Position numbers and translations under genes: made by a program | DNA from: a virus | Lineage: Duplodnaviria > Caudoviricetes | DNA: 62,530 bases | Virus record (IMG/VR): IMGVR_UViG_3300045971_000057 | Span: 1 to 62,530 of that record | Strand: one strand, 5' to 3' | Notes under the pieces: model-generated | What the model was told of the DNA's origin: nothing | Databases searched by the model: none | The model's input: only the letters and a program-made list of their open reading frames with translations | Part shown: positions 1 through 62,530 of the stretch, in pieces | How positions within the stretch are numbered: the stretch's first letter is position 1 | Layout: each line of letters starts with the position of its first letter

Positions 1-145
1 GAGTTCGATGTTCCCACGGTGGAGGTTGGCGCGCAGATCCTTGATCGACCCACCCTTCTCAAGATACTTCCCAACCGTCATACCGTTGGTGATCATCGCC
101 CAATTCTCGTGGGCCTTGGTTCCTTCACGGCTGGGGTTGATCTTC
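1..145. repeat. Terminal direct repeat / circular overlap, left copy
   Basis: 1-145 equals 62386-62530 except one base (A127 vs T62512). Confidence 0.95.
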
Positions 146-321
146 ACCAGCTTCGTGATCTTCTGCTCATCAAAGACATATCGTGGCCGTGGGTAGCTGG
201 CTGCGATCTCAGAGGCAACAGTCTTGGCCACTTTGGACTTCGTGACCTTTGCCTTGGTGCTTCCTTTCTTGGAGGAAGTCTTGCTGGTGGATGCCTTGGA
301 GGTTGTTACCTTTGTCGCCAT
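1..321 (-). CDS. Lys/Ser/Thr-rich tailed small basic protein, 108 aa, spanning the junction (ends at TAG 62380-62382); putative DNA-binding
   Basis: Not in ORF track. AAGGAG RBS, ATG at 321, MATKVTTSKASTSKTSSKKGSTKAK...KITKLVKINPSREGTKAHENWAMITNGMTVGKYLEKGGSIKDLRANLHRGNIELK; paralog of 14583-14915. Confidence 0.8.
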   Translation of the reverse strand, partial: MATKVTTSKASTSKTSSKKGSTKAKVTKSKVAKTVASEIAASYPRPRYVFDEQKITKLVKINPSREGTKAHENWAMITNGMTVGKYLEKGGSIKDLRANLHRGNIEL

Positions 322-346
322 TGTCTTGCTCCTTTGTGTAGGCTAT

Positions 347-360
347 ATTGTAGCCTGGTT
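347..360 (-). promoter_or_regulatory. Putative phage promoter motif AACCAGGCTACAAT
   Basis: -10-like TACAAT with conserved CAGGY upstream; recurs at 14978 and 21887. Confidence 0.55.
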
Positions 361-402
361 TGGTTCGTTTGTGGTTGGATGGTTGAGAGGTTGGAGAGTT
401 GG

Positions 403-795
403 TTAGATCATTCCAAGGATCACGAGCCAAGAAGGAACACCATCAGGGCCAACACCGTCAGGCTCGACAGTGTAGCCAGTTGGAGACTTCGCATCCTCAG
501 TTCCCATGATCCATTTCTTCACGCTTGATAAGGAAGGTAGCACTGCGTTAATTTGCCAAGGCTTCAACTGATCCTTGATCTTCTCCGCAGCTAGGATTAT
601 CATCACCGCATAATCCTCTGCGGTTGAATCCTTTGGTCTCTTGATTCGTTTGGTTGCTTCCCAATTGCCTCCAATCTTCATCGTGAGAATATCTCCGGTT
701 GACCTCATACTCGCAAGGCATTGATACTTGCGACTGTAATACCGGAGAACTTCATCACCGTAGTCAGCAGGGTTGACTTTCATCTTCTTGGCCAT
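403..795 (-). CDS. Hypothetical early protein
   Basis: ORF with AAGGAAG RBS-like sequence, in tandem minus-strand array. Confidence 0.7.
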   Translation of the reverse strand: MAKKMKVNPADYGDEVLRYYSRKYQCLASMRSTGDILTMKIGGNWEATKRIKRPKDSTAEDYAVMIILAAEKIKDQLKPWQINAVLPSLSSVKKWIMGTEDAKSPTGYTVEPDGVGPDGVPSWLVILGMI

Positions 796-797
796 TG

Positions 798-1001
798 CTA
801 CTTCCTTCTGAGGTGCCCGAGACAGTTGGCGCTGTACACGTGGCTGGTTGTTTCTTGCTTACACACAGGACACTCAAAGGTCACTATGTCCCTTCCTCTG
901 ATATCCTCTTCAATATTCAGAATTGGAATATTGTCCGATTGCTCAAACCTAATTCGGCAACTGGAGCATACGATGTTGAGTGGTGTCGTTGCCTTGGCCA
1001 T
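798..1001 (-). CDS. Small zinc-ribbon protein
   Basis: CSSC...CPVC. Confidence 0.6.
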   Translation of the reverse strand: MAKATTPLNIVCSSCRIRFEQSDNIPILNIEEDIRGRDIVTFECPVCKQETTSHVYSANCLGHLRRK

Positions 1002-1205
1002 CTACTTCACGCTCACGATGTAGCCATCCTTCATCATCACCTCAGCATACCAGGTGTGAGGCTTTGGGAAGTGTGGGCCTTCCAGAGTCTCACGACCGTT
1101 TGCCTTTGGCGTTCCCATACCAGGGGCAAAGATGCCGATCTTCTGGCCAGCCGCAACGGCAAGCTTGAGTTCTTTCTTGGTCTTGAAGTTGATGTCGCAA
1201 TACAT
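1002..1205 (-). CDS. Hypothetical phage protein (MYCDINFKTKKELK...EGPHFPKPHTWYA)
   Basis: AAGGAG RBS before ATG 1205. Confidence 0.7.
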   Translation of the reverse strand: MYCDINFKTKKELKLAVAAGQKIGIFAPGMGTPKANGRETLEGPHFPKPHTWYAEVMMKDGYIVSVK

Positions 1206-1254
1206 AGTGGTGCTCCTTTGTCGGCTGTTATCGAACAGCCTGGGTTGAAAAAAA

Positions 1255-1506
1255 TTATTCGCCATCATCAGGAAGGTGGTTGAGGCTTGGGGGATTGAAG
1301 CCGCAACCCTCTGCGACCTTGGCCTCTGGGTGTTCTCTCTTGGCCTCTTCCAGCGTGTCATAGGCACCTAGGAATTGTCGAGACTGCTGACCTGCTAGCA
1401 CGGAGTGCCTGGGATAGATCCCATACGAATACACCCCATATACTTCCTCGCAATAGGTTGCCCCACGCGATGGGAATTCAATCGTGACTCGATTCTTGGC
1501 CATCAC
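1255..1506 (-). CDS. Hypothetical early protein
   Basis: ORF coupled to neighbours, GAGGTG RBS. Confidence 0.65.
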   Translation of the reverse strand: MMAKNRVTIEFPSRGATYCEEVYGVYSYGIYPRHSVLAGQQSRQFLGAYDTLEEAKREHPEAKVAEGCGFNPPSLNHLPDDGE

Positions 1507-1751
1507 ACCACCTCACTATATCGTTTGCCCAATTTGAAGCCTCCAGACTCGATGTGGTCTTCAAGTTGCTTCATCAGTTCCTTGTTCTTCCCTTTCCACC
1601 CGAACTGGCTCTTGATGATTGTGGCCATGCTCTTGCCCTTCCGGCCCATGCCGAACATCTCCAACCGGAGGGCACTGCGCATCGACAGAAGCCTGAACAT
1701 TTCGATCTGCTCAGGAGTATCGCAAACAATCAGTTCGTTGCTCATTAGCAC
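1503..1751 (-). CDS. Hypothetical early protein
   Basis: Tandem coupled ORF. Confidence 0.65.
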   Translation of the reverse strand: MLMSNELIVCDTPEQIEMFRLLSMRSALRLEMFGMGRKGKSMATIIKSQFGWKGKNKELMKQLEDHIESGGFKLGKRYSEVV

Positions 1752-1927
1752 ACCACCGTCATCAAAGGCCTGGAGTTTGGATCGGAAGCGATTGCCTTGC
1801 GGAGTTGTTCCTCAGCACGCTTCTTGTCGGGTGAGATGAAGAACACGATGCGCAATCCCTGCCTTCCGTGGAGGCTTGGCTGGAAGCACAACTTGCTTAC
1901 TTTGTATCTGGTCACTTCCTTGGTCAT
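1745..1927 (-). CDS. Hypothetical early protein
   Basis: AAGGAG RBS. Confidence 0.55.
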   Translation of the reverse strand: MTKEVTRYKVSKLCFQPSLHGRQGLRIVFFISPDKKRAEEQLRKAIASDPNSRPLMTVVC

Positions 1928-2072
1928 TTCTTCTCCTTGGAGATAGTGATGCGAATTTTGACGATGTTGCCATCCATCTTGATCTCAACATGATCCTCAA
2001 CAACCTCTGCTTCGAGACACCACAAAGCCTTATTGAGAGTCTTGGCCAACCATTGGAGAGTTCCCATTTTGT

Positions 2073-2378
2073 TCATACACAATACCTACAAGACTCAAAG
2101 GCCAGCGTCGCAATCTTCTTCATCTTTGGGTATCCTTGCGCACGCCATAGTTCGATCTCAGCAAGCAAGTGGGCCTTCTGCTCACCATCATCCGCATAGT
2201 CTCGATTGATCATCTCAACAGGTCTGTCGCAATCCAGAACGATCTCAACCACTGTCGCTCTTGAGATGCTGGTCTTGCCTTCCTCAGCAAAGCACATCAT
2301 CACATCAAATCCAATCTCACTCCAGATCGAGTTGAGGATGTGGATCATTTCTTTGGATGGAACGATCTTCTTGGCCAT
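2073..2378 (-). CDS. Hypothetical early protein
   Basis: GGAGG RBS, tandem ORF. Confidence 0.65.
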   Translation of the reverse strand: MAKKIVPSKEMIHILNSIWSEIGFDVMMCFAEEGKTSISRATVVEIVLDCDRPVEMINRDYADDGEQKAHLLAEIELWRAQGYPKMKKIATLAFESCRYCV

Positions 2379-2380
2379 GG

Positions 2381-2761
2381 TTATTTTCCTCCCAGGATAA
2401 CACGATCACAATAGGTCATCTTCACAACAACTCGGAAGTCTTGCTCAACCTCACGATAGATTCGATGGACATCCTCATTCCACTTGCCATCACCAATCGC
2501 CGCAGAGTTGCGCTCAAACTCTCTCACATATCCATTCCCGATTGGAGCGTCACAGATGAAAGGTTTGATGTCGCCGCAATACCTCGTGTGCCCAATCTCA
2601 CCAGGCATTGGGATCAGTTGGGTAATTCCACGAGCGTGATCGGTGTAGATAATTCCCTTCACATCGCCATTGACGAACTCAGCCCAGGTGATTGGCTGTC
2701 CTTCCGCATTGTAGTGGTTGCCGGTATTGAACTGGTTGGGCTTGCCGAAAGTGGTAGGCAT
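2381..2761 (-). CDS. Hypothetical early protein
   Basis: GAGGAG RBS before ATG 2761 (MPTTFGK). Confidence 0.65.
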   Translation of the reverse strand: MPTTFGKPNQFNTGNHYNAEGQPITWAEFVNGDVKGIIYTDHARGITQLIPMPGEIGHTRYCGDIKPFICDAPIGNGYVREFERNSAAIGDGKWNEDVHRIYREVEQDFRVVVKMTYCDRVILGGK

Positions 2762-2762
2762 T

Positions 2763-3029
2763 TCAGAACTCCTCAAGAGGTTTGAACTCGACATTGTAAA
2801 CTTCCAGACCATTTTGATTCTTGCCCAATGGAACAGAAACAATCTTCCATTTCGATTCGCATGAAGGGCAAATTCTTTTCTCAGCACTCTTCTTCAAAGT
2901 ATCAGTGGGCTTGATGTGGGCCCAACGCTTCACAGCGATGCGTTGGGCACATCTCGGACACCGAGTCAAAAGCAGCGAGGCATCAGGCAAAACCTCTACC
3001 ACCATCGTTACATCTCCACCGATGTCCAT
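2763..3029 (-). CDS. Small zinc-finger protein
   Basis: CPRC...CPSC. Confidence 0.55.
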   Translation of the reverse strand: MDIGGDVTMVVEVLPDASLLLTRCPRCAQRIAVKRWAHIKPTDTLKKSAEKRICPSCESKWKIVSVPLGKNQNGLEVYNVEFKPLEEF

Positions 3030-3292
3030 CGTCCAGTTTTCTCATCACGGTCAAAATAGACCTCATCAGTCAGAAGCAAAAGATCATTCGTGGAGGCATC
3101 TCGGAATATCGTCACCAACTCGATGTGGTCGCAGTTCTGATCGTGCTTGAGAAATGCGATGGACTGGTATGCCTCTTTCTTCCGGTCAAACTTCCGAGTA
3201 TCAAACAGAGCCTTGCTTCCCATCGCAGACAACAACCGGAAGGTCACCTCATACTGTCGCTTTGTCTTGTGTGGAATCCCTCTGGTGTTCAT
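3008..3292 (-). CDS. Hypothetical early protein
   Basis: GAGGA RBS, tandem ORF. Confidence 0.6.
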   Translation of the reverse strand: MNTRGIPHKTKRQYEVTFRLLSAMGSKALFDTRKFDRKKEAYQSIAFLKHDQNCDHIELVTIFRDASTNDLLLLTDEVYFDRDEKTGRWTSVEM

Positions 3293-3802
3293 TTAGTTCC
3301 TCACGATGCGGAAGGTCATGGACTCGATTATGGCCAGGACATCCTCAGCACCCTTGGATGCGGAAGCAACACGCTGGTCTTCAATCAGCAACTGAAGCTC
3401 ATCCATCCTCTTGTTCAGACTTGCCTCGGTGTCGTCATTGTCCACCATGTCCTTGAGTTCCTCTGTGCGCTCACTCAAGTCTTGGATGTTCTGTTCCATT
3501 TCCTTCAGGTCAGGCAGGTCATCAAAGGCCTCATTGACGGCAGTCTCGACAGATCGTTCAATGGTGCGCTCAAAATCAGAACTCTCCATCGCACTCTCAA
3601 CTTCCTTCTCAACCATTTGCTCCAGACCTGCGTTCTCAATCTCACGCTCGATCATTTGCTCAAGGTTGGCACCTTCAATTGCCTTCTCAACTGCCTCTTC
3701 AACTTTGTCGTCCAGAGAGATAGTCTCCATCGCATCCGCCACAAGGGCAGCAACGAGGTCAGAAATGCTAGAAGAGACACGAGCGATCAGTTCAGCGTTC
3801 AT
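3293..3802 (-). CDS. Highly acidic repetitive helical protein
   Basis: Repeats such as VEEAVEKAIE / LEQMIEREIE / LEQMVEKEVE / FERTIERSVE. Confidence 0.75.
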   Translation of the reverse strand: MNAELIARVSSSISDLVAALVADAMETISLDDKVEEAVEKAIEGANLEQMIEREIENAGLEQMVEKEVESAMESSDFERTIERSVETAVNEAFDDLPDLKEMEQNIQDLSERTEELKDMVDNDDTEASLNKRMDELQLLIEDQRVASASKGAEDVLAIIESMTFRIVRN

Positions 3803-3803
3803 T

Positions 3804-4094
3804 TTATTCTCCATCAACAAGGGAAATGATTTGGCGGCAGGTAGCAATCAACTGGTTCTTGGCATACTCTTCATCTTTGGACAGCTTCTCAGAGTTGAGG
3901 TCCTCAAGTAGGCACTCAAGATTTTCAATCTCCAAAAGATCCCCATCCGTCACAGGCTCTTGTTTGAGATCCGCAATTTGGTCTTCCAATTCCCTTCGTT
4001 CTGCTACTCGTTGGGCATTATCCTCCAACCAACCTCGGCAATCATTCAAATCAGAAACAGTATTTTGGAAACGGCAATACGACATGTTAGCCAA
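3804..4094 (-). CDS. Hypothetical phage protein (MANMSYCRFQNT...)
   Basis: GAGGAGG RBS, TTG start. Confidence 0.65.
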   Translation of the reverse strand: MANMSYCRFQNTVSDLNDCRGWLEDNAQRVAERRELEDQIADLKQEPVTDGDLLEIENLECLLEDLNSEKLSKDEEYAKNQLIATCRQIISLVDGE

Positions 4095-4440
4095 TGGACA
4101 CCTCCTCAGCAACATTCTTCTTCTCACGAGCCTTGACGCGATCCAGCATCACAATCGCATCTTCCAGATTGTCGAAGTTGTTGGAGAAGCCATACTCCAA
4201 TTCAATCACCAGCCGGACATCCTTCCAGATGAACACGTGGGCGTGTGATACGAAAAAAGTATCACAAGGATCGCCGCACTCATCCTCACGACTGTTCCCA
4301 ACTACCAGGAACCTTCCATCACCAAGATACTCACTCACCACGATTGGCTCTTGCTGCGATCCTCTGCGGCCAGAGTTTGCTATGTGGTCTAGTTCTTCAG
4401 GTCCCAGACCTTTGAACATTTGCTCTAACATTGCGTTCAT
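4087..4440 (-). CDS. Hypothetical protein, first gene after the ribozyme
   Basis: AGGAGG at 4450-4445, ATG at 4440. Confidence 0.7.
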   Translation of the reverse strand: MNAMLEQMFKGLGPEELDHIANSGRRGSQQEPIVVSEYLGDGRFLVVGNSREDECGDPCDTFFVSHAHVFIWKDVRLVIELEYGFSNNFDNLEDAIVMLDRVKAREKKNVAEEVSIG

Positions 4441-4451
4441 ACAACCTCCTA

Positions 4452-4531
4452 CATTCGCCATGCTCATCAGGTCACCGAGGCGAATGCGAAATGGTGACGA
4501 CTGGGGTGCTTCACAGCAGCCCAGTTTCGCA
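4452..4531 (-). ncRNA. Type II hammerhead ribozyme with pseudoknot
   Basis: UGC-GAAA-CUGGG(C UGCU GUGA AGCA C)CCCAG-UC / GUCACC(loop)GGUGAC-CUGAUGA-GCA; full catalytic core; loop I CAUUCGCC pairs with 3' GGCGAAUG. Confidence 0.9.
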
Positions 4532-5020
4532 GATCATCTTTCCTGTGGTTAAGCCATCAGGCAGTCTCGATCCCATAGGTCTGATTAACATCAGTCCCCC
4601 ATCACTCTTGCTAGGCTCGACACCAGGCCACGCATTCCAGTTGGCGGGTGTCTCTTGCCCATTTAATTTTTTATCATCACCAGAATCCATCGCCACAAGT
4701 TTGGACTCCAAAAGAGATTCCTGGCCACCACCAGTCTCATTCAACTTTTCAAAATCTCATCGTCGCAGAACAACCGAGCATTATCGTGGTCCTCCACCAG
4801 CTCCAGGTCATCGCCAGCTATCCGAAAGAGTCTTGTGGGTTGACCTCGATCTCCCCAACCTTCAACTGCTCCTCTATTATGCGTCAATTCCACAGAAAAA
4901 ATAACATTATTTACCAATCAATGGCAAACGCTGGCTACAACAGAGTCTATGATGCCTTTTGTGGGAATCATTGCCAATACTTATGCGACAAGGATTCCCA
5001 GAAACTGGGTTGAAAAAGAG

Positions 5021-5071
5021 TGCCTGAAAAACATAGATCGAGTGATACCAACGATCTATGTTTTTCAGGCA
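5021..5071. repeat. Perfect 20-bp inverted repeat with 11-nt spacer
   Basis: TGCCTGAAAAACATAGATCG ... CGATCTATGTTTTTCAGGCA. Confidence 0.9.
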
Positions 5072-5153
5072 TTTCTTAGCCTACCTTTTTTGCCTGTTTT
5101 TCCAGGCACATGGAGGCAGAGCAAACATTTGATTTCAAATCACTTACATTGCG

Positions 5154-8009
5154 TTATTTTTCCAATCCCTGGTCCACTGTTTTTTCAGTGCCTTCCAACT
5201 TCCTCCAACGCTCCACATACAGACGCCTGAATCCCTTCTGGACCTTGCCTTTCCACAGGAACCAATCACCCAATTTTCCTTCCTCTACAATGGGCGATCC
5301 AATGCGCAAATATTTGTGTCGATCAATCGTCACTTGAATAGTTCCTGTGTCATCCTCAACAGTCAAATTGAGGAACAAAGTCTGGCCACTCATCTGCCTT
5401 CCGTTGCGCTTCTGAACGAGGATGGTCTCATTGTGGTCACGCAGATTCTTTTCCTTCAATCGACCAAAGATTACAACCTCACCTTCAAACTCAGAATCAA
5501 TCTGCTCGATGTCTGCGATTGGGGTGTTGATCTTGTAGGCTGACGGGTCTGCCCTGATGTGGCCAAACTTGTCGTGGCACTCAAAGATCTGATCGTATGG
5601 AGTGGTCCCATTGGCCAGAAGATTCTTCTGCCTTGCGGTGTAGGGTTGGCCAGAACTTCTCCGGTTGATGATGTCTTCCGCAACCTTCTCACCAACACCC
5701 TTGATGCTCGTCAGACCACCAATCAACTCACCATCTTGGACGCTCCAATTCTTGTCTGACTTGTCTGGATCGAATGACTTGTATTTGAAGCCTTCCTTGT
5801 AGAGTTCACGCAACAACCGGATACACTGGTCGTCATCTCTCGCATTGCGCAGGCAGGCAGCAGCAAACTCCAAAGGGAATTTGGATTTGAGGACCACACA
5901 CCAGTAGGACACCATCGCATAGGCAACAGCATGTGAGCGATTGAAACTCCAAGATCCCATCGTGTTGATGTTCTCCCAGACCATCTTCGCATCCTCAGGC
6001 GACACACCGAGACTGGCCGCACCCTTTTCAAATCGCACCCAATACTGATCAAAGAACTCTTTGCCCAGACTCTTGGACATGGCCTTGCGCAGAGATGAGA
6101 CATCCTCCCAACTCAGCTGGCCAACCTCTCTTGCGATTTGCATCACCTGTTCCTGGTAGATGACGATTCCATAGGTGACTTTGGTCATCGGCTCACAAAG
6201 AGCATGCATGTATGCCGTTGGATGGTCACCGATGCGACGCTTTGTCCACTCAGCAGCACCACCAGAGATCAGTGGTCCTGGGCGAGCAATAGCAGTCAAT
6301 GAGGTGATGTCCTCAAAGTTCTCCACCTTGATCTGTTTGACGATTGACTGGAGTGCGTATCCTTCAAATTGGAAGATGCCGGCGAACTTCTGCTTGTTCA
6401 AAATCTCAAAGGCAGCAGCATCATCTGTTGGATAGGTCACCAACTGCTCACGTGTCCAGCCTACTTGATCGAGAACATCCTGTAGCACCGATAGGGTGCG
6501 CAGCCCCAAAGCATCAACCTTCAGAAGATCCAGAGCCTCAGCATCCTTCTTGTCGATCATTGCCGCGCCAGTGACCTTGTCCACAGAGCAGTAGTTGGCC
6601 AAAGGTTTGCTGGTGATGATGACCCCTGCCGCGTGCTGGCCGCTCTGCCTGGCGTGATTCTCTACATCAGCTGCGATCTTGAGTTGAGGATACTTCTCAA
6701 GCGTCTTGCGACCAACCTCAATCTCGTTGAAGGTGTCCAGGATACAGAAGGATGCGCGAGAGTCACCACCACTGCGCTCAATCATCGCATTTTTCAAGTC
6801 AGCCACTTCCCACGCAGGTATGTTGAGTTCCTTGGCGATGTCTCCGATTGCGCTCTTGGCTTTGTAGCGCATAATGCTGCCGATGCGGGCAACACATTCC
6901 TGGCCATAGGTCTGACGGAGATATTCAAAAACCATCTCACGCCGATCATCCTGGAAATCAATATCAATATCTGGAAGATCCTTCCGGTTGATGTCGATGA
7001 ATCGCTCAAAGAGCAGATCGTATGGAATTGGATCAATGTCGGTGATGCGCAGAAGGTAGCAGACAAGACTACCACAGGAAGATCCACGAGCAGGACCAAC
7101 CAGCATGTGCTGCTTCGCATACTTGATCAGATCCCACACGATGTAGAAGTAATCAGCAAACCCTTTCTCTGCGATCATGTCAATCTCACGGCGCAACCGT
7201 GCGGCATAAACCGGAGTAGCAAGGTCCACGTGACGCTCGATTGCCCCTTCAATACACATCTGCTCCAGAGACTTCTCTGCTTTGAAGTGCGGCAGTTCTG
7301 CGTGGCCAAGTTGAGCATTACACAGGTCAGCAATCGCATAGGTATTTTGGATGGCCCGGGCACGATCTTCTTCAGGCAGGAATGGGAACAGACGGGCCCA
7401 GGAGTAGTCATCGAGAATGTTCATGGGGCTGGTTCGCATGTGTCGATTGCGCCCAGCAACTACCTCATACACCTTCTCATCTTGGCTGCGGGGATAAAAG
7501 TTGTCGCCAGTGGCCACAATGTCAAACCCACGAGCCTGAGCAACATCCCACGATTTTTTCGTCACAGTTGGATTGATCTCAATGATCAGGTTGTCCCTCT
7601 TGGGCAGACTTCCCCACACTGGGCTGCTTCCAGAAAGGATGATGATGTCGTCACTTAGGTCAAACAGCACACCATAGTCAATGCGTGGGTGATAGTAATT
7701 GTGTTCAGTGGCCAGGGTAGTCAGAGCATACAACTCCTGGAGACCTTTGTTGTTCATTGGAAGGAAGTTCATGAAGTTCACACCCTGCTTCTCTCGCAGG
7801 TTCATATCCTCAACCACTGCCAATTCCACACCAAGGATGGGCTTCTTTCCTGCCTTCTTACATGCCTTGCTGAACTCCACGTGCCCCCAAGTTCCGTGGC
7901 GGTCACAGATGCCAATTGCTTCCTCTTTTCCACAAGCAGCAATCACCTTGTCGATTGGGCCATAGACTTCTCTGAAGCTGTATTCTGTCCGGTTGCGGAG
8001 ATTGATCAT
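5154..8009 (-). CDS. dnaE: DNA polymerase III alpha subunit-like (family C)
   Basis: N-terminal PHP-like region, GPARGSSCGSLV, LLFERF, PDIDIDF, HAAGV, KVDALGL, SFNRSHAVAY, HhH (IKGVGEK), C-terminal OB fold. Confidence 0.95.
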   Translation of the reverse strand: MINLRNRTEYSFREVYGPIDKVIAACGKEEAIGICDRHGTWGHVEFSKACKKAGKKPILGVELAVVEDMNLREKQGVNFMNFLPMNNKGLQELYALTTLATEHNYYHPRIDYGVLFDLSDDIIILSGSSPVWGSLPKRDNLIIEINPTVTKKSWDVAQARGFDIVATGDNFYPRSQDEKVYEVVAGRNRHMRTSPMNILDDYSWARLFPFLPEEDRARAIQNTYAIADLCNAQLGHAELPHFKAEKSLEQMCIEGAIERHVDLATPVYAARLRREIDMIAEKGFADYFYIVWDLIKYAKQHMLVGPARGSSCGSLVCYLLRITDIDPIPYDLLFERFIDINRKDLPDIDIDFQDDRREMVFEYLRQTYGQECVARIGSIMRYKAKSAIGDIAKELNIPAWEVADLKNAMIERSGGDSRASFCILDTFNEIEVGRKTLEKYPQLKIAADVENHARQSGQHAAGVIITSKPLANYCSVDKVTGAAMIDKKDAEALDLLKVDALGLRTLSVLQDVLDQVGWTREQLVTYPTDDAAAFEILNKQKFAGIFQFEGYALQSIVKQIKVENFEDITSLTAIARPGPLISGGAAEWTKRRIGDHPTAYMHALCEPMTKVTYGIVIYQEQVMQIAREVGQLSWEDVSSLRKAMSKSLGKEFFDQYWVRFEKGAASLGVSPEDAKMVWENINTMGSWSFNRSHAVAYAMVSYWCVVLKSKFPLEFAAACLRNARDDDQCIRLLRELYKEGFKYKSFDPDKSDKNWSVQDGELIGGLTSIKGVGEKVAEDIINRRSSGQPYTARQKNLLANGTTPYDQIFECHDKFGHIRADPSAYKINTPIADIEQIDSEFEGEVVIFGRLKEKNLRDHNETILVQKRNGRQMSGQTLFLNLTVEDDTGTIQVTIDRHKYLRIGSPIVEEGKLGDWFLWKGKVQKGFRRLYVERWRKLEGTEKTVDQGLEK

Positions 8010-8275
8010 CGCAACTCCACCACAGCAATTGGTTCGACAGGAGGAAGGCTGTGAAGAGGATCACCCTCATCAAGCAATCGAACGCACATGGCCATGGTTT
8101 GAACAATCTCTTTTTTCACATCAGACAGTGGGCCTTTGCCAGCACGATGATCGAGAATTGCCTTGATGACTTCTCCAGCCTCTTCAGCAAAGGCTGTCGT
8201 CAGAAGGTCTGGACTTTGGTGTAGTGTTCTTGCCCTTCTGACTTCTGCCTGGACTTGGTTCATTAGCACTTTCAT
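8006..8275 (-). CDS. MazG-like NTP pyrophosphohydrolase
   Basis: All-alpha, AEEAGEVIKA...KKEIVQTMAM pattern; start 8275. Confidence 0.6.
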   Translation of the reverse strand: MKVLMNQVQAEVRRARTLHQSPDLLTTAFAEEAGEVIKAILDHRAGKGPLSDVKKEIVQTMAMCVRLLDEGDPLHSLPPVEPIAVVELR

Positions 8276-8492
8276 TCTTTCTCCTTGGTGGTGCTGGGTT
8301 GGGTATCCCTGCCTCGACAACTCTGACTGCTTGCTTTGATCCTAAATGGAGCACACCTTCAATGGTCCCATCTGCCCACTTGATGTCCCAAAGGTTCTGC
8401 TCCCCCATCCTTATTTTAGTTGGCACAATCTTGGTTCCTGACTTGTGTTCCCAAGATCCATTGGCGAGTTGCTTCCAATCTTCTTTGGCCAT
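8184..8492 (-). CDS. Hypothetical protein
   Basis: ORF directly after helicase stop. Confidence 0.5.
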   Translation of the reverse strand: MAKEDWKQLANGSWEHKSGTKIVPTKIRMGEQNLWDIKWADGTIEGVLHLGSKQAVRVVEAGIPNPAPPRRKNESANEPSPGRSQKGKNTTPKSRPSDDSLC

Positions 8493-8493
8493 A

Positions 8494-9711
8494 TCAATAC
8501 AGCCAAGTCAACTTTTCTTTGGCTCGTGTGACTGCGGTGTACAACCAACGCTTCCTGAAGCCTCGATCCTTTTCATTCATCGCATCATCGACAAGGATCA
8601 CGTGGTCCCACTCACTGCCCTGAGACTTGTGGACTGTAATCGCATATCCATAGTCCAGTTCAATCAGGCCAATGCGTGATGGCCAAGGCTCCTCAATTGC
8701 GTCATCATGGTAGTGAACATCAAATGGATAGTTGTAGATTGGCGCCCTGCGAACAAAGCTGCCTTCATACATCAGATCCAATTCCCAGTCACCAGATGCC
8801 TCGTTGAGTTCTGTGTTGCTATCAGACAGGCACTGGACACCGTTGATGAACATGTTACCAGCGTGGGTGAGATTCTTCAGGCAGATGAGTTTCTCACCAG
8901 AGACAGGGAAGGTTGACTCATGATGCCCAAGCAACTTCCGAGTGATGCGATTGAGTTTGCGCCTGATGGTATTCCTTCCGGTCAGGATCTGATCGCATTG
9001 AGTGAAGTTGTCCAAGCTGAAGTTGGCCTTTGGCCGACGCAAGATGTGCTCAGAATCGATGAATGGGTCAATATCAATTCCCTTGCGGATGTCCATGCTC
9101 AATCGGATGATTGGGTTGCCCAAAGCCTGGCGCTGGACCTGGGTCAAGATGATGTCTGGCTTCTGAGTTGAGAAGAATCCAGAATCACCAACAGGAGGCA
9201 ACTGCCCAGGATCACCAACAAACAGAACCTTGGCGCCTGTTCTCTCCAAGTCACCCAGCATCTTGTTGGTCACCATGGAAGCCTCATCAATGATAACAAA
9301 ATCATTGGGCTTGATCTTCACATTGTCCTTGTCTGCGAAAGTGATCTTGCGCTCATTGAGCTTCACCTTCTCATCATGGATCATCTCAATCAGTTTGCTG
9401 TCCCCTGGAATATTGAGCAGCTGCTCTTCCAATCGCATCAGGTCATACAGGGATGGCGCGACAGGAACATACAACACGCTGTGGATAGTTCGCACCACCA
9501 CATTGGTGAGTTTCTTCTGAAGCACTGAAGCTGCTTTTCCGGTTGGACACAGGCAGATTGGTTCAGCACCCAGAGAGTTGATGAGGTGGTGGAGTAGGAA
9601 GGTCTTGCCAGTGCCAGCATATCCTCCCAGATACAGCATCCAACGGTCTGGATCTTTCAGCCACTCACCAATCTTTTTGACGGCATCTTCTTGCTCTGGA
9701 CTCAGGCTCAC
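8494..9711 (-). CDS. SF1B RecD/Dda-like helicase
   Basis: GYAGTGKT, IIDEASM, VGDPGQLPPV, YAITVHKSQGSEW, LYTAVTRAK; GTG start 9711. Confidence 0.92.
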   Translation of the reverse strand: MSLSPEQEDAVKKIGEWLKDPDRWMLYLGGYAGTGKTFLLHHLINSLGAEPICLCPTGKAASVLQKKLTNVVVRTIHSVLYVPVAPSLYDLMRLEEQLLNIPGDSKLIEMIHDEKVKLNERKITFADKDNVKIKPNDFVIIDEASMVTNKMLGDLERTGAKVLFVGDPGQLPPVGDSGFFSTQKPDIILTQVQRQALGNPIIRLSMDIRKGIDIDPFIDSEHILRRPKANFSLDNFTQCDQILTGRNTIRRKLNRITRKLLGHHESTFPVSGEKLICLKNLTHAGNMFINGVQCLSDSNTELNEASGDWELDLMYEGSFVRRAPIYNYPFDVHYHDDAIEEPWPSRIGLIELDYGYAITVHKSQGSEWDHVILVDDAMNEKDRGFRKRWLYTAVTRAKEKLTWLY

Positions 9712-10253
9712 AACAGACCTTCCTTGCGCAGATACTTGACGACACGAACCAGTGCCTCTACATCCGCCATCGCACGATGCGCATCCTTGTGTTCCGCACC
9801 CTCTGCAAGCTCGTGCAATTGACAAAGTCTCATTCTCTTATTCCGTATCGAAAATGAAGCCTCAACGGTGCAAATCTGCGTGGGGCACCATGGAAACTTG
9901 AACTCGCATCCATTGCGCATCAGGTCAAACCGGAGTAGCGATGTATCAAAAGACAAGTTGTGCGCAATCAGGGTTTGGGCGCCAAGAAAGAACTTGGAGA
10001 GTGGATCGATGTGCGCAACGAAAGGAAGGGCATCAGACAGCATCTCATCGGTGATGCCTGTGATCTTGATGATTTCTTCAGGAAGGGTGCGACCTGGGTG
10101 AACAAGGAACTCCAAGCGATCAACTTCCTCCAAGGTATCAAAGTCAACCTTGATGGCTGCGAACTCAATGATCTGCGGCTGGTCATCGAGTGGTGTGGCC
10201 AGAGGTTTGACGAGTCCAGTGGTCTCAGTGTCAAAGATGATTGCGTGGTTCAT
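9708..10253 (-). CDS. DEDDh 3'-5' exonuclease (Pol III epsilon-like)
   Basis: IFDTETTG, AHNLSFD, HRAMADV. Confidence 0.9.
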   Translation of the reverse strand: MNHAIIFDTETTGLVKPLATPLDDQPQIIEFAAIKVDFDTLEEVDRLEFLVHPGRTLPEEIIKITGITDEMLSDALPFVAHIDPLSKFFLGAQTLIAHNLSFDTSLLRFDLMRNGCEFKFPWCPTQICTVEASFSIRNKRMRLCQLHELAEGAEHKDAHRAMADVEALVRVVKYLRKEGLL

Positions 10254-11122
10254 TTGTAATCCTTCACAAAGTGGTGGCATTCTGCGACAGACTTCATAGA
10301 CGCACCAAAATGGACTTCAAATTCGGTGTGTAGTTTCACAGGGAACTTTCGACCATCATGAGTCCAAGACCCATCATTCCAGCGAGTGCGAACCCAGTGC
10401 TGAACATTCTCAGCAATCACCTTGCTGTTGTGGATTGAATCTGGAGGTTGATTCTCAGTCAACTTGTGGACATTGCGCAGAAGCGTTGGGTTGAAGAACT
10501 GCTTGGCTGCGTAGTATCCAGAAGCAACGATTGGATATGACGCAGCAGTTTCTTCAAGGCCACCAGAAAGGCCAACAACCTCATTCAAGAACACACCACA
10601 AGTCTCGATTGTGTTGCGAAGGAATAGGCCACGCGATGTAGCAATCAGTCCGATGGTTGTTGGCTTGATCTTGTATTGCTGAGGCATCCCTCCAAGAGCA
10701 CCAACACAGCAGACAACTCCGCACTTCTTGTAGTCATCCATGTAGTCCAGCACCTCATCATATCGCTCACCTGAGGATCTTGGGAATTGCTTGGTGCCTG
10801 GAGAGAACTCCATGTTGTCGTCGCCAAAGCAATAGTAGTCAACACCAGGGAACAGCAAGGCTGCTTCTTGTCGAAGTCTGGTCATGCTTGGAGCAACTTC
10901 TGGATGCCTGATGGAATCCGACATTGCGATGCGGCATTCAAAACCAGCATCTTCAACTTTCTTTTTTGCCTCAATAGCAGAATCGACTGTCCACGGAGAT
11001 TGGCAGCACAACGCAAAAGCTGCTCTGCCTCTGAGGTTGCTGATGTGCTGGAGTGAGCCATAGATGAACTCATCAAACTCATCAGGGTGAATTGATGGGA
11101 TGACGAACGCAAATCTGCTCAT
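10250..11122 (-). CDS. Putative GT-A fold glycosyltransferase
   Basis: N-terminal FVIPS strand, SMTRLRQEA...DYYCFGDDNMEF (DxD-like), later LEET acidic motif. Confidence 0.6.
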   Translation of the reverse strand: MSRFAFVIPSIHPDEFDEFIYGSLQHISNLRGRAAFALCCQSPWTVDSAIEAKKKVEDAGFECRIAMSDSIRHPEVAPSMTRLRQEAALLFPGVDYYCFGDDNMEFSPGTKQFPRSSGERYDEVLDYMDDYKKCGVVCCVGALGGMPQQYKIKPTTIGLIATSRGLFLRNTIETCGVFLNEVVGLSGGLEETAASYPIVASGYYAAKQFFNPTLLRNVHKLTENQPPDSIHNSKVIAENVQHWVRTRWNDGSWTHDGRKFPVKLHTEFEVHFGASMKSVAECHHFVKDYK

Positions 11123-11757
11123 CCAAGATCCTTTCCAAGAGGCACCGCATTGGTTGGCCTGTATGGACGCAAAGCCTGTTCAAAGATTGGGTTAATTGCT
11201 GCGGGGATTTCAGTGGTGGAAGATCCAATGGGAGGTTCCTCAGCATGGCGTGCTTCGGTGTCTTCAAACTCAGCAGCATACTCACGATCAGCACGAGACA
11301 TGACCACATCTCCAGGCAGATGGTGAGTTGAAGAAAGATCAGTCACTGGGATTCTGCAGCACTCAGACAGAGGCTTGACTTCCACCTCAGCAAGCCACTG
11401 ACCTGAATAGTCAGGCTTCACAGTGGTCACCAACTTGACTGGAGGCTCAACATACAAGCCAGCAATCTCAGCATCCAACTCTTCCAGCATCGCAGAATAG
11501 ACGATGTCATCATGGACAGAATCCTGGTGGCCAACTTTTGGATTCGTCACATAGCGGCTGAGTTTGGCAATCTTCATGAAGATGACTCCATAGCGATTGA
11601 AGTCATCAACGCTGGAAAGAGTCAGACCATCAGGGAACAGAGCAACCATCACGTGGCCAAACCTCTTGTAGTTGTTCCCATACTTCTTGTTGCGGTCGAT
11701 GTAGGTCTTGAGTGCTTCCTCAAGGTTGACGATGGCGTGAAAATTTGTCTGATCCAT
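11119..11757 (-). CDS. Alpha-helical nucleotide-modification-associated / pyrophosphatase-like protein
   Basis: DRNKKYG...KIAKLSRY...HQDSVHDDIVYSAML resembles DUF6378/Nmad-type phage domains. Confidence 0.55.
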   Translation of the reverse strand: MDQTNFHAIVNLEEALKTYIDRNKKYGNNYKRFGHVMVALFPDGLTLSSVDDFNRYGVIFMKIAKLSRYVTNPKVGHQDSVHDDIVYSAMLEELDAEIAGLYVEPPVKLVTTVKPDYSGQWLAEVEVKPLSECCRIPVTDLSSTHHLPGDVVMSRADREYAAEFEDTEARHAEEPPIGSSTTEIPAAINPIFEQALRPYRPTNAVPLGKDLG

Positions 11758-12212
11758 CAGTAGTCACCTTTCTGAACTTGGAAGCACTTCAGTCCGTTGC
11801 GGCGCCACATGTCCACAACAGTATCTCGATCATCCAGCACAAACTGAACATCATAGTTGTCCTTGATGATCTTCATCCACTTTTCTTCCTTGACGACATA
11901 GTCACTGCGGTAGTCACCATCCGTGCGCATACAGAGCATGTCCCAACCAACACCATGAGCAGCAAGCCACGCAGTTGTGTAGTGAGAATACTTCTCAAAG
12001 CGTCCAGTGACCAGCAGAATTTTGTAACCTGCCTTCTTGTAGATATTCACCAGATCAATCACGTGGTTGTGCGGCTCATCAAAAGGAATGTCCTCATTGA
12101 AGGCATCCCAGTTCTTTTTCAGGCCAGCAGTTTCGATATGGTGGAGACGCTGCTTGATGTTACAGATCGTTCCATCCAGGTCAACGATGATTGCGAGTTC
12201 CATGTTGCTCAT
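11757..12212 (-). CDS. HAD phosphatase (T4 PNKP phosphatase-domain-like)
   Basis: DLDGT, VTGR, K, LDDR...VVDMWR. Confidence 0.88.
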   Translation of the reverse strand: MSNMELAIIVDLDGTICNIKQRLHHIETAGLKKNWDAFNEDIPFDEPHNHVIDLVNIYKKAGYKILLVTGRFEKYSHYTTAWLAAHGVGWDMLCMRTDGDYRSDYVVKEEKWMKIIKDNYDVQFVLDDRDTVVDMWRRNGLKCFQVQKGDY

Positions 12213-12214
12213 GA

Positions 12215-13054
12215 TCAATCCTTTGGGGCGTGAGGCTGGGCTTCTGCGCGAGTGACTTCCCACAGAGCATGAATTTCATTCTTGGTGAGAGGCTTCTGGT
12301 GGACATCCACAGTGGTCCCATCTTCCTGGTCAAAGAAAGTGTGGACTGCTTCGTCATACCGGAGTCCAGTCTCAGGGTTGAAGATCCCACCCTTGATCGG
12401 GCAATCCATGTATGAAGGGAAACAGCAGGTCCCATTCGACGCACAATGGACTCGCAGCATACGCTCTGTCCACGGATGAACAGCAATCACCTCATCCCTG
12501 ATCTGGCGCATCACATCTTGGAACTCACCCTGGGCCTTCACGCACAGACGCTCACCAGCCATCCCATTCAGGGTGCGGAGGTTTGCCTTGAACACGATCC
12601 CAGTTTGGATGTTGGTTGGAAGGATGCCTCGTGCGTCCTGGGTGCGAGCACCAGCAGCAGCCAGCTTCTTGTAGGTGTCCTTGATCCCATCCATCCCATC
12701 CGCATAGATGATGCTGAGATTTTTGTCCTCCAAGATGCTTCCGGTTTCAACAAACTCAAACTCAGACATGTCCACAACACGCTGTGCCTGCTGCGCAAAG
12801 GAAGTTCCGATGCGGTGACGAACAAGCTGATGAGTGAAGGCACGAGTCACACCTTCGATCAGGAAAACATAATCAGCAAACTCCCAACTGGACTTGATGG
12901 TGTTGAGCATGTATTCCAGCTCAGCCATTTTCTTTTCCTGAGGCCAAGCCTTGATGGTTTCCAGACCAGTAGCACTCATCTTCAATCGAGTGGACTTGGT
13001 GAAGATGAGAGTCTCAAGAGCATCTTGAGTGTAGTTGATGAGTGTGACCTTCAT
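12215..13054 (-). CDS. thyX: Flavin-dependent thymidylate synthase-like protein (variant motif)
   Basis: FLIEGVTRAFTHQLVRHR..SFAQQAQR, DARGILP, NLRTL, RLCVKAQGE. Confidence 0.85.
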   Translation of the reverse strand: MKVTLINYTQDALETLIFTKSTRLKMSATGLETIKAWPQEKKMAELEYMLNTIKSSWEFADYVFLIEGVTRAFTHQLVRHRIGTSFAQQAQRVVDMSEFEFVETGSILEDKNLSIIYADGMDGIKDTYKKLAAAGARTQDARGILPTNIQTGIVFKANLRTLNGMAGERLCVKAQGEFQDVMRQIRDEVIAVHPWTERMLRVHCASNGTCCFPSYMDCPIKGGIFNPETGLRYDEAVHTFFDQEDGTTVDVHQKPLTKNEIHALWEVTRAEAQPHAPKD

Positions 13055-13056
13055 GG

Positions 13057-13551
13057 CTACTCCTTGACCAGCTGAGTCATCAGGCAGAGGTTGCGCTCGA
13101 CAACGCCGATGATGATGTTGAGGTGAACACGCAAGCGCCAGTTCTCACCAGGCCTCATGTAGTATGTGTTCTTGAAAAGATTCTGCCAAGTGGTCTCACA
13201 CCAGACAGACTTGTGACTCAGATCCTGCGCACTCATCTGAGAGTTGTAGTAGGGCACCACGATGTTGGCCACGCCACCAGGCTTCAGCACTCGCTGAATC
13301 TCAGCAAGCATAGCAATGGGATTGTCCAGATGCTCAAGGAAGTGATAGGCATGGACACAGTCAGTAGAATCGGTGCCTGCCGAGATTGTGTTGAGATTCG
13401 CATCCCAGGAAGGAAGATCCAGATTGATGGCGCCCTGGATGATCTTCTTGCCGCATCCGAGATTGAACACCAACCCATGCTCATCCCAGCGATGGATTGG
13501 AGGTATGTCTCGATCCATCCCTATGCGAAAAAGGTCTTGAACTGTCTTCAT
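13057..13551 (-). CDS. Class I SAM-dependent methyltransferase (small-molecule/sugar type)
   Basis: NLGCG motif I, HFLEHL, EIQRVLKPGG. Confidence 0.85.
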   Translation of the reverse strand: MKTVQDLFRIGMDRDIPPIHRWDEHGLVFNLGCGKKIIQGAINLDLPSWDANLNTISAGTDSTDCVHAYHFLEHLDNPIAMLAEIQRVLKPGGVANIVVPYYNSQMSAQDLSHKSVWCETTWQNLFKNTYYMRPGENWRLRVHLNIIIGVVERNLCLMTQLVKE

Positions 13552-14501
13552 CTTGCCTCCCAGTTTGGTTTGTGGGTTGCGCTCAATGCGCGTTGGTAGT
13601 GATCCTTTGTGGTGATAAAGTCTCCAATGACGGCAATGTCCCTGACCAGATCATCAAGAAGGATATTGCGCCAAGTTGCGAACCTGCCCAGAGAGTAGAT
13701 GTTGTATGTATTCGTCAACCCCATGATGAATTGTTTTCTCAGATCCTCATTCATTGGAGCAATCTTGCCATATTTCTGCTCACGCAGCAGGACACCAGAA
13801 AGGATGCCATGGATACCAAAATGTACCAGAGTCTCTTGAGCATACCCATCAGCAAAGTCAACTGGGATCTCAGCAATCAATTCAATGATCAATTTGCTAC
13901 CAGTGATGCTGGCGCGATACACAGGAGTCTCATCACCAGGGAAGTAGATTGTTTGGTAAATGGAAGATTCAGGATCAATGATGTCTGCGGTGATCACCCA
14001 GATGGATCGACTCACAAATTCGCACTCAGGAGCCTTTGGCCATTGCGCCATGCCCATCATCATAGGCATTGGAAGGGTGCTGATGGTAGGCTCATCGCAG
14101 TGCTCATCTATGGCCTTGATGGCAGTGATAGGAGTGCTGAAGCTGATGTCGCATCCATTGGCGAGTTGCTCAACAAAATTATTTGGAGCAATCCATCGCT
14201 CGGATGGTTCAATGTTCAAGATACTCCGGTTGGATATTTTCCGGGTCACCTTCTGGGAATACAAATTCGCAAACCGGAGGTTTGATTCGGTGAAGTGCTT
14301 TTGGCCAACAGCAATGCCCTTGTGGACTGTGACCTTCTTGAAAGGGATTCCAGTCAGCTTTGAGATCGCATCTGATCGGAAGCGCAGCAAGGCATCGTGA
14401 TTCTTGGGCAAAAAATCTTGCTTCTCAAAGATGGTTGGATTGTGCTTGCGAAGTAGATTCGCAGCCAGCAAGCCAGCCATGCCTGCTCCAAGGATGATCA
14501 T
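13548..14501 (-). CDS. FAD/NAD(P)-dependent oxidoreductase, UDP-galactopyranose-mutase-like architecture
   Basis: IILGAGMAGL...FEK Rossmann motif, ISTLPM, C-terminal SLGRFATWR. Confidence 0.75.
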   Translation of the reverse strand: MIILGAGMAGLLAANLLRKHNPTIFEKQDFLPKNHDALLRFRSDAISKLTGIPFKKVTVHKGIAVGQKHFTESNLRFANLYSQKVTRKISNRSILNIEPSERWIAPNNFVEQLANGCDISFSTPITAIKAIDEHCDEPTISTLPMPMMMGMAQWPKAPECEFVSRSIWVITADIIDPESSIYQTIYFPGDETPVYRASITGSKLIIELIAEIPVDFADGYAQETLVHFGIHGILSGVLLREQKYGKIAPMNEDLRKQFIMGLTNTYNIYSLGRFATWRNILLDDLVRDIAVIGDFITTKDHYQRALSATHKPNWEAR

Positions 14502-14537
14502 CAGAACTCCTGAAATTGTTGGTTGAATTCCTTTGTC

Positions 14538-14575
14538 CAAACGCAGGGCATGTCGTCAGCCATGCCCTGCGTTTG
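14538..14575 (-). terminator. Strong hairpin after basic-protein gene (terminator or processing stem)
   Basis: CAAACGCAGGGCATG / CATGCCCTGCGTTTG 15-bp stem; no clear U tract. Confidence 0.55.
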
Positions 14576-14582
14576 AGGTTGC

Positions 14583-14915
14583 CTACTCGACAGACAAGAA
14601 CTTGCGCTCAATGCCCATCTTGAGATCAAAGCTGTTGCCGCCCAGCTCGATGAACTTCTCATAGAGCATACCGCTGCGGAGCAACTTGAAAGTCTCGTGG
14701 CGAGCAGATCCCTCACGATAGGGATTGCCGTCCACCAGCTTGGTGATCTTCTTGCCCAGCATCGGGCTGGGGCGGCCAAGAGTCTTGGTGCCCACTTCCT
14801 TCTTGGGAGCCTTGACCTTGGGGGTGGCTTCCTTCTTGGGGGTGGCTTCCTTCTTGGCCTTGGGAGCAGCATCCTTCTTGGGAGCAGCCTTCTTGGCCTT
14901 GGTGGTGTCGCTCAT
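14583..14915 (-). CDS. Histone-H1-like Lys/Ala/Pro-tailed small DNA-binding-like protein
   Basis: KKAAPKK/KKEATPKK repeats, then KITKLVDGNPYREGSARHETF...GGNSFDL; GGAGG RBS. Confidence 0.8.
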   Translation of the reverse strand: MSDTTKAKKAAPKKDAAPKAKKEATPKKEATPKVKAPKKEVGTKTLGRPSPMLGKKITKLVDGNPYREGSARHETFKLLRSGMLYEKFIELGGNSFDLKMGIERKFLSVE

Positions 14916-14977
14916 GGTAATGATTCCTCCTGTGACTGAGACTTTGAAAGTTGGCGCTCAGCAATGCCCTTGATCAG

Positions 14978-14997
14978 ACTTTTATTGTAACCTGGTT
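14978..14997 (-). promoter_or_regulatory. Putative phage promoter AACCAGGTTACAATAAAAGT
   Basis: 18/20 identical to 21887-21906, intergenic, upstream of a start codon. Confidence 0.6.
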
Positions 14998-15157
14998 CTT
15001 GACTTCCAAATCATTTGGAAGGTTGCGTTGGATTGTTGATGCCTTGAGCTTTTGCTCTGTAACCATCGGTGTTCGCAGACCAGTGATCTGAATTCCTGCC
15101 ATCATGAAGGTGAACACCCTGCTCTTCTTCAACTGGTTTAGGTGCTGACTTGGGAAA

Positions 15158-16621
15158 CTAGACTGGATAGTGCTTCTGAGTTTGCGGCTGAATAAATGTG
15201 AGGGAATGTTTGGCTCTTGTGACTGCGACATATAGCACCCGTTGTTCTTCATCAGTTGTGAGGGAATGCCAAGGCCTGATGGTTAAGTCAGGAATCAAAA
15301 CAACATGATCTGCTTCTCCACCCTTGACGCGATGAATTGTGCTGATTGCGATTCTTGGTTTGTCCGTCAATGACTCCTTGTTTGCGAGACAGGCTCGGAT
15401 GTATTCACGCTTCTGTGCTGGGATGACCAACGCATCCATCCAGTTCATCTTCAGCAGAGCCTTGTTGGTAGCAATTGGGCTGTTCTGAATTGTGACTTCC
15501 TCTTTTGGTTTGAATCCTTCAAGTTGAGGCATCACAGACACCAGACACTTCACTTCAGCTGGCAACAGCGGTCTGCCTTTGATCCAATTGCCCCAAGCAA
15601 TGATTGCCTTTGTGGTGCTGTCGTTTGTGCTGTGCCTTCCTTCCATCATGTATGGGTAGCCTTGGTTTTCCATAACAGTTCTGAACCTGCTCAGGAAGCG
15701 ATGGTTGCGAGAGAGCAAAAGCCAGGTGCCTTGCTTCACATCCAGCAAAGACTCATACCGGAGGAAGTTCACAGAACCTTCCTCTGCCCTGCTGTTCCAG
15801 GTCTTGGGTTGCCTCACACTTATACCATCAGTGATCTGTGTGGCCAATCTCCAGATGCTCTTTGGTAGCCTCCAGCTGGTGGGAAGAATTTCAGTTTTGG
15901 CTCGGATGCTCAGGAACTTGTTCACATCAGCACCAGCCCATGAATAGATACATTGGTCGTCATCGCCAGCAAGATAGATCTGCTTTGCGTTGGAGGCAGC
16001 CACTCGGACAACACGCCACTGGAGTGGGCTGAGATCCTGCCCCTCATCAATGATGAATAGATCAACATCAAGTGGCGTGTTGTAGTTCTCAAGCAGGTCT
16101 GTGAAGTCCATCAGGCCACGCATCTCTTTGTATTGCTTCAATCCTTTTGCCCATTGTTCAACAGCAGCCCAAGGGCAATCTCGTTCAGAGGCTTCACACC
16201 ATTGGTCCTCCAGTGAAACATTCCTGATGCGAGACAACGCTTCAATTCTGGAGACTTTGTCTCCAAGGGCAGTTCCCAAGGGAATGAAAAGGAAGTCATC
16301 ATCAACGCTGGTGAATTGGAATCCGAGAGCATTGCCCAACTCCTTGTAGTGTTCATCACTCATGATGTCGTCACGCCGCATGGACAAATCTCGGAAGGCC
16401 ATGCTGTGTAGTGTTCTGAAGAATGGGAATCGCTCAGGGCCCATGTTGAACTTTTCTTGGGCTCGATTGACTGCCTCATCCGCAGCCTTCTTGGTGAAGG
16501 CCATGTAGGCAATTCTCTCTGGCGGTGTCCCTGCCTTCATTGCTTCTTCAACAATCATGAGAAGCCTGGTTGTTTTGCCAGTCCCAGGCGGCCCAAAGAT
16601 TTTTGTGATGCGATTGCTCAT
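15158..16621 (-). CDS. SF1A UvrD/Rep-like helicase
   Basis: GPPGTGKT, AFTKKAA, TLHS, IDEGQD, GDDDQCIY, STIHRVKGGE, LYVAVTRA. Confidence 0.92.
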   Translation of the reverse strand: MSNRITKIFGPPGTGKTTRLLMIVEEAMKAGTPPERIAYMAFTKKAADEAVNRAQEKFNMGPERFPFFRTLHSMAFRDLSMRRDDIMSDEHYKELGNALGFQFTSVDDDFLFIPLGTALGDKVSRIEALSRIRNVSLEDQWCEASERDCPWAAVEQWAKGLKQYKEMRGLMDFTDLLENYNTPLDVDLFIIDEGQDLSPLQWRVVRVAASNAKQIYLAGDDDQCIYSWAGADVNKFLSIRAKTEILPTSWRLPKSIWRLATQITDGISVRQPKTWNSRAEEGSVNFLRYESLLDVKQGTWLLLSRNHRFLSRFRTVMENQGYPYMMEGRHSTNDSTTKAIIAWGNWIKGRPLLPAEVKCLVSVMPQLEGFKPKEEVTIQNSPIATNKALLKMNWMDALVIPAQKREYIRACLANKESLTDKPRIAISTIHRVKGGEADHVVLIPDLTIRPWHSLTTDEEQRVLYVAVTRAKHSLTFIQPQTQKHYPV

Positions 16622-17007
16622 TTGAACTCTTTCATATTCGCAGCCATCTGCTGAACAATCCACTGGATTCCGTATGCCTGGTGCTCACCTTTGGGGCACT
16701 CACCCTTCATCGCATCACAGACTTCATTCCACACATGGGCTGCCTCGTGAGCAAGCAGTGCGGCAAGCTGGGATTTGCTGATTCCTTTCTTCCTCTTCAA
16801 GCATACGATGATGGTCACATGGTCATACCTAAGCAGCACGTGCGTTGTTGCGTTCGATCCTGGAGTGACCCATGGCCTTGGCTCTTTGACTTTGATCCTT
16901 TTCACTTCCTTGTCATATTCCTTCTTTTTGGTTGTAAAGCCAAAATATACTGGCCATGATCCGGTCGCAAAGTAGTGGATGTGTGCCTTACTCATCTGAT
17001 GATCCAT
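16618..17007 (-). CDS. Hypothetical protein with HExxH motif
   Basis: LAHEAAH...E. Confidence 0.6.
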   Translation of the reverse strand: MDHQMSKAHIHYFATGSWPVYFGFTTKKKEYDKEVKRIKVKEPRPWVTPGSNATTHVLLRYDHVTIIVCLKRKKGISKSQLAALLAHEAAHVWNEVCDAMKGECPKGEHQAYGIQWIVQQMAANMKEFK

Positions 17008-17255
17008 TCACATTCTTGGCTGCTTTGATCTTGATGTTCACAGCAGCAGTGACCAAATTGATCGCATAGCGGCAGTCTGATTCATTCATGTCCAATGAGT
17101 GGATGAAGAAGATTGCCTTCTGAACATCCTTGGGAGTTTTCAGATGCTTGGTGAAGAACTCAATCAGAGCAAATTGATCAGTCATGAATTCTTCAAGCAC
17201 CCTGCGTCTGGCCAGCAAGCCATACAATCGCAGCTTATCGAATGGATCAGTCACA

Positions 17256-17612
17256 TCAAACTCTGGCTGATTTTTTACAGCTGTTGAGGAGGTCAACATA
17301 TGGCTTTGGAAGGATGGTGATTGGGTCATACGGATTCCCATGGCACTGGGTAATTTTGTCACCAATCCAATCAGCCATGAGCTCAGTTGCTGGATTCTTT
17401 CTCGCATTGACGAGAATCTTGATGAAGGTTCCTGGAGGAAGTTTGATTGACTCACGCTGGCCTTTGTGCCTTTTGATTTCATCATCCAGCCACCCCATCG
17501 ACAAAGGCTTGATATTTTCTTCATCAAACATTACTTCCTCCGAATTGCGACAGACAGAAGATTGAACATAATGGCGCCAAGGCTGACAACAATCAGGTAA
17601 AAACCAAGCCAT
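17256..17612 (-). CDS. Hypothetical protein
   Basis: Tandem ORF; start probably internal (MFDEE). Confidence 0.5.
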   Translation of the reverse strand: MAWFLPDCCQPWRHYVQSSVCRNSEEVMFDEENIKPLSMGWLDDEIKRHKGQRESIKLPPGTFIKILVNARKNPATELMADWIGDKITQCHGNPYDPITILPKPYVDLLNSCKKSARV

Positions 17613-17817
17613 CGCCAGAAGCCAGACAGCACAAATTTCAGGATTTCAAGCACGAGGCACCTCTTTGTATCGGGAACCACGGCGCTGCGTTCCCTGGGGC
17701 TTGCAGGGGAGTTCATAGGCCTGATCTGCTGGGTGTCCGCAGGGCATACGAACCAGGGGCTTGTCCAAATCAACTTCGTGATACTTGCCGCATTGGTAGC
17801 AGCCGATCCATCCAGTG

Positions 17818-18159
17818 TTATCGCTCATCAGCAATCCCTTTGCCATGAGCACCAACCTCGCTGATGCCGATGCCGCTGATGCCAAGATATTCTTTCCCAG
17901 TCTTGAGATCCTTGAGGATGTATATTCCACGCTTGTCGTTGTAGGCAACGGTGTCTTTGAACACACCAACACGCGTGACTTTGAATCTCGCACCATTTGC
18001 TTCTGGGCCCAGATCATCCAGCTTGGTGTTTGCTGCGGGGCCACAACTAATGAAGAAGATTGCGCCACAAAGAAGGATAGCCAAGATGATGATTTTTTCC
18101 AAAGTGTTGTAGTGCTTGATTGACCAGTGGCCATTGTTTGGCTCATAGTTCACTCTCAA
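17818..18159 (-). CDS. Putative lipoprotein
   Basis: Hydrophobic stretch ending FFISCG (lipobox-like); start uncertain. Confidence 0.45.
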   Translation of the reverse strand: MRVNYEPNNGHWSIKHYNTLEKIIILAILLCGAIFFISCGPAANTKLDDLGPEANGARFKVTRVGVFKDTVAYNDKRGIYILKDLKTGKEYLGISGIGISEVGAHGKGIADER

Positions 18160-19681
18160 CTCCTGCGGTGGTGAGTTCCATGTTGTCGAATTTTTCTGGC
18201 TCAGGCAGACTCCAGGTGCGCAGCATCTTGCCTTTTATTCGCATCTGGTGGTCTGTTGCTCCAACATCCTTGAGCCATTGCCAAATCTCGTGGGTGTTGT
18301 GGTTGAATCGACGCACATTCAAATAATTAAACAGATCCTCACTGCGGAAGTAGATGCGGCCATTCTCTGTGTAGCTGTTGCCCTTGATCAGTTCATCTCG
18401 ATTGCGTGCTGGCCGACTGGCGCTGAAGAAGTTGTCGAGCAACTTTTCAAACTGGCCCTGCTTGGAGGCATCTTCTGGGTCAGTCACTTCATCACAAGTC
18501 AGCATCAACTCTTTGAGCCTGACCAACCAATCCTTGTGCTTGCCTGAGATGATGACCACCATGAACTTCTCAGCAAAGACTTTCTGAAGCTGGAAAGGAT
18601 TAAACAACTGGTCGGTGGTCAACTCCAGGCGGCATCCCTGGTGCTCCGCATACCAACGCACTGAGTCTTTGCTGGAGCATCGGGTCAGGTTCTCAATCGG
18701 GAACAACTCACCAGCAGAACTACCAAAGGTGATTCCGAACTCACGCTTGGCGCATGCTTTCTTGTCGCAATGGTTACAGAGTGGTGGATTCTTACATGTG
18801 TAGAAGTATTCCTTGCGTGAGATGTTCTTGAGAATCTGCGACACCTCAGCATGATCGAGCGATGGGCTGACTTTGTCGAAGTTGAACTTCATCACATCAT
18901 CTTGCCAGCTGTCTGGATTTTTCTTCTTGTAGTAGATGGCCACATTCGTCAGGCTGATGTTACGGCCACCCTGGTCAAGTCCATGAGTTGCTAGATGCTG
19001 GAGGCAAGGAGGTCCATCTGCAAAGTCACTTCCCATCGCAATGGCCACGCCCACTAGTGCTCGCTCAGTGATGCGCATCATCTCCGCATACTTCACAAAC
19101 TCAGCCAACTCCATGATTGGCTTCCCATTCCTGATACAGAAGCGATTGGTGGGCTCAACTCCGGTTACACCATAGTAGCAGATGTTGATCCAGTTGCCTC
19201 GGTCATTCTCGTTGACTCGTGTTATCTGCTTTGGAAAAACTTCTGTGCCGCCATAACCCAATGCCGCAGCAAACTCACCAAGTTTCTTCTGGAGGATCTG
19301 AGCCGCAACCGGAGGATCGCAGAACAAATACAAATGCGCGCCACCTGACTTGCTGCGACAAACCACAAGAGGTAATTCCATTTTGCGGATGCGGGATTCC
19401 AATACATCGAGCTGTTCTCGCAGCACGACTTCACCCTGAATGTCGATGTCAATAGCACCCCACGAACACCTGTTGTTCTCAAGCAGAGGTATGACGCCAA
19501 GAGATGGGCCCGCACCAGAAAGGTGCGCTTTGTATTCGGCCATACTCGCACCATATCCAAGCGTCTTGGCTTTGCCCTTGATCTTTCCATTCTCATCCGC
19601 CTCACCAAACAGCTCATGCTGGCCATGTGCTTTCTCATACCCAGCAAATAGGTCGCAGAACCTCTTGATTGAATCTTCCAT
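18143..19681 (-). CDS. Archaeo-eukaryotic-type primase / replication protein with PriCT-like region
   Basis: WGAIDID, RSKSGGAHLYLF, EVFPKQ, GPPCL, GGRN, Cys cluster. Confidence 0.8.
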   Translation of the reverse strand: MEDSIKRFCDLFAGYEKAHGQHELFGEADENGKIKGKAKTLGYGASMAEYKAHLSGAGPSLGVIPLLENNRCSWGAIDIDIQGEVVLREQLDVLESRIRKMELPLVVCRSKSGGAHLYLFCDPPVAAQILQKKLGEFAAALGYGGTEVFPKQITRVNENDRGNWINICYYGVTGVEPTNRFCIRNGKPIMELAEFVKYAEMMRITERALVGVAIAMGSDFADGPPCLQHLATHGLDQGGRNISLTNVAIYYKKKNPDSWQDDVMKFNFDKVSPSLDHAEVSQILKNISRKEYFYTCKNPPLCNHCDKKACAKREFGITFGSSAGELFPIENLTRCSSKDSVRWYAEHQGCRLELTTDQLFNPFQLQKVFAEKFMVVIISGKHKDWLVRLKELMLTCDEVTDPEDASKQGQFEKLLDNFFSASRPARNRDELIKGNSYTENGRIYFRSEDLFNYLNVRRFNHNTHEIWQWLKDVGATDHQMRIKGKMLRTWSLPEPEKFDNMELTTAGVESEL

Positions 19682-19704
19682 CTCATCCCCACAGGTTACG
19701 AATC

Positions 19705-19742
19705 AAAATAAAGCCAGGAGTGATGCGCATCACTCCTGGCTT
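19705..19742 (-). terminator. Rho-independent terminator
   Basis: 32-bp palindrome AAGCCAGGAGTGATGCGCATCACTCCTGGCTT followed by a U-rich tail on the minus strand. Confidence 0.75.
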
Positions 19743-19755
19743 CCTCTGTGGGGGA

Positions 19756-20637
19756 TCAGAGGCTGTCGTCATCCGAGGAACCAGCACCAGTGGCGCCAGC
19801 AGGTTCATCCGAGTGAGCAGCAACCTTCACTTCGCCAGCATTGATCATGCTGCGGAATTTGCGAGCAGAAAGGTAGATGGACTCACCGCCAGGAATGGAG
19901 AGAGTCTCCACACTGGGCTTGATGTTCCATCCAAACCAGTTGCCCTGGTCATTGCTCTCAGGGATGGTGTTGAGCTTGTAGCTGCGATAGAACATCGCAG
20001 GGTTGAAGAATCCCTTGCCGTCAGGAGTGGCCACCTGAAGCTGGCTGATCATCGTGTTCCACTTGCGTGCCTTCTTGAGTTGGCTCTTGCTCATGGAGAT
20101 GGCCACCTGCTTGGCGGTGCCCGTAGCAGGATCAACAACCAGGCAGAGGTATTCAGCAGTGGTGACGATCACAGTGCCGCGTGGGGTGATCATCGCACCC
20201 TTGTCATCCTTGGAGCAGTCAGCAAGGCAGGAGTCATCCAGACCGTGGTCAGCAACGAACCCACCGCCATTGGCCCTGGTGTTCCACTCGATGTTGGCAC
20301 GCCGATAGGACACAGGGATGACGGTGATGCCTTCCTCGCCATCATACATCTCAGTGGTGATGTTGTCGAAGATGTGGCCAGCCTCAGCACCCTCAATGTA
20401 GGTGGCCTCACGCTTGGCGCACTGCGGGGAGAGAGACTGGAGGATGGACAGGCGTGGAATTGCGAAGTCTTCACGAGACATCGTCTCCTGGCCAGCACCA
20501 GCATCATCCATCAGATTGATGGAGGTAGTGGCGACACCTGCGGGCTGAGGCGTGGCCAGTTCCTGCTTCACTTCAGCAGGAGGTGCGACTGGAGGAACTG
20601 CGGGCACTTCAACTTTCTTGCGGTCGAGCAAGCCCAT
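19756..20637 (-). CDS. Putative ssDNA-binding/annealing protein
   Basis: FAIPRLSILQSLSPQ, aromatic-rich beta region, acidic C-tail SSDDDSL, replication context; start 20637 with GGAG RBS. Confidence 0.55.
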   Translation of the reverse strand: MGLLDRKKVEVPAVPPVAPPAEVKQELATPQPAGVATTSINLMDDAGAGQETMSREDFAIPRLSILQSLSPQCAKREATYIEGAEAGHIFDNITTEMYDGEEGITVIPVSYRRANIEWNTRANGGGFVADHGLDDSCLADCSKDDKGAMITPRGTVIVTTAEYLCLVVDPATGTAKQVAISMSKSQLKKARKWNTMISQLQVATPDGKGFFNPAMFYRSYKLNTIPESNDQGNWFGWNIKPSVETLSIPGGESIYLSARKFRSMINAGEVKVAAHSDEPAGATGAGSSDDDSL

Positions 20638-20674
20638 GGGAGGCTCCTGTGTAGTTGGGGTTGTGAATTGGCTC

Positions 20675-20887
20675 TCAAGAGCCTGGTTGGACTGAGACTT
20701 GTTTGATGGTCTTGATGTCGTCAACGATGAGGATTGGACTGATGACCTCAATAACTGCTTCCACCAGATCTGTGCCTGCTTCGATATTGATAATGATGCG
20801 CTTGACATTTTTCAACTCCACCTTTGTATCTTTGTCGATCACCTTGGTGCCTCTTGTGGTGCCGTCAGAGATTATGCACAGGACCAT
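20675..20887 (-). CDS. Hypothetical protein
   Basis: Coupled ORF. Confidence 0.55.
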   Translation of the reverse strand: MVLCIISDGTTRGTKVIDKDTKVELKNVKRIIINIEAGTDLVEAVIEVISPILIVDDIKTIKQVSVQPGS

Positions 20888-21492
20888 TACTTGGCCTGCT
20901 TGATCACAGCCTTGTGGCCGCTGAAAATCGCAAAGGTGTCGAAAGGAATATCAATGCCCTTGGTCAAGCACTCTTTGATGTAGGCATTCAGTGTGGACCA
21001 ATGGACAGATTCCTCACACTTGGCCTTCAGCCCAGCAGAGAGAACATCCGCCAGCATCTTCTTGGCCACTTCATTCTGGCCCTTGCCGAACTCAACCGTC
21101 AGCTGGTTCTTGATCAGTGTCCCAGAGTTGTTCGCACGCAGCCAGGCAAACGCAGCCTCACGACGATTGATCATCTCAGACTTGCTTTCCTCATCAGCCT
21201 TCTCAAGCGCACTGATGGAAGGAATGTTGCCTCGGATGTAAGGAGCAGCCTCGATGATCTCGCCACTGGTCAGCGTGAACTTCTTCAGGCCGGCAGCCAT
21301 CATGGCTTCAGGAATTGTGATCAATTCCAGTTCCTCGTGCTCCAGCTTGGCCAGCTGAAGAGCATCTTCCAGCTTCTTGATGTTAGCAGCAGACGCTACC
21401 AACTTCGCAGCCAACTCAGTGATCTGCTTGAGATCACCCACTGGGACGCCAACATCCTCTTGGGGATTGATTGGTGCTGCTTGCTTTGCCAT
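20887..21492 (-). CDS. Replication-module protein (coiled-coil N-terminus)
   Basis: IPEAMMAAGL, AFAWLRAN, VHWSTLNAYIKE; AGGAG RBS. Confidence 0.7.
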   Translation of the reverse strand: MAKQAAPINPQEDVGVPVGDLKQITELAAKLVASAANIKKLEDALQLAKLEHEELELITIPEAMMAAGLKKFTLTSGEIIEAAPYIRGNIPSISALEKADEESKSEMINRREAAFAWLRANNSGTLIKNQLTVEFGKGQNEVAKKMLADVLSAGLKAKCEESVHWSTLNAYIKECLTKGIDIPFDTFAIFSGHKAVIKQAK

Positions 21493-21509
21493 GCGATGAC
21501 TCCTGTGTG

Positions 21510-21869
21510 TTAAAAAAGATTGAAGGTGAGGGGTGTGTAGAATCCCTCAGTGGTGGAACGGATGCCATCCTTAATGCTGCGCTCCCAATAGAGCACACGC
21601 ACTTTGCTAGCAATGCGAGAGATTGCTAGCATCACTGCCCAAGTTGCGGCAGGATCGCCTGCGGATGGCCACAGGAGATAATCTTCATTGGGATCAAAAT
21701 CTTTCAGAGTCTCAGTTGCGTGCTCAAAGGCTCCATCAGGATCGGTGTATGGACGATCACCACCACCAAAGACAAAATGGATTGCGCCATAGCGCAAGGC
21801 TGGCTCAAGGTTTGGTGTCCAGTTGCTCTTGTTAGGTGTTGGCTGCTGAGTAATAAATACACGACCCAT
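21510..21869 (-). CDS. Hypothetical phage protein
   Basis: First gene after promoter motif; DYLLWPSAGDP. Confidence 0.7.
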   Translation of the reverse strand: MGRVFITQQPTPNKSNWTPNLEPALRYGAIHFVFGGGDRPYTDPDGAFEHATETLKDFDPNEDYLLWPSAGDPAATWAVMLAISRIASKVRVLYWERSIKDGIRSTTEGFYTPLTFNLF

Positions 21870-21886
21870 TTTGCTTCCTTTCTTGA

Positions 21887-21906
21887 ACTTTTATTGTAGC
21901 CTGTTT
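21887..21906 (-). promoter_or_regulatory. Putative phage promoter AAACAGGCTACAATAAAAGT
   Basis: Repeat of the 14978-14997 motif. Confidence 0.6.
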
Positions 21907-21941
21907 TTGTCGTCATCTGCCAATTGCGATGATGCGATGGA

Positions 21942-22286
21942 TTAACTCACCCACCCACAAAGACCACACATCATCGCATCCTTCTGGCCTGTTCTCTGAA
22001 TGCTCGTCATCATTGATGCTCCATGACTGGGGCAAACAACTTGATCCTTATTCCCTTGCGTTGAGAGAAAAGATAGCAGCTCAACTTCCTCAGGCAGCAC
22101 ATGAACATGCTCAAATGAGATGGCAAGATCCTCTGGTATGCGACCCATCATACGCATCATCAGTTCATCAGATGCCTTGCTGTAAATATCGCGCCACAGT
22201 TGGGTGTTCTCCGGTTCCTGCTCCAACCGGAGTTTCATCTCACGAACTCCAGGCGACAGCTTCTCAATCAACTCTGGCCAGATCAT
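21942..22286 (-). CDS. Hypothetical protein, C-terminal Cys/His cluster
   Basis: CPSH...CGLC. Confidence 0.55.
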   Translation of the reverse strand: MIWPELIEKLSPGVREMKLRLEQEPENTQLWRDIYSKASDELMMRMMGRIPEDLAISFEHVHVLPEEVELLSFLSTQGNKDQVVCPSHGASMMTSIQRTGQKDAMMCGLCGWVS

Positions 22287-22600
22287 TCCTCATCCTTATT
22301 CAGAAGGCCAGCAGCCTCAAGCCTCTGGTGCTCGGCATACGCTGCCTTGATTCCGTCATGGAGCATGGGGTCACCATCCACCCACTCAGTCACATACCCA
22401 TTGGGGTAGTGCTTCTTGTATTCCTCATGCTTCCAATCAGAGGTTGCTCCAATGTCGTGCTTGGCCCAGTCCTCATTGCTGGAGTTGTGGCCTGTGATGA
22501 AGTGGCCATCCTGAGACAGCGCAGCAGTCTGGACAAACCTTGTCCCTCCACCACCGTTGATGAAAAGAAAAATCTTGGGGAGTGTCATTTCGTCACTCAT
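22283..22600 (-). CDS. Hypothetical protein
   Basis: Coupled ORF. Confidence 0.6.
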   Translation of the reverse strand: MSDEMTLPKIFLFINGGGGTRFVQTAALSQDGHFITGHNSSNEDWAKHDIGATSDWKHEEYKKHYPNGYVTEWVDGDPMLHDGIKAAYAEHQRLEAAGLLNKDEE

Positions 22601-22601
22601 T

Positions 22602-23003
22602 TCAGAACCTCACCTTCAAGCCAATTTGGCGGTTGTGGTTTACCATCACCAACTGGATGGCCAGTGTCCCTGTTAAGAATCTCATTCGCCACTTGTGGGA
22701 CATCATGCGGAGAATGATTGGTTGTAGGATCAATGCGCTGATGAAGTATCTGTTCACAGAGGCAAGCGATGGAAATCTGCCCAGCAATGGATTCGTCTCT
22801 GTGTTGTCTTTACAAAGCTTGGTGACTTCCCACCCAGTATCATAGGTGCGCACCACCTTGATGTCCTGCTTGGCCAGATCACGAGTCTGCCCCCAGTCAA
22901 TGATGAGGGATGCGATGACTGCTGCTTCTAATCCAATCTCAGTTGGAGTCATCACCTCATACTGAGCTGGAGGCAGAGCATCAATCATCGAGTGCTCCAC
23001 CAT
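22602..23003 (-). CDS. Putative membrane protein (ExNP motif)
   Basis: Hydrophobic segments, DWGQT...ETNPLLG. Confidence 0.55.
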   Translation of the reverse strand: MVEHSMIDALPPAQYEVMTPTEIGLEAAVIASLIIDWGQTRDLAKQDIKVVRTYDTGWEVTKLCKDNTETNPLLGRFPSLASVNRYFISALILQPIILRMMSHKWRMRFLTGTLAIQLVMVNHNRQIGLKVRF

Positions 23004-23469
23004 TCAGGAACTTGGTCAGCTTACAAGCTTCACAATCTCCCAGCCGATCTGACTGGGTGTGTGTGAGTGTGAATGATCCTTCAGTGAGGAAGTGTCCATC
23101 TGCCTCGATGGGTTCTGCTTTCTTGAATTGGAAATTTGCTGACTTGGCGATGCGGGAAAGTTCCTCAAGCTTGCGCATGGCTGCCCACTTCTCGCTGCGA
23201 GAATTTTCAGCAAGCTCACGGCTGTTCTGTTCGCGTGCCACTAGTTCTGCCTGCGTTGTAGCTTCAAATCCTTCTAGCAACCCTTTGCGGAGGTCTGCAA
23301 GGGTGCGATCAATTGGACACGATCCTTGTGTGGTGTAGCCTTCCACAAACAAAGCAGTGAGCGATTCAAGGAAGTCAACATCACACAGCAACTCATCAAT
23401 CAGTTCCTTGCGCACCTCAGTGTCACGCAGAAGATCCTTGATGCTCATCTGAACAGTGATCATGGTCAC
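22981..23469 (-). CDS. Hypothetical protein
   Basis: Coupled ORF. Confidence 0.55.
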   Translation of the reverse strand: MTMITVQMSIKDLLRDTEVRKELIDELLCDVDFLESLTALFVEGYTTQGSCPIDRTLADLRKGLLEGFEATTQAELVAREQNSRELAENSRSEKWAAMRKLEELSRIAKSANFQFKKAEPIEADGHFLTEGSFTLTHTQSDRLGDCEACKLTKFLNGGALDD

Positions 23470-23672
23470 AGCAACTCCCCACGCTCAACAAGTTCTTGGA
23501 GACTCTTGTTCCACTCGCGCTCCAGTTCATCAGCAAAGAGCATTGCGTGTAGGTGGATGAACTCTCGCATCCTGCCCGCACCCATCTTGTGCTCAACATC
23601 CTCAGCAGGCAACTCCAATCGACTGGGATTGAAGGTGAAGATGATGGTCTTGGAAACTTTGGCGATTGCCAC
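23466..23672 (-). CDS. Hypothetical protein
   Basis: AGGAG RBS, GTG start. Confidence 0.55.
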   Translation of the reverse strand: MAIAKVSKTIIFTFNPSRLELPAEDVEHKMGAGRMREFIHLHAMLFADELEREWNKSLQELVERGELL

Positions 23673-23680
23673 TTGTGCTC

Positions 23681-23971
23681 CTAAAATGGAATTTCAGAAT
23701 GGGGTGAGAGGGCACTCATCATCCGATCTGCGTTAGCAATCAGATGCTTGGCGACATCATGCCCATCGATGCCGTTGTAGAATACTTCATCAATGATCTT
23801 CCAGACAGCTTGGTATTTGGCATCCTCAAATGCTGCTTTCTTCTTCAGCAGCAAGTCCAGCAGCATCTGATCCTGCGGGCTGAATGGAGCAACCTCACAA
23901 CCTGGGCACATCGGCAATATCCTTCCTTTCTGAAGAAGATTTTTACAGGACTGGCAATACACAGCATCCAC
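23681..23971 (-). CDS. Zinc-ribbon protein
   Basis: CQSC...CPGC. Confidence 0.5.
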   Translation of the reverse strand: MDAVYCQSCKNLLQKGRILPMCPGCEVAPFSPQDQMLLDLLLKKKAAFEDAKYQAVWKIIDEVFYNGIDGHDVAKHLIANADRMMSALSPHSEIPF

Positions 23972-24237
23972 TAGTCACCAACCAATTTGAAGACAACCTT
24001 GGCTTTTGCTAGGCAAATATCGTCTTGCTTGTAGCTGTTGTTGTGGATTGGATTGCTGTCCCACTTGACCATGTAGCACCTCCCAAAATTGTCTGGGTTC
24101 ATTTCTGGAGTGCGAATAGCGACAATGGTGCCGTGGCCACCTGCTCCCTGGCTCTTGTCTGGGCCATAAAAAATTTCAGCACTCTTGGTAAGCATCACAC
24201 GCTCACCAACCTTGAACTTGTAGTTGAGTTCCGTCAT
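23971..24237 (-). CDS. Small SH3/KOW-like beta protein
   Basis: KFKVGERV...GTIV...YMVKWD. Confidence 0.55.
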   Translation of the reverse strand: MTELNYKFKVGERVMLTKSAEIFYGPDKSQGAGGHGTIVAIRTPEMNPDNFGRCYMVKWDSNPIHNNSYKQDDICLAKAKVVFKLVGD

Positions 24238-24743
24238 GCTGCTCTCCCAGTTTGGCGCTTGAGTGCGCGCTTCTCATTATTGTATTTGTTCAGACACTTG
24301 ATACAATACTTTTTGCGCTTTCCAGTTGACTTGAAAAATCCATGGACGGCATCAGGATCACAGCATCTTGCGCAGATGCCCTGCTCTTTGAGAATCTTGA
24401 TTCGTGCGCACCGCACTTCATAGTCATTCTCTGCGCAATATGCGCAAATGGAAGTCCCAGGCATTGCCTCACGCTTGCCCTGGCAATGAACGCACAATCC
24501 CAAAGCCTTCCATGCCTCGATCTTCCGGTTGCGCCACGCATTGTAGTTGCCTGTCCCTTTCTTGTTACAATCAGCGCAGAGATTCAAACCAATGCGCTTG
24601 GGTCCAACCGGAGATTGGCAGCGATGGCACAGGCCTTTTGCTTTCAAAGCTGCTCTGCGTCTGCGCTGGGCCTTCCTTCTGCGCGCTTGCTTCTTGATCA
24701 GAGCAACCAGTGCTTTGTTGTTTGGATTCTTTGGGGCGGCCAC
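24234..24743 (-). CDS. Basic protein with tandem CxxC repeats
   Basis: GLCHRC, LCADC, GLCVHC, ICAYC, GICARC, YCIKC. Confidence 0.65.
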   Translation of the reverse strand: MAAPKNPNNKALVALIKKQARRRKAQRRRRAALKAKGLCHRCQSPVGPKRIGLNLCADCNKKGTGNYNAWRNRKIEAWKALGLCVHCQGKREAMPGTSICAYCAENDYEVRCARIKILKEQGICARCCDPDAVHGFFKSTGKRKKYCIKCLNKYNNEKRALKRQTGRAA

Positions 24744-24746
24744 CTG

Positions 24747-25028
24747 CTACCTCCAATCAAAATGACCAAACTTCTGGATCCACTCCAGACTGCGCCGATC
24801 TGATCTTGCCCATTCTTCAATGGGAGTGGGTTTGCGGTTGATACTCTTGTAGTGGGATTCCAAGACACGGTAGAAGGCTGAATACAATTCCAACCACATC
24901 ACCTCAGTGTCCTCGTGGTTTTGATTCTTCATGGCAACGCAGAGATGAGCAGCCTTGTTACAATCAAGGCTTCTGTCCCTGATGAATGGTGGGACTGGTG
25001 AGTAAAAATCTTCCAGTTGGTTGTGCAT
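24747..25028 (-). CDS. Hypothetical protein
   Basis: AGGAG RBS. Confidence 0.6.
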   Translation of the reverse strand: MHNQLEDFYSPVPPFIRDRSLDCNKAAHLCVAMKNQNHEDTEVMWLELYSAFYRVLESHYKSINRKPTPIEEWARSDRRSLEWIQKFGHFDWR

Positions 25029-25084
25029 CTTTGCTCCTGTGTGGTCCTGCTACTGCTAGTCTATCGTGTGTTGCTGATTGCTAA

Positions 25085-25444
25085 TCAATTGGGGAGTTGC
25101 GTTGGATATATGTCGGATGGGTCGATTGCTGGCTTGGCTGGAATCCCTGTTGCTGTATATGTGTATGGGATCTCAAGATGCTCCATCCAGTTGAAGTGCC
25201 CTTTCTTTTTCACCCACCTGACTGCGAGCATCTGGGCTGGAGTGATGATTGGCTTTTTGGATAGATCCCAATCAAGTGAAGTCTCCAACATCTTCCACAG
25301 ACGCTCAACCAACGGTGGGTGGTGCTCTTGGATAGTTGAATAGACTACCAGCTCAGCAAGTGCGATTGTCTTTGGCCTGAATGAGTGGAAGGCTGGTGGG
25401 AACTCTTCAAAGAACATCAGAGGACACCTTTCTGTTTGATCCAA
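25085..25444 (-). CDS. Hypothetical protein
   Basis: ORF in leftward arm. Confidence 0.5.
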   Translation of the reverse strand: MDQTERCPLMFFEEFPPAFHSFRPKTIALAELVVYSTIQEHHPPLVERLWKMLETSLDWDLSKKPIITPAQMLAVRWVKKKGHFNWMEHLEIPYTYTATGIPAKPAIDPSDIYPTQLPN

Positions 25445-25647
25445 GTCATCGCAGCAACTTCTTCATGGGTCATATCTTTGGATAAATTTTGGTCTTGCTT
25501 CCTGCTCTTGGTCAAGTGAGCCAGGAAGGATGAAAAAAGATTCTCCCAGTTTGGGGTGCGCCCACCATCCCGGTGAACAATACACTCCATAGCAAGAGAG
25601 TGGCAACGCTCATACGCAGCAATGGCTGGTGGGATTTCAGAAAACAC
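25417..25647 (-). CDS. Hypothetical protein, first leftward gene from the divergence region
   Basis: GAGGTG RBS. Confidence 0.5.
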   Translation of the reverse strand: MFSEIPPAIAAYERCHSLAMECIVHRDGGRTPNWENLFSSFLAHLTKSRKQDQNLSKDMTHEEVAAMTWIKQKGVL

Positions 25648-25649
25648 AG

Positions 25650-26270
25650 CTCACCTCAAAAGAAATGATACCTTGTGCTCTGTTACTCGACAATGATTGC
25701 GTTGTTGCGATGGTGAAGCCTTGTCAAGAAAGGGAATTGCTTGAACAGGAAGCGGCAGAAGCGGAAGTAACAGGGTAGTCACACCAAAAGTTGTTTCTGC
25801 CTTTTCCTGAGTTTTTGGAAGCCTATATAGAGTGTGGCACATGGTTGAGGTGCAACTTAAAATAGACCGCCCAACATACGCTTCTGCCGCTTCTGAGATG
25901 TAAGAGTAATTATTACAATTGTGAAATGGAAGCGGATCAGGAAGCGTGACGAAAGGCAGACGCTTCGATATGTTTAAACTGGAGTGTAATGACCGGAGAT
26001 TACATCTGTTAATTCAATGGTTTATGAATGATTCTATCCTCCGTGTGTTTTGAAATGGGAGCGATGCCATATTTGAAAAATGGTTTCTCTATATAGCCTG
26101 TGGTGTTGGGCTTGGGATGACTTGATTTGTTTGTCCAGAAGTCTGGTGGCCTTGGAGCAATGCGTTGGCGGATGGATTCTCCGGTTTCAATAGGTGGTGG
26201 AAGTCATTGCAGCTGCCGGCTGGCCGTAGAATGAGAAGATACTAGGATGGACAGTATTGTTCTTAACAAG
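25650..26270. promoter_or_regulatory. Divergent non-coding control region with repeats (candidate origin or packaging site)
   Basis: Strand switch; 15-bp inverted repeat at 25749-25763 and 25879-25893; multiple GAAGCG units. Confidence 0.55.
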
Positions 26271-26275
26271 GAGCA

Positions 26276-26836
26276 GTGACGATTATGCGATCAAGCAAAC
26301 AGCCACTCCAGACCAAAGCAGAGATTGCTGCGATCAGGGCAGAAGAAAAGAGTCCAAAGAACTTAACAGAGCTGCGTGAAGCTGAAGTGTCCATCATCAG
26401 AGAGAAAATGAATTTGATCATCGCCAAGAAAAATATGGCGTTGCCCTCTACACAGGCGCAGCTACAGCGTCTGCAGCTGAGGATGGACAAACTGCTCTCG
26501 TGGCTTGCCCTTGGCGGCCGTGCTTCGCCCATGGTTGGTAGTGGCCGGCCAGTAGGTGTGCCCAATCGAGTCACAGCAAACTTCCGTGATGAGTATCTCC
26601 GGTCAGGCAAAAAGACTCCAATTGAGTTCTTGCTTGATGTGATGAATGATGAGCCACGAATCAAGAAGGCTGAAGAAAATGAGGGTGCCTATGAGCACTA
26701 TGTATGGACACACAAAGATCGGTCCATTGCGGCAGCCATCCAGGTGGCCCCATACATCCATCCTAAGTTAAGCTCAGTAGAGGTTGGCGGCCATATCGGA
26801 GTCAGCCATGAAGATGCCCTTTCTGAACTTGAATAA
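26276..26836 (+). CDS. Probable terminase small subunit
   Basis: GSGRPVGVPNRVT, TPIEFLLDVMND, AAIQVAPYIHPKL; first rightward gene. Confidence 0.65.
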   Translation: MTIMRSSKQPLQTKAEIAAIRAEEKSPKNLTELREAEVSIIREKMNLIIAKKNMALPSTQAQLQRLQLRMDKLLSWLALGGRASPMVGSGRPVGVPNRVTANFRDEYLRSGKKTPIEFLLDVMNDEPRIKKAEENEGAYEHYVWTHKDRSIAAAIQVAPYIHPKLSSVEVGGHIGVSHEDALSELE

Positions 26837-26859
26837 ACAACCAACCCAAGGAGGATGCT

Positions 26860-27276
26860 ATGACGCTTGTCTATCCCAATGCTGGTGAAGTTCTGATGCT
26901 TGAGAATGCTCTCAAGAACACCACGCCTGAGGCTCTGATGCTCAAGGCATACTCCAACAACTATGACCCTATTGCTGGATCAATTGCCTCCAACTTCACT
27001 GAGTGCTCAGGCGCAGGCTATGCGGCCAAGTCTCTGACTCGTGCTGGTTGGAGTGCTGGTGTTGGCGGCACACCTTCCTCGATTACCTATGGAACGCCAC
27101 AGGTCTGGGCGTGGACAGGTGCCATCACGGTGGTTGGCTACTTTGTCGTGGGTGCTGTCTCTGGAACCATCTACTGGGCTGAGCGTCTGTATGCTGGCGC
27201 TGGTCAGGCCTTCGCAAACCTCGACAGTCTGACTGTTACTCCCAAGACCACGTTTGGTTCTGGACTCTCTGACTAA
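26860..27276 (+). CDS. Probable virion structural protein
   Basis: AGGAGG RBS; beta-rich, Gly/Ala/Thr-rich. Confidence 0.6.
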   Translation: MTLVYPNAGEVLMLENALKNTTPEALMLKAYSNNYDPIAGSIASNFTECSGAGYAAKSLTRAGWSAGVGGTPSSITYGTPQVWAWTGAITVVGYFVVGAVSGTIYWAERLYAGAGQAFANLDSLTVTPKTTFGSGLSD

Positions 27277-27300
27277 TCTCTCTGCCTGGTGAGGTGATCT

Positions 27301-27645
27301 ATGGTGCCTGAAGCTTCAGGACCACAGGAGTTCTGCCGCAGAAAGACTGATGCGATCTGCCGCCAAGATGACAAGATCAAATATCACGAACGCATGCTTC
27401 GCTCATATCACATGAGCAGGCATGCGATTGCTGAGTATCTTGTAATCAGCGCAGCCATCTGTATTCTGTTTGCTGAATACTATCAATACAGGGCGATGAA
27501 GCAGATTGCCACATCCGCGGCCAACATGGAAATTCTTGTGGCCAACCAGACTATGGTGCTGCGCAATCAGCAGCAGGCTTCCGCAAATCAGGAAGTCATC
27601 ATTCGCAATCAGCTGGACTTCAAAAAGAAGATGGACATCAAGTGA
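27301..27645 (+). CDS. Single-TM coiled-coil protein
   Basis: Hydrophobic helix, then NQ repeats. Confidence 0.55.
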   Translation: MVPEASGPQEFCRRKTDAICRQDDKIKYHERMLRSYHMSRHAIAEYLVISAAICILFAEYYQYRAMKQIATSAANMEILVANQTMVLRNQQQASANQEVIIRNQLDFKKKMDIK

Positions 27646-27917
27646 CGGCTGAACTTTCAAATCCTGCCACTGCTGGCCTGATTGCTGGCGTTGTTCTGTG
27701 GGCAGCTCAATTGATCTGGAACAAGGTCATGGGTGGCCCAACTGAACGCTCGATTCCGGTTCAGCTTTTGGATATCAGCTCACGACTGACTGAGATCAGC
27801 AGCAAGCTTGAGATTGCCATCAACAACTATCAGCATTTGGAAAAAGAGTTTGCTGAACTTAAGAAAGATTTTTGGGACCACATGAAAGACTTTCACTCAC
27901 ACCAAGGAGGTTCCTGA
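27642..27917 (+). CDS. Single-TM coiled-coil protein
   Basis: N-terminal TM, C-terminal heptads. Confidence 0.55.
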   Translation: MTAELSNPATAGLIAGVVLWAAQLIWNKVMGGPTERSIPVQLLDISSRLTEISSKLEIAINNYQHLEKEFAELKKDFWDHMKDFHSHQGGS

Positions 27918-28074
27918 TGTTCCTTGTAGGCATGTCTGTTCGCACTCTGCCTCCATTTGATGGGGCATTTCCTGATATCTACACCATCAGGTCCATCGAA
28001 GGCAGCACTGCTTTCTTGGATGGTATTCCTGAAGGCTTTGCTGATGCCTTTGACTTTGACCACTTGGTGCTCGC

Positions 28075-28908
28075 ATGACTGACTTCCTGACTGAAGCTGA
28101 TGTAATTGCTGGGTTGTCTGGCTGCGTTGCTGCTGGCTTCAGTCAGGATCTGGCCAAGGCATCCACAACCACTGTCGCAAACTTTGACTACAGCAACTGG
28201 CTGGGTGGAGGTAATCCTGCTGCTGGCGTTGCTCCTACCACGTGGGTCAATCCTACTCAAGCAACCCTTGGTGCCATCAACCCAAGGTATGTGAACCCTG
28301 TTGCTGGTAAAACTTGCCGCATCTTGGGTGCTGCCTTGCGTCCGTCAGTGGCCAATCAGCCATATATCATTCGTGATCGAGTTGGGCATATGGCTGGCCT
28401 GAGTGGAATTGTTACTACTGCTCAGACAGTAGGCACTCCTGCTACCATGCTGACGACTCCAGCTGCTGACCTTCGATGTGAGGCTGGTGGCGGTGATCTT
28501 GATTGGTGGCTGGAGTGGTATGTTGCTACTGGTGCGACAGCAGTCAATGTGACATGCGCAGTCACCTACAGCGACAACTCCACAGGCAATGTGGTGGTAG
28601 CCATCCCTGCCTCTGTTCCTGCTGGCCGCAGATATCGCATCACCCCAAGCTCAGGCAACTTGAGCATCAAGGGCATCTCCACAGTGACGCTGTCTGCCTC
28701 CACTTTGACGGCTGGGAACTTTGGGGTGACTGCTACTGAGCGCAAGTTCCAATTCTCTGTGCCGGTGGCCAACACTGACTGGATGGCTGACTGGGCTATT
28801 CTGATGATGCCTGATATTGGAAGCAATGCCTGCCTTGAACTTTCGACCTATGCTGTTGGTGCTGCGTTTGGGACAATGACTGGGAACTTCCGTGCTGGCG
28901 TGAAGTAG
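28075..28908 (+). CDS. Probable virion structural protein
   Basis: Beta-rich Thr/Ala/Gly composition within late operon. Confidence 0.6.
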   Translation: MTDFLTEADVIAGLSGCVAAGFSQDLAKASTTTVANFDYSNWLGGGNPAAGVAPTTWVNPTQATLGAINPRYVNPVAGKTCRILGAALRPSVANQPYIIRDRVGHMAGLSGIVTTAQTVGTPATMLTTPAADLRCEAGGGDLDWWLEWYVATGATAVNVTCAVTYSDNSTGNVVVAIPASVPAGRRYRITPSSGNLSIKGISTVTLSASTLTAGNFGVTATERKFQFSVPVANTDWMADWAILMMPDIGSNACLELSTYAVGAAFGTMTGNFRAGVK

Positions 28909-28917
28909 GAGTCAGGC

Positions 28918-31503
28918 ATGGCTGCTGCTGGTCTGCTGTGGAGAATCCGAGGCAATAGGCAAAATGCCTCTGCTGCCTCAGGTGTTGTAGGCACGATTGC
29001 TAATGGATCCATCTTTGGCGATATTGTAGTCACATCCTTTGTTGGATCTGGCGGCGCAAAAGGTGGAGGCTCAGCAGTAGTATCAGCAGTCATCATCCGC
29101 AATGATTCCTTCACTGGTGCTGGTGGGGCAGTTGGCGGTGGTGCTGCTGTCTTCAAAAAAGATCTGAACGCAAATCCTTGTAGTCAAGGAACGAACTATC
29201 TGATCCCAAATAGTGAGGACATGTCCTCATGGGGTCTGAGCAAGAGTGGTGCTGCCACCAATGTTGTGACTCCTGCGTATGGCGTGCTCAATGGAGACGC
29301 AGCAAATAGAGTTCACTTCACCAGAACTGTGGTTACTCAGTATTGCTACGCAGAGAGTATTCCATTCAATATTCCTGCTGGTGGCGGCATACTTGTTCTG
29401 TCCTTTGATGTTCAGAACATTGGCGCAGCAACTTGTACATTTGATGTCTATCTCAATTATTGCTTTGGGATAACTGAGCGTGTGACTCTTGCTCCTGGAG
29501 AGATCAGGCGCGTCATCGTATGGTGCCTTGAGAACAACACCATCCCTCAAGAGATTGTTGTCTTTGCTGCTGAGAGTTCTTTCCAGACTCTTGAAGTTGA
29601 CTTGCTGGTCAATCACCTACAAGTTGAGGAGAATCTTTCCACTCCATGGTTTGGAGCAACAAACACCTCCACCATCACTGGCACAGGCAATGCTCTGAAG
29701 GCAGGTGGTTCCGCAGTAGTCAAAAAGGATCTATTTGGTGGCCTGTGGAAAGCAGACTATCAGTGGATGCCTGACTGTGCTAATCCATTCGTGTTTTACT
29801 CAACAACGAGTTCTGGCCAAGCACTAAGCAACCAAGCAACAGGAAGTCTTGACTCAGTCAATGCTGCAAACATAACCACCACAATTGCTGCCGGCCAACA
29901 TGGGTGGGCAGACTCAAGGAACTTCACGCCACCTGCTGGCGATTACATGCTGTCCTTGAAGGTGATGAACTGGGACTTTGCTGATCTGACTGCGTTGTTT
30001 GGTATATCAAGCGACTATGGTCTGGTAACAATTCCTGCTATGATGACTGAGACCATCAGCAGGAAGGTGACTCTGGATGGAGTCACTCCAGTCTCAATGA
30101 GATTTGGTGTTGATGCGGATTTTGGAACAACGCTCATCCTGAATGCTTCATACTGCTGGCCGCAGGTGGAGGTATATCAAGAAGGTCTGTCTCCAGTCCC
30201 ATATTTGGGAGACAACCCAAGCAGCACTGGACCAGCAATCTTCTACGCAAAGGCAAATGATGGTGGCCTAGTTGCTGGAGGCAGCGCGATAGTCAGTGCT
30301 GTGATTGGATCTGGCGCCAGGAATGATTCCTTCCCTGGCTCTGGAGGCTCAGTTGGTGGAGGCACAGCTACTTTCTTCAAGTCAATGGCACCTGTCCCTC
30401 TTGGCGGCGCAATCGGTGGTGGCCTAGCAGACTTTGGTAAGCAACTTGTTGCTGCCTGCCTTGGTGGAATGATCCTTGGTGGTGCTGCTCTGAAGGCAGA
30501 CTCTCTGGTTGCTAAGGGTGGAGCAGTAGGCTCTGGTGCTGCTGTCGCAAATATTGCTCTTGTTCCTCAGCCATCTGGCGGGGCAATCGGTGGTGGCGCT
30601 GCTACTATCGTCACAGTGGCAATGCGCAGCGATTCTTTCACTGGCGCAGGTGGAGCAGTTGGTGGCGGTGCTGCTGACTTCCACAAGGATTTGAACCCAA
30701 CCCCATTGGGTGGCTCTGTTTGCTCCGGCAGCGCCATTGCGAACATGGCCTTGGTTGTGAGCCCAACTGGTGGTGCTGCGTTGGGGGGCGCAGCCATCTT
30801 CTCCATTGCCATGGTGGAGGCTCCTGGTGGTGGAGCAGTTGGGTCTGGTAGTGCGATTGTCGCAATGGCCATGGTGGAGGTTCCATCTGGCGGCGCAATC
30901 GGTGGAGGTTCAGCCACCAAGTCTGAATATTTCAACCCAACATCAATTGCTGATTCTTTCCAAGGCATTGGTGGAGCAGTTGTCGGTGGTGCTGCTGATT
31001 TCCACATCGACCTCGTGGGGCAAATCTCCGGTTCACTCATCGGATCTGGCTCAGCAATCGTCAGCCAGTCAGTAGCAACCTTCAATCCTGTCTTTGTAGG
31101 CTCTGGTGGGGCGATTGGATCAGGTGCTGCCCCATTTGGCAAACAACTCTCTGCATCGCCGCAAGGTGGCGGGGCAGCCGGAGGATCGGCGGCATACTTC
31201 AAACAGCTCTATGCCATTGGAAATGGTGGGCTGATTGGAGCGGGTGCTGCTGCTAAGACTGTTGCCCTTGTTGCGCAGATATCTGGAGGCATCCAAGCAG
31301 GTGGTGCTGCCCAATTCGACAAGGGCAGTCCAACCTTGCCGTCAGCAGATAGAATTATTGAAGTGCCTGCTGATGTGAGAACCATGGCGGTGGTTGAAGA
31401 TCGGGTGCTCAATATCCAATCAGAAACCTTGGTGCTTGTAATCGGTGCTGAGGCGCCAGTCATGGAAGTTCCTTCTGATATCCGTGAACTGATAGGAGGT
31501 TGA
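28918..31503 (+). CDS. Gly-rich repeat fibre-like protein with inserted beta domains
   Basis: Repeats such as DSFxGxGGAVGGGAAxFxK at ~21-aa period. Confidence 0.7.
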   Translation: MAAAGLLWRIRGNRQNASAASGVVGTIANGSIFGDIVVTSFVGSGGAKGGGSAVVSAVIIRNDSFTGAGGAVGGGAAVFKKDLNANPCSQGTNYLIPNSEDMSSWGLSKSGAATNVVTPAYGVLNGDAANRVHFTRTVVTQYCYAESIPFNIPAGGGILVLSFDVQNIGAATCTFDVYLNYCFGITERVTLAPGEIRRVIVWCLENNTIPQEIVVFAAESSFQTLEVDLLVNHLQVEENLSTPWFGATNTSTITGTGNALKAGGSAVVKKDLFGGLWKADYQWMPDCANPFVFYSTTSSGQALSNQATGSLDSVNAANITTTIAAGQHGWADSRNFTPPAGDYMLSLKVMNWDFADLTALFGISSDYGLVTIPAMMTETISRKVTLDGVTPVSMRFGVDADFGTTLILNASYCWPQVEVYQEGLSPVPYLGDNPSSTGPAIFYAKANDGGLVAGGSAIVSAVIGSGARNDSFPGSGGSVGGGTATFFKSMAPVPLGGAIGGGLADFGKQLVAACLGGMILGGAALKADSLVAKGGAVGSGAAVANIALVPQPSGGAIGGGAATIVTVAMRSDSFTGAGGAVGGGAADFHKDLNPTPLGGSVCSGSAIANMALVVSPTGGAALGGAAIFSIAMVEAPGGGAVGSGSAIVAMAMVEVPSGGAIGGGSATKSEYFNPTSIADSFQGIGGAVVGGAADFHIDLVGQISGSLIGSGSAIVSQSVATFNPVFVGSGGAIGSGAAPFGKQLSASPQGGGAAGGSAAYFKQLYAIGNGGLIGAGAAAKTVALVAQISGGIQAGGAAQFDKGSPTLPSADRIIEVPADVRTMAVVEDRVLNIQSETLVLVIGAEAPVMEVPSDIRELIGG

Positions 31504-31504
31504 G

Positions 31505-31834
31505 ATGCCCACTGGCTTTGTGAAAGATTCTAGCAGCGTGTTGTATTGGATTCAAAAAGGCCCAGGTGAGGATCTCAATTACAGCATCAACTGGAAAAAG
31601 ACAGGTGATGATTGGTTGGGTGCTGCTACCATCCAGACCAGCACGTGGTCAATCGCTCCAAATGGTGCCCTGCCTGCTCTTCAGAAGCACGGTGAGTCAA
31701 TCAATGGTGGATATACAATCTGCTGGCTCAATGGTGGAGTGCTAGGGACAACCTACATCGTCACCAATACCTTGGTTGCCTCTGATGGCCGCACCGCATC
31801 ACGCAGCTTTGAAGTTCGCATCATCAAGCGTTGA
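31505..31834 (+). CDS. Fibre-adaptor-like structural protein
   Basis: KGPGEDLNYSINW...TIQTSTW...WLNGGVLG...DGRTASRS. Confidence 0.55.
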   Translation: MPTGFVKDSSSVLYWIQKGPGEDLNYSINWKKTGDDWLGAATIQTSTWSIAPNGALPALQKHGESINGGYTICWLNGGVLGTTYIVTNTLVASDGRTASRSFEVRIIKR

Positions 31835-31889
31835 GGAGGAAGTCATGGGGAAGTGTAAACCCAAGAAGAAACCAAAAGGCAAGTGAGTC

Positions 31890-33383
31890 ATGTCCACTGG
31901 GCAGTTGGATTCTACAGAGAGAGTCATCCGTCAGCGATTGAAGGATGACTTTGCTCACTATTCCACTCGGTGCCTGCGCATCAAGACAAAGAAAGGTGAG
32001 ACTGATCTTGAAGGAAGGTTGCTGCGCTTCACAATGAATGAGCCACAACGCTACATTCACAAACGCATTGAAGACCAGCTGAGACTCAAGGGCAGAGTCA
32101 GAGTCATCATCCTCAAGGGCAGGCAGCAGGGATGCTCAACCTACACTGAGGGACGATTCTATTGGAAGGTGTCGCATCGTCGTGGTGTGAATGCTTACAT
32201 TTTGACCCATCAGGATGATGCGACATCCAATTTGTTCTCAATGGTCAAGACATATCATGACAACTGCCCCGATCTCATCAAACCGCAAACTGGTGCGGCG
32301 AACGCAAAGGAACTTTCGTTTGTCAAACTTGAGTCTGGTTACAAAGTCAGCACAGCTGGCTCCAAGGGTGCTGGCCGCTCTGCAACTATTCAATATTTTC
32401 ATGGTTCAGAGGTTGCCTACTGGCCAAATGCGGAGTCTCATGTTGCTGGTGCGCTTCAAGCAGTGCCTGATGCCGATGGGACAGAGGTGGTGCTTGAGAG
32501 CACATCTGCTGGGCCTAGTGGATTGTTTTATGAACTGTCCATTGCAGCACAGAAGGGTGAGGGCGAATTTGAACTCATCTTTGTCCCTTGGTGGTGGTCC
32601 ACTGAGTATCGCAAGACTTTGCCGCCCAGGTTCCAGCTGACTGATGAAGAGATTGAATACAAGACTGAGCATGGCCTATGTGATGAGCAGATGTATTGGC
32701 GCAGGCAGAAGATTGTTGAGCTGAGAGGCATCCACCATTTCAGGCGTGAGTATCCAGCAACCGTGGAAGAGGCATTCAAGGCAAGCGCAACTGGAGCCTT
32801 GTGGACGCAGGAATTGATTGATGCGTATAGGCTCGACAAATTGCCAGAAGTCACAGATCGCAAGGGAATCAAGCAACCAATTACTCTCAGAAGAATCGTT
32901 GTTGCGGTTGACCCCAGTGGTGGTGATGGCCCTCAAAATGATGAAGTTGGAATCGCAGTTGGCGGCATTGACGACGCAGGTCACATTTACATCCTCGCAG
33001 ACAAGTCTGGAAAATTCAGTCCAGATGAGTGGGGTGGGAGAGCTGTGACTTCATATCACGCCTACCAAGCAGACCGAATCGTGGCTGAGCAAAACTTTGG
33101 TGGCGATATGGTGAAGACCATTGTGCTATCCAAGGACAAGCGTGTGTCGTATAAGCACGTGACGGCATCAAGAGGCAAGCAGCAACGAGCAGAGCCTGTG
33201 AAGGCTTTGTATGAAAGAGGGTTGGTCCATCACGTGGGTCGATTCTCCAAGATGGAAGATGAAATGACGACATGGGATCCAGAGAAGTCCAATAACAGCC
33301 CAAACCGACTTGATGCTGTGGTGTGGCTTGTGACCGAATTGGGCTTGAATGGACCTGCTGAAGTGGAGATAGACTCTTTTTGA
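31890..33383 (+). CDS. terL: Terminase large subunit
   Basis: ILKGRQQGCST Walker A, FHGSEVAYW Walker B, LESTS, nuclease VAVDPS, AEQNFGG, SPNRLDA. Confidence 0.93.
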   Translation: MSTGQLDSTERVIRQRLKDDFAHYSTRCLRIKTKKGETDLEGRLLRFTMNEPQRYIHKRIEDQLRLKGRVRVIILKGRQQGCSTYTEGRFYWKVSHRRGVNAYILTHQDDATSNLFSMVKTYHDNCPDLIKPQTGAANAKELSFVKLESGYKVSTAGSKGAGRSATIQYFHGSEVAYWPNAESHVAGALQAVPDADGTEVVLESTSAGPSGLFYELSIAAQKGEGEFELIFVPWWWSTEYRKTLPPRFQLTDEEIEYKTEHGLCDEQMYWRRQKIVELRGIHHFRREYPATVEEAFKASATGALWTQELIDAYRLDKLPEVTDRKGIKQPITLRRIVVAVDPSGGDGPQNDEVGIAVGGIDDAGHIYILADKSGKFSPDEWGGRAVTSYHAYQADRIVAEQNFGGDMVKTIVLSKDKRVSYKHVTASRGKQQRAEPVKALYERGLVHHVGRFSKMEDEMTTWDPEKSNNSPNRLDAVVWLVTELGLNGPAEVEIDSF

Positions 33384-33391
33384 GGTGATGT

Positions 33392-34891
33392 ATGGCTGCT
33401 GTTGTTACGGGTGTTGCTTCTCACAGTGGTGCCTATCAGAAGATGATGCCTTTGTGGGCAATGATCAATTGCTTGCTTGGTGGAACTGGAGACATGCGTG
33501 CTGCGGGCAAAGCCTATCTGCCTCAGTATCCAGGTGAGAGCGATGAGAACTACAAGAACCGGAGGTCAAGGGCAGTGCTCTATGCTGCCTACTCAGAGAC
33601 TTCCAAGAAGATGACCAACAAGCCATTCTCCAAACCACTGGCTGTGACTGACATCAACCCAGCCATCAAAGACTTTGTTGATGATGTGGATCTTCAGGGC
33701 AATGATCTCCACAAGTTTGCTCGCAATCTTTTTGGCGATGCGCTTGACCATGGGTTCAGTGCGGTGCTCGCAGATTTTCCGGTTGTCGATCCAATGATGG
33801 TCCAGACCAAAGCTGATGAAGAAGAAATGGGTGCGCGTCCATACTTCATCCATGTGAAGGCAGAGAACATCATCGCCGCATATTCTGAGATTGTTGGTGG
33901 TGTTGAGCGTCTGACTCATGTGCGCATCAAAGAGTGTATGGTTGTGCGTGATGGTTTTGAGGAAAGGATGGAAGAGACCATCCGTGTTCTTGAGCCTGGG
34001 AGCGTCACTGTCTGGAAGAAAAACAAGGACAAGTGGGAGCAAGGCAAGACAACCAAGACACGACTCACCTACATCCCAATGGTCATCTACTACACTGATC
34101 GGGAAAGTCTGTGCTGCGCAAAGCCTCCATTGCTGGATCTTGCCTACAAGAACATCGAGCATTGGCAGGGTGCGTCTGACCAGAACAACTGCCTGACTGT
34201 TGCGCGCTTCCCAATCCTGGCTGCCTCTGGTGTGTCTGCTGAGGAAGGAAAGAAGATCATTGGACCTCGATCCTTGCTCAAAACTGCTGATGCGGCCGGC
34301 AAGTTCTACTATGTTGAGCACAGTGGTGCTGCGATTGAGGCTGGAAAGAAAGATCTGGACAATCTCAAGGATGAGATGACCATGATGGGTATTCAGCCAT
34401 TGGTGCGCAAGGCAGGTGGTGCTGAGACTGCTACCAAAACTGGAAATGACGCCAAGGCACAGCTCAGTGATCTGGAGGCTATGGTCATTGATCTGGAAGA
34501 TGCTTTGGAAGAAGCACTGGAGATGATGCTTGATTGGGCAACTCCAAGCGGCAAGAAGGATGGTGAGGCTGGCGAGGTAGTCATCTTCAAAGACTTCGCA
34601 ATTGATGCGAATGAGATCAAGGATCTTGACTTTCTGTTCAAGGTTCGCAATGCTCGTGAAATCAGCCGTGAGGCATTCATCAACGAGATCAAACGCAGGA
34701 GTGTGCTGGCTGATACCTATGATCCTGAGAAGGACAAGGAACTGCTTGATCAAGAGGCTCCAGCAATGCCTACTCCTGCCCCTAGCAAGGGTGCTGCTGG
34801 GGCGCCAGAGGTGCCTCAGGGCCCAGGGAAGGCAAAGCCTGGGGAAGTATTGCCTGCGGACAAGAGCAAGGCTCCTGTGAAGGGTGAATAG
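33392..34891 (+). CDS. Portal protein (DUF4055-like)
   Basis: YLPQYPGESDENYKNR, VDLQGNDL, PPLLDLA; position after terL. Confidence 0.85.
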   Translation: MAAVVTGVASHSGAYQKMMPLWAMINCLLGGTGDMRAAGKAYLPQYPGESDENYKNRRSRAVLYAAYSETSKKMTNKPFSKPLAVTDINPAIKDFVDDVDLQGNDLHKFARNLFGDALDHGFSAVLADFPVVDPMMVQTKADEEEMGARPYFIHVKAENIIAAYSEIVGGVERLTHVRIKECMVVRDGFEERMEETIRVLEPGSVTVWKKNKDKWEQGKTTKTRLTYIPMVIYYTDRESLCCAKPPLLDLAYKNIEHWQGASDQNNCLTVARFPILAASGVSAEEGKKIIGPRSLLKTADAAGKFYYVEHSGAAIEAGKKDLDNLKDEMTMMGIQPLVRKAGGAETATKTGNDAKAQLSDLEAMVIDLEDALEEALEMMLDWATPSGKKDGEAGEVVIFKDFAIDANEIKDLDFLFKVRNAREISREAFINEIKRRSVLADTYDPEKDKELLDQEAPAMPTPAPSKGAAGAPEVPQGPGKAKPGEVLPADKSKAPVKGE

Positions 34892-35472
34892 TGGCTGGAT
34901 ACAAGGGCACCCAAAAAAGGGATAGCCATGGTCATTGGGCTGGAGGCTCAGGAGCCATCATCTCAGCAGCAAGAAGGGCAATGCTCAAAGCCAAAGCAGC
35001 AAGGCAGGCAGTCAAACTCTCTCTTGAGAACGCAGCTGCCTTGAGTTCCTACACTGCGCAATCTGCCCACATCAACTCCAAGTTGTGGCACAACAAGACA
35101 GATCCAAACCATGAGGCGCAAGTTGCTCAACTCAACAAAATGCTTGACAAAATGCCAAATCATGTTGGGACTGTACATCGAACTGTTGATCTGGCCACTA
35201 TGGCCAAGCTGGGCCGCTACAAGGTGGGATCAACAATTACCGAGAAAGGGTTCACCTCAGCCACAACCAAAAGAGACACAGGATTTGGAGGCAACACCCA
35301 CATCATCATCCACAGCGCATCAGGCAAACAAGTCTGGGCGCATAGTAATCATCCAAAAGAGAAAGAAGTGTTGTTCAAAAATGGAACCAAATTCAAAGTG
35401 CTGTCCATCCACCACTACGCAGGTGGAGAGATGCACGTGATCCATATGCGTGAAGTCCCACACAAGAAGTAA
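34891..35472 (+). CDS. ADP-ribosyltransferase (VIP2/ExoS-like, R-S-E clade)
   Basis: YT...IN..L, VHR, GFTSAT, EKEVLF...KFKV. Confidence 0.8.
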   Translation: MAGYKGTQKRDSHGHWAGGSGAIISAARRAMLKAKAARQAVKLSLENAAALSSYTAQSAHINSKLWHNKTDPNHEAQVAQLNKMLDKMPNHVGTVHRTVDLATMAKLGRYKVGSTITEKGFTSATTKRDTGFGGNTHIIIHSASGKQVWAHSNHPKEKEVLFKNGTKFKVLSIHHYAGGEMHVIHMREVPHKK

Positions 35473-35676
35473 TTGGAGGAAGAAATGGCACCAAAGGTCA
35501 CTCCTGCTGAGATTGAACTGCTCACCCAGGAAGATGAAGACATTCTTGCGCAGATGATGGAAGATGAGGATGATGCTCCAGTGATGGAGATGTCTGCTGA
35601 GACTCGTGCGAGGATGCAATCTGAGGTGCCTCCTGATTCCTACTTCAAGCACAAGATCCGAAAAATGAGGAAGTGA
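35473..35676 (+). CDS. Small acidic protein
   Basis: GGAGG RBS; EDEDILAQMMEDEDD. Confidence 0.55.
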   Translation: MEEEMAPKVTPAEIELLTQEDEDILAQMMEDEDDAPVMEMSAETRARMQSEVPPDSYFKHKIRKMRK

Positions 35677-35679
35677 TAC

Positions 35680-36876
35680 ATGTCCACTGCGAATGATGAG
35701 TTCCTTAGCATGACGATTGAGCACTCAATCGGTGTGGAGCGTTACAAGGCTCAGATCATTCGCCAGATCAACACTCTGCTTGCTGAGTCAAAGTCTGATC
35801 TTGAGGATGTCTTGTATAGGCGGCTGGCTAAGATTGTCGCAGATGGTGGATTCGACAATGGGCCAAAAACAACTGAGCGCATCCGAGTGATGATGGCTGA
35901 GATTGAGAAGGTTCGTGGAGGCAGCTACTCCAGAGTCAGGGATCTGCTGTGGGAGGATCTTCCAAAGCTGGCGACATACGAAACTGAATGGCAAAGGTCA
36001 ACTCTGCTAGAGGTGCTGCCTGTCGAAATTGATATGGCCATGCCCACTGCTGAGTTGATCAAGTCTGCTGTCTTTGCTCAACCATTCCAAGGCGCAGTGA
36101 TGGAGGATTGGGTTGCTGGGATGGAGGTTGCTGACCTGGATAGAATCAAAAGACAAATCCAGATTGGTGTTGTTGAAGGCAAGACCGTTGGCCAAATGGT
36201 CACAGAGGTAGTTGGTGGGGCTGAAGACGCAGGTGTCTTGGAAGTAAGCAGGAAGGGTGCTGAATCAGTGGTGCGAACTGCCGTCAATTACACCGTCAAT
36301 GCTGCTCGTGAGGAAGTCTGGAAACAGAACAAAGACATCATCAAAGGTTTGCGTTGGTTATCTGTCCTGGATGGTAGAACCAGCACCCTTTGCGCATCAA
36401 GGGATGGAAATATCTATCCAGTGTCCTCCGGTCCCAGGCCGCCAGCCCACTGGAATTGCCGTTCATCCATGGTCCCTGTAATTGATGGAATGAATGTTGT
36501 GATGGATCGACCATCTGTTGCGGACACCAGGCGTCCAGCTGAACGGAACAGAGCATTCAGGGCAGAAGCACGCGCCAACGCAGGAGATTCTTGGAAAGAT
36601 ATGACGATGGCTGAACGAAATGCGGCCATGAAACAAGTCAAGCAAAAGTGGGTGGAAGACAAAATAGGTCACGAGCCATCCAAGTTGACTTATGAGCAAT
36701 GGTTGCGCAAACAGTCTGATTCATTCCAAGCTGAAGTTCTTGGCGTGGACAAGAGTAAACTTTTCCGTGACGGCAAGTTGCCGCTCGACAAGTTCATTGA
36801 CAACTCAGGACACGAATATACACTCAATCAATTGCGTGAGCGTGAGGCTCAGGCATTCAAGAAAGCAAGGTTGTAA
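35680..36876 (+). CDS. Minor head morphogenesis protein (MuF / SPP1 gp7-like)
   Basis: VVRTAVN, WLSVLDGRTSTLC, PPAHWNCRS. Confidence 0.88.
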   Translation: MSTANDEFLSMTIEHSIGVERYKAQIIRQINTLLAESKSDLEDVLYRRLAKIVADGGFDNGPKTTERIRVMMAEIEKVRGGSYSRVRDLLWEDLPKLATYETEWQRSTLLEVLPVEIDMAMPTAELIKSAVFAQPFQGAVMEDWVAGMEVADLDRIKRQIQIGVVEGKTVGQMVTEVVGGAEDAGVLEVSRKGAESVVRTAVNYTVNAAREEVWKQNKDIIKGLRWLSVLDGRTSTLCASRDGNIYPVSSGPRPPAHWNCRSSMVPVIDGMNVVMDRPSVADTRRPAERNRAFRAEARANAGDSWKDMTMAERNAAMKQVKQKWVEDKIGHEPSKLTYEQWLRKQSDSFQAEVLGVDKSKLFRDGKLPLDKFIDNSGHEYTLNQLREREAQAFKKARL

Positions 36877-36931
36877 CCGGAGAGTCCAGGTGACTCTCCA
36901 TTCGCGCTGAGACAGCGCAAGGAGCAATGAG

Positions 36932-37684
36932 ATGTTTGAATTCCCCGCAAGTGTGGACAGCCTTGATGTTGTCCCAAAAGAATTTCAGGGCCTGTATGCT
37001 CCCGCAGAAGGTGGAGCAGGCTTTGTTCACCACGCAGACTTCCAGGGTCATCTTCACGGGTTGACGACTGCTCTGGACAAGGAACGCAAGGGTGGCAAGG
37101 CAATCAAGGAATCGCTCAAAGCCTGGCAAGAACTGGGCCTGGGCAATACTCCTCAAGAGGCTCTGGAGGCTATCAATTCTGCCAAGGATGATGGCCCTGA
37201 TAAGGGTGAATCACAGAAGCAGTTTGAAGACCGTCTGGCCAAGATGAAGCTGGACATGGAGAACGCATTTGGCGGCAAGTTGACCGCCAAGGATGGCGAG
37301 ATCACCCAGATGCGTGGAAGCCTGGAGAAGTATCTGGTCACTGCTGAAGCCACCAACGCAATCGTGGCTGCTGATGGTGAGGCAGTTCTCTTGATGCCCC
37401 ATATCCAGTCCAAGGTCAAGGTGTTCAATGAAGACGGCAACTACATCGCTCGTGTGGTTGACAAGGATGGTGATCCTCGTGGTGACGGCAAGGGTGGCTT
37501 TATGACCATTGCTGGCCTCGTTGCTGAGCTCAAGAAAGATCCAATCTACTCTCGTGCCTTCAAGGCATCAGGGAATAGTGGGGGTGGGACGCCTCCAAGT
37601 GGCCAGGGCAAGACGCCTGTTGGCGAAGCACCACTCACTTCCACGCAACGCATTGCCCGTGGTCTCGCCAATCGAGACTCTTAA
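36932..37684 (+). CDS. Capsid scaffolding protein
   Basis: Coiled-coil, FKASGNSGGG tail, precedes MCP. Confidence 0.75.
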   Translation: MFEFPASVDSLDVVPKEFQGLYAPAEGGAGFVHHADFQGHLHGLTTALDKERKGGKAIKESLKAWQELGLGNTPQEALEAINSAKDDGPDKGESQKQFEDRLAKMKLDMENAFGGKLTAKDGEITQMRGSLEKYLVTAEATNAIVAADGEAVLLMPHIQSKVKVFNEDGNYIARVVDKDGDPRGDGKGGFMTIAGLVAELKKDPIYSRAFKASGNSGGGTPPSGQGKTPVGEAPLTSTQRIARGLANRDS

Positions 37685-37710
37685 CCAGCCATTTCCAATA
37701 GGAGGAACCC

Positions 37711-38643
37711 ATGGCTTCCGTCACCCTCGTTGAATCCGCCAAGCTGTGCCAGGATGATCTCATCCAGGGCGTCATCGAAAATGTGATCACTGTTGATCGC
37801 TTTTTTGAGATGCTGCCCTTCGACGGCATCGAAGGCAACTCTCTGGCCTACAACCGTGAACTGGCCCTGGGTGACATCCAGGTGGCTGGCGTCGGTGATA
37901 CCATCACCGCCAAGGCTGCTGCTACCTTCACGCAGGTCAGCTCTGGCCTCACCAAGATTCTGGGTGATGCTGAAGTTGACGGCCTGATCGAAGCCACCCG
38001 CAGCAACATCAACGATCAGAAGGCCATCCAGATTGCCTCCAAGGCAAAGTCTGCTGGTCGCAAGTATCGGGACATGCTGCTCAACGGCACCGGCAGCGCC
38101 AACCAGTTCTCCGGCCTTCTGGGCCTGTGCTCTGCTGGCCAGACGATCATCCAGGACACTGCGTCCGTCACGACCAACGGTGGCCCACTCAGCTTCGCCA
38201 AGATGGATGAGCTCATCGACCTCGTCACCGACAAGGATGGCCAGGTTGACTACCTCGTGATGGCTGCCCGCACGATCCGCAGCTACAATGCGCTGCTGCG
38301 CTCTGTTGGTGGCGCGACCATCGATGAAGTGATCACGCTGCCCTCTGGCGCCAAGCTTCCTGCCTATCGCGGCATCCCCATCTTCCGCAATGACTGGATG
38401 CCTTTGAACCAGACCACTGGTGCTCTCGTCACTGGCACCTCTGTGCTCGCCGGCAACTTCGATGACGGCAGCCGCAAGTATGGCATCAGCGGCCTGACCG
38501 CCAGCAAGATGGCCGGCATCAATGTCCAGGAAGTGGGCGTTGCTGAGACCAAGGATGAGACGATCACCCGCGTCAAGTGGTATTGCGGTCTGGCTCTCTA
38601 CAACCTCAATGGTCTGGCCATGCTGAAGGGCGTCAGCAACTAA
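37711..38643 (+). CDS. Major capsid protein (HK97 fold)
   Basis: Position, AGGAGG RBS, high-expression codon usage, GVIE...LPF, YRGIPI. Confidence 0.88.
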   Translation: MASVTLVESAKLCQDDLIQGVIENVITVDRFFEMLPFDGIEGNSLAYNRELALGDIQVAGVGDTITAKAAATFTQVSSGLTKILGDAEVDGLIEATRSNINDQKAIQIASKAKSAGRKYRDMLLNGTGSANQFSGLLGLCSAGQTIIQDTASVTTNGGPLSFAKMDELIDLVTDKDGQVDYLVMAARTIRSYNALLRSVGGATIDEVITLPSGAKLPAYRGIPIFRNDWMPLNQTTGALVTGTSVLAGNFDDGSRKYGISGLTASKMAGINVQEVGVAETKDETITRVKWYCGLALYNLNGLAMLKGVSN

Positions 38644-38655
38644 GCCACAAAACTG

Positions 38656-38690
38656 AAGGGCCAGCCCACTCGATGCGGGCTGGCCCTTTC
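38656..38690 (+). terminator. Hairpin terminator after MCP
   Basis: AAGGGCCAGCCC / GGGCTGGCCCTT stem; short U tract. Confidence 0.65.
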
Positions 38691-38720
38691 CCCAATCACA
38701 CAAATGAAGGAGATCAAGTC

Positions 38721-39104
38721 ATGGCCAAGATTGTTTTTGTTCTTGCTGGACCTCGTGCTGGTCGGGATTTTGTCATCCCCAGCGCTGGTGTCGAGTTCAC
38801 TGCTGGTCGGTATGAACATCCGACTGCTGGTCCTGGTGATGCCTCTGTGGCCACCCTGATCAACATCCTGGGCAATCTTTACAATGCCCATCCTGAAGGC
38901 AGTGAGGAACTCGCGGCTGCTGAGCTGGCCTGGGAAGATGCTCAGGGTGCTCCTGAAGCCGTCAACCTGTCGGACCTGACCAACAAAGAGCTGATTGCCT
39001 ATGCTGCTGAGAACTTCAGCACAGTGGTGGCTGGCAACAAGAAGGAACTCCTGGACCAGATCCTTCACCTCCAGGGACTGGCCGACAACAAGGACAAAGT
39101 CTGA
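38721..39104 (+). CDS. Hypothetical head-module protein
   Basis: AAGGAG RBS, ATG 38721; C-terminal HeH-like LTNKELIAYA...NKKELL. Confidence 0.6.
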   Translation: MAKIVFVLAGPRAGRDFVIPSAGVEFTAGRYEHPTAGPGDASVATLINILGNLYNAHPEGSEELAAAELAWEDAQGAPEAVNLSDLTNKELIAYAAENFSTVVAGNKKELLDQILHLQGLADNKDKV

Positions 39105-39112
39105 GGTGAGAC

Positions 39113-39619
39113 ATGACGCTGAAAGCTGATGTTGGTGCGATTGACTCAAATGCCTACTGCTCTCTTGTAGAGGCAAATGACTATCACAGCACTCGTGGCT
39201 TCAACAGCGCATGGACTGGTGAGACCGATGACGCCAAAAAGGAAATGAGCATCATTTGGGCCACGCGCCTGATTGATGCTCATTTCATGCAGCAGTTCAT
39301 CGGTCGCAGAGCAAGTTGGACTCAGGCACTCTGCTGGCCACGGTGGTATAGTGGTGATCTGGAATCGTCCCTGTTTGCTGACGGAAGGCCAATCAATGGC
39401 CAAGAGATTCCCAAGCAAGTCAAGGATGCGACCGCAGAGTTTGCGTTCTATCTGCTCTCTGAGGATTGGAGTGCTGGTCAAGGTTCGATGGTCGATGAGG
39501 GCATGACCCTCGGCAACCTCCATCTGACCAAAGAACATCACAACCCCATCCCTGCCTCTGTTCGTGTTCTGCTGTCCTCGATTGTTCTTGAAAATGGAAC
39601 TGAACTGGTGCGCGGATGA
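39113..39619 (+). CDS. Head-tail adaptor
   Basis: NAYCSLVEANDYH, QALCWPR, IPKQVKDA; position. Confidence 0.75.
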   Translation: MTLKADVGAIDSNAYCSLVEANDYHSTRGFNSAWTGETDDAKKEMSIIWATRLIDAHFMQQFIGRRASWTQALCWPRWYSGDLESSLFADGRPINGQEIPKQVKDATAEFAFYLLSEDWSAGQGSMVDEGMTLGNLHLTKEHHNPIPASVRVLLSSIVLENGTELVRG

Positions 39620-39981
39620 GTGCTCGCTCAGCAAGAATCAAAGCCAAGGTGCTAGCTGTTCTGAAAAAGAATGGTGTGCTGCTCACAGCTGAGCGATCTG
39701 GTATTGAAGGATACAACCCAGACACCCTGGCCAATGAGTCTGCTGATTTGAGCTACACCATCTATGGCCTTCCTGGTGCTCCTGCTTATCGACCAACCTC
39801 AATTGATGGTGCTGCTGGAGTAGTCAAGATTGGTCAGAAGTTGATGCTTGCCTCTACCCAAGAAGTCAAGGTTGGGGATCGCATTGGCTTGATCAATGGA
39901 GTGATGACAGTCATCATCGGTCTTGAGCCTCAATGGATTGATGATGAAATTGTGAAGTATGATGTGCTGGTGTCGCAATGA
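39616..39981 (+). CDS. Head closure protein
   Basis: Synteny, size. Confidence 0.6.
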   Translation: MSARSARIKAKVLAVLKKNGVLLTAERSGIEGYNPDTLANESADLSYTIYGLPGAPAYRPTSIDGAAGVVKIGQKLMLASTQEVKVGDRIGLINGVMTVIIGLEPQWIDDEIVKYDVLVSQ

Positions 39982-40376
39982 GTAATGGGGATGCGTTTGT
40001 TGCTTCCCTTCTTGCGTGGACTCACAAGACTGATGAAGAGTTGAACATCATCGTTCGCAAGATTGTCTTTGGTGTCTTCTACAACATCGTGATGGGAAGT
40101 CCAGTGGACACTGGCCGATTTATCGGCAATTGGCAAATCGGCCTTGGTGTCATACCGCAAGGAACTTTGGATGCGCTTGTGAAGGACAAAACCTTCCAGG
40201 CAGCCATTGGAAGTGACAAACTATCCAGCGCAAAGGCTGGTGGCGTTATCTTCATTGCGAACAATTTGCCGTATGCTCTTGCTCTTGAATACGGACACAG
40301 CCAGCAGGCACCTCAAGGAATGGTTCGACGCACCCTGGCGAACATCAACGCCATCACTGAAGGAGCACGGCTGTGA
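39978..40376 (+). CDS. Neck / tail completion protein (HK97 gp10-like)
   Basis: SPVDTGRF, NNLPYA..LEYGHSQQAP.GMV. Confidence 0.8.
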   Translation: MSNGDAFVASLLAWTHKTDEELNIIVRKIVFGVFYNIVMGSPVDTGRFIGNWQIGLGVIPQGTLDALVKDKTFQAAIGSDKLSSAKAGGVIFIANNLPYALALEYGHSQQAPQGMVRRTLANINAITEGARL

Positions 40377-40798
40377 CTGGGGTTCTTGAGAACATTGAGA
40401 GTGGCTTCCAGCAAGCAATCATTTCTGCCTTGTCTGCTGGTGGAGTTGATTCCTTGGACATTCCTGGGACTCCATTGACGCCAAGTGCTGGTGTTGCTTG
40501 GGCTAGGTTGACAAATCTTCCGGCTCAGACATACCCAGCAGGTGCCGGAGTCAACAGCGACACTGTTCATCCAGGCGCATACCAGGTGTCCCTGTTCTTT
40601 CCCTTGGCTAAGGGTCAGAAGGATGTCCTGGCCCTTGCTACAAGCCTTTGCAGCACCTTCAAGCGTGGAACTTATCTCCTGAAAAGTGGAACCAAGATTC
40701 TGATTCATGGTTCCAGCCGTGGGCCTTTTGTTCCTGATTCTGGATGGCTCCATTTGCCAATAACGATCAGGTGGGAAACTCGGCAGCTGGACAGTTAG
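40373..40798 (+). CDS. Tail terminator
   Basis: GAYQVSLFFP, position before tube. Confidence 0.7.
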   Translation: MTGVLENIESGFQQAIISALSAGGVDSLDIPGTPLTPSAGVAWARLTNLPAQTYPAGAGVNSDTVHPGAYQVSLFFPLAKGQKDVLALATSLCSTFKRGTYLLKSGTKILIHGSSRGPFVPDSGWLHLPITIRWETRQLDS

Positions 40799-40867
40799 GT
40801 TTCCACAAGCAACAAGTAAACTTAGATTGATGGATTCTTCCAACCAATTTTCTGAAAGGACAATGCC

Positions 40868-42031
40868 ATGAGTGCTTCTGGCCCATTGACTGGTGTTCGA
40901 TACATTGCCGAGGTCACTTATGGTGTGACCCCTGCCACTCCCACCATGCTGACTGTTCGAATGCTCGACACCAGCCTCAACCTGAAGAAAGAAACTTTCC
41001 AGTCCAACGAGATTCGGTCTGATCGTCAGATCAGTGACCTGCGTCATGGTCTGCGCACTGTTGGAGGCAACATCTCTGCTGAACTGTCTCTGACTGCCTT
41101 TGATGGCCTTCTGGAGATGGCCATGAGCAGCGTCTTTGCTGCGGTCCCTGTTCATGCTGCTGTGAACCTACAGATGACCGCATTGACCAAGAAGATCACT
41201 CGCGCCACTGGTAGCTGGATCACTGATGGTTACCTTCCTGGTCATGAAGCAGTCATTGCCGGCTTCACCAATGGAACGAACAATGGTGCCAAGAAGATCG
41301 TTGGTGTGACTGCTACGGATCTGACCCTTGCGGCAGATACTGTTGGCCTTGTCGATGAAGCCACGCTGGCTGGTCGAACTGTGACCGTCACCGGCAAACA
41401 GTGCAAGACTGGGACCACCATCAAGAGTGCGTCAATCGAGCGTGCCTTCACTGATATCAACCAGTTCCTGATGTTCACTGGTTGTGTCGTGGACAAGTTC
41501 AGCCTCGACATCAAGCCTGGTGAGATCATCAAGGCCCAGTGGGACTTCCTCGGCAAAGACATGATCCGTGCTTCGGTGACTGGCGCGACTGCTGTTACTC
41601 CTGCTGCAACCAGCAGCCCGTTTGATGCCTACAATGTCGTCATCCGTGAGAACGATATTCTGTCCACCAACATCTCTGGGATGACCATTGAGCTGGACAA
41701 TGGTCGATCCACCAAGGGTGTGGTTGGCTCCAATACCGTCAAGGAAGTTTTTGAAGGAACTTGTAACGCAAAGGGCACCGTGACGATGTTCTTTGCTGAT
41801 GGGACGATGCTGGACAAGTTCCTGGCGGAGACTCCATCGAGTCTGGATGTGAAGTTGCTCGACCCCAATGGTGTTGACTTCCACCACATCCGACTGCCCA
41901 AGGTCAAGTTCAATGGCAGTGATATCAACAACCCAAAGGAAGGTCCAGTGGTGGTGACTGTCCCCTATCAGGCTCTGCTTGATACTGTCTCTGGAACCAA
42001 TATCCTCTACCAACGCTCCAATGTCGTCTAA
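40868..42031 (+). CDS. Major tail tube protein
   Basis: YIAEVTYGVTP, SNEIRSDRQ, FTGCVV; internal beta insertion. Confidence 0.85.
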   Translation: MSASGPLTGVRYIAEVTYGVTPATPTMLTVRMLDTSLNLKKETFQSNEIRSDRQISDLRHGLRTVGGNISAELSLTAFDGLLEMAMSSVFAAVPVHAAVNLQMTALTKKITRATGSWITDGYLPGHEAVIAGFTNGTNNGAKKIVGVTATDLTLAADTVGLVDEATLAGRTVTVTGKQCKTGTTIKSASIERAFTDINQFLMFTGCVVDKFSLDIKPGEIIKAQWDFLGKDMIRASVTGATAVTPAATSSPFDAYNVVIRENDILSTNISGMTIELDNGRSTKGVVGSNTVKEVFEGTCNAKGTVTMFFADGTMLDKFLAETPSSLDVKLLDPNGVDFHHIRLPKVKFNGSDINNPKEGPVVVTVPYQALLDTVSGTNILYQRSNVV

Positions 42032-42063
42032 GGCATAGAGCAAAACCCCCAAGGAGCATTACC

Positions 42064-42468
42064 ATGACCAACCCTGCTTTCGATCTTGCCCAGCTCAGCC
42101 CTGCTGAGTCTGCTGTGGTGGAAATCTATCACCCAGTCAGCAAGGTCAACATCGGCATCTCCATCACGGTGGCGAGCACCGATTCTGAAGCATTCAGGAA
42201 GGCTTCCCAGGCTCAGCAGAACAAGCGTCTCAAGCAGATGACCCGTGGTCGTCGTGGTGCTGGGACTGCTCTGACTGCTGAGGAAATGGAAGAAGAAAGT
42301 CTTGACCTCCTGGCCAGTTGTACACTTGGCTGGGAAGGTGTGAACTACGGCACTGACCCTCTGCCCTTCTCCAAGGAGGCTGCTCGCAATCTCTATCGCA
42401 AGCATGCCTTCATTCGGGAACAGGTGGATGAGGCCATGGCTGACCGTTCACTTTTCTTGAAGAGTTGA
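42064..42468 (+). CDS. Tail assembly chaperone (gpG-like)
   Basis: Position between tube and TMP. Confidence 0.75.
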   Translation: MTNPAFDLAQLSPAESAVVEIYHPVSKVNIGISITVASTDSEAFRKASQAQQNKRLKQMTRGRRGAGTALTAEEMEEESLDLLASCTLGWEGVNYGTDPLPFSKEAARNLYRKHAFIREQVDEAMADRSLFLKS

Positions 42469-42812
42469 CTGCGCAACTCCTGACTTTCGCAGAGTTTGAG
42501 TTCAAACTGCTCCAGGTTGTCGATGGTGAGAAATCACTCAAAGATCATCTGGAGCAGATTGAGGCGACCACTGGTGTGACGCCAGCCGAATTGATGAACC
42601 CTGTAGAACTTCCTCCTGAGCTTGAGCATGTATGGAACTGGTTCATAGAGTTGAGCAATTCAAGGCCAGCAGGATTCTCCGGTTTGGAACCAATATCTTT
42701 TCCATTGATCGAATCTTGGATGAGAACAACCGGAGTTGCGCCCACGAGGTTTGAAGTCAATACCATTCGCCTGATTGATGATGTGTATCGTAAACTGAGA
42801 CAAAAGAAGTGA
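42465..42812 (+). CDS. Tail assembly chaperone extension (gpT-like, -1 frame)
   Basis: Overlaps in -1 frame, no clear RBS. Confidence 0.7.
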   Translation: MTAQLLTFAEFEFKLLQVVDGEKSLKDHLEQIEATTGVTPAELMNPVELPPELEHVWNWFIELSNSRPAGFSGLEPISFPLIESWMRTTGVAPTRFEVNTIRLIDDVYRKLRQKK

Positions 42813-42819
42813 GGCTAAT

Positions 42820-45800
42820 ATGGGTGCTGGCGTTGATACTTCAAGAATCATTATTGCAGCCGACAGCACCCAAGTCAGAACTGCCTCTGGGGATCTGAAG
42901 GAACTAGCTGCCTCTGGTAAGACAGCAGCAACCGCAACGAGCAGCGCAGAATCCAGCATCATGAAGATGGTAGCGGCTGCTGGAGGTATGGCTGCTGTTG
43001 CTGCGCACTTCCGAGCAGTCACTACTGCCTCGCTTGAGTTCAGCACCGCAATGGGCAGAGTGTCCACTGTGATGAGCAATATGGCGGATATGCCCGCAAT
43101 GACTCGTGGCCTGAAGCAGATGGCTGAGCTCATGGGTGGTTCTGCCGCATCTCAGGCTGCTGCGATGTATGATATTTTGTCTGCTGGTATTGATAAGACA
43201 GCAACTGCCTTGGACATGCTGAATGCCTCCAACAAGTTGGCAATTGGCGGCGTCACCTCTGTTGGTGTTGCTGCTGATGGCTTGACCACAATCATGATGG
43301 CATATGGAGACCAAGTCAAATCTACGCAAGATGCTTCTGATGCCATGTTCGTATCGGCGGCTGTCGGCAAGACAACCATTGAGCAATTGTCGAGCACTGT
43401 TGGCCGAGTCATTCCTATCGCAGCCAATGCTGGGGTGAGTCTTGATGAGTTGCTGGCTTCTATCGGTGCCTTGACCAAGGGTGGTATTAACACTCACCAA
43501 TCTGTCGATGGTTTGCGAGCGATGTTGGCCGCAATCATCAAGCCTTCTGATGATGCCTCAAAGATGGCAAAGAAACTCGGAATTGATTTCAATCTTGCCG
43601 CACTTCAGACAAAGGGTTGGGTTGGCTTCATTGATGACCTCGCAAAGAAGGTTGATGGGAACACTGAGAGTATGGCCAAGTTGATGGGAGGCATTGAGTC
43701 AATTGTTCCTGCTATGGCCTTGACTGGTTCTGGTTTGAAGGATCTTCACGATGCGATGGATCGCATGGCCAAGAAGGCAGGGGAGACTGAGGCTGCTGTG
43801 GACAAGATGGCTGTTACTCCACAGTTCCAGATAGACAAGTTGAAGGCAAAGATGAGCAACATGATGATTGAGACTGGTGATGGGATGGTCAAGTGGTTGG
43901 CCCCTGCTGCGGTCTTTGCCACTCAGCACTTTGGAACTATCATGACGGCAGTTGGATATTTGAAGACTGCTATTGAAGTTCTGCTTGCTATGAAAATATC
44001 GGGATGGGTTTCTGATTGGATGGTTGGCCTTCAGAAGAAGGCAACCCAGATGAGCATCAATCGCCAACAGACGATTGCCTTGGCCATGGATGAGGTTCGC
44101 AGCACAGAGATTTCAGTTCTGAATGCGAAAGCAAAATACACCCAGATTGCTGCCGGCCAAGCAGTGAACAGTTCCTATATTGCCCAGATCGGATTCATCC
44201 GTCAGCTGATTGTGGCAGAAGCAGAAGTGACTGTTGCTGAGAATCTTCATACTGCTGCTGTTGCTCGTTTGGCCACGACACAATCTATGTGGACTGTGGT
44301 GATGGCTGGAGCCAGGACTGCTGTTGCTGCTCTTGGTGGCCCGATTGGCATCCTCACCCTTGCTGTGATGGGACTATATGCTGCCTACACCTATCTAGAT
44401 GAGAAGGAACAGAAGCGTTGGGAGTTGAAGCAAAAAGAAGGTGAGGCTGCTGGAGAGTCTGCGACAAATGCTCGCCTGTACATGAACAACATCCGCGATC
44501 AGGTCGATGTCTTAGGCAAGGCAGAAAAGGGTAGTGCTGCCTATGAGAATGCTCAGAAGAAAATTGAGATTGCCAAAAAGCAGCTCATGGCGCTTGGGCC
44601 AGAATATCGCAGTGCTCTTTCTGGCGAGATTGATACATGGGACAAACTGGCCACTGCCATCAAGAATGTGAATGCTGAGAAACTCAAGAAGGTCAATGCG
44701 GATCTTGCTGAGGCTCAAGCCCAAGCCCAGAAGCCTGAGCTGACTTCTTGGCAGAAAACCAAGAGTGCCCTTGGCTTTGGTATGGAATACTCCAAGGATG
44801 GGAAAGACATTTATGACAAGAAGGCTGCTCACATTCAGAAGATGCTGGATGAGAACAAGACCATGGCCGACAAAGCAGTCAACACCCTTCTTGCCCAGCA
44901 AGCTGCTCTGACTGCTGCGGAACTTCCATTTGAGGTCAGTGCTGCTCCAAAGCCAAAGAAGATTGTTGCTGCTACAGACAAGGCAGATGAAAAAGAACTG
45001 GAGCAATTGGAGAGGTTCACAAAGAGTCTTGAACATCAGGCAGCCATCATCAATCTCCAAAAGCAGGACACCTATGAGTTGGATGAGAACTACAAAAAGC
45101 TGACTGGCTCCATGAAGAAGCGTGCTGATGCCGCAATCCAAGAGATCAAGATCAAGGAAGGTATCGAAGCAGAGAACAAGGCAATCAAAAAAGAGCAGGA
45201 AGATTTGGATTCTTTGATCAACAACCTGATGCCTGAGATTGCTCTGGAAGAAAAGTATCTGGCCACCCTGTACAAGATCAACAAGGCTCTGGCTGATGGG
45301 AACCTTGAGCTTGAGGGAGCAAATGCTCTGAAGGTTGCTGCTCGTGAACAGATGACTCCAGAAGGTAAAGCAGAAGTCAAGGCAAAGGCTGATCTTGATG
45401 CGTATGCTACTCAACTTGCTCCTGAGGATGAGCTTCTGAAGAAAGCACAGATGCTACAGAAGTTGTATGATGCTGGCCGAGTCAGTGCCAAGGATTACAA
45501 CAAGGAACAAGAGCGATTGCTGCGTGGTCTGTCCTCCGGTTTTGACCTGCTGGTGACCTCTGTTGAGACTGCCTCTGGTGCGATGACTGATGCCTTGGTG
45601 AAATTTGCTTTGACTGGAAAAGCATCCTTCAAAGATATGACCAATGCGATGCTTCAGGATCTTGCCAGAATGATGGCAAATAAGGCAATGGCTCAGCTGC
45701 TGAACTTTGCTGTTGGGGCTATGGTCTCGTGGGCTTCTGGTGGTGGTGATGGAACGGATGCTGCTGATGGGTTTGATGGTGGCGGTGGCGGAACTCTGAA

Positions 45801-46098
45801 GGCAAATGGTGGCCCTGTGTTGGCTGGCTCACCCTACATCGTTGGTGAGAAGCGTCCTGAGTTGTTTGTTCCTTCCTCCAATGGGACTATCATCCCAGAC
45901 CTTGGTGGTGGCTCTCCTCAAATTAGCATCCAGATAATCGTCAACAATGATGGGACTGCTACTACCACAACTGATGGTGGAAGCGATAATGAGAAGAGCA
46001 AGATGATGGCTGAAGCTGTCGCATTCAAGATCCGCAGGACGATCCAAGAGGAACTGGCGCCTGGTGGAGATATCCATACCTTTGTGACCAGGGGATAA
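42820..46098 (+). CDS. Tape measure protein
   Basis: 1092 aa, Ala-rich helical, C-terminal GGPV...YIVGEKRPELFVP. Confidence 0.92.
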   Translation: MGAGVDTSRIIIAADSTQVRTASGDLKELAASGKTAATATSSAESSIMKMVAAAGGMAAVAAHFRAVTTASLEFSTAMGRVSTVMSNMADMPAMTRGLKQMAELMGGSAASQAAAMYDILSAGIDKTATALDMLNASNKLAIGGVTSVGVAADGLTTIMMAYGDQVKSTQDASDAMFVSAAVGKTTIEQLSSTVGRVIPIAANAGVSLDELLASIGALTKGGINTHQSVDGLRAMLAAIIKPSDDASKMAKKLGIDFNLAALQTKGWVGFIDDLAKKVDGNTESMAKLMGGIESIVPAMALTGSGLKDLHDAMDRMAKKAGETEAAVDKMAVTPQFQIDKLKAKMSNMMIETGDGMVKWLAPAAVFATQHFGTIMTAVGYLKTAIEVLLAMKISGWVSDWMVGLQKKATQMSINRQQTIALAMDEVRSTEISVLNAKAKYTQIAAGQAVNSSYIAQIGFIRQLIVAEAEVTVAENLHTAAVARLATTQSMWTVVMAGARTAVAALGGPIGILTLAVMGLYAAYTYLDEKEQKRWELKQKEGEAAGESATNARLYMNNIRDQVDVLGKAEKGSAAYENAQKKIEIAKKQLMALGPEYRSALSGEIDTWDKLATAIKNVNAEKLKKVNADLAEAQAQAQKPELTSWQKTKSALGFGMEYSKDGKDIYDKKAAHIQKMLDENKTMADKAVNTLLAQQAALTAAELPFEVSAAPKPKKIVAATDKADEKELEQLERFTKSLEHQAAIINLQKQDTYELDENYKKLTGSMKKRADAAIQEIKIKEGIEAENKAIKKEQEDLDSLINNLMPEIALEEKYLATLYKINKALADGNLELEGANALKVAAREQMTPEGKAEVKAKADLDAYATQLAPEDELLKKAQMLQKLYDAGRVSAKDYNKEQERLLRGLSSGFDLLVTSVETASGAMTDALVKFALTGKASFKDMTNAMLQDLARMMANKAMAQLLNFAVGAMVSWASGGGDGTDAADGFDGGGGGTLKANGGPVLAGSPYIVGEKRPELFVPSSNGTIIPDLGGGSPQISIQIIVNNDGTATTTTDGGSDNEKSKMMAEAVAFKIRRTIQEELAPGGDIHTFVTRG

Positions 46099-46101
46099 AC
46101 C

Positions 46102-46437
46102 ATGACCAATACCTTTTCTTGGCTACCCAGTTATGGATCAGACAAAGATGTGAAGCCAAGAGTCAATCGAGTTGACTATGGTGATGGATATTCAGCAAGA
46201 GTTGCTGATGGTCTGAACACCAAATTGACGACACGCAATCTTCAGTTCACAAATCGAACCACTGCCGAGATAGCAGCCATTGATGCCTTCCTTCTGAATG
46301 AGGGTGGTGTGACTTCATTCTATTGGACTCCAAATGGAGAGGCTCAGAAGAAGTGGCTGTGCTCTTCTTGGAAGGCATCAAAGCAATCATTCAACAATGA
46401 ATCTCTGATGGCCACATTTGAAGAGGTGGTGGAGTGA
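46102..46437 (+). CDS. Distal tail protein (lambda gpM-like)
   Basis: YGDGYSAR..DGLN, FL...GGV.SFYWTP. Confidence 0.85.
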   Translation: MTNTFSWLPSYGSDKDVKPRVNRVDYGDGYSARVADGLNTKLTTRNLQFTNRTTAEIAAIDAFLLNEGGVTSFYWTPNGEAQKKWLCSSWKASKQSFNNESLMATFEEVVE

Positions 46438-47132
46438 GCGTCAAGATTCAAAATGATATTCAAGGTCTCACCCCAAGCGCAATCATTGTCTTCTATGTCT
46501 TGGACTTGACCGACATTGGTGGAGGCATCAGCTACTTCCATTGCGGGACCAATGAGCTTGGGGTGCCTGTTGTTTGGCAAGGCATCACCTACTCAACCAT
46601 GCCCATTATGGTGAAGGGTTTTGACAAAAGTGGAACCGGAAGATTGCCCAGGCCGACGCTGTCGATTGCGAACATCTCTGGTGCGATGGGTGCTCTTGCT
46701 CGTGACCTTGATGACCTTCAAGGAGGCAAACTCATACGCAGGAGAACTCTCGCAGCCTATCTCGATGCTGTGAACTTCCCTGGTGGGCTGAATCCTTCTG
46801 CTGATTCGACTGAATACTTTGATGATGATATTTTCTACATCGAGCAAAAGACAAATGAGAACAAAAACATAATCGAGTTTGCCCTTGCCGCAAAGACTGA
46901 TGTTGATGGAACAGAAGTTCCAGCACGAGTGATGACTCAGACTTGTGGCTGGACATATCGTGGAGAGGGTTGCCTATTTGCTGGTGGTGCGATTGCTACT
47001 GAATTTAATATCGCAACAAGCAACATTGCTCTGGACAAGTGTGCTCATGATCTGGTTGGGTGTAAGATGCGATGGGGCGCCAATGCGGTGCTGCCTTATG
47101 GTGGATTCCCTGCCCTTGGTTTGATACGATGA
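46434..47132 (+). CDS. Minor tail protein (lambda gpL-like)
   Basis: PRPTLSIAN, YLDAVNF, CGWTYRGEGC...DKC...GC. Confidence 0.9.
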   Translation: MSVKIQNDIQGLTPSAIIVFYVLDLTDIGGGISYFHCGTNELGVPVVWQGITYSTMPIMVKGFDKSGTGRLPRPTLSIANISGAMGALARDLDDLQGGKLIRRRTLAAYLDAVNFPGGLNPSADSTEYFDDDIFYIEQKTNENKNIIEFALAAKTDVDGTEVPARVMTQTCGWTYRGEGCLFAGGAIATEFNIATSNIALDKCAHDLVGCKMRWGANAVLPYGGFPALGLIR

Positions 47133-47845
47133 ACCAAGAGATTCTTGATGACATTCGCAAGCATGCTGCGGAAGTTTACGAGGCAACTGGCGGTGAGTGC
47201 TGTGGTCTGGTAATTGTCCAGAGTGGAAGGTGGAGATACATTCCATGCCAAAACCAATCTCTGACTACAGATCAATTCAGAATCTCTGCGTCTGATCAGG
47301 GCAAGGCAAGGATGTTGGGTGAAGTGGTGATGGTGGTTCACAGCCATCCCTTTGTTGCCCCTGATCCGAGTGAAGGTGACTTGACTGCTTGTGAAGAGTC
47401 TGCCTTGCCTTGGTTGATTGTGAACCATCCTCTTGGGCATTATCGCGTGGTGGAGCCTTCCGGCTTCAAGGCACCTTTGGTTGGTAGGACATTCACTCAC
47501 GGCATCAATGATTGCTATACTTTGATCAAAGATTATTACAAGCAAAATCTTGGAATTGAACTTCTGGATTTTGCTCGTGAGGACAACTGGTGGAACCATG
47601 GGCAGAACCTCTACATGGATGGATTTGCTTTGACTGGATTCAGGAAGTTGGATGCTGATGTTCCACGAGCAAAGCATGATGTGCTTTTGCTTCAGTTGAG
47701 GTCTCCAGTGCCCAATCACGCAGCGATATACTTGGGTGATGGAAAGATCATCCATCACCTGTTCGGTAGGCTGTCCACAATTGAGTCCTATGATGGGTAT
47801 TGGTCCTTCAACACGGTTGCTTTTCTGAGGCATGAATCCCTATGA
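47129..47845 (+). CDS. Tail tip assembly protein (lambda gpK-like, JAB + NlpC/P60)
   Basis: ECCGL, VHSHP...PSEGD, DCYTL, NHAAIY; ATG 47129. Confidence 0.9.
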   Translation: MNQEILDDIRKHAAEVYEATGGECCGLVIVQSGRWRYIPCQNQSLTTDQFRISASDQGKARMLGEVVMVVHSHPFVAPDPSEGDLTACEESALPWLIVNHPLGHYRVVEPSGFKAPLVGRTFTHGINDCYTLIKDYYKQNLGIELLDFAREDNWWNHGQNLYMDGFALTGFRKLDADVPRAKHDVLLLQLRSPVPNHAAIYLGDGKIIHHLFGRLSTIESYDGYWSFNTVAFLRHESL

Positions 47846-48519
47846 TGACTCAGGTGATTTTTGATGGTGAGCTTGGAAATCGCTTTGGCAAGGTCTGGGA
47901 CATAGACTTGGACCGCCCAAGCCCAGCCCAAGCCTTGAAGGCACTTTGCAGGATCTGTAAAGGCCTGAGGAATTATCTGCGAGAGAATGCGCAGACAGAG
48001 TATCACGTGTTCACTGGAACCAGGGACATTGGTGAGAGTGATCTGTTCCTTCCGAGTGGAAAAAAAGAGATCAGGTTCATGCCTGCTCTTGCTGGAGCAA
48101 AATCTGCTGGCGTTCTTCAGATCATTGTTGGAGCAGTTCTGATTATTGCTGGTGCGGTCTATGGCTACTTCACTGGAGACTGGGTCCATGGCGGGCAGTT
48201 GATGACTGCTGGTGTTGCGATGATGGTTGGAGGTGTTGCCCAACTTCTGTTTGCTCCAGCCGATCCAAGCAAACAAAATACTGAGAAGCCAGAGAACACC
48301 GCCAGCTATCTTTTCAACGGCCCAATCAATACCACTGGGCAGGGTAATTGCGCAGCAGTTTGCTATGGGGAGGTTGAGACTGGTTCTCAAGTAATCAGCG
48401 CAGGGATCTACACAGAGGAATATGTTCCACCTGGAACTGATCCTGATGGTGATGGCTATCGCTCTGGTGGTGGCATCAAGGGCAAATACTATCAATATCT
48501 GAGTGCTGATGAGGGTTGA
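47842..48519 (+). CDS. Tail assembly protein (lambda gpI-like)
   Basis: G.LG.RFG, SYLFNGPINT, YGE...GS.VISAG. Confidence 0.85.
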   Translation: MMTQVIFDGELGNRFGKVWDIDLDRPSPAQALKALCRICKGLRNYLRENAQTEYHVFTGTRDIGESDLFLPSGKKEIRFMPALAGAKSAGVLQIIVGAVLIIAGAVYGYFTGDWVHGGQLMTAGVAMMVGGVAQLLFAPADPSKQNTEKPENTASYLFNGPINTTGQGNCAAVCYGEVETGSQVISAGIYTEEYVPPGTDPDGDGYRSGGGIKGKYYQYLSADEG

Positions 48520-48520
48520 T

Positions 48521-51520
48521 ATGAAAGACATCCGTGGATCAGGCGGCAAAAGCAGTGATGCCTCAAGCAGAACTCCGGTTGAGTCTCCAGACAGCCTTCG
48601 ATCAATTGCCTATGCTCGTGTGACTGATCTAATCAGTGAAGGTGAAATTGAAGGTCTTGTTAATGGCCTACAATCCATCTACCTTGATGGTGTTGCTCTT
48701 CAGAACCCGAATGGGACCTTCAACTTCAAAGACATCCTAGTCAACACCGTCAACGGAACTCAGGATCAGGATTATATCCAAGGCAGCCAAGGAAGTGAGG
48801 CTGAGACTGCTGTTGGTGTCGAAGTCAAAGTTGGGGCTGGCAACGCCGCAGTCAGGAGCATTACAGATCAGCAAACCTCTGCTGTCCGAGTCAGAATTGG
48901 TGTGCCTGCTCTGAGTGAGCAAAATTCTACCAATGGGGATCTGACTGGTGCGACTGCTGAGATAACCATCCATGTCCAGAACAATGGTGGTGGCTATGTT
49001 CTTCAAGACCTTCTTGGGAAGGGAATATTCACAGGCAAGTGCACTTCCATGTATGAGAGAGATTTCAGAATCAATCTTCCTTCACCTGGCCCATGGGACA
49101 TCAAAGTATCTCGATTGACTGCGGACTCAGCCAGCGCAAAGTTGAACAACAAGACATACTGGCAAAGCTACACCACAATCATTGACGCAAAGTTGAACTT
49201 TCCAAACAGCGCACTGGTGAACCTCCAGATGCCTTCTGATCAATTCAACGCAATCCCAACCAGAAGTTTTCGCATCCGTGGAATCAAATGTAAGATCCCT
49301 GCGAATTACAACCCTTACACCAGGAAGTATGCCACCACTGGACCAGGAACAACCAATGGTGGCTGGGATGGAACTTTCCAAGTTGCGTGGACAAGCAACC
49401 CTGCCTGGTGCTTCTATGATCTGTTGACGAAAAAGAGGTATGGTCTAGGCAATCAAATATCAGCCGCAAACATTGACAAGTGGAGCCTGTATGATATCGG
49501 GCAATACAACGATGTGTTTGTTCCCTCTGGAGTCCCAAAGCATCATACGCTTGCGGTGACTACCCTGATGTCTGCGGTGGCTGCGACAAACTCCATTGTG
49601 CGCACCTCTGGTAGTTTTGGCGGAACCATCTCTGTCTCTCTGACTGGTGTTAAAACCAATCTGACTGAGCAGACCTATTACAAATATGGAACTGATTGGT
49701 ACAAACTTGGCTTCCGAGTTGGCGATGTAGTCACGGTGACTGGCTACACCGATGCGGGCAACAACGGCAACAAGACCATCACCAAGATCGGAATTGACTT
49801 CATTGCTGTTGGCAGTGGGATCACATCAACAGAGACAATCGCAAAGTCTTGTGGCTTTACCTCTGCTGTTGCTGGTGATGGATTCCTTCCTGGAGATGAG
49901 CTGACTCTCTCTGGCTGGTCAAACAATAGTGGTCGTGCGGTGATCAAGAGCGTCAGTGGTGGAACGATAGTTCTGACGGATGAGATTGCTCTGGTGGATG
50001 AGGCTTCCGGTTCTCACACACTGACGGTGGTTGACTTCACTGAGCCAAGGTTCTGCTGTAATCTTTATCTTCAAACTGCTGCTGATGCCTACAAGGTCAT
50101 TGGGAACTTTGCCTCCATGTTCCAGTCAATTGCCTATTGGGCGAATGGCACAATCATGCTTGCGCAGGATGCCCCTCATCAACCGGAGTATCTGTTCAAC
50201 TCTAGCAATGTTGAGGGTGGAATTTTCAACTACAGCGGCACTGCTCGCAAGGCAAGGCACACCGTAGCAATTGTGACCTGGAATGATCCTTCTGATCACT
50301 ACAAGATCAAATACAAGTATGTGCCAAATCACGATGGTCTGGCCAAGTATGGCTATCGGCCTGTTCAGGTTGCTGGGTTTGGTTGTACAAGTGAAGGATT
50401 GGCCATCCGAATTGGGAAGTGGGTTACCAGAACTGAGTTGAAGGATACGCAGGTTGTGACTTTCAAAACAGGTCTTGAGGGCGCAGCAAGATCCCCAGGA
50501 GCAATCATCTCTGTCCTCGATCCTTACAAGGCAGGCAAGAGAGTTGCTGGCCGAGTGATGTCTGCTACTACAACATCAGTGACTGTTGATGGTGATCCTC
50601 TTTTGATAGAGGCAGGCAAGACTTATACGATGTCTTGCGTATTGCCTGATGGATCTGTGGAAGAAAAAGCAATCTCCATGGTCCCTGGAAGTTACACCAT
50701 TTTGACCACTGCTGCGTTCACAGTTGCTCCAAATCGGATGACTGTGTGGGTGATGAGTGCTACTGATCTGAACCCAAAACTCTATCGTGTGCTGACCGTC
50801 AATGAAGTGGAAAAGACAAAGTTTGAGATCATCGCTTTGGAGCACGATCCAAATAAGTTTGCTGAGGTTGAGACTGGGTTGATCATCCCTCCAAAGCCAA
50901 CCTCTGTGATTGCTAGCCTGACTCCACCACAGGGATTGACTTTGAATGAGGTGCTCTACTTTGGGCCTGGTGGAACTATCAAGTCAAGGTTCAATGCCTC
51001 TTGGTCAATCAAGCCTGGTGTGTCCAACTACAAGGTGCGCTGGTGTAAGGATTCTGGGAACTGGATTGAGGTGGATACTCAAACAGCTCACTTTGAGATC
51101 CTTGATGCTGATCCTGGATCATACCAGTTGAGTGTTGCTGGTGTTATTGCTGGAAATATAACAGGTGCTGCCTTCGCAACTCTATCAGTCCAAGGCAAAT
51201 TGGCACCTCCAGCAAATGTGACTGGTCTGACTGCTGTGCTGAAGAATTTCACCATCGAGATGAAATGGAATCGAGTCACAGATATTGACTTGGACAAGTA
51301 TGAGATTCGGCAAGGTGCTTCATGGGCTGCTGGGACTTTGATAGCACGAGTGGACACAACTTCCTTCAGCATCGAGTTCACAGCAGTTGGAAGCTATACT
51401 TTCTGGGTGGCCGCAATCGACTCCAGCGGTAATTATTCTGTGGCGCCAACATCCTGTACATTGGCCACAAACCCAACGATTCCAACAAGCATCACGATGA
51501 CAAAGTCAACAACGCCCTGA
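48521..51520 (+). CDS. Central tail tip / host-specificity protein (lambda gpJ-like)
   Basis: ISEGEIEG, WTSNPAWCFYDLL, EPRFCCN, FNYSG, C-terminal Fn3-like domains. Confidence 0.9.
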   Translation: MKDIRGSGGKSSDASSRTPVESPDSLRSIAYARVTDLISEGEIEGLVNGLQSIYLDGVALQNPNGTFNFKDILVNTVNGTQDQDYIQGSQGSEAETAVGVEVKVGAGNAAVRSITDQQTSAVRVRIGVPALSEQNSTNGDLTGATAEITIHVQNNGGGYVLQDLLGKGIFTGKCTSMYERDFRINLPSPGPWDIKVSRLTADSASAKLNNKTYWQSYTTIIDAKLNFPNSALVNLQMPSDQFNAIPTRSFRIRGIKCKIPANYNPYTRKYATTGPGTTNGGWDGTFQVAWTSNPAWCFYDLLTKKRYGLGNQISAANIDKWSLYDIGQYNDVFVPSGVPKHHTLAVTTLMSAVAATNSIVRTSGSFGGTISVSLTGVKTNLTEQTYYKYGTDWYKLGFRVGDVVTVTGYTDAGNNGNKTITKIGIDFIAVGSGITSTETIAKSCGFTSAVAGDGFLPGDELTLSGWSNNSGRAVIKSVSGGTIVLTDEIALVDEASGSHTLTVVDFTEPRFCCNLYLQTAADAYKVIGNFASMFQSIAYWANGTIMLAQDAPHQPEYLFNSSNVEGGIFNYSGTARKARHTVAIVTWNDPSDHYKIKYKYVPNHDGLAKYGYRPVQVAGFGCTSEGLAIRIGKWVTRTELKDTQVVTFKTGLEGAARSPGAIISVLDPYKAGKRVAGRVMSATTTSVTVDGDPLLIEAGKTYTMSCVLPDGSVEEKAISMVPGSYTILTTAAFTVAPNRMTVWVMSATDLNPKLYRVLTVNEVEKTKFEIIALEHDPNKFAEVETGLIIPPKPTSVIASLTPPQGLTLNEVLYFGPGGTIKSRFNASWSIKPGVSNYKVRWCKDSGNWIEVDTQTAHFEILDADPGSYQLSVAGVIAGNITGAAFATLSVQGKLAPPANVTGLTAVLKNFTIEMKWNRVTDIDLDKYEIRQGASWAAGTLIARVDTTSFSIEFTAVGSYTFWVAAIDSSGNYSVAPTSCTLATNPTIPTSITMTKSTTP

Positions 51521-51521
51521 G

Positions 51522-54500
51522 GTGCCTGTGGTCAATATTCGACATATGAAGATGGATGAAGATACTGACGCCATCATCTCGTCAGGAAGTGGAACAGGCG
51601 CCACTGCTACTGTTGCTCGCAAGCAATATTTGAAATTCAATTGGGTCCATACCGAATCGTTGCCTGCTGGAATGCTCAAGGGATTCCGATTGGTGATCTA
51701 TGAGGGTGCTGACCCGAATGATGCCTCTCAATATCTTCTTGAGCCAAAGGTTCTTGGCCCGACAGAGACTGGTATTGTCATCCCAATCACGATTGCCTCT
51801 ACCAGAATCATCAATGCCTCGATCCAGTCCATCTACGCAAACGGCAACGAGAGTAGCTGGCGGAACATTGGTGGAACAGTCACTGCTGACCCAGACACCA
51901 TCATTCTAGCCACTGCTGCTGGTCTTGATGCTGTGAAGTTGACTGCTGATAATGCGGCAAATGCGGCAGGAGCTGCAAACCTCCTGATTGGGAACATTGC
52001 CTCTGACTCAATTCTTTCTCCAAGTGAAAAGCCAGACATCATCCAGAACTACAATGTGATCATCTCAGAGCAGTCAGGGATCCAAGGACAGGCAACTGCC
52101 TATGGAACTGCTACTGAGCTGACTGCTTACAATTCTGCGGTGACTGCTCTGAGCACTTATCTGGCCACGCTGACTGCTCCAGTTCTTTGGTCAACCATCC
52201 CTGGAGATACTGCGATTGTTGGCGCTACCTTCCGTGCTGCGTTTGCTCTGGTGTACACCAAACGCCAGGAAGTTCTGAACGCAATTGTGGCCAAGGCAAA
52301 GTTGCTTGCTGATGCTGCTCAGAGTAGCGGTTGGTCAATGGCCAAGCCTTTTGAAATTTGGGATGGAGGATACATCCACCCAACAGTTACAATTGCTGAT
52401 GGCAAATCAGGAAAGACTGCTCTGCGAATGACTGCTAACGCAGCTACTGATGATGGTGTGTATCACAAGATTGATCCTCTTCGCAAATACAAGACTCGAT
52501 TCTGGGCACGTGCGGCTGCTGGAACTAATGGCATTCTCTACTTCTGCCTTCGACAGTTCACTGATAATGTTGGTACCACTTGCGCAGGCAATGGTGGCCG
52601 ATCACCATACAGCCCAAGCGCAGTTCCAGCAAATACTGCTTGGGTGCTTTATGAGCATGTTTGGAAGGGAACAGACTTCCAGAGTGGCGTCAAATATGTG
52701 AAGTGTGATCTGCTAGGCAACTACAATGGAACTGTCGGATATTGGGAAGTCCAAGACTTTGCCTTCTATGATTGTACAGAATCGTTCGATGCCCAGGTGG
52801 TGATTGAGGCTGTACAAAATGACGGCATCTTGAGCAGGAGTGAGAAACCTGATCTGATCAGTGACTACTCTACTGCGGTCGCAAATAAGGATTCTGTTTT
52901 CGCAAAGGCAAGATCCCTTGGCGTGAGCACTGAGGCTCTGACCACCGCATTCACTGCTCTGACTTCTTTCTTGACCTCTCTTGGTTTGACGACCACTGCG
53001 TGGAGTGACACCACGATTGATACTGCTCTTCCTGACTCAACAACGCTCGGAAATGTCTGGAAGGCTTTTGATACTGAATTGATCAATTTGATGCTGGCTT
53101 GCCAAACGGCAAAGCGTGGCCTTGATTGGGTGATTGAGGTCAACTGTAGCATCACCAGCATCCCAACAACTATCAGCGGTGGGTGGGCAAACTATGCTGC
53201 TATCCGTGATGGTGCCAAGATCCTTCTGACTGCTCAGACAAACCCTGCTGAGAATGGAATATACACCTCAAATGATACTGCGGTGTCTGGCGCAACTCAA
53301 TACTCACCAACCCTTGCTACTGCTACTGGTATTGGTTCGTATGCCAACTCCTCAAACCACTATGACTTTGGTCCCACAGTTGATGCCAATGGTGAGATGA
53401 TCACTTCTGGGACAAGTTCTAAGGTGGTGGTGTATTCCGGTTGGTCTGGGGCGGGCACTGCCGGCACTCTACGCTTTGTTGGGGATGCTCTCGTCAATCT
53501 AGGCTCTGTTGGGGGAACTGTCTATCTTGAATACAGCACTGATGCTGGCTCCACGTGGACTGCTTGGACTAACACAGCAGTTGACGCAACACTGAACGCA
53601 ACCAGCCCAACATTAACCGGAGTTGTTCAGGCCAACTTGCGAGTGCGAGCGATCTGTGAAGGTGCGGTGTATAAGGAATATGTTTATGATGAGTTCCTGT
53701 ACAAGCCTCGGTGGACGATTGTTGATACAACTGTGACCTCTCTGAAGGCTCGTGCCTGCTGGTTTGAATCTACTGGATCGGTGGCTGGGAAAATCTTCAC
53801 CAAGAACAATGATGTTGGCCAGGGTGAAGTTTACTCAGTGCTCAATGGAACTCGAATCAACCAGGATGCTGCTGTTGCTCAGAAGAGTGGCCAGACCTTG
53901 ACTATGGCTTGGTCTCCATCAGCCTCTGGTGCTGGTGGAACTCTCACTGGGGTGACTGCTACTGCTCCACTACAATCTGGAGGATCAGCAGCAGTCCCAA
54001 ACATCTCTCTTGTTCAGGACTCAAACAACCGATTGGTTACTGATGCTGAGAAGTCTACGTGGAATGGCAAGCAAGCAGCAGGTTCATATTCTTTAACAAC
54101 GCACAATCACTCAGGAACATATGAGCCAGTAATTGCTGCAGGAACCACATCCAAGTTTTGGCGTGGTGACAAAGTATGGACTGAAGATAATATCTTCCCA
54201 TATGACACTCCAGCAACTGGAACAAAAAATGATTGGTCAACTCGTGCCCCGAGATCTGGATTTTATCAAGCAGATACCACTGCTCACACAAACATGCCCA
54301 CTGGCACTGGAACTGCTGGCTACATGCACATCATCAATTGCCAGCACAGCAACACCGCAAATAATTTTGCCCTTCAAATTGCTACAAGTTTTGGCCCTGG
54401 TGGTGGTGATAATTATTCAGATATATTTTGGCGAGCAACTGGAGATGCTGCTAGCACAAGACCGTGGCGCACCTTCATAGATTCAGGAAACATAGCAAGT

Positions 54501-56093
54501 CAGACTGTTGCCCACGCAAATGGATTGAAGGGATACAACATCCCTGCCTTGGTTGGCACCGGATCGCTGAACTGGAATGGTAGTGGATGGGAAATATCTC
54601 AAGTCAGCTTCGCACTTAATGCCACAAATGCCTCCAATGCTACTGGCGTAACAGTCCACAATGCTTCTTCTTCACCAGGCAACTGGCCAGTCATGAGCTA
54701 CACTGGGTTACTAAATGACTATGCCCAGGTCCAAGCATCATCCAATGTGACTATCAATCATGTTGCTGGAATAGTCAATGCGGTAACATTCAATGGCTCT
54801 CTGAATGGTAATGCCTCCAGTGCAACAAACATCACCCAATACACAATCAATCAGAATCTTGGAACAGGCAACCAAGTAACATTTGACACTGTGGTAACTG
54901 GAAATAATGGCAATGGCACAAACTACCGAATTGGCGACGATTGCTGGATTGGAGATATAAATATAGCAAATACCTTCCGTGTCCAGGGCGTCCAAAATGC
55001 TAATGCTGGATATATTTGCTTTGGTAATGGGGACACAGTTGCTCTTGGTAGGACAGGAACTGGCGCGTTGACTTATGGCGGCAACACAATCTATCATTCA
55101 GCAAATATCCCTACTTGGAATCAGAGCACCTCAGGCAATGCTGCAACTTCGACTTCATTCTCAACAGATAGAACAAACTACAGATCATATACATCAGCTG
55201 CTGTTGCTGGCGAATTAATGTGGAAAAATTATGGTAATGGGCACACCATTATTGATGCGTCTAATTCTACTGCTCCAAATGGAACAACAATTAGCAATTC
55301 TGATTCTGCAGTCGCATGGTCTGGTTCATATCCAATGCTCGTTGGGTGGAATGGATCGAGCACTTATGGAGTCAAAGTTGACCGATCCAGGTATTCTGAA
55401 TCGACAGGGTATGCTGATTGGTCTGGGGTTGGAAATAAACCAGCAAATCTCTTTTCTTATGGTGCTGCTGGTTGGGCAATTGATGCTAACTGGATGGCTG
55501 GAAATTCATCAGGATTCACATACGCAGTTGGTGCTCCATGGAGCGGTGCTGTTGCTAGGTTCTATGCTGGTGGATATGATCTACAATTGAATTCTGATTA
55601 TGGCGGAAGCAATCACCTGTCTTGGAGATCATACAATGGTGATGTTGGCTCTTGGAATCCTTGGCGTGAAATAGTTCACTCAGGGAATATTGCTAGTCAA
55701 AATGTGGACTCTGTTGATGGCCAGCACTTTGCTTGGAGCAACAACTCAAACTCTCCAGCCTATCTTTGGGCAGCAGATAGCAACGGATCTGCCTACCTGT
55801 GCGCTCGTGGTTCGATGTCTGTTAATTTTGCTACCAGCGCAACCAATGCCACCAATCCAACGGTCAACTACAACAATGACTCCAACTCCACCTATCAGAT
55901 GGTGTGGGGTTCTGGGAATGCGATCTATGGAACTGGTGGAATATATTGCAACCCATATCTTGATCGCTTGTATGCTACTGACTTTGAAGCCAATGGTGCT
56001 GGTAGTGCTGGTGGCTTCATCCTACACGACACTGGTGGTCAACGCTATCGGATCTATGTGTCTGGTGGCCAGCTATATGTTGCGAGCATCTAA
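51522..56093 (+). CDS. Large tail fibre / receptor-binding protein
   Basis: Duplicated D.ILS.SEKPD helical repeats, carbohydrate-binding-like domain, fibre repeats. Confidence 0.8.
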   Translation: MPVVNIRHMKMDEDTDAIISSGSGTGATATVARKQYLKFNWVHTESLPAGMLKGFRLVIYEGADPNDASQYLLEPKVLGPTETGIVIPITIASTRIINASIQSIYANGNESSWRNIGGTVTADPDTIILATAAGLDAVKLTADNAANAAGAANLLIGNIASDSILSPSEKPDIIQNYNVIISEQSGIQGQATAYGTATELTAYNSAVTALSTYLATLTAPVLWSTIPGDTAIVGATFRAAFALVYTKRQEVLNAIVAKAKLLADAAQSSGWSMAKPFEIWDGGYIHPTVTIADGKSGKTALRMTANAATDDGVYHKIDPLRKYKTRFWARAAAGTNGILYFCLRQFTDNVGTTCAGNGGRSPYSPSAVPANTAWVLYEHVWKGTDFQSGVKYVKCDLLGNYNGTVGYWEVQDFAFYDCTESFDAQVVIEAVQNDGILSRSEKPDLISDYSTAVANKDSVFAKARSLGVSTEALTTAFTALTSFLTSLGLTTTAWSDTTIDTALPDSTTLGNVWKAFDTELINLMLACQTAKRGLDWVIEVNCSITSIPTTISGGWANYAAIRDGAKILLTAQTNPAENGIYTSNDTAVSGATQYSPTLATATGIGSYANSSNHYDFGPTVDANGEMITSGTSSKVVVYSGWSGAGTAGTLRFVGDALVNLGSVGGTVYLEYSTDAGSTWTAWTNTAVDATLNATSPTLTGVVQANLRVRAICEGAVYKEYVYDEFLYKPRWTIVDTTVTSLKARACWFESTGSVAGKIFTKNNDVGQGEVYSVLNGTRINQDAAVAQKSGQTLTMAWSPSASGAGGTLTGVTATAPLQSGGSAAVPNISLVQDSNNRLVTDAEKSTWNGKQAAGSYSLTTHNHSGTYEPVIAAGTTSKFWRGDKVWTEDNIFPYDTPATGTKNDWSTRAPRSGFYQADTTAHTNMPTGTGTAGYMHIINCQHSNTANNFALQIATSFGPGGGDNYSDIFWRATGDAASTRPWRTFIDSGNIASQTVAHANGLKGYNIPALVGTGSLNWNGSGWEISQVSFALNATNASNATGVTVHNASSSPGNWPVMSYTGLLNDYAQVQASSNVTINHVAGIVNAVTFNGSLNGNASSATNITQYTINQNLGTGNQVTFDTVVTGNNGNGTNYRIGDDCWIGDINIANTFRVQGVQNANAGYICFGNGDTVALGRTGTGALTYGGNTIYHSANIPTWNQSTSGNAATSTSFSTDRTNYRSYTSAAVAGELMWKNYGNGHTIIDASNSTAPNGTTISNSDSAVAWSGSYPMLVGWNGSSTYGVKVDRSRYSESTGYADWSGVGNKPANLFSYGAAGWAIDANWMAGNSSGFTYAVGAPWSGAVARFYAGGYDLQLNSDYGGSNHLSWRSYNGDVGSWNPWREIVHSGNIASQNVDSVDGQHFAWSNNSNSPAYLWAADSNGSAYLCARGSMSVNFATSATNATNPTVNYNNDSNSTYQMVWGSGNAIYGTGGIYCNPYLDRLYATDFEANGAGSAGGFILHDTGGQRYRIYVSGGQLYVASI

Positions 56094-56785
56094 TGGCTCA
56101 TTTTTATGTAGCAGATCTGACGACCTCTCTCGCATCCGCGAATGGCACCAAGCCTGTGTATCACGCAGATGGTTTTTCTACTGCATATGGAAATTTGAAC
56201 ACCATCTCATCCATTACTTTCCCAAGTCCAATATATGGGAACCCAATCAACTTCTTTGCTGGATCGCACGAGACATTCTATGGCTTCAGGCCAAACACAT
56301 TCACCCAGCAAGATTGGTATTGGTCAAGTGGCGCAGGAAGTGAATGGGATGGTGGAACATCCACTAATGTTGAGACGACCACATACGCATCAAAGAGTGG
56401 GCAATGGCAAGGAACCATCATCTATGCTGGCTTCGGAACTGGAGCAACAGCTGGACAGATGAACATGAGGTTCAGCATCACCACTGAGGGAATAACAGTC
56501 ACAGATCAAGACACTGGTCAAGATGTGTGGATCAGCAGCTCAGTTGAAATATATATGTCCACAAACGCAGGGGCAACTTGGGGCCTGATTGCTGGATATA
56601 GTTTTGGCTCAGGAAGTGGTGGATGGTATCAACCATACATATCTCAAAACTACGCATCCATCAACAGAGAGGACATCCGAGTCAAGGTGGTTGTTTACTG
56701 TGACTCTCAGATGGTCAATGGTTGGTGGGAGACTGCTAGCGCAACACTCTCAATTTCAGACATCATGTATTATGGCTCTGGTTGA
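56093..56785 (+). CDS. Tail fibre-associated protein
   Basis: Coupled to fibre; aromatic- and Gly-rich. Confidence 0.55.
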   Translation: MAHFYVADLTTSLASANGTKPVYHADGFSTAYGNLNTISSITFPSPIYGNPINFFAGSHETFYGFRPNTFTQQDWYWSSGAGSEWDGGTSTNVETTTYASKSGQWQGTIIYAGFGTGATAGQMNMRFSITTEGITVTDQDTGQDVWISSSVEIYMSTNAGATWGLIAGYSFGSGSGGWYQPYISQNYASINREDIRVKVVVYCDSQMVNGWWETASATLSISDIMYYGSG

Positions 56786-56806
56786 TCAAGGATAAACTTA
56801 GGTGGG

Positions 56807-57196
56807 ATGTCCCCGCCAACCACCAAGGAGAAAAAGATGGCTGCTCTGACTGAAGTATCCAACGCAAAAATTTTGAAAGAGATTGTTGCCTACAGTCTCA
56901 ACATCAATCGGTCCATCATGCCTGGGACTGTGGATGCGCACTACAACATCAATATGGCCTATGGTCCTGTTGAGTTCTATGTCGATGATGCTGGGAACAA
57001 GACCAAGCTGCTGTCTTTTGGCGGCAATGCTGGGCCCAATGGTGAAGTGAAGAACATCACCATGACTGCCCAGAAGGTTGGCGAGATGTTCATGAAGCCT
57101 GTGACTGTGGATGGTGTCGCCACCACGCTTGGCGAACTGCTCGCTGATATGATGGATGCTGAAATCCGAATTGCCCTGAACCTTCCTCCGGTTTAG
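56807..57196 (+). CDS. Hypothetical protein
   Basis: AAGGAG RBS before MAALTEV. Confidence 0.6.
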   Translation: MSPPTTKEKKMAALTEVSNAKILKEIVAYSLNINRSIMPGTVDAHYNINMAYGPVEFYVDDAGNKTKLLSFGGNAGPNGEVKNITMTAQKVGEMFMKPVTVDGVATTLGELLADMMDAEIRIALNLPPV

Positions 57197-57229
57197 GTCA
57201 TACACCCAACCACCCCTCAAGGAGCAACA

Positions 57230-57460
57230 ATGTCTCAGGAAGAAAAACCAACCATAATCAGCAAGTCTGATCTGGTTCTGTTCAAACAGGCCCAGTTGAA
57301 ATTTGCTTCCGCAAAGGAAGTGATGGACTTTGTTGAGGGCCACATGGGCCAGACCTATCAACTCCAGAATGGAGAATCCTTTGATTTGGGCACAGGCCTG
57401 ATCAAGCGCAATCCAACTCTGCCTCCAGCACCACCACAAGGAGCACCTGATGGCCAATGA
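57230..57460 (+). CDS. Hypothetical protein
   Basis: AAGGAG RBS. Confidence 0.6.
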   Translation: MSQEEKPTIISKSDLVLFKQAQLKFASAKEVMDFVEGHMGQTYQLQNGESFDLGTGLIKRNPTLPPAPPQGAPDGQ

Positions 57461-57614
57461 TCCTCTCAATCCTGTTCCTGAAGACAGCCCACACCCAGAG
57501 GTGGATCCAACTCCTGGGTTTTGGACAACTCCACCAAAGATGAATCCGACTGCCAAGATTTTCCTAGCAGCCATCATCATCTGCTCCATTGCTGCCTACT
57601 TCTGGGGGCGATGA
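57450..57614 (+). CDS. Small single-TM protein, 54 aa (not in ORF track)
   Basis: AAGGAG RBS; MANDPLNP...KIFLAAIIICSIAAYFWGR; stop overlaps endolysin ATG. Confidence 0.6.
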   Translation: MANDPLNPVPEDSPHPEVDPTPGFWTTPPKMNPTAKIFLAAIIICSIAAYFWGR

Positions 57615-58213
57615 TGGACCTGCTGGATGCTGCTCTGGAATATACCCTGCGTGAAGAGGGTGGCTGGTCGAATGTGAAAGGTGACAAGGGTGGTGCTACC
57701 AACTGGGGAATCACCATCGGCGTGTTCCTGTCCTGTGGTAAGGATTCTGATGTGCTTGGATTCCCCGCAGATCTTGATGGCGATGATGATGTCGATGCTG
57801 ACGATCTGAAGCTGCTCACCAAGGAACAGGCCAAGGAGATTTACAGGCTCAAGTATGACCAGATGGACAAACTTGGTGAGTGTGACCCTCGCATCAAGAT
57901 CAAGCACTTCGACATTGGCGTCAACTGTGGGACTCACACAGCAAACAAGATCCTCCAGCGCGCAATCAATCGCGTGTTTGGGCCATACCTTGATGTTGAT
58001 GGACAGATCGGCATGAAGTCAGTGAGAGGAATCTCCGGTTGTAATCCAGATGCCCTTCTGACTGGTCTGTGCGCGGAACAGCTTGCCCATTATGAGGCAA
58101 TCGTTGAGCATGATCCGACCCAGGCAAAGTTCCTTGGAACTGAGGACAAGCCAAAGGGTTGGAGGAATCGTGCGGCGCGCAAACCGGAGGTTACTGGTGG
58201 ACTTGATTCCTAG
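57611..58213 (+). CDS. Endolysin, glycoside hydrolase family 108
   Basis: REEGGWSN..GDKGGATNWGIT, FDIGVNCG, VDGQIG, GWRNR. Confidence 0.88.
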   Translation: MMDLLDAALEYTLREEGGWSNVKGDKGGATNWGITIGVFLSCGKDSDVLGFPADLDGDDDVDADDLKLLTKEQAKEIYRLKYDQMDKLGECDPRIKIKHFDIGVNCGTHTANKILQRAINRVFGPYLDVDGQIGMKSVRGISGCNPDALLTGLCAEQLAHYEAIVEHDPTQAKFLGTEDKPKGWRNRAARKPEVTGGLDS

Positions 58214-58496
58214 GCCAAGTTGGTTTCATCTTTGGAAGTCTGCTGCTGTCCCTGGTGACGGGGCCAGCAGCACCAAGATGGTTTATCTGTGGTGTGGTGG
58301 AGCAGGAACAGTTGCTGCCTTCATCATGACCATGGCCTTCTGCGGTCATGCCTTCTACACCAAGAAGGCTGACTTGGTTTTTGCTGGGGCAGTTGCTGCG
58401 ATGTGGACTGCCTTGTTTGGCTTCTCAACGAGTGCTCAGAACAACAAGGCAAGGGTTGATCAGGCCGTCAATGTGATTGCGGAGGATAAGAAATGA
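58197..58496 (+). CDS. Probable holin (2 TM)
   Basis: GGAGG RBS + GTG 58197; two hydrophobic helices, charged C-tail. Confidence 0.6.
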   Translation: MDLIPRPSWFHLWKSAAVPGDGASSTKMVYLWCGGAGTVAAFIMTMAFCGHAFYTKKADLVFAGAVAAMWTALFGFSTSAQNNKARVDQAVNVIAEDKK

Positions 58497-59173
58497 CCAT
58501 CAATGGTTTTGAGATCACCAAGGATCAGATTCTTGCCGCAATCATGGCACTTTTCTTCCTTGCCTTTGGTCTGTTTCTTGGAAAGAAAATATGGCAACCC
58601 AAAACCGTCACCGTGATAGAGAAAGCAGAACCAGCAATCAAGCAGAAGGATGGGAGCACAGTTCTGGAGAGAAAAGAGACAGACCCAAAGGCCAAGGCAG
58701 CAACCGATCTTCCTCCAGGGTCAAAGTTGAAGAGAAAGATCCAAGTGGTTGTGCGGCCGCCAGAGCCATCGTCCGACAATGCTCCAAAGATTCCAAACTC
58801 CAATGCCAGTGGATTGGTGGGCCCAGGTGGGGAGAATCCTTCATCGGAGACAAAGATCCCATCCAGGGATGTGACGGTTGATATAAGCGTGGTTGAGATG
58901 CCTGATGGAACAACTCGTGTAGTTGGGAAAACAAGCGATGGTTCAACCATTATTTCAGGATTGGATCAGCCTGTCGAACCAGTGACCCAGGTAAAGCCTC
59001 AGCCGAATGCGCTACACATCGCCTACAGGCCTTCAGGGACTGGATATGGGGTGCTTTACACCAGAGACTTCCTAAAAAGATTCATCGCTGGGGTCCAACT
59101 TCAGATGATCCAAGACCCAGGCATCCGAGGTATGCGCTCAGAAGCCTGGGTCAGCCTTGGCTATCGTTGGTGA
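58493..59173 (+). CDS. Membrane-anchored lysis protein (spanin-like)
   Basis: N-terminal TM, Pro-rich linker, beta-rich end SLGYRW. Confidence 0.45.
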   Translation: MTINGFEITKDQILAAIMALFFLAFGLFLGKKIWQPKTVTVIEKAEPAIKQKDGSTVLERKETDPKAKAATDLPPGSKLKRKIQVVVRPPEPSSDNAPKIPNSNASGLVGPGGENPSSETKIPSRDVTVDISVVEMPDGTTRVVGKTSDGSTIISGLDQPVEPVTQVKPQPNALHIAYRPSGTGYGVLYTRDFLKRFIAGVQLQMIQDPGIRGMRSEAWVSLGYRW

Positions 59174-59578
59174 TTAATGCTTGCGGTTGGAATAAATTAC
59201 ATCCCACACTTCATCAACCCAACCTTCATGGAAGGGAATCACGATGTGGTTTGTTCCTTGGATGCTCTTCTCAGCAGCCCTGGAATCATTCCCCCAGACG
59301 ATGATGACTTCATCAGTAGCAGTATGATGAAGGATCGTCAGGCACATGCCGCCATTCTTCCACTCAGTTTCCAACCACAGGGCCTGGAGTGGTTCATATC
59401 TGATCCTGTCTGCCTTGAAATTCTGCTTGGTCTCGATCCAGAATGAGAATCCCATCTTGATGCCATAGATGTCTGGGATGCCCACGGCTGTTGCTCTGCT
59501 TTCAACTCTCTCTGTCTTTACTCCATGCTCAGCCAGACCGTTGCGGAGTTTCTTGCTGAAGGCTGACTCACTCATCAC
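59174..59578 (-). CDS. VRR-NUC / Holliday-junction-resolvase-like nuclease
   Basis: ESAF, RVE, GIPD, WIETK, Q..W. Confidence 0.75.
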   Translation of the reverse strand: MMSESAFSKKLRNGLAEHGVKTERVESRATAVGIPDIYGIKMGFSFWIETKQNFKADRIRYEPLQALWLETEWKNGGMCLTILHHTATDEVIIVWGNDSRAAEKSIQGTNHIVIPFHEGWVDEVWDVIYSNRKH

Positions 59579-61281
59579 TACTCCATGAACATTGAGATGG
59601 GATCTTGGGTGACCATGTCTGCGATTGACTTCTTTTTGCGCAGTGCGTTGATGATCTTTCTGTCGATTGACTTCTCAGCCTCAAGGTCTGTATAGACAAC
59701 AGTGCCTTCTGTTCCAATTCGGTGGTTGCGATCTTCACCCTGGAGTCTTGTCTCAAGATCAAAGTCATTGCTGTAGTAGATGGCGTTGAGAGCAGCAGTG
59801 AGAGTCAACCCTGTGGACCCTGCCTTGTTGCTGATGAAAAACTTCTTCCGGTTTGACTTGTCCTGGAAGGCTTTGACTGCGAACTCACGATCCTTTGTGG
59901 ATGTTGCTCCATAGTATGTGAGGGCGTGCTCTCCAAACTTCTTTGCCATCACTTGGATGTCTGCTACAAATCTTGACCAGATGATGATTTTCCCATCGCC
60001 GGCATCCTCGATGACTTCATCCAAAGCCTCCATCCGTGGATTATGTGGAAGAGGTCTTGGTTGAGCCTCTGGGAACCAACCGCAGGCAATCTGCTGTAAC
60101 CGGAGTAGCTTGGTGATGGCGATTGCCTTGGCCATCTCTTGGCCTTTCTCAAGACCCAGTGTCTTCTCCAACTCATCGAGTGCGCTGGTGCGAACTTGGT
60201 CATACAGCATGCGCTGGAACTTCTCCATCTCAAATGGATGACGCTTGTAGGTCTTGTCTGGAAGGTCAAGGCAATCCTTCTTCAGAACTCGATGCGAATA
60301 TCCATCAATGCGAGCAATCAACTCAGGCAGGTTCTGGTAGGCAACAATCGAGCGATTCTCAAAGCCACCCATGACGCAGTATTCAGATCGGAAGGCTGTG
60401 AAGGTATCGTGGCCGATGATCATTGGGTCCAAGAATCGGAACTGGCTGAACAGATTCTCAACTCCACGAGTAACAGGAGTCCCAGTCAGGATGCGCCGAT
60501 ATTTTGCTTTGCGTCCAACCTTGGTCAGATACTTGGTTCGTTCAGCACCATGGGATTTGATCCGTTGAGACTCATCAACTACCATGATTGCCTTGGAATT
60601 TTTCAGCCAGTGCTCCATCAGAGCCTTGGCCTTGCTGCTGATGAATCCTTCTACATTGAAGGTTATGATGCGAAGCTTGCCTACCTCTTTGGTGGCTGCC
60701 TCCATCAACTCCAGATACTCTTTTGGCTTGAGGCTTGCTTTGTACACACCAGTCCACGCAGGAATATCTCCCAACAGATGCGCAGGGATCTCATTCAAGA
60801 TCCAGTTGGTGTGAACTCCATTCGGAGCAATAACGATGAGTGTATCCACTTCCTCTTTGGTGTAGAGGTAGGCTGTGGTGTCCACTACAACCTTGGATTT
60901 GCCACATCCCTGCTCATGGAATAGAGCAAACACACTCATGTCTCTGCTGATCAAGAAGGCTTTGAGTTGGTGGTCGAATGGTTTGGTCTTGAATGGATGG
61001 CCACCATCATCAAACCATTCTTCAATTTTCTTCTGCGCAGAAACAGTCTCACCTAGGATGCGAGCATCATGGAAGTCTTTGAGGTTGACTTCTGCTCCTT
61101 CAATCCATTGTGCCTCTGGCCAGTTCTTGATGATGTAGGCAATCGAAGCACCAGTGGGTTTGAAAATAAATTTGCGCTCAATCCACTTGTGTCGGCCAGG
61201 CAATGCGCTGAGCAAAGCAAAGTTGGGACCCACCTTACACTCAACAACCAAATCCCCAGCCTTGAAGGGTCGAATTATCAC
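59578..61281 (-). CDS. SF2 SNF2-like helicase
   Basis: EQGCGKS, VVDESQRIK, LTGTP, GSTGLTL, QGEDRNHRIG; GTG start 61281. Confidence 0.9.
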   Translation of the reverse strand: MIIRPFKAGDLVVECKVGPNFALLSALPGRHKWIERKFIFKPTGASIAYIIKNWPEAQWIEGAEVNLKDFHDARILGETVSAQKKIEEWFDDGGHPFKTKPFDHQLKAFLISRDMSVFALFHEQGCGKSKVVVDTTAYLYTKEEVDTLIVIAPNGVHTNWILNEIPAHLLGDIPAWTGVYKASLKPKEYLELMEAATKEVGKLRIITFNVEGFISSKAKALMEHWLKNSKAIMVVDESQRIKSHGAERTKYLTKVGRKAKYRRILTGTPVTRGVENLFSQFRFLDPMIIGHDTFTAFRSEYCVMGGFENRSIVAYQNLPELIARIDGYSHRVLKKDCLDLPDKTYKRHPFEMEKFQRMLYDQVRTSALDELEKTLGLEKGQEMAKAIAITKLLRLQQIACGWFPEAQPRPLPHNPRMEALDEVIEDAGDGKIIIWSRFVADIQVMAKKFGEHALTYYGATSTKDREFAVKAFQDKSNRKKFFISNKAGSTGLTLTAALNAIYYSNDFDLETRLQGEDRNHRIGTEGTVVYTDLEAEKSIDRKIINALRKKKSIADMVTQDPISMFME

Positions 61282-61475
61282 GCAGAACTCCTTGGCGAAT
61301 AAATCACGAATTATCAGGCAACCTAGGCGTGGATTTTTCGGGCACCAGGCGGTATCCCTATCGACTGGAGGCATTTCATCGATCCTAGGTGCCTCTGCAG
61401 CGATTCAGTGGGCCTTTTGGACCCATATCCCGACACCCGAATCTAGGCCTGGGGAATCGGGCCTGAAAGGAAGGC

Positions 61476-61507
61476 AAAAAGAAAGGGCCACCCCATAGGG
61501 GCAGCCC
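61476..61507 (-). terminator. Rho-independent terminator
   Basis: GGGCUGCCCC-UAU-GGGGUGGCCC followed by UUUCUUUUU. Confidence 0.75.
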
Positions 61508-61524
61508 AATTCCTTTCGACCCAC

Positions 61525-62310
61525 CTACACCATCTCGATCAGACCACTCTGGACCATCTCGATGATATGCTTCTTGGCGCCACCCTTGGAGATGAAATCT
61601 TCAAAGGTCATTTTGCTCTTGGCCAGCTCAAAAGCATCCCAGCGAGCAGATCCCTTCATCCGAGGATTGACCTCAGTCAGACGATTGATGGACTTGCCTG
61701 TGAAGTTCATCCTCTCACCAACGGTGCGCTTGACCCAAGCAGTTCCATCAGGATTGGTCCTGGGAGCCTTGGGCTCACGCTTGATCCTTCCAAGGCCAGC
61801 AGAAGGATCGCCATCAGCCACCTTACACGACAGACCCAGCTCAGTGAGGTGGAGATAATAGAACTTGTCCTCAGTTGAGACGCTGTCGTCTTCAATATCA
61901 ATCAACTTCTGTTCAGAGAACTTGTCGCACTGGGCAACCACCTTTGCGGTGGGCACCCCAAGCAGTTCTGCGACATCAGCAGTACTCGTTGTACAATCCT
62001 TCTTGGCCTTCTTGACCAACTCACGAATCGAAGCAAGCATCGGATGAGCTTCAAACTCACCAGGAACCTTTGCGGCCTTCACTGGAGCGGGTGGAGGATT
62101 CAACTTCGCAACCAGAACCTGGACAACATCATCCTTGACTCCGATCTTCTTGAGCAGAACAACAAGCTTGTCGCCCATTCCCATCGTCAGGGAATCAACT
62201 TTTGCTTCCGCAGTCCTGCGGTCACGAAACTTCACAACAGGCGTCTTGGCCACAGCGTTGTGAACTTTGAGAAGCTCACCAGTGGTCAGAAGGGTGACGA
62301 TATTAGTCAC
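61525..62310 (-). CDS. Multi-domain DNA-binding-like protein (winged helix plus C-terminal NP-x-R/K-GS domain)
   Basis: STADVAELLGV...LIDI...LTELG; C-terminal INRLTEVNPRMKGSARWDAF...MTFEDFISKGG. Confidence 0.7.
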   Translation of the reverse strand: MTNIVTLLTTGELLKVHNAVAKTPVVKFRDRRTAEAKVDSLTMGMGDKLVVLLKKIGVKDDVVQVLVAKLNPPPAPVKAAKVPGEFEAHPMLASIRELVKKAKKDCTTSTADVAELLGVPTAKVVAQCDKFSEQKLIDIEDDSVSTEDKFYYLHLTELGLSCKVADGDPSAGLGRIKREPKAPRTNPDGTAWVKRTVGERMNFTGKSINRLTEVNPRMKGSARWDAFELAKSKMTFEDFISKGGAKKHIIEMVQSGLIEMV

Positions 62311-62385
62311 AAGTGCTCCATTTCTTTGGCTGCCTCAGGCAGCTGTGGTTTTGGGGAGTGATTCGTGTCTTGCTGCCTGCTACTT

Positions 62386-62530
62386 GAGTTCGATGTTCCC
62401 ACGGTGGAGGTTGGCGCGCAGATCCTTGATCGACCCACCCTTCTCAAGATACTTCCCAACCGTCATACCGTTGGTGATCATCGCCCAATTCTCGTGGGCC
62501 TTGGTTCCTTCTCGGCTGGGGTTGATCTTC
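62386..62530. repeat. Terminal direct repeat / circular overlap, right copy
   Basis: Matches 1-145 with one mismatch. Confidence 0.95.

Follow-up and report, generated by a model that had tools for sequence, protein, structure and literature searches.

The word AACCGGAR in a novel siphovirus genome: a probable selected cis-acting site arranged in ordered pairs

The genome of a novel siphovirus carries the asymmetric word AACCGGAR at 37 sites (26 copies of AACCGGAG and 11 of AACCGGAA), and where its ACCGGA cores lie close together, they predominantly follow one order, (-,+), i.e., 5'-YTCCGGTT..AACCGGAG-3'. This single fixed pair order is a new finding of the present analysis. The word is very probably a selected cis-acting site of some kind, with selection acting on the DNA itself and not on protein content. 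The source is a pond phage, and the window, the whole stretch of 62,530 nucleotides analyzed, represents a complete siphovirus genome of ∼62.4 kb.

AACCGGAG is found 14 times on the plus strand and 12 times on the minus strand, compared to 0.91 copies expected from 100 dinucleotide-preserving shuffles (standard deviation, 1.03; maximum, 4). In 500 synonymous-codon shuffles within genes, the mean is 5.9 (maximum, 11), and that of AACCGGAA is 1.6. The dicodon shuffle (n = 400), which keeps every protein and every dinucleotide count exactly, yields 5.0 copies of AACCGGAG (maximum, 8), 1.2 of AACCGGAA, and 16.6 of the core ACCGGA, which makes up 49 of the 76 genomic CCGG. With order-3 and order-4 Markov models, no 8-mer deviates more strongly than AACCGGAG, and the remaining top outliers are, without exception, its subwords or extensions. 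The selected status of the word follows from these four nulls: the dinucleotide, codon, and dicodon shuffles and the Markov ranking. Among the 20 one-mismatch variants of AACCGGAG retaining CCGG, only AACCGGAA exceeds expectation while the others remain at or below background, which points to a sharply defined site, not to a gradient of composition. The palindromes ACCGGT and TCCGGA are both absent, compared to 6.8 and 5.7 expected from the dicodon shuffle. Total CCGG is low against codon shuffles (147) but normal once CpG depletion is kept (73.8, dicodon shuffle). The abnormal feature of CCGG is its spread over flanking contexts, not its total: outside ACCGGA it occurs 27 times, compared to ∼57 expected, and every flank is depleted except GCCGGC.

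The ACCGGA sites occupy all three reading frames, 20 in sense and 24 in antisense, with 5 intergenic or at gene ends; they are thus not oriented with transcription. Rare codons lie inside the sites (CGG, 18 of 65; CCG, 9 of 57 counted). Residues can be compared at 14 sites, located in genes alignable to five relatives. At half of these, a residue identical in all aligned relatives is replaced (for example, SRS to NRS, TR to NR, and PAI to PPV); four keep the family residues through codon choice, and three fall in variable positions. The preliminary description had listed 26 exact copies, nine positions of TTCCGGTT, ∼19 one-mismatch variants, and no ACCGGT or TCCGGA; all copies lie at their listed positions and strands, the nine positions are correct, and the enrichment persists under codon- and dinucleotide-preserving shuffling (26 against 5.0 to 5.9). 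Its view that protein sequence does not explain sites lying in genes in all frames survives the protein- and dinucleotide-preserving shuffles, the contrast it drew with transcription-oriented mycobacteriophage stoperators is right, and its proposal of a selected cis-signal is borne out by the shuffles, the recruitment of rare codons, and the replacement of invariant residues.

Close neighbors, defined as adjacent ACCGGA cores at most 500 bp apart, number 19, with 15 in the order (-,+), 3 in (+,-), and 1 in (-,-). Under permutation of spacing and orientation, as suggested earlier, 15 ordered pairs are reached in 0 of 20,000 random placements and 0 of 20,000 strand permutations (maximum, 12), and the dicodon shuffle gives 1.4 such pairs on average and never more than 4. 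The 13 TCCGGT...ACCGGA pairs noticed previously are all real and are joined by two more (9538/9929 and 36427/36876). Together with the single and other sites, the ordered pairs form ∼30 units along the genome (Table 1), spaced more evenly than random (CV, 0.52 against 0.72; P = 0.025). Sites are more densely packed in the early/replication arm (25 in 25.6 kb, compared to 24 in 36.7 kb). Nineteen of the 49 sites are single, with no degenerate partner on the expected side. The spacers of paired sites, with a GC content of 0.36 to 0.60, approximately the genome mean, are not AT-rich and are thus unlike unwinding elements, and no extended complementarity is found around the paired 8-mers.

Table 1. 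Sites with an ACCGGA core and selected genes in the window (distances are start to start)
Feature	Positions	Strand or order	Distance or match
Pair 1, CTCCGGTT (693-700) ... TACCGGAG (740-747)	693..747	(-,+)	47 bp
Pair 2, TTCCGGTC ... AACCGGAA	3180..3241	(-,+)	54 bp
Pair 3, DnaE-like polymerase gene, CTCCGGTT ... AACCGGAT	5659..5822	(-,+)	156 bp
Pair 4, polymerase gene, TTCCGGTT ... AACCGGAG	6982..7216	(-,+)	227 bp
Pair 5, TTCCGGTT ... AACCGGAG	9537..9935	(-,+)	391 bp
Pair 6, CTCCGGTT ... AACCGGAG	14224..14279	(-,+)	48 bp
Pair 7, AEP primase gene, CTCCGGTT ... AACCGGAG	19159..19314	(-,+)	148 bp
Pair 8, gene boundary, CTCCGGTT-N8-AACCGGAG	22209..22232	(-,+)	16 bp
Pair 9, TTCCGGTT ... AACCGGAG	24523..24613	(-,+)	83 bp
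Pair 10, CTCCGGTC ... AACCGGAG	36426..36882	(-,+)	449 bp
Pair 11, CTCCGGTT ... AACCGGAG	42677..42735	(-,+)	51 bp
Pair 12, J-like tail gene, TTCCGGTT ... AACCGGAG	50005..50188	(-,+)	176 bp
Pair 13, TTCCGGTT ... AACCGGAG	53435..53622	(-,+)	180 bp
Pair 14, CTCCGGTT ... AACCGGAG	58033..58189	(-,+)	149 bp
Pair 15, SNF2-like helicase gene, TTCCGGTT ... AACCGGAG	59846..60105	(-,+)	252 bp
Single AACCGGAG	1663..1670	+	
Single AACCGGAC	7987..7994	-	
Single GACCGGAA	8976..8983	-	
Opposite-order neighbors, TACCGGAG at 12357, AACCGGAA(-) at 12739	12357..12746	(+,-)	382 bp
Single TACCGGAG	15756..15763	+	
Single GACCGGAT	16959..16966	-	
Three sites around the divergent intergenic region: GACCGGAG(+) 25991, AACCGGAG(-) 26179, GACCGGAG(-) 26597	25991..26604	(+,-,-)	
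Single AACCGGAA	27754..27761	-	
Single AACCGGAG	31026..31033	-	
Opposite-order neighbors, portal gene, AACCGGAG 33557, AACCGGAA(-) 33777	33557..33784	(+,-)	220 bp
Single AACCGGAG	45534..45541	-	
Single AACCGGAA	46634..46641	+	
Single AACCGGAG	48573..48580	-	
Single CACCGGAT	54557..54564	+	
Single AACCGGAG	57186..57193	-	
AEP-type primase, candidate reader	18143..19681	-	phrog_21866; Pfam AEP-TOTE 3e-9
Lys/Ala/Pro-tailed paralog, candidate reader	14583..14915	-	one of three paralogs
Other two Lys/Ala/Pro-tailed paralogs	1-321 and 61525-62310	- / -	
Small SAM-methyltransferase-fold gene, 164 aa	13057-13551		phrog_6636 4e-45

The siphovirus encodes a DnaE-like polymerase and an archaeo-eukaryotic-type (AEP) primase. 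Among its relatives in the collections searched, the closest shows 64% polymerase identity, and none carries the AACCGGAG motif. Five whole relatives have only the replication module in common with the window. In two of them, every CCGG is part of a TCCGGA (26 of 26 and 22 of 22), and in a third, TCCGGA makes up 21 of 112 CCGG; in all three, it is flanked as YTCCGGAR, with one site per 2 to 2.5 kb, a density close to that of the word in this phage. Across the family, the TCCGGA:ACCGGT ratio is 178:9 and 117:5, compared to 381:221 in 113 unrelated viral loci. YTCCGGAR shares CCGGAR with the AACCGGAR of this phage and, as a palindrome, likewise offers one site on both strands. The shared CCGGAR is weak evidence if both motifs represent a tolerated CCGG context. 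Of 12 places in homologous genes, 6 have a phage site within 12 residues of a TCCGGA of the relatives (null mean, 2.0; P, ∼0.01, with the threshold chosen post hoc); outside the polymerase gene, this holds for only 2 of 7 sites. A link of the motif to the replication module is suggested by these sequence comparisons. The relatives' primases are 46 to 48% identical to that of the phage. At most one CCGG is present in 45 of 80 and 39 of 80 relatives' loci, which means that a CCGG-based site cannot be essential to the replication module.

The likeliest mechanism, put forward tentatively, is that the pairs serve the phage replication machinery as strand-symmetric sites of loading or priming. Here, AACCGGAR, laid over coding sequence and under positive selection, would be recognized in an orientation-dependent manner by a DNA-handling protein, and the working unit would be the divergent pair 5'-YTCCGGTT-(8 to 441 bp)-AACCGGAG-3', which offers the same word on both strands. 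The pairs may act as distributed entry points for the AEP-type primase, SF1/SNF2 helicases, and the DnaE-like polymerase, each strand receiving one complex or one primer and the two working in opposite directions. Such a mechanism would need one fixed relative site order and no fixed spacing. The combination of fixed order and variable spacing fits two directional machines leaving or meeting each other, while a rigid dimer or a hairpin is a poor fit because either order would serve. We infer that a protein probably reads the word, that this reader may belong to the replication module, and that its action would be priming or loading. Against this reading, at least 15 initiation modules would be an unusual number for 62 kb, and the base composition of the spacers, the single sites, and the scarcity of CCGG in many relatives count against it as well.

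It is possible, though doubtful, that AACCGGAR is a nick-associated motif, with a site-specific nickase cutting one strand per site in the manner of T5-, phiKMV-, and tf-like phages; pairs of inverted sites would then give opposite-strand nicks 16 to 450 bp apart. Nick motifs are the best-documented class of short asymmetric words inside phage genes at similar density, as illustrated by the 14 TACTRTGMC nick-type sites reported for phage tf (PMC3517423) and the 13 WACTRTGAC sites reported for Rembedalsseter, compared to 0.7 expected and with 88% in coding sequence (PMC11780129). The nick consensus given for the phiKMV group, CGACxxxxxCCTA/CTCCGG, places CTCCGG directly 3' of the nick (PMC3517423), and these are the first six letters of the complement word CTCCGGTT. 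The lack of both palindromes would be expected if a both-strand site led to a double-strand cut. However, the cases described in those two reports have all sites on one strand, in contrast to the 14 and 12 found here, and a shared system would cut the relatives' palindromic TCCGGA on both strands. No HNH domain is found, nor any other clear nuclease among the 55 of 76 predicted genes scanned; a VRR_NUC search is negative, and the one hint of such an enzyme is a weak endonuclease/helicase PHROG match (59174-59578).

A methylation target under restriction pressure is an unlikely explanation. AACCGGAR would be the asymmetric site of a host methyltransferase or an unrecognized phage methyltransferase and the safe context of a counterselected CCGG, with the methylated sites recruited for some benefit. 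Type IIG/III/BREX-type methylases typically recognize asymmetric sites of this kind, 8 bp long with a single degenerate position, and the SAM-methyltransferase-fold gene of this phage is missing from the five relatives. The genome shows heavy restriction-type avoidance with context exemptions: ACGT (19 against 49.6, with 17 of the 19 inside CACGTG), GTAC (19 against 72.4, with 15 of the 19 inside TGTACA), TGCA (36 against 298), CGATCG (0 against 13.7), and the depletion of CCGG outside ACCGGA. In cyanobacteria, over-abundant short words are reported to follow methyltransferase specificities (PMC4390886). Protection nevertheless accounts for tolerance, not for a 5- to 28-fold excess paid for with rare codons and altered residues; for the remaining exempt contexts, the excess over the dicodon shuffle is only ∼1.7-fold (CACGTG, 17 against 10.2; TGTACA, 15 against 8.8), and the pair order is left without a reason. 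Four DNA-methylase Pfam families give no six-frame match in the window or four relatives, the 164-aa protein has no visible DNA-recognition part, and no deamination or very-short-patch repair signature is present (AACTGGAG, 9 against 5.9; AACCAGAG, 2 against 2.7).

It is likewise unlikely that the word marks architectural or regulatory sites of the three paralogs, which combine a histone-H1-like, lysine-rich Lys/Ala/Pro tail with a small conserved C-terminal domain of ∼60 aa, in a genome-wide operator or compaction code loosely resembling stoperators. Three such proteins exist, their family is almost exclusively viral, and outside it, PriA is among the closest structural look-alikes, as a lead only. 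A paralog heterodimer would account for an asymmetric site with the halves AACC and GGAG and for the missing "homodimer" palindromes, and in Cluster A mycobacteriophages, a monomeric repressor is described as able to use many asymmetric genome-wide sites (PMC9283540). Yet nothing ties the three proteins to the word, and two small bound proteins could not be in direct contact across spacings as variable as 16 to 450 bp. This reading is further opposed by the lack of orientation with transcription and of any repressor or integrase among the 55 of 76 predicted genes scanned.

An improbable reading takes the word as a Chi-like sequence of the host, which would switch off a RecBCD/AddAB-type nuclease and shield linear intermediates of replication or packaging from attack on either side. 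It would suit an asymmetric 8-mer whose density outweighs its exact position, a molecule attacked from both ends needs both orientations, and no nuclease inhibitor is recognized among the genes scanned (55 of 76 predicted). By RecBCD polarity, the observed order gives an enzyme arriving from outside a pair the active site first. Either order would protect almost equally, however, leaving the 15:3 bias unexplained. Phage-like pairs occur in no genome among the 120 pattern matches listed from 185,579 species genomes; the one genome matched twice among these 120 has 313 copies, compared to 221 of a control word, which is no real excess, and its pairs belong to a repeated element.

An RNA-level signal is very improbable. 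The transcript pair 5'-CUCCGGUU...AACCGGAG-3' would form a long-range stem of 8 bp in which the Shine-Dalgarno-like GGAG could be hidden; the reverse-complement-symmetric pair yields the same RNA from genes on either strand, and an anti-Shine-Dalgarno-like CUCC in the upstream arm with GGAG in the downstream arm would give a reason for the order. Against such a stem stand the 19 unpaired sites, loops of up to 441 nt, the lack of complementarity beside the 8-mers, the six mismatched pairs (TTCCGGTT with AACCGGAG) without covariation, and the lack of start codons after the GGAG copies. The reading without any function, in which mutation bias, repair bias, or composition produced the word, is already disfavored and hardly credible: the dinucleotide bias is extreme (CG observed/expected, 0.53; TA, 0.37; CA/TG, about 1.45) and several TG..CA palindromes are ∼2-fold over-represented (TGGCCA, 96 against 48.8, dicodon shuffle), but the excess survives with proteins and all dinucleotides fixed, the variants expected from a repair drive are not depleted, and bias cannot yield pair order or lineage-specific residue replacements.

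For paired loading or priming sites, known primases offer both a precedent and a counterargument. The sites of primases are mostly 3 to 4 nt long, which speaks against the mechanism. Phage NrS-1 encodes an AEP-family PrimPol reported to use an 8-nt recognition sequence, a precedent weakened by the later finding that this 8-mer is dispensable, with GTGA/GTGG favored (PMC8718748). With the primase RepB' of RSF1010, replication is described as starting at two inverted repeats, ssiA and ssiB (PMC8567376).

The asymmetric 8-mer AACCGGAG is the top outlier among all 8-mers of the window under order-3 and order-4 Markov models. The preliminary description had reported 26 exact copies, and these are recovered at the same positions, with 14 on the plus strand and 12, read as the complement CTCCGGTT, on the minus strand. 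The enrichment that it described persists under every null used: 100 dinucleotide shuffles lead to 0.91 expected copies (maximum of 4), 500 within-gene synonymous-codon shuffles to 5.9 (maximum of 11), and 400 dicodon shuffles, which keep every protein and every dinucleotide count, to 5.0 (maximum of 8). About 4 copies are fixed in the codon and dicodon nulls because they are located outside the shuffled positions. The three kinds of shuffle and the Markov models lead to the rejection of a codon or dinucleotide artefact. Alignment of the 49 ACCGGA/TCCGGT cores shows an A at position -1 in 39 cases and a G or an A at position +1 in 32 and 13 cases, respectively. Among the 24 single-base variants of the word, only AACCGGAA is enriched (11 copies versus 1.6 expected), with the others at or below background. 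The word is therefore AACCGGAR, represented by 37 sites, 5-fold above the dicodon expectation and ∼28-fold above the dinucleotide expectation. A drive through repair or deamination was rejected, as the single-base variants that such a drive should convert into the motif show no depletion (9 versus 5.9 for AACTGGAG and 2 versus 2.7 for AACCAGAG).

The copies on opposite strands follow a strict relative order. The inverted pairing noted in the initial scan is found in 15 of the 19 adjacent core pairs that lie no more than 500 bp apart, which show the minus-strand copy on the left and the plus-strand copy on the right, i.e., 5'-YTCCGGTT...AACCGGAG-3'; three of the remaining close pairs have the reverse order, and one consists of two minus-strand copies. 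This number is never reached in 20000 trials of random placement or 20000 strand permutations (maximum of 12), and dicodon shuffles contain a mean of 1.4 such pairs, with a maximum of 4. Reverse complementation turns such a pair into itself, which makes the order truly invariant; the order is identical in both transcription arms. The start-to-start spacing ranges from 16 to 449 bp, and the spacers are of ordinary GC content without extended symmetry. When sites within 500 bp are merged, the gaps between the resulting 30 units are more even than random (coefficient of variation of 0.52 versus 0.72; P = 0.025), with a greater site density in the early arm. A difference between the left and right members of the pairs was considered and found too weak to build on: the G-ended form is present in 13 of 15 right members and 8 of 15 left members (Fisher p = 0.035), AACCGGAA is divided into nine minus-strand copies and two plus-strand copies (p = 0.065), and six mixed pairs show TTCCGGTT on the left and AACCGGAG on the right, never reversed, which is statistically weak. 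The 19 single sites likewise lack degenerate partners, matches of at least 6 of 8 letters being found for 15 of the 19 on the expected side and for 18 of the 19 on the wrong side. The divergent intergenic region between the two arms contains repeated words of its own (see the table) and the sole between-gene ACCGGA neighbors, which stand in the reverse (+,-) order.

As first described, the sites occur in all three reading frames. There are 20 in the sense and 24 in the antisense orientation, so that 44 of the 49 cores lie inside genes and 5 lie between them. Rare codons are used, with CGG at 18 sites and CCG at 9, out of genome totals of 65 and 57 counted, respectively. Fourteen sites can be aligned in genes common to the window and five whole relatives. 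At four of these, the family residues are retained and the word is created by codon choice, as in an L-R-L stretch that is identical in all five relatives and encoded there by other codons. At seven sites, a residue invariant in all aligned relatives is replaced in this phage alone (SRS to NRS, TR- to NR-, DP/EV to TPV, PAI to PPV, -I- to -R-, --D to LRY, and TPPR to ETGS), and the remaining three sites lie at variable positions. The word is thus a sharp and costly signal at the level of the DNA, strict in the relative order of its opposite copies and free in their spacing, and strong enough to alter conserved residues in the polymerase, the primase, and helicases. The general proposal of the preliminary description, a selected cis-signal, is supported.

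The tetranucleotide in the center of the word shows a peculiar distribution of contexts. The genome has a pronounced compositional bias (observed/expected ratios of 0.53 for CG, 0.37 for TA, and ∼1.45 for CA/TG). The total of 76 CCGG agrees with the dicodon expectation of 73.8, with 49 located in ACCGGA, a 3-fold increase over 16.6, and 12 in GCCGGC, a 2-fold increase over 6.2. The palindromes ACCGGT and TCCGGA, which had not been seen in the initial scan either, have 0 copies each, compared to 6.8 and 5.7 expected. Relative to codon shuffles, all CCGG flank classes except ACCGGA and GCCGGC are depleted (15 versus ∼107). Other palindromes are avoided under the dicodon null as well: TGCA is plainly depleted (36 versus 298), ACGT is reduced to 19 versus 49.6, with 17 of the 19 within CACGTG, and GTAC is reduced to 19 versus 72.4, with 15 of the 19 within TGTACA. 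CGATCG has 0 copies versus 13.7 in codon shuffles. These two tolerated contexts, CACGTG (17 versus 10.2) and TGTACA (15 versus 8.8), are each just ∼1.7-fold over the dicodon expectation, compared to the 5- and 28-fold excesses of AACCGGAR, which therefore exceeds a merely tolerated CCGG context. TGGCCA is enriched 2-fold (96 versus 48.8, dicodon null), mainly read as xTG-GCC-Axx rather than as Trp-Pro. Positively selected words on an avoided core can stay concealed in first-pass profiles of "restriction avoidance."

The 62,530-bp record consists of a single virus record, labeled linear and 80% complete. Its terminal repeat of 145 bases indicates a genome closed on itself, probably complete at ∼62.4 kb. 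The same phage genome is present in two pond-metagenome runs, one of which may be its source, with 1 difference in 20 kb of contigs in the copy from the second run. A caller based on the codon statistics of the genome predicts 76 genes with 92% coding density, leftward from ∼25.6 kb and rightward from ∼26.3 kb, of which 55 were compared with one or more family libraries (Pfam, PHROGs, or NCBIfam); no repressor or integrase is present among these 55. Six-frame searches of the window revealed no match to the DNA methyltransferase families PF00145, PF01555, PF02086, and PF02384, no HNH domain, and no VRR_NUC domain. The adjoining genes for ThyX, the methyltransferase-fold protein, which is missing from the five relatives, and the Rossmann/FAD-type protein may form a nucleotide- or DNA-modification cassette.

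Features of the phage genome, with their positions and the basis of their assignment
Feature	Position	Strand	Basis or remarks
Direct repeat, ∼145 bp	1-145 and 62386-62530		1 mismatch
Lysine-rich paralogs (three)	1-321; 14583-14915; 61525-62310	-	Histone-H1-like Lys/Ala/Pro-rich tail
DnaE-like (pol III alpha) polymerase	5154-8009	-	NCBIfam, 1e-168; PHROG
DnaQ-like exonuclease	9708-10280	-	Family-library match
ThyX, 164-aa SAM-methyltransferase-fold protein, and Rossmann/FAD-type protein, adjoining	12215-14540	-	phrog_6636 (methyltransferase fold); phrog_4828 (Rossmann/FAD type)
AEP-type primase	18143-19681	-	Family-library match
Divergent intergenic region	25650-26275		
GGAAGCGG-type words in the divergent region	25742-25768; 25874-25895; 25922-25947		Direct and inverted
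Two CTATATAG boxes in the divergent region	25823; 26089		Inverted
Head-module ORF	34891-35472	+	ADP-ribosyltransferase Pfam families, 8.6e-10 and 1.5e-7
Two SF1 helicases and one SNF2-like helicase, at 8494-9825, 15158-16663, and 59578-61374	Left arm/right-hand end		Family-library matches
HAD phosphatase	Left arm/right-hand end		
Pam3 gp32/33/34-like proteins	Left arm/right-hand end		
Siphovirus head and lambda-like tail module, GH108 lysin	Right arm		

The replication module of polymerase, exonuclease, and primase shows 46 to 64% identity with that of many uncultured viruses, mostly marine ones, and the structural genes of these viruses have no relation to those of this phage. Searches with the polymerase retrieved relatives with 55 to 64% identity, again mostly marine, and none of the best 80 loci from viral contigs and the best 80 from metagenome contigs shows an enrichment of AACCGGAG. 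The five whole relatives, G001 to G005, have only the replication module in common with the window. Closer kin did not emerge from other genes or from the DNA either: the portal protein led to 33% identity, the J-like tail protein led to 41 to 56% over its best segment, the matching records being GC rich, prophage-like, and devoid of the motif, and a megablast search against phage records produced no match.

The relatives treat CCGG in a manner of their own. At most one CCGG is contained in 45 of 80 and 39 of 80 of the polymerase loci. In G002 and G003, all CCGG occur as TCCGGA (26/26 and 22/22), compared to 21 of 112 in G004; the flanks in these three genomes correspond to YTCCGGAR, at a density of one per 2 to 2.5 kb. 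The ratio of TCCGGA to ACCGGT within the family amounts to 178:9 and 117:5, compared to 381:221 in 113 unrelated viral loci. GGCC takes the form TGGCCA in four of the five relatives (20/20, 27/27, 18/19, and 22/22), and AGGCCT is absent from all five. The palindrome YTCCGGAR and the word of the window share CCGGAR, a likeness that is no more than suggestive, given that the two are contexts of one 4-mer. For six of 12 window sites, a relative has a TCCGGA site no more than 12 residues away (null mean of 2.0; P ∼0.01), a post hoc threshold set after the polymerase result was seen; outside the polymerase gene, this applies to two of seven sites. A gene correlating with the loss of CCGG among the relatives was sought, and the two best clusters appear to be phylogenetic passengers and not nucleases. 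G001 contains a single CCGG in 54 kb and 19 copies of TGGATCCA (∼2.4 expected), which may be another lineage-specific iterated palindrome; G001 and G005 are also rich in AGATCC/GATCCA.

The paired pattern is found in at least 115 loci of viral contigs, essentially as chance singles. The two contigs L134/L181 are the only kin of the window among the matches listed, with one pair and without enrichment, and the TGCA/GTAC/ACGT oligonucleotide signature of the window is present in none of the viral loci listed. An unrelated GC-rich viral contig (L106, positions 2787-2907) contains eight copies of AACCGGAG in ∼120 bp, six direct and two inverted, in AAACCGGAGCAA-like units; this cluster looks like iterons or an operator cluster built on the word. 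Among 185,579 species genomes, the paired pattern has at least 120 matches, with no enriched genome among those listed and only one genome, G006, matched twice. This metagenome-assembled bacterial genome shows no enrichment (313 copies of AACCGGAG versus 221 of a control word); its pairs belong to a repeated ∼120-bp element with CTCCGGTT-N20-AACCGGAG at many places, e.g., L383 7470-7610 and L395 2538-2678. A search for the host by means of ThyX found no relative in the species genomes. In the literature searched, AACCGGAG or CTCCGGTT appears as a whole word only in a barcode list, and a query for CCGGAG with methyltransferase and motif led to nothing relevant among the matches listed.

The strict pair order suggests that the reader is directional and works on both strands. 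The reading ranked first, which is tentative, takes the pairs as places where the replication module would be loaded or would prime; it is based on the presence of the AEP primase, on the precedents in excerpts of PMC8718748 and PMC8567376, and on the weak link to the relatives that have this module alone in common with the window. It is possible, if doubtful, that the divergent pairs of this one oriented word, placed every 2 to 5 kb, let a machine that tracks along DNA start or load in both directions at many points of the genome, or act as polar boundaries for it. If true, a multisite replicon or domain architecture would be written through coding sequence, with the relatives using the palindromic YTCCGGAR of the same half-site. 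Nick-associated sites rank second and are rather unlikely: phage nicks are the best-documented class of such words in the excerpts of PMC3517423 and PMC11780129, and the phiKMV consensus terminates in CTCCGG (PMC3517423), but the one-strand rule that defines them is violated by 14 plus-strand and 12 minus-strand copies. A methylation target recruited for a function is improbable, and restriction protection accounts for neither the excess nor the order. Binding of the three lysine-rich paralogs to the sites is a comparably improbable reading, in which a heterodimer would account for the hybrid half-sites and the absent palindromes. These proteins share a conserved C-terminal domain of ∼60 residues (N-P-x-R-E-G ... 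G-G). Their family is almost only viral and has no counterpart among the models of Pfam, PHROGs, or NCBIfam; an atlas search puts the domain in virus-only clusters, with PriA entries among its weak look-alikes. Chi-like sites are quite unlikely, Chi having no need of ordered close pairs. A hairpin or rigid dimer leaves the pair order unaccounted for; a stem formed in RNA is very improbable, and a word devoid of function is scarcely credible. The small, complete genome with its few candidate readers makes the question directly testable.

The nick motifs of T5-, phiKMV-, and tf/LUZ24-like phages, as described in the excerpts of PMC3517423 and PMC11780129, are asymmetric, 7 to 9 nt long, mostly intragenic, lineage specific, and more frequent than by chance, with ∼4 to 14 copies per 40- to 46-kb genome on a single strand only. 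The word of the window is likewise asymmetric, in excess (26 versus 0.9 to 5.9 expected), and mostly intragenic (44 of 49 core sites), but it uses both strands equally (14 plus, 12 minus), forms ordered inverted pairs, and reaches about three times the density. Stoperators are 13 bp long, mostly intergenic, and oriented with transcription, in temperate phages with an immunity repressor. In cluster A mycobacteriophages, they are portrayed in the excerpt of PMC9283540 as asymmetric sites read by a phage protein, with dozens per genome. The window shares the dozens of asymmetric copies across the genome; in contrast, its sites are 8 bp long, intragenic, and without transcriptional polarity (20 sense, 24 antisense), in agreement with the distinction drawn at the outset. 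HIP1 and the alternate HIPs of cyanobacteria, RCCGGY being one of the latter, are palindromes of cellular chromosomes, 15- to 300-fold over-represented in and between open reading frames, maintained by selection, nonrandomly spaced, and linked to methyltransferases according to excerpts of PMC5861425 and PMC4390886. The large excess in and between open reading frames, beyond codon use, is common to both, whereas AACCGGAG is not self-complementary, is phage borne, occurs in ordered pairs, and has no matching methyltransferase among the four Pfam families searched in six frames of the window. The HIP1 word GCGATCGC has 0 copies in the window.

The ssiA/ssiB pair of RSF1010 stands at a single origin, beside iterons. 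Its RepB' primase, in the excerpt of PMC8567376, uses these inverted sites on opposite strands as 40-nt hairpins, one pair per origin, and NrS-1 PrimPol, in the excerpt of PMC8718748, represents an AEP-family primase with an 8-nt site that was later found not to be strictly required. The window similarly combines 15 ordered inverted pairs and an AEP primase gene in one replicon; unlike ssiA/ssiB, the word stands as a plain 8-mer lacking extended symmetry, and the pairs are genome-wide. Chi is an asymmetric octamer valued by its density and defined by the host nuclease and by being over-represented, with a replication-strand skew, in the host chromosome; the present word is also an asymmetric octamer. 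T7, under Type III restriction pressure from EcoP15I, reportedly retains its sites in a single orientation, whereas the present word is enriched and interleaved in both orientations. Chi, uptake sequences, HIP1, stoperators, and nick motifs have each been a clue to a machine that handles DNA, and two of them, HIP1 and the phage nicks, have gone unexplained for decades. None of these five shows a strict order of opposite copies combined with free spacing, and the ordered inverted pairs set the word of this phage apart among genome-wide iterated words.

Follow-up and report, generated by a model that had tools for sequence, protein, structure and literature searches.

A predicted type II hammerhead ribozyme with a long pseudoknot ahead of a ribosome-binding site in an uncultured pond phage

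We found that the minus strand of a phage genome, at positions 4531-4452, very probably carries a genuine type II hammerhead ribozyme that would cut its transcript at 4499/4498, with a predicted function in mRNA processing. The stretch of DNA analysed, hereafter the window, comprises 62,530 bases of one IMG/VR virus record, which is linear and ~80% complete according to CheckV. The phage is uncultured, and its sequence was recovered from two pond metagenome DNA runs, one of which may be its source.

The hammerhead element and its genomic surroundings

Based on a PHROG search, the minus-strand genes of the window span from ~25,400 down to 1 and include those for a primase, helicases, a thymidylate-synthase-like protein, a PNKP-like protein, an exonuclease, and a DNA polymerase, while the structural genes occupy the plus strand from ~26,000. 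The closest polymerase from a cultured phage had 41% identity, and blastn of positions 3800-5200 against cultured phages returned no match. No tRNA genes were found in the window. The ribozyme is located on the coding strand, which it shares with the replication genes. It follows the stop codon of the polymerase by ~620 nt and falls within a stretch of low coding potential. The features of this region, in the order of transcription, were as follows.

5154..8009, minus strand: DNA polymerase gene (PHROG 405, E 3.4e-244), the closest gene with an assigned function on the upstream side
5012..5071, minus strand: terminator-like element, with perfect 20-bp arms (5071-5052 / 5040-5021) followed by CUCUUUUUC
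4741..4917, minus strand: upstream ORF of 58 aa from TTG (0.03 bits/codon), coding status uncertain
4511..4744, minus strand: upstream ORF of 77 aa from TTG (0.07 bits/codon, ambiguous), coding status uncertain
4452..4531, minus strand: whole type II hammerhead including its pseudoknot tail (from the sequence, Rfam RF02276, and the pair list)
4445..4450, minus strand: Shine-Dalgarno-like AGGAGG, directly 3′ of the pseudoknot
4087..4440, minus strand: downstream ORF of 117 aa from the ATG at 4440, an orphan with coding-like composition (0.31 bits/codon)

The codon-usage values are to be read against in-frame chunks of genes, which scored 0.43 ± 0.15 bits/codon, and wrong frames, which scored -0.39 ± 0.31. 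The 58-aa and 77-aa ORFs overlap as TTGA, and both lie within 480 nt after the terminator-like hairpin; the UGA stop of the 77-aa ORF falls inside the GUGA loop of stem III. The region 5125-5000, with a U-rich run after the 20-bp hairpin, folds at -55.2 kcal/mol (z -9.65). A scan for sigma-70-like promoters between the polymerase and the ribozyme gave three sites, compared with 1.9 ± 1.2 in shuffled sequences, which is the level of chance. Short direct and inverted repeats also occur nearby, at about the level that we estimate for chance in 1.3 kb.

On the downstream side, the pseudoknot is followed by AGGAGG, UUGU, and AUG (ATG 4440-4438). The 117-aa ORF that starts there had no PHROG or Pfam match and no relative in viral contigs, and a comparison of the 117-aa and 77-aa ORFs with 5.8 billion proteins returned only the window's own entries. 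The small ORFs beyond it likewise belong to no family, save for one short PHROG match of unknown function. Ten small ORFs lie between 4917 and 403 (the 58-aa, 77-aa, and 117-aa ORFs and seven beyond them), and none of these was matched in 163 related loci, of which 160 contained a match to the polymerase; two small ORFs upstream of the polymerase were likewise unmatched there.

The hammerhead itself was resolved into the following parts.

4529..4531, minus strand: stem II, 5′ strand UGC (11.3-11.1), pairing with GCA 4463-4461
4526..4528, minus strand: core G12 A13 A14, aligned to GAA in the Rfam consensus
4500..4525, minus strand: stem III hairpin, ACUGGG/CCCAGU, C×C mismatch, UGCU/AGCA, and GUGA loop (6+4 bp)
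4499, minus strand: C17 of the GUC triplet, from the consensus alignment; predicted scission 4499/4498
4471..4498, minus strand: stem I hairpin, GUCACC 4498-4493 / GGUGAC 4476-4471 (6 bp)
4479..4487, minus strand: pseudoknot arm in loop I, (G)CAUUCGCC, with a duplex estimate of -15.0 kcal/mol
4464..4470, minus strand: core C3-A9, CUGAUGA, from the sequence and the Rfam consensus CUGAUGA
4461..4463, minus strand: stem II, 3′ strand GCA (10.1-10.3), from the pair list
4451..4459, minus strand: pseudoknot arm in the 3′ tail, GGCGAAUG(U), separated from stem II by a single U (4460)

Stem II is formed by three pairs (U4531-A4461, G4530-C4462, and C4529-G4463). In stem III, the inner helix runs from A4525-U4500 (15.1-16.1) through C4524-G4501, U4523-A4502, G4522-C4503, and G4521-C4504 to G4520-C4505, and after the C4519×C4506 mismatch the outer helix continues with U4518-A4507, G4517-C4508, C4516-G4509, and U4515-A4510, closed by the GUGA loop at 4514-4511. 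Stem I extends from G4498-C4471 through C4493-G4476 and encloses the 16 nt of loop I (4492-4477). Within this loop, CAUUCGCC (4486-4479) pairs with GGCGAAUG (4459-4452) over eight Watson-Crick pairs, to which the G4487-U4451 wobble can be added, so that the element then extends over 4451-4531.

All features that define the class were present. The core reads C3 U4 G5 A6 N7 G8 A9 on one side and G12 A13 A14 on the other, with the A15.1-U16.1 pair and with a base other than G at H17. Standard pairs adjoin the core in each helix (G4498-C4471, G4463-C4529, and A4525-U4500), mispairs at these places being a rejection rule for hammerhead candidates in the work of Perreault et al. (PMC3088659). [quoted passage not shown] The pseudoknot between loop I and the 3′ tail is at its canonical place, beginning one nucleotide past stem II, and neither a core base nor a helix is degenerate. 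An initial annotation, made from the letters alone, had proposed a type II hammerhead with such a pseudoknot, a cut at 4499/4498, and perfect complementarity between 4486-4479 and 4459-4452. Sequence, Rfam alignment, and pair list agree on all of this, and each coordinate it gave was correct on the minus strand.

The nested hammerhead fold was estimated at -23.9 kcal/mol, to which the pseudoknot duplex adds -15.0, and the two together can rival the best nested alternative at -35.5. That alternative, the nested minimum free energy (MFE) structure of ViennaRNA, favors a pseudoknot helix extended into the Shine-Dalgarno motif over stem I, and its z-score was only -2.1.

Covariance score, chance expectation, and the search for relatives

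The initial annotation had suggested an Infernal search with Rfam models, and this gave a divided result. Rfam Hammerhead_II (RF02276, clan CL00010) aligned over its full length (model positions 1-66 of 66) to 4453-4532 on the minus strand, yet the score was 24.4 bits and thus under the gathering score of 37, a database threshold rather than a biological feature; no match in the region reached gathering level. The E-value was 0.009 when 401 bases were searched with all families and 3.4e-4 when the whole record was searched with this family alone. In a scan of the whole window against all 4227 Rfam families at E<=1, the hammerhead was not listed, nor was any other ribozyme, the single entry being a weak snoRNA-like chance match. 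The covariance model alone would not carry the case for a ribozyme.

We therefore consider the frequency of the motif itself, using a descriptor that comprised the core, three helices, and compact loops. Across 42 Mb of first-order Markov sequence this descriptor produced 27 relaxed matches, of which one had stems of at least 5/2/5 and none had stems of at least 6/3/6. In the window and 163 related loci (1.40 Mb, both strands), its sole match was the present ribozyme site. Further, the pseudoknot is a feature that the Hammerhead_II covariance model does not score, and when a 16-nt loop and a 14-nt tail are drawn at random from the window, eight or more Watson-Crick pairs are expected with P = 0.0018. 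Multiplied with the family E-value, and assuming independence, this yields ~6e-7 per window by our own reckoning, a product that stays small even over a few hundred thousand windows. Because the simulated sequence contained no such motif at these stem lengths, the 1.40 Mb contained no other match, and so long a pseudoknot is rare, an origin by chance is unlikely.

Relatives of this copy were sought in loci anchored on the polymerase, 80 from viral contigs and 80 from metagenomes, among which the polymerases were at most 64% identical. The compact descriptor found no hammerhead in the 163 related loci; four long-span matches that arose under wide loop limits were spurious and vanished with compact limits. 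For 48 of the 80 viral loci the contig exceeds the fetched locus, and in these parent records the best Hammerhead_II score was 13.6 bits, compared with 24.4 here. Pattern scans of viral contigs with either stem III or stem I held fixed gave no near copies. A pattern built from the core, stem II, and the U spacer matched eight times in 596 Gb of genomes, by pattern only, and none of the eight forms hammerhead stems. The second pond DNA sample was identical on the pieces that it covered, including 4452-4521, and thus held no natural variation. The main weakness of the case is that these searches yielded no homologous copy whose helices could show conservation or covariation.

Recurrent design and start-codon placement in viral contigs

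A generic core pattern was matched in at least 120 stretches of viral contigs. Among the matches listed, the common viral form had a stem I of 8-9 bp, a loop I of 4-6 nt, and a pseudoknot of 4 bp, whereas the element in the window has a stem I of 6 bp, a loop I of 16 nt, 8-9 pseudoknot pairs, and a score below the cut-off. A rarer form shared the window's layout, with a 6-bp stem I, a stem II of UGC/GCA (3-4 bp), a loop I of 10-17 nt, and a pseudoknot of 6-9 bp that starts 3-7 nt into the loop, with 0-1 nt separating its tail arm from stem II. Examples were seen in contigs L218, L166, L295, L312, L293 (two sites), and L196, with L218 having a 9-bp pseudoknot and the same U spacer and two-base 3′ loop spacer as the window. 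The helix and pseudoknot sequences of these examples are unrelated, as are the flanking genes. On their sequences, the sites in these six contigs are best regarded as analogues of the design, not as demonstrable homologues. Their structures were compared using our own descriptor parse; a MAFFT alignment of 10 analogues was rejected as a basis, as it placed the cleavage sites out of register.

Pairing between loop and tail was then set against a control in which tails were swapped between sites. A pseudoknot of at least 6 pairs was formed with the site's own tail at 10 of 30 long-loop sites, compared with 7.1% after swapping, showing that such pseudoknots are specific to their own tail. When Hammerhead_II was applied to 10 analogue sites, two exceeded 37 bits, five scored 27.7-34.1, and three were unlisted at E<=10. 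Because the analogue sites mostly score under 37, the cut-off misses much of the long-pseudoknot sub-form, and a sub-threshold score is a trait of this sub-form and does not count against the present copy.

The analogues also bear on the possibility that the element is a chance look-alike or a decayed relic, with no useful cleavage rate and no role. Consistent with that possibility are the score under the Rfam gathering cut-off, the E>1 in the all-family scan of the window, the absence of the motif from all relatives examined, and thus of any copy to compare for covariation, as well as the existence of stemless pattern matches (the eight in 596 Gb of genomes, with none folding). Against it, no base of the core is altered, the three helices are clean, and the pseudoknot has 8 bp of Watson-Crick pairing; simulation gave no motif at these stem lengths in 42 Mb and a pseudoknot P of 0.0018; ribozymes of matching architecture also fall below the cut-off (two of 10 sites exceeding 37 bits); and the orientation, the low-coding setting, and the adjacency to a ribosome-binding site are as in real viral examples. 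We consider a look-alike or relic unlikely.

The last of these points could be quantified. An SD-like motif and start codon follow most of the long-pseudoknot analogues, and among 214 unique viral type II sites, 146 had an SD-like motif within 30 nt, then a start codon 3-11 nt later. Taking one site per locus, this placement was found in 94 of 134, and at control positions it was found in 8%. The distance from cleavage site to start codon is 58 nt in the window, against a median of 49.5 (range 42-71) at viral sites. The initial annotation had remarked that the pseudoknot abuts a Shine-Dalgarno motif and an ATG, which holds (AGGAGG at 4450-4445, ATG at 4440), and the placement is typical, given 146 of 214 versus 8%. 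Its description of the downstream gene as an early gene was a guess that found no support; what can be seen is that the ribozyme and the replication genes share a strand, that orphans lie downstream, and that a strong terminator-like hairpin follows the polymerase.

Predicted consequences and alternative readings

From the sequence, fold, statistics, and analogues above, we infer transcription of this strand, cleavage, and the consequences for the RNA downstream. On transcription of the minus strand, hairpins would form at stems I and III and the 3-bp stem II would close the three-way junction, with the pseudoknot of 8-9 bp holding stems I and II side by side in the active geometry. The RNA would then cut itself after C4499. 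The upstream product would terminate with the stem III hairpin and bear a 2′,3′-cyclic phosphate, and the downstream product would begin with a 5′-OH directly at the stem I hairpin, carry the AGGAGG with the ATG 58 nt on, and continue into the run of small orphan genes. Because only the 3 bp of stem II join them, the two halves would be expected to part after the cut. The likely effect would be that the downstream genes are uncoupled from the upstream RNA, whether this is a leader started at a nearby promoter or the result of transcription running on past the polymerase operon, and that their mRNA gains a defined, hairpin-capped 5′ end that lacks a 5′ phosphate.

In bacteria, 5′ hairpins and the absence of a 5′ phosphate slow 5′-end-dependent decay, and engineered ribozyme insulators exploit the same 5′-end effect. 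One of these, RiboJ, was engineered from a satellite-RNA hammerhead; here, a self-cleaving hammerhead before the ribosome-binding site removes a variable leader and leaves a 5′ hairpin. The likeness of RiboJ to the element in the window would be one of functional analogy only. That the element may influence mRNA stability or translation is plausible and agrees with published work.

Several observations were counted against the ribozyme reading. These were the Rfam score of less than 37 and the absence from the list of the all-family window scan, the lack of a homologous copy, the terminator-like hairpin that precedes the ribozyme together with promoter hexamers at chance level, and the preference of the nested MFE for the extended pseudoknot helix over stem I. 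The 9-bp pseudoknot is also longer than most. According to Perreault et al., altering the lengths of helices near the pseudoknot can reduce activity by orders of magnitude (PMC3088659), and for this reason the motif by itself does not guarantee an active ribozyme.

The MFE result leads to a reading in which the ribozyme is real and acts as a folding switch, the active fold, with its Shine-Dalgarno motif free, competing with a fold that hides this motif and disables the ribozyme. In the latter, the pseudoknot helix would be extended, with AGGAGGU pairing to ACCAUUU of stem I and loop I, and the balance could be shifted by a ribosome, a protein, or a condition. Were this so, the cleavage-competent fold alone would free AGGAGG, the competing fold would block both catalysis and ribosome binding, and processing and translation of the downstream orphans would be controlled jointly, the trigger perhaps being the ribosome itself or some factor of the phage or host. 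The nested MFE is indeed this alternative (-35.5 kcal/mol, 4495-4489 × 4450-4444), with an energy near that of the active fold; the pseudoknot stops at the base preceding the Shine-Dalgarno motif; and a 12-nt stretch (5012-5001) has the potential to pair with GAAACUGGGCUG in the core and stem III. The extension is weak, however, consisting of two G-U, two A-U, and two G-C pairs and a bulge. Analogues L166 and L312, inspected by eye, had no matching complementarity, and a 12-nt inverted repeat is roughly a chance occurrence in 1.3 kb (~0.5 expected, by our estimate). Moreover, both folds would still be available after cleavage, and therefore the cut itself would be no switch. Overall, we judge a switch to be distinctly improbable.

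Finally, it is extremely unlikely that a real ribozyme here travels with a gene cassette that is mobile or can be exchanged, where it would mark or process the edge of newly acquired small genes instead of serving the phage's own regulatory programme: the 10 small ORFs from 4917 to 403 without counterpart in 163 loci (against 160 matches for the polymerase), the absence of the ribozyme from relatives, the prophage hammerheads that, in the account of Perreault et al. (PMC3088659), border one gene or a short block, with gene identity differing from case to case, the long arrays in some viral contigs (e.g., 11 pattern matches in L207), and a 13-nt direct repeat (12 of 13) bracketing 5155-4425 would all fit, but the record has one hammerhead and no second that would close a cassette, the direct repeat is at chance level, and no recombinase or other mobility gene was seen nearby using PHROG and Pfam. 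A cassette would also be compatible with mRNA processing, rather than exclusive of it.

A role in mRNA processing, the reading that we prefer, has precedents. Natural type II hammerheads were described by Perreault et al. 2011 (PMC3088659), who report them as frequent between prophage genes, with a pseudoknot of loop I and 3′ tail that has four or more pairs in most cases and matters for speed, and who raise the possibility that processing divides long phage transcripts into mRNAs of gene length. With the elements of that account and RF02276, the window's element shares the core, the open-stem-II topology, the pseudoknot partners, and the phage or prophage intergenic setting; it differs from the examples given there in being a single copy and not one of several flanking a gene. 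The same paper presents a halovirus hammerhead, 'HHphage', with a mapped transcript 5′ end no more than 3 nt from the hammerhead site (PMC3088659). As in the role proposed here, that ribozyme leads a polycistronic phage transcript, but it is a core variant and comes from an archaeal virus, unlike the window's element.

In Desulfovibrio vulgaris, three type II hammerheads by phage-like genes are reported to cleave in vivo (PMC8782182). They share with the present element the type II fold beside hypothetical and phage-like genes, and differ in that they reside on a bacterial chromosome and that cleavage is described both in vivo and in vitro, whereas here it is predicted, on a contig from an uncultured phage (PMC8782182). 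This case sets the experimental precedent for such predictions usually proving active. According to a 2019 review, in its treatment of genomic hammerheads, their biological purpose is listed as open (PMC6765202).

The locus is thus a predicted new hammerhead in a known class, whose architecture and phage context have been known since 2011 (PMC3088659), and it adds one predicted member to the thousands known. Its value is modest and lies in its use as a compact test case that combines a single ribozyme, an exceptionally strong pseudoknot, a start codon 58 nt on, and a terminator upstream. The placement of ~70% of the sampled viral type II sites before a Shine-Dalgarno motif and start codon, at distances of 42-71 nt, supports a general role in setting mRNA 5′ ends, and this pattern may turn out to be of greater use than the one locus by itself.

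Flanking elements and possible alternative pairings of the predicted ribozyme leader

In the region separating the DNA polymerase gene (8009-5154, minus strand) from the predicted type II hammerhead ribozyme (4531-4452, minus strand), and around the ribozyme itself, the following features were located:

5012-5125, minus strand: two hairpins after the polymerase stop codon
5071-5052 / 5040-5021, minus strand: second hairpin, with 20-bp arms without mismatch, followed by CUCUUUUUC
4425-4437 and 5143-5155: direct repeat of 13 nt, 12/13 matching
5001-5012 and 4517-4528: inverted repeat of 12 nt, 11/12 matching
4444-4495, minus strand: pseudoknot helix lengthened in the nested minimum-energy fold, pairing ACCAUUU with AGGAGGU

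The two-hairpin region had a folding energy of -55.2 kcal/mol (z = -9.65), and the second hairpin together with CUCUUUUUC looks like a strong intrinsic terminator. This hairpin was not picked up by a consensus scan because its loop is 11 nt long. Of the direct-repeat copies, 5143-5155 lies over the polymerase stop codon and 4425-4437 immediately 3′ of the ATG at 4440, and the 718-bp segment between them comprises the putative terminator, the leader, and the ribozyme. The repeat could mark a module junction, and is at chance level by estimate.

Two alternative pairings touched the ribozyme or its Shine-Dalgarno (SD) sequence. Specifically, CAACCCAGUUUC, located just 3′ of the putative terminator, could pair on the RNA with GAAACUGGGCUG, which covers the ribozyme GAA core plus the stem III 5′ strand, making a long-range competitor fold of the ribozyme possible; the 12-nt inverted repeat is close to chance expectation within 1.3 kb. 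In the nested minimum-energy fold, ACCAUUU, which runs from the 5′ strand of stem I into loop I, is paired with the SD (AGGAGGU), a modeled arrangement that would preclude stem I and mask the SD.

Hammerhead arrays and pairs in other viral contigs

Pattern matches identified 11 type II hammerheads within ~4 kb of one viral contig (L207, IMGVR_UViG_3300017605_000570, 2824-6750). Most had a GAGGTGA-like SD motif a few bases 3′, so that almost all of the small genes there appear to have a ribozyme of their own. Another contig (L291, IMGVR_UViG_3300036785_000649, 114-3180) contained seven in ~3 kb; 3′ of each come a conserved CA-rich spacer (ACTCACACTCA-like), AAGGAGTAAC, and a start codon, in that order. 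This arrangement is a repeated ribozyme-plus-leader module. In L166, one of the contigs with an analogue of the window ribozyme, a second Hammerhead_II match (24.7 bits) was present ~350 nt from the long-pseudoknot one (sites 1014-1081 and 595-663). Ribozyme pairs occur in analogue contigs, whereas the window has no such pair.

Genes with polynucleotide kinase/phosphatase signatures and proteins matching Pam3 families

Two adjoining genes with polynucleotide kinase/phosphatase signatures (11119-12263, minus strand), and a further group of genes, were found elsewhere in the window:

11757-12263, minus strand: gene with a HAD_PNKP signature (Pfam, E 1.5e-37)
11119-11757, minus strand: gene with a polynucleotide kinase hit (PHROG, E 5.9e-16)
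19756-21869, minus strand: three successive proteins matching Pfam families named for phage Pam3

Polynucleotide kinase/phosphatases act on 5′-OH and 3′-phosphate ends, the same end chemistry that hammerhead cleavage leaves. An RNA ligase did not turn up in the window ORFs that were scanned. The Pam3-family matches were gp34-like (E 1.3e-64), gp33-like, and gp32-like. Pam3 is a freshwater cyanophage, and DNA of the window record was present in pond metagenome runs.

What the first reader, a model, noticed from the sequence alone, without database searches (positions are those of the whole stretch)
10250..14501. Candidate undescribed DNA hypermodification operon
Seen: six coupled genes in this order: FAD oxidoreductase with UGM-like ends, SAM methyltransferase, variant ThyX, HAD phosphatase, alpha-helical pyrophosphatase-like protein, GT-A glycosyltransferase. 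They run straight into exonuclease, helicase, MazG-like gene and DnaE. Established: phage base-modification loci typically pair a thymidylate-synthase homolog with nucleotide-pool enzymes, transferases and a dedicated polymerase. I did not recognise the markers of known routes (ThyA-type hydroxymethylase, 5hmdU kinase/aGPT, DpdA/QueCDE, PurZ). Inference: a ThyX-based route to a modified pyrimidine carrying a (methylated, possibly furanose) sugar. Alternative: the GT and MTase modify virion proteins and ThyX just makes dTMP.
Basis: partly seen in the sequence, partly recalled or inferred. Interest (0 to 1): 0.85.

Follow-up and report, generated by a model that had tools for sequence, protein, structure and literature searches.

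The report
Phage ThyX–flavoprotein DNA-modification gene cluster
A pond-water phage carries a tightly packed gene set (an unusual thymidylate-synthase relative, an uncharacterised flavoprotein, a phosphatase, a methyltransferase and a sugar-transferase) whose core is shared with phages recently found to have sugar-decorated thymine in their DNA, so it is a strong candidate for the still-unknown genes that make such DNA.

Summary
Six tightly packed minus-strand genes at 10250-14501 encode a UGM/PPO-fold flavoprotein, a small SAM methyltransferase, a divergent ThyX, a PNKP-type HAD phosphatase, a DUF6378-like helical protein and a GT-A glycosyltransferase. They run into DnaQ, a Dda helicase and DnaE.

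The cluster is not unique. Flavoprotein-ThyX-HAD-DUF6378-DnaQ-DnaE is a conserved module: ThyX lies beside the flavoprotein in 82 of 87 viral loci, and the flavoprotein occurs in 362 phage records (292 Pseudomonas, 27 Escherichia). Variable slots in the module hold tailoring-type enzymes: methyltransferase, carbamoyltransferase, SDR, radical SAM, 2OG oxygenase and this GT. Loci retrieved through the GT alone again hold ThyX (7 of 9) and the flavoprotein (6 of 9).

Two papers support a link to DNA modification. Pbunaviruses, which carry the core, have sugar-like hypermodified thymidine whose genes are unidentified. Wifceviruses, which also carry it, resist restriction without a known protection mechanism.

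My best reading (about 0.5) is an undescribed thymidine-hypermodification pathway, with the methyltransferase and GT as lineage-specific tailoring enzymes. The chemistry is inferred. The idea that the flavoprotein supplies a furanose sugar is not supported.

The parts
13548..14501 (-). UGM/PPO-fold FAD-binding protein (317 aa), member of phrog_4828; function unknown; constant partner of ThyX
   Evidence: 2890 homologues, none with a Pfam domain among the 120 listed. Model pLDDT 91. Z 22.3 to eukaryotic UGM, about 20 to PPO. ThyX lies beside it in 82 of 87 loci.
13057..13551 (-). Small class I SAM-dependent methyltransferase (164 aa, phrog_6636); accessory tailoring gene
   Evidence: Inside the module in 10 of 87 loci. 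Elsewhere in the genome in Pbunavirus SN and Burkholderia phage WTB. A phrog_6636-like MTase lies next to ThyX in GT locus L101.
12215..13054 (-). Divergent flavin-dependent thymidylate synthase homologue (ThyX, 279 aa) with altered signature motif and a four-cysteine insertion
   Evidence: Thy1 3e-35. TIGR02170 90.1 vs cutoff 87.9. Motif comparison. Cys-bearing insertion co-varying with RLC/RLS.
11757..12263 (-). PNKP-type HAD phosphatase (DLDGT motif; likely start ATG at 12212)
   Evidence: HAD_PNKP 1.5e-37. phrog_505/415. Present in 69 of 87 loci.
11119..11757 (-). DUF6378-like helical domain protein (N-terminal about 100 aa) with a poorly modelled C-terminal tail; fused to the HAD domain in Pbunavirus and Wifcevirus
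   Evidence: Homologue in 72 of 87 loci. F8 gp057 C-terminus matches it.
10250..11122 (-). GT-A fold glycosyltransferase of an unnamed family (290 aa; nearly invariant D101-D102, N103)
   Evidence: Model pLDDT 97. Z 16 to RmlT/TarS/AvpGT. 291 representative clusters. 0 of 90 members hit Pfam. Family loci hold ThyX in 7 of 9 and the flavoprotein in 6 of 9.
9708..10280 (-). DnaQ-like 3'-5' exonuclease
   Evidence: RNase_T 1.6e-27. phrog_192.
8494..9825 (-). Dda/RecD-like SF1 helicase
   Evidence: AAA_30, UvrD_C_2. phrog_325 3.9e-92.
8006..8320 (-). Small ORF with an EEAGE-type motif (possible MazG-like protein); unconfirmed
   Evidence: Translation. No Pfam or NCBIfam hit.
5154..8009 (-). DnaE-type DNA polymerase III alpha
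   Evidence: DNA_pol3_alpha 6e-70.
15158..16663 (-). UvrD-like helicase, the conserved upstream neighbour of the module
   Evidence: Homologue upstream in 66 of 87 loci.

Best explanation
The six genes are the nucleotide/base-modification arm of a phage replication module. I read them as an undescribed pathway that puts a decorated thymidine, or another C5-substituted pyrimidine, into virion DNA.

Shown
- The protein identities and folds.
- The tight gene packing.
- Conservation of the core: UGM/PPO-fold flavoprotein, a ThyX clade with an altered motif, a PNKP-type HAD phosphatase and a DUF6378 domain, lying next to DnaQ and DnaE.
- Exchange of tailoring-type enzymes in the module's variable slots among relatives.

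Inferred
1. The ThyX-clade enzyme, alone or with the flavoprotein, makes a C5-substituted pyrimidine nucleotide that carries a free hydroxyl, for example a 5-hydroxymethyl or polyol substituent. The alternative is that the pair installs the substituent on DNA.
2. The HAD phosphatase and the helical domain process a phosphorylated intermediate or clean the nucleotide pool.
3. The GT-A enzyme transfers a sugar from a host NDP-sugar onto that hydroxyl. No sugar-nucleotide genes were found in the window.
4. The SAM methyltransferase methylates the appended group.
5. The modified DNA escapes restriction.

The role of the flavoprotein is the least clear step.
For: 1. Core conservation. Among 87 IMG/VR loci retrieved through the flavoprotein, phmmer found ThyX in 82, DnaQ in 73, the DUF6378 protein in 72, HAD in 69 and DnaE in 65, always in the order UvrD-FAD-ThyX-HAD-DUF6378-DnaQ-DnaE. 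Of the 5 loci without ThyX, 4 end within 300 bases after the flavoprotein gene.

2. Isolated phages. tblastn finds the flavoprotein in 362 phage records (292 Pseudomonas, 27 Escherichia). The same 292 and 27 counts appear for this ThyX. The module is annotated in Cronobacter phage Ss1, Wifcevirus WFC, and Pbunavirus F8 and 14-1. F8 gp065 is 37% identical to the window flavoprotein (E 3e-44) and F8 gp059 is 35% identical to the window ThyX (E 2e-51).

3. Variable slots hold enzymes typical of hypermodification clusters:
- SDR in 24 loci.
- Methyltransferase in 10 loci.
- NodU/TobZ-type carbamoyltransferase in 4 loci, between the flavoprotein and ThyX.
- 2OG-Fe oxygenases (two copies in L094), radical SAM and MazG.
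The window's closest IMG/VR relatives by ThyX carry different add-ons: none in L053 and L021, carbamoyltransferase in L016.

4. GT linkage. Nine loci were found through the GT alone (30-36% identity; L103 and L104 are near-duplicates). They hold ThyX in 7, the flavoprotein in 6 and DnaE in 7. The GT sits between the flavoprotein and ThyX in L098 and L100, after the DUF6378 gene in L103, L104 and L105, and beside DnaE-UDG fusions in L101 and L102. L101 and L102 also carry a related methyltransferase next to ThyX.

5. Literature.
- PMC12191111, sections 2, 3, 8 and 11 read as passages or section. F8 and 14-1 virion DNA carries thymidine derivatives of 362 and 390 Da. They replace about a quarter of T, in TG context, and are described as a tetrose sugar-alcohol derivative and a circularised aldopentose derivative. 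The authors say such phages do not carry previously implicated genes.
- PMC11990801, section 16 passage. [quoted passage not shown]
- PMC8670742, passages. A phage carbamoyltransferase acts on a hydroxymethyl pyrimidine. This is a precedent for hydroxyl-directed tailoring next to a thymidylate-synthase homologue.
Against: - No chemistry was measured for this uncultured phage. No gene of the module has been tied experimentally to the Pbunavirus modification.
- The ThyX passes NCBI's equivalog cutoff for ordinary FAD-dependent thymidylate synthase. It keeps most positions that are invariant in the clade and align with solved ThyX. It may simply make dTMP.
- F8 and 14-1 carry different modifications, yet their flavoproteins are 97% and their ThyX 94% identical. 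The most diverged genes there are gp070 (56.5%) and the PNKP-like gp057 (79.7%). gp070 has no homologue in the window. The specificity determinant in Pbunavirus may therefore lie outside the shared core.
- The TG-context specificity reported for F8 points to a DNA-level enzyme. A nucleotide-pool route alone would not explain it.
- The GT's nearest solved structures are wall-teichoic-acid glycosyltransferases, so the fold does not indicate a DNA substrate.
- In Pbunavirus SN and Burkholderia phage WTB the methyltransferase lies far from the module.
Confidence: 0.5

Rival explanations
1. This is an ordinary nucleotide-supply module. ThyX makes dTMP for replication. The flavoprotein is a redox helper or an unrelated enzyme. 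The HAD phosphatase and helical protein do nucleotide salvage or pool cleaning. The GT and methyltransferase are unrelated accessory genes that landed in a permissive insertion hot spot, for example enzymes that modify host envelope glycans or virion proteins.
For: - TIGR02170 thyX equivalog score above cutoff (90.1 vs 87.9) and Thy1 match over the full profile.
- The module sits between helicases and DnaE, like other phage nucleotide-metabolism genes.
- The GT's best solved matches are RmlT, TarS and TarP, which are teichoic-acid glycosyltransferases.
- The methyltransferase is unlinked to the module in SN and WTB.
- The module's slots also hold homing endonucleases and other selfish genes. 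This fits an insertion hot spot.
Against: - It does not explain why an uncharacterised flavoprotein is co-inherited with this ThyX clade in 82 of 87 loci.
- It does not explain why the GT family recurs inside the module at three different positions in loci found independently of ThyX.
- It does not explain why the slot cargo is enriched in hydroxyl-directed and redox tailoring enzymes.
- It does not explain why Pbunavirus and Wifcevirus show DNA-modification phenotypes with no known genes.
Confidence: 0.27
2. The flavoprotein is a true UDP-galactopyranose (or other NDP-sugar) mutase that supplies a furanose donor to the GT, which glycosylates a ThyX-derived base.
For: - The best structural matches are UGMs (Z 22.3).
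- The N-terminal GxGxxG and the C-terminal GRFATWR stretch resemble UGM (the UGM motif is recalled, not tested).
- A phage UGM beside DNA glycosyltransferase genes has been proposed for Rhizobium phage RL38J1 (PMC13326640, passages).
Against: - This GT family is absent from 86 of the 87 flavoprotein loci.
- There is no Pfam GLF match at E<=0.01, and no PDB match by sequence or profile.
- The protein is 317 aa, against 363-393 for the listed bacterial UGM chains. PPO and amine oxidases score nearly as well (Z 18-20).
- Its constant partner is ThyX, not a glycosyltransferase.
Confidence: 0.07
3. The cluster modifies something other than DNA: tRNA or other RNA, or a free nucleoside or nucleotide (a nucleoside-antibiotic-like product or a signalling molecule).
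For: - One of the GT's better structural matches, AvpGT, is solved in complex with the nucleoside Ara-A (Z 15.9, 16% identity).
- Methyltransf_11/23-type enzymes mostly act on small molecules, from general knowledge.
- PNKP-type phosphatases act on nucleic-acid ends, from general knowledge.
Against: - Constant embedding next to the replicative polymerase, the exonuclease and, in L101 and L102, DnaE-UDG fusions.
- DNA-level phenotypes in cultured relatives.
Confidence: 0.06

Closest known systems
Pbunavirus (F8, 14-1, PB-1) and Wifcevirus replication/nucleotide module
   Same: - Homologous flavoprotein (phrog_4828), Cys-insert ThyX, PNKP-type HAD plus DUF6378 domain, DnaQ, DnaE, Dda helicase and Pam3 gp33/gp34-like proteins, in the same order.
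- Pbunavirus DNA carries sugar-like thymidine hypermodifications.
- Wifcevirus resists the tested RM systems.
   Different: - Only 35-40% protein identity.
- The window phage has lambda-like siphovirus tail genes, whereas those phages are myoviruses.
- HAD and DUF6378 are separate genes here and fused there.
- Those phages lack this GT family (only Rhizobium and one Streptococcus phage record). Where they have the methyltransferase, it lies elsewhere in the genome.
- Their responsible genes are unidentified, so the link is by association only.
5-hmdU-derived thymidine hypermodification clusters (ViI, M6, PaMx11, SP10, PhiW-14; Lee et al. 2018, 2021/22)
   Same: - A thymidylate-synthase-type enzyme next to replication genes.
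- Combinatorially exchanged tailoring enzymes, including radical SAM, FAD-dependent and transferase types.
- Partial replacement of T (PMC8989533, abstract and passages).
   Different: - Those clusters use a ThyA-family dUMP hydroxymethylase, a 5-hmdU DNA kinase and aGPT-Pplase amino-acid transferases.
- None of those Pfam families was found in the window.
- Here the synthase is ThyX-type and the constant partner is a UGM/PPO-fold flavoprotein.
Glycosylated 5-hydroxycytosine pathway (RB69, DLP3; RL38J1 cluster with UGM) - PMC13326640
   Same: - A thymidylate-synthase homologue working with a flavin makes a hydroxylated pyrimidine nucleotide, which DNA glycosyltransferases then decorate.
- In RL38J1 a phage UGM is proposed to supply the sugar (abstract and passages).
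   Different: - There the synthase is ThyA-type with loosely bound FMN, the base is cytosine, and sugar-nucleotide genes are phage-encoded.
- The RL38J1 mutase is a full UGM (reported Z 50 to 5er9). The protein here is a trimmed relative (Z about 18-22).
- No sugar-nucleotide genes were found in the window.
5-hydroxymethylcytosine carbamoyltransferase clusters (MetaGPA, PMC8670742)
   Same: A NodU/TobZ-type carbamoyltransferase next to a thymidylate-synthase homologue. The same arrangement occurs in relatives L016, L017, L019 and L080 of this module.
   Different: There the partner is a ThyA-type dCMP hydroxymethylase. The window itself has no carbamoyltransferase.
UDP-galactopyranose mutase / protoporphyrinogen oxidase / amine-oxidase flavoenzymes
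   Same: Two-domain FAD fold covering residues 1-304 of the model (Z 22 to 17.5).
   Different: - No sequence-level membership: no GLF or amine-oxidase Pfam hit.
- Shorter than every listed match.
- Substrate unknown.

Membership tests
Flavin-dependent thymidylate synthase (ThyX) | Thy1/ThyX domain over full length | tested here: met
   PF02511, E 3.2e-35, profile positions 1-191 of 191. TIGR02170 equivalog 90.1 bits vs cutoff 87.9.
Flavin-dependent thymidylate synthase (ThyX) | Canonical ThyX motif RHRxxSxxxxSxR (motif wording recalled; compared with solved chains) | tested here: not met
   The window has RHRIGTSFAQQAQR: one extra residue, and Ala at the second Ser position, relative to RHRHFS(F/Y)SQLSQR of 3ge9/3gwc. 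In 82 related loci the commonest forms have RTR in place of RHR, e.g. 26 loci with HQFVRTRQGSYAQQSQR.
Flavin-dependent thymidylate synthase (ThyX) | Converts dUMP to dTMP with CH2-THF and NAD(P)H | not testable with these tools
   Needs an enzyme assay.
UDP-galactopyranose mutase (GLF) | GLF domain by sequence | tested here: not met
   Only NAD_binding_8 at residues 16-42 of the 330-aa ORF. No PF03275 hit at E<=0.01. No PDB sequence or profile match to UGM.
UDP-galactopyranose mutase (GLF) | UGM three-domain fold | tested here: inconclusive
   Top matches are UGMs (Z 22.3, 299 aligned), but PPO (Z 20) and amine oxidases (Z 18) are close behind. The protein is about 50-180 residues shorter than the matches.
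UDP-galactopyranose mutase (GLF) | Genomic association with a glycosyltransferase that uses the furanose donor | tested here: not met
   This GT family is present in 1 of 87 flavoprotein loci. Other GT families were not searched for systematically.
GT-A glycosyltransferases | GT-A Rossmann-like fold | tested here: met
   Model pLDDT 97.4. All 50 listed matches are GT-A enzymes, Z 16.2 to 14.5.
GT-A glycosyltransferases | DxD-type metal/NDP-sugar motif | tested here: met
   D101 and D102 are nearly invariant (>=90%) in 90 family members. D101-D102-N103 is invariant among the 5 close homologues. Assignment of these residues as the DxD motif is by position in the sequence only.
GT-A glycosyltransferases | Membership of a curated GT sequence family (e.g. 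Glycos_transf_2) | tested here: not met
   0 of 90 family members hit any Pfam family at E<=0.01.
5-hmdU-based thymidine hypermodification system | ThyA-type dUMP hydroxymethylase, 5-hmdU DNA kinase, aGPT-Pplase transferase | tested here: not met
   No such Pfam families among 80 window ORFs (20 at E<=0.01; 60 at E<=1e-4). No dedicated profile search beyond Pfam was run.
Class I SAM-dependent methyltransferase | Methyltransferase domain and glycine-rich SAM loop | tested here: met
   Methyltransf_23/11 above cutoff. NLGCG stretch seen in the translation.
HAD phosphatase, PNKP type | HAD_PNKP domain with DxDGT nucleophile motif | tested here: met
   PF25109, E 1.5e-37. DLDGT seen in the translation.

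The most novel reading that the evidence does not exclude
The UGM-fold flavoprotein and the four-cysteine ThyX clade together perform a new reaction. In it, C1 of a sugar takes the place of the folate-derived methylene. The sugar would be captured on reduced-flavin N5, as in UGM, and joined to C5 of deoxyuridine, as in ThyX. The product would be C-C-linked alditol or C-glycosyl 'thymidines'.

My own arithmetic fits both Pbunavirus nucleosides reported:
- dU 228 + pentose 150 - H2O + 2H = 362.
- dU 228 + hexose 180 - H2O = 390.

The O-linked 5-hmdU alternatives give the same formulas, so the arithmetic does not discriminate between them. In the window phage, the GT and the methyltransferase would then further decorate the polyol.
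Probability: 0.1. Interest if true: 0.95.

Novelty: new variant of a known kind. Interest (0 to 1): 0.78.

Why it matters
Pbunaviruses are among the phages most used in Pseudomonas phage therapy. A 2025 preprint showed that their DNA carries sugar-like hypermodified thymine and that a host nuclease family targets it, but it named no biosynthetic genes. Wifceviruses resist restriction for unknown reasons.

This analysis gives a concrete, testable candidate. It is a flavoprotein/ThyX/HAD/DUF6378 core shared by those phages and by hundreds of uncultured viral contigs, with exchangeable tailoring enzymes (GT, methyltransferase, carbamoyltransferase, SDR, radical SAM).

If the reading is right, three things follow:
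- It would be the first ThyX-based DNA hypermodification route.
- It would assign a role to a large protein family (at least 2890 members) that has no annotation.
- It would predict a range of thymidine modifications in environmental phages.

Tried and rejected
- Complex prediction of the flavoprotein (A2) with ThyX (A6) gave no verdict (score 0.00, controls not run). It counts neither way.
- The search for related loci with the close GT alignment A1 found no relative in viral contigs or metagenome contigs. The 90-sequence alignment A3 was too diverse to seed a scan. A 14-sequence alignment, A5, worked.
- megablast of the region against phage records found no match.
- PDB sequence or profile searches for the flavoprotein, the GT and the 212-aa protein gave nothing meaningful.
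- A search for longer, fused forms of the flavoprotein found none. This is weak evidence.
- Longer GT-family proteins (9 scanned) showed no informative fused domain.
- The promoter/terminator scan of 5000-17000 found no more sites than shuffled sequence does.
- Isoelectric points were not informative about DNA binding.
- Sequencing runs: only two pond-metagenome runs, kept as contigs, hold the region, and no RNA holder is listed. Laying them showed presence only. Nothing can be said about expression or modification.
- The F8 versus 14-1 comparison of the PNKP-like protein showed diffuse divergence plus a repeat-length change in the acidic linker. It is not diagnostic.
- TrmFO/MnmG-like folate/flavin RNA methylases do not appear among the 50 listed structural matches of the flavoprotein. 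That list does not exclude them.

Not seen: supplementary files and extended data, namely the END-nuclease preprint's fragmentation spectra and restriction tables, and BASEL S2 Table. The chemical assignments and RM phenotypes are quoted from main text only.

Full report
**What the window is.** The window is one IMG/VR viral record of 62,530 bases, estimated 80% complete. Pfam places terminase, portal, a lambda-like tail set and lysis genes on the plus strand from about 26 kb. A replication block lies on the minus strand below 26 kb. The region is also present in contigs of two pond metagenomes from two studies.

**The observation.** Six co-directional minus-strand genes fill 10250-14501 with overlaps or gaps of a few bases.
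- A 317-aa protein starts with a GxGxxG dinucleotide-binding loop. It matches NAD_binding_8 only and phrog_4828, 'unknown function', at E 2e-80.
- A 164-aa class I SAM methyltransferase matches Methyltransf_23/11 and phrog_6636.
- A 279-aa ThyX matches Thy1 at 3e-35. TIGR02170 scores 90.1 bits against a cutoff of 87.9.
- A PNKP-type HAD phosphatase scores 1.5e-37.
- A 212-aa protein has a first ~100 residues that are DUF6378-like.
- A 290-aa protein has no family match.

AlphaFold models were built on alignments of session homologues.
- The flavoprotein model has pLDDT 91. VIA-align puts eukaryotic UGMs first (Z 22.3, rmsd 3.3, 299 aligned), then protoporphyrinogen oxidases (Z about 20), bacterial UGMs (Z about 18.9) and amine oxidases (Z about 18).
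- The 290-aa protein models at pLDDT 97. It is a GT-A glycosyltransferase: all 50 listed matches are GT-A enzymes (Z 16.2 to 14.5). D101-D102 are nearly invariant in 90 family members.

Downstream lie a DnaQ-type exonuclease, a Dda-like helicase and DnaE. The 'MazG-like' ORF is supported only by a motif.

**The cluster is a conserved module with swappable parts.** The flavoprotein family is large and unannotated. The search found 2890 homologues at E<=1e-3, and none of the 120 listed has a Pfam domain.

By tblastn the flavoprotein occurs in 362 phage records: 292 Pseudomonas, 27 Escherichia, then Serratia, Rhizobium, Xanthomonas and others. The window's ThyX finds the same 292 and 27. Annotated records show the same order: flavoprotein, small ORFs, ThyX, PNKP-like HAD fused to the DUF6378-like domain, DnaQ, DnaE. 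This holds in Cronobacter phage Ss1, Wifcevirus WFC, and Pbunavirus F8 and 14-1. In Rhizobium jumbo phages the flavoprotein and ThyX lie 2.4 kb apart.

I retrieved 87 IMG/VR loci through the flavoprotein (7, 80) and searched their ORFs with the window proteins.
- Found: ThyX in 82 of 87, DnaQ in 73, the DUF6378 protein in 72, HAD in 69, UvrD in 66, DnaE in 65, the methyltransferase in 10, the GT in 1 (L054).
- The order is always UvrD-FAD-[MT]-ThyX-HAD-DUF6378-[X]-DnaQ-[Dda]-DnaE.
- Four of the five loci without ThyX end within 300 bases after the flavoprotein gene. L010 has 3.4 kb downstream without a ThyX hit and was not examined further.

I then collected unassigned ORFs of at least 80 aa inside the module: 153 ORFs in 50 clusters. 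I scanned representatives against Pfam (23) and PHROGs (18). The results were:
- A short-chain dehydrogenase in 24 loci (as in WFC).
- A phrog_624 'DNA binding protein' in 29 loci.
- A NodU/TobZ-type carbamoyltransferase in 4 loci (L016, L017, L019, L080), between the flavoprotein and ThyX.
- Two 2OG-Fe oxygenases in L094.
- Radical SAM and MazG proteins in L069.
- Homing endonucleases.

The window's nearest IMG/VR relatives by ThyX (64-75% identity) carry different add-ons. L053 and L021 have none, L016 has the carbamoyltransferase, and L019 has the methyltransferase plus the carbamoyltransferase.

**The GT belongs with the module.** A full HMMER search found 291 representative clusters of the GT family. 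None of 90 members hits Pfam.

Three close homologues (63-66% identity) come from contigs whose lengths (20,568, 6,143 and 8,745 bases) equal those of the contigs holding the three closest flavoprotein homologues.

A scan seeded with GT sequences alone returned nine viral loci at 30-36% identity (L103 and L104 are near-duplicates). Profile and phmmer searches found the flavoprotein in 6 of the 9, ThyX in 7 and DnaE in 7. The GT's position differs between them:
- FAD-GT-ThyX-HAD/DUF6378-radical SAM-DnaQ-DnaE in L098. L100 shows the same order by homology; its ORFs were not scanned against Pfam.
- ThyX-HAD-DUF6378-GT-DnaQ in L103 and L104.
- The same order followed by radical SAM, SDR and dUTPase in L105.
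- ThyX-methyltransferase-...-GT next to DnaE-UDG fusions in L101 and L102. The L101 methyltransferase matches phrog_6636, the window's family.

Two loci (L099, L106) lack ThyX and the flavoprotein within 8 kb. They carry an aldo-keto reductase and a radical SAM gene. In Rhizobium phage TM30 the GT homologue lies beside gyrase and a nucleotide-sugar epimerase. In a Streptococcus phage it lies beside two other glycosyltransferases, a 5'-nucleotidase and an exonuclease.

Repeated, positionally independent association with the ThyX/DnaE block is hard to reconcile with a virion-protein or envelope role.

**ThyX is a distinct clade.** Solved ThyX chains have RHRHFS(F/Y)SQLSQR(F/Y). The window has RHRIGTSFAQQAQRV. 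Among 82 module ThyX proteins the commonest form is HQFVRTRQGSYAQQSQR (26 loci), with Thr replacing the motif's His. Many other positions that align with solved ThyX are invariant.

In the 36-sequence alignment A6, 18 sequences carry an insertion with three conserved cysteines. In these the upstream motif reads RLC. The short forms read RLS or lack the cysteine. These 18 include the window and five of the loci that carry the GT (L054, L100, L101, L103, L105). L098, F8 and WFC ThyX, which are not in A6, also have the insertion. Four co-varying cysteines suggest a metal or Fe-S site. This is inference.

**Link to phenotype in the literature.**
- Yee et al. (bioRxiv 2025.03.31.646159 / PMC12191111; I read passages and section 8). 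F8 DNA resists enzymes whose sites contain TG. LC-MS of F8 and 14-1 nucleosides shows new thymidine derivatives of 362 and 390 Da replacing about a quarter of T. The authors interpret them as a tetrose sugar-alcohol derivative and a circularised aldopentose derivative. They state that gene-homology screens would miss such phages. No biosynthetic genes are named.
- Humolli et al. (PMC11990801, section 16 passage). [quoted passage not shown]

Both genera carry the core.

Six full-text searches found no paper that assigns these genes: (ThyX/phage/DNA modification; Wifcevirus; Pbunavirus with restriction, hypermodified or LC-MS terms). Later Pbunavirus papers only cite the preprint. The library lacks most subscription journals, and supplements were closed.

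**Mechanism.** O-carbamoyltransferases and glycosyltransferases need a hydroxyl acceptor. In known phage systems that hydroxyl is made by a thymidylate-synthase homologue: 5hmC for the carbamoyltransferase (PMC8670742) and 5-hydroxycytosine made with a flavin (PMC13326640).

By analogy I infer that the ThyX clade, with or without the flavoprotein, generates a hydroxyl-bearing C5 substituent. The window's GT would glycosylate it from a host NDP-sugar, since no sugar-nucleotide genes are in the window. The methyltransferase would then methylate the product. The HAD/DUF6378 pair would handle a phosphorylated intermediate.

This is inference, and three results cut against parts of it:
- The ThyX passes the equivalog threshold for an ordinary thymidylate synthase.
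- F8 and 14-1 differ in modification yet have 97% and 94% identical flavoprotein and ThyX. Their most diverged genes are gp070 (56.5%) and gp057 (79.7%), and gp070 has no homologue in the window.
- TG-context specificity implies a DNA-level step.

The furanose-donor idea is unlikely, because the flavoprotein is present in 86 loci without this GT and fails the GLF test.

**Verdict.** The interpretation as a candidate undescribed DNA hypermodification locus is strengthened, but it needs reframing. There is a widespread ThyX/flavoprotein core, shared with phages now known or suspected to have modified DNA, plus lineage-specific GT and methyltransferase tailoring genes. My confidence in a DNA-modification role is about 0.5. 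An ordinary nucleotide-supply module with unrelated cargo is about 0.27.

Noticed in passing
window 34891-35472 (+): A 193-aa ORF between the portal (DUF4055) and a Mu-F-like head protein matches ADP-ribosyltransferase families: ADPrib_exo_Tox 8.6e-10 and ART 1.5e-7. The NCBIfam XopAI model matches at 1.9e-12, far below its cutoff. It may be a head-associated, injected ART like those of other phages.
   Followed up: no
window 12215-13054 (-); alignment A6: ThyX proteins of this module split into a short form (about 215 aa, RLS) and a long form (RLC plus an insertion with three more conserved cysteines). 18 of 36 aligned sequences have the long form, as do F8 and WFC. Four co-varying cysteines suggest a metal or Fe-S site, which I do not know from characterised ThyX.
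   Followed up: partly
L101 9105-12818; L102 10500-15143: DnaE polymerases fused at the C-terminus to a uracil-DNA glycosylase domain. The L102 copy also carries an intein. Both occur in loci holding the GT and ThyX.
   Followed up: no
L016, L017, L019, L080 (e.g. L019 11457-13142): A 562-aa NodU/TobZ-type carbamoyltransferase sits between the flavoprotein (or methyltransferase) and ThyX. It may mark a carbamoylated variant of the same pathway.
   Followed up: partly
window 19756-21869 (-): Pam3 gp34-, gp33- and gp32-like proteins lie inside the replication block. They are homologous to F8 gp051 and gp052, which sit between the helicase and MazG. These 'Pam3' families look replication-associated rather than structural.
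   Followed up: no
L096 17894-19090 vs L097 19997-21301: Pbunavirus F8 gp070 and its 14-1 counterpart share only 56.5% identity in otherwise 90-99% identical genomes whose DNA modifications differ. It belongs to phrog_5310 (unknown function) and has no Pfam domain. It is a candidate specificity determinant.
   Followed up: partly
window 18143-19681 (-): A 512-aa protein with an AEP-TOTE primase-like domain (3e-9), probably the phage primase.
   Followed up: no
window 8184-8492 and 8006-8320 (-): Two ORFs of about 100 aa overlap by 137 bases in different frames between the helicase and DnaE. Only the downstream one has a recognisable (MazG-like) motif. Which of them is expressed is unclear.
   Followed up: no
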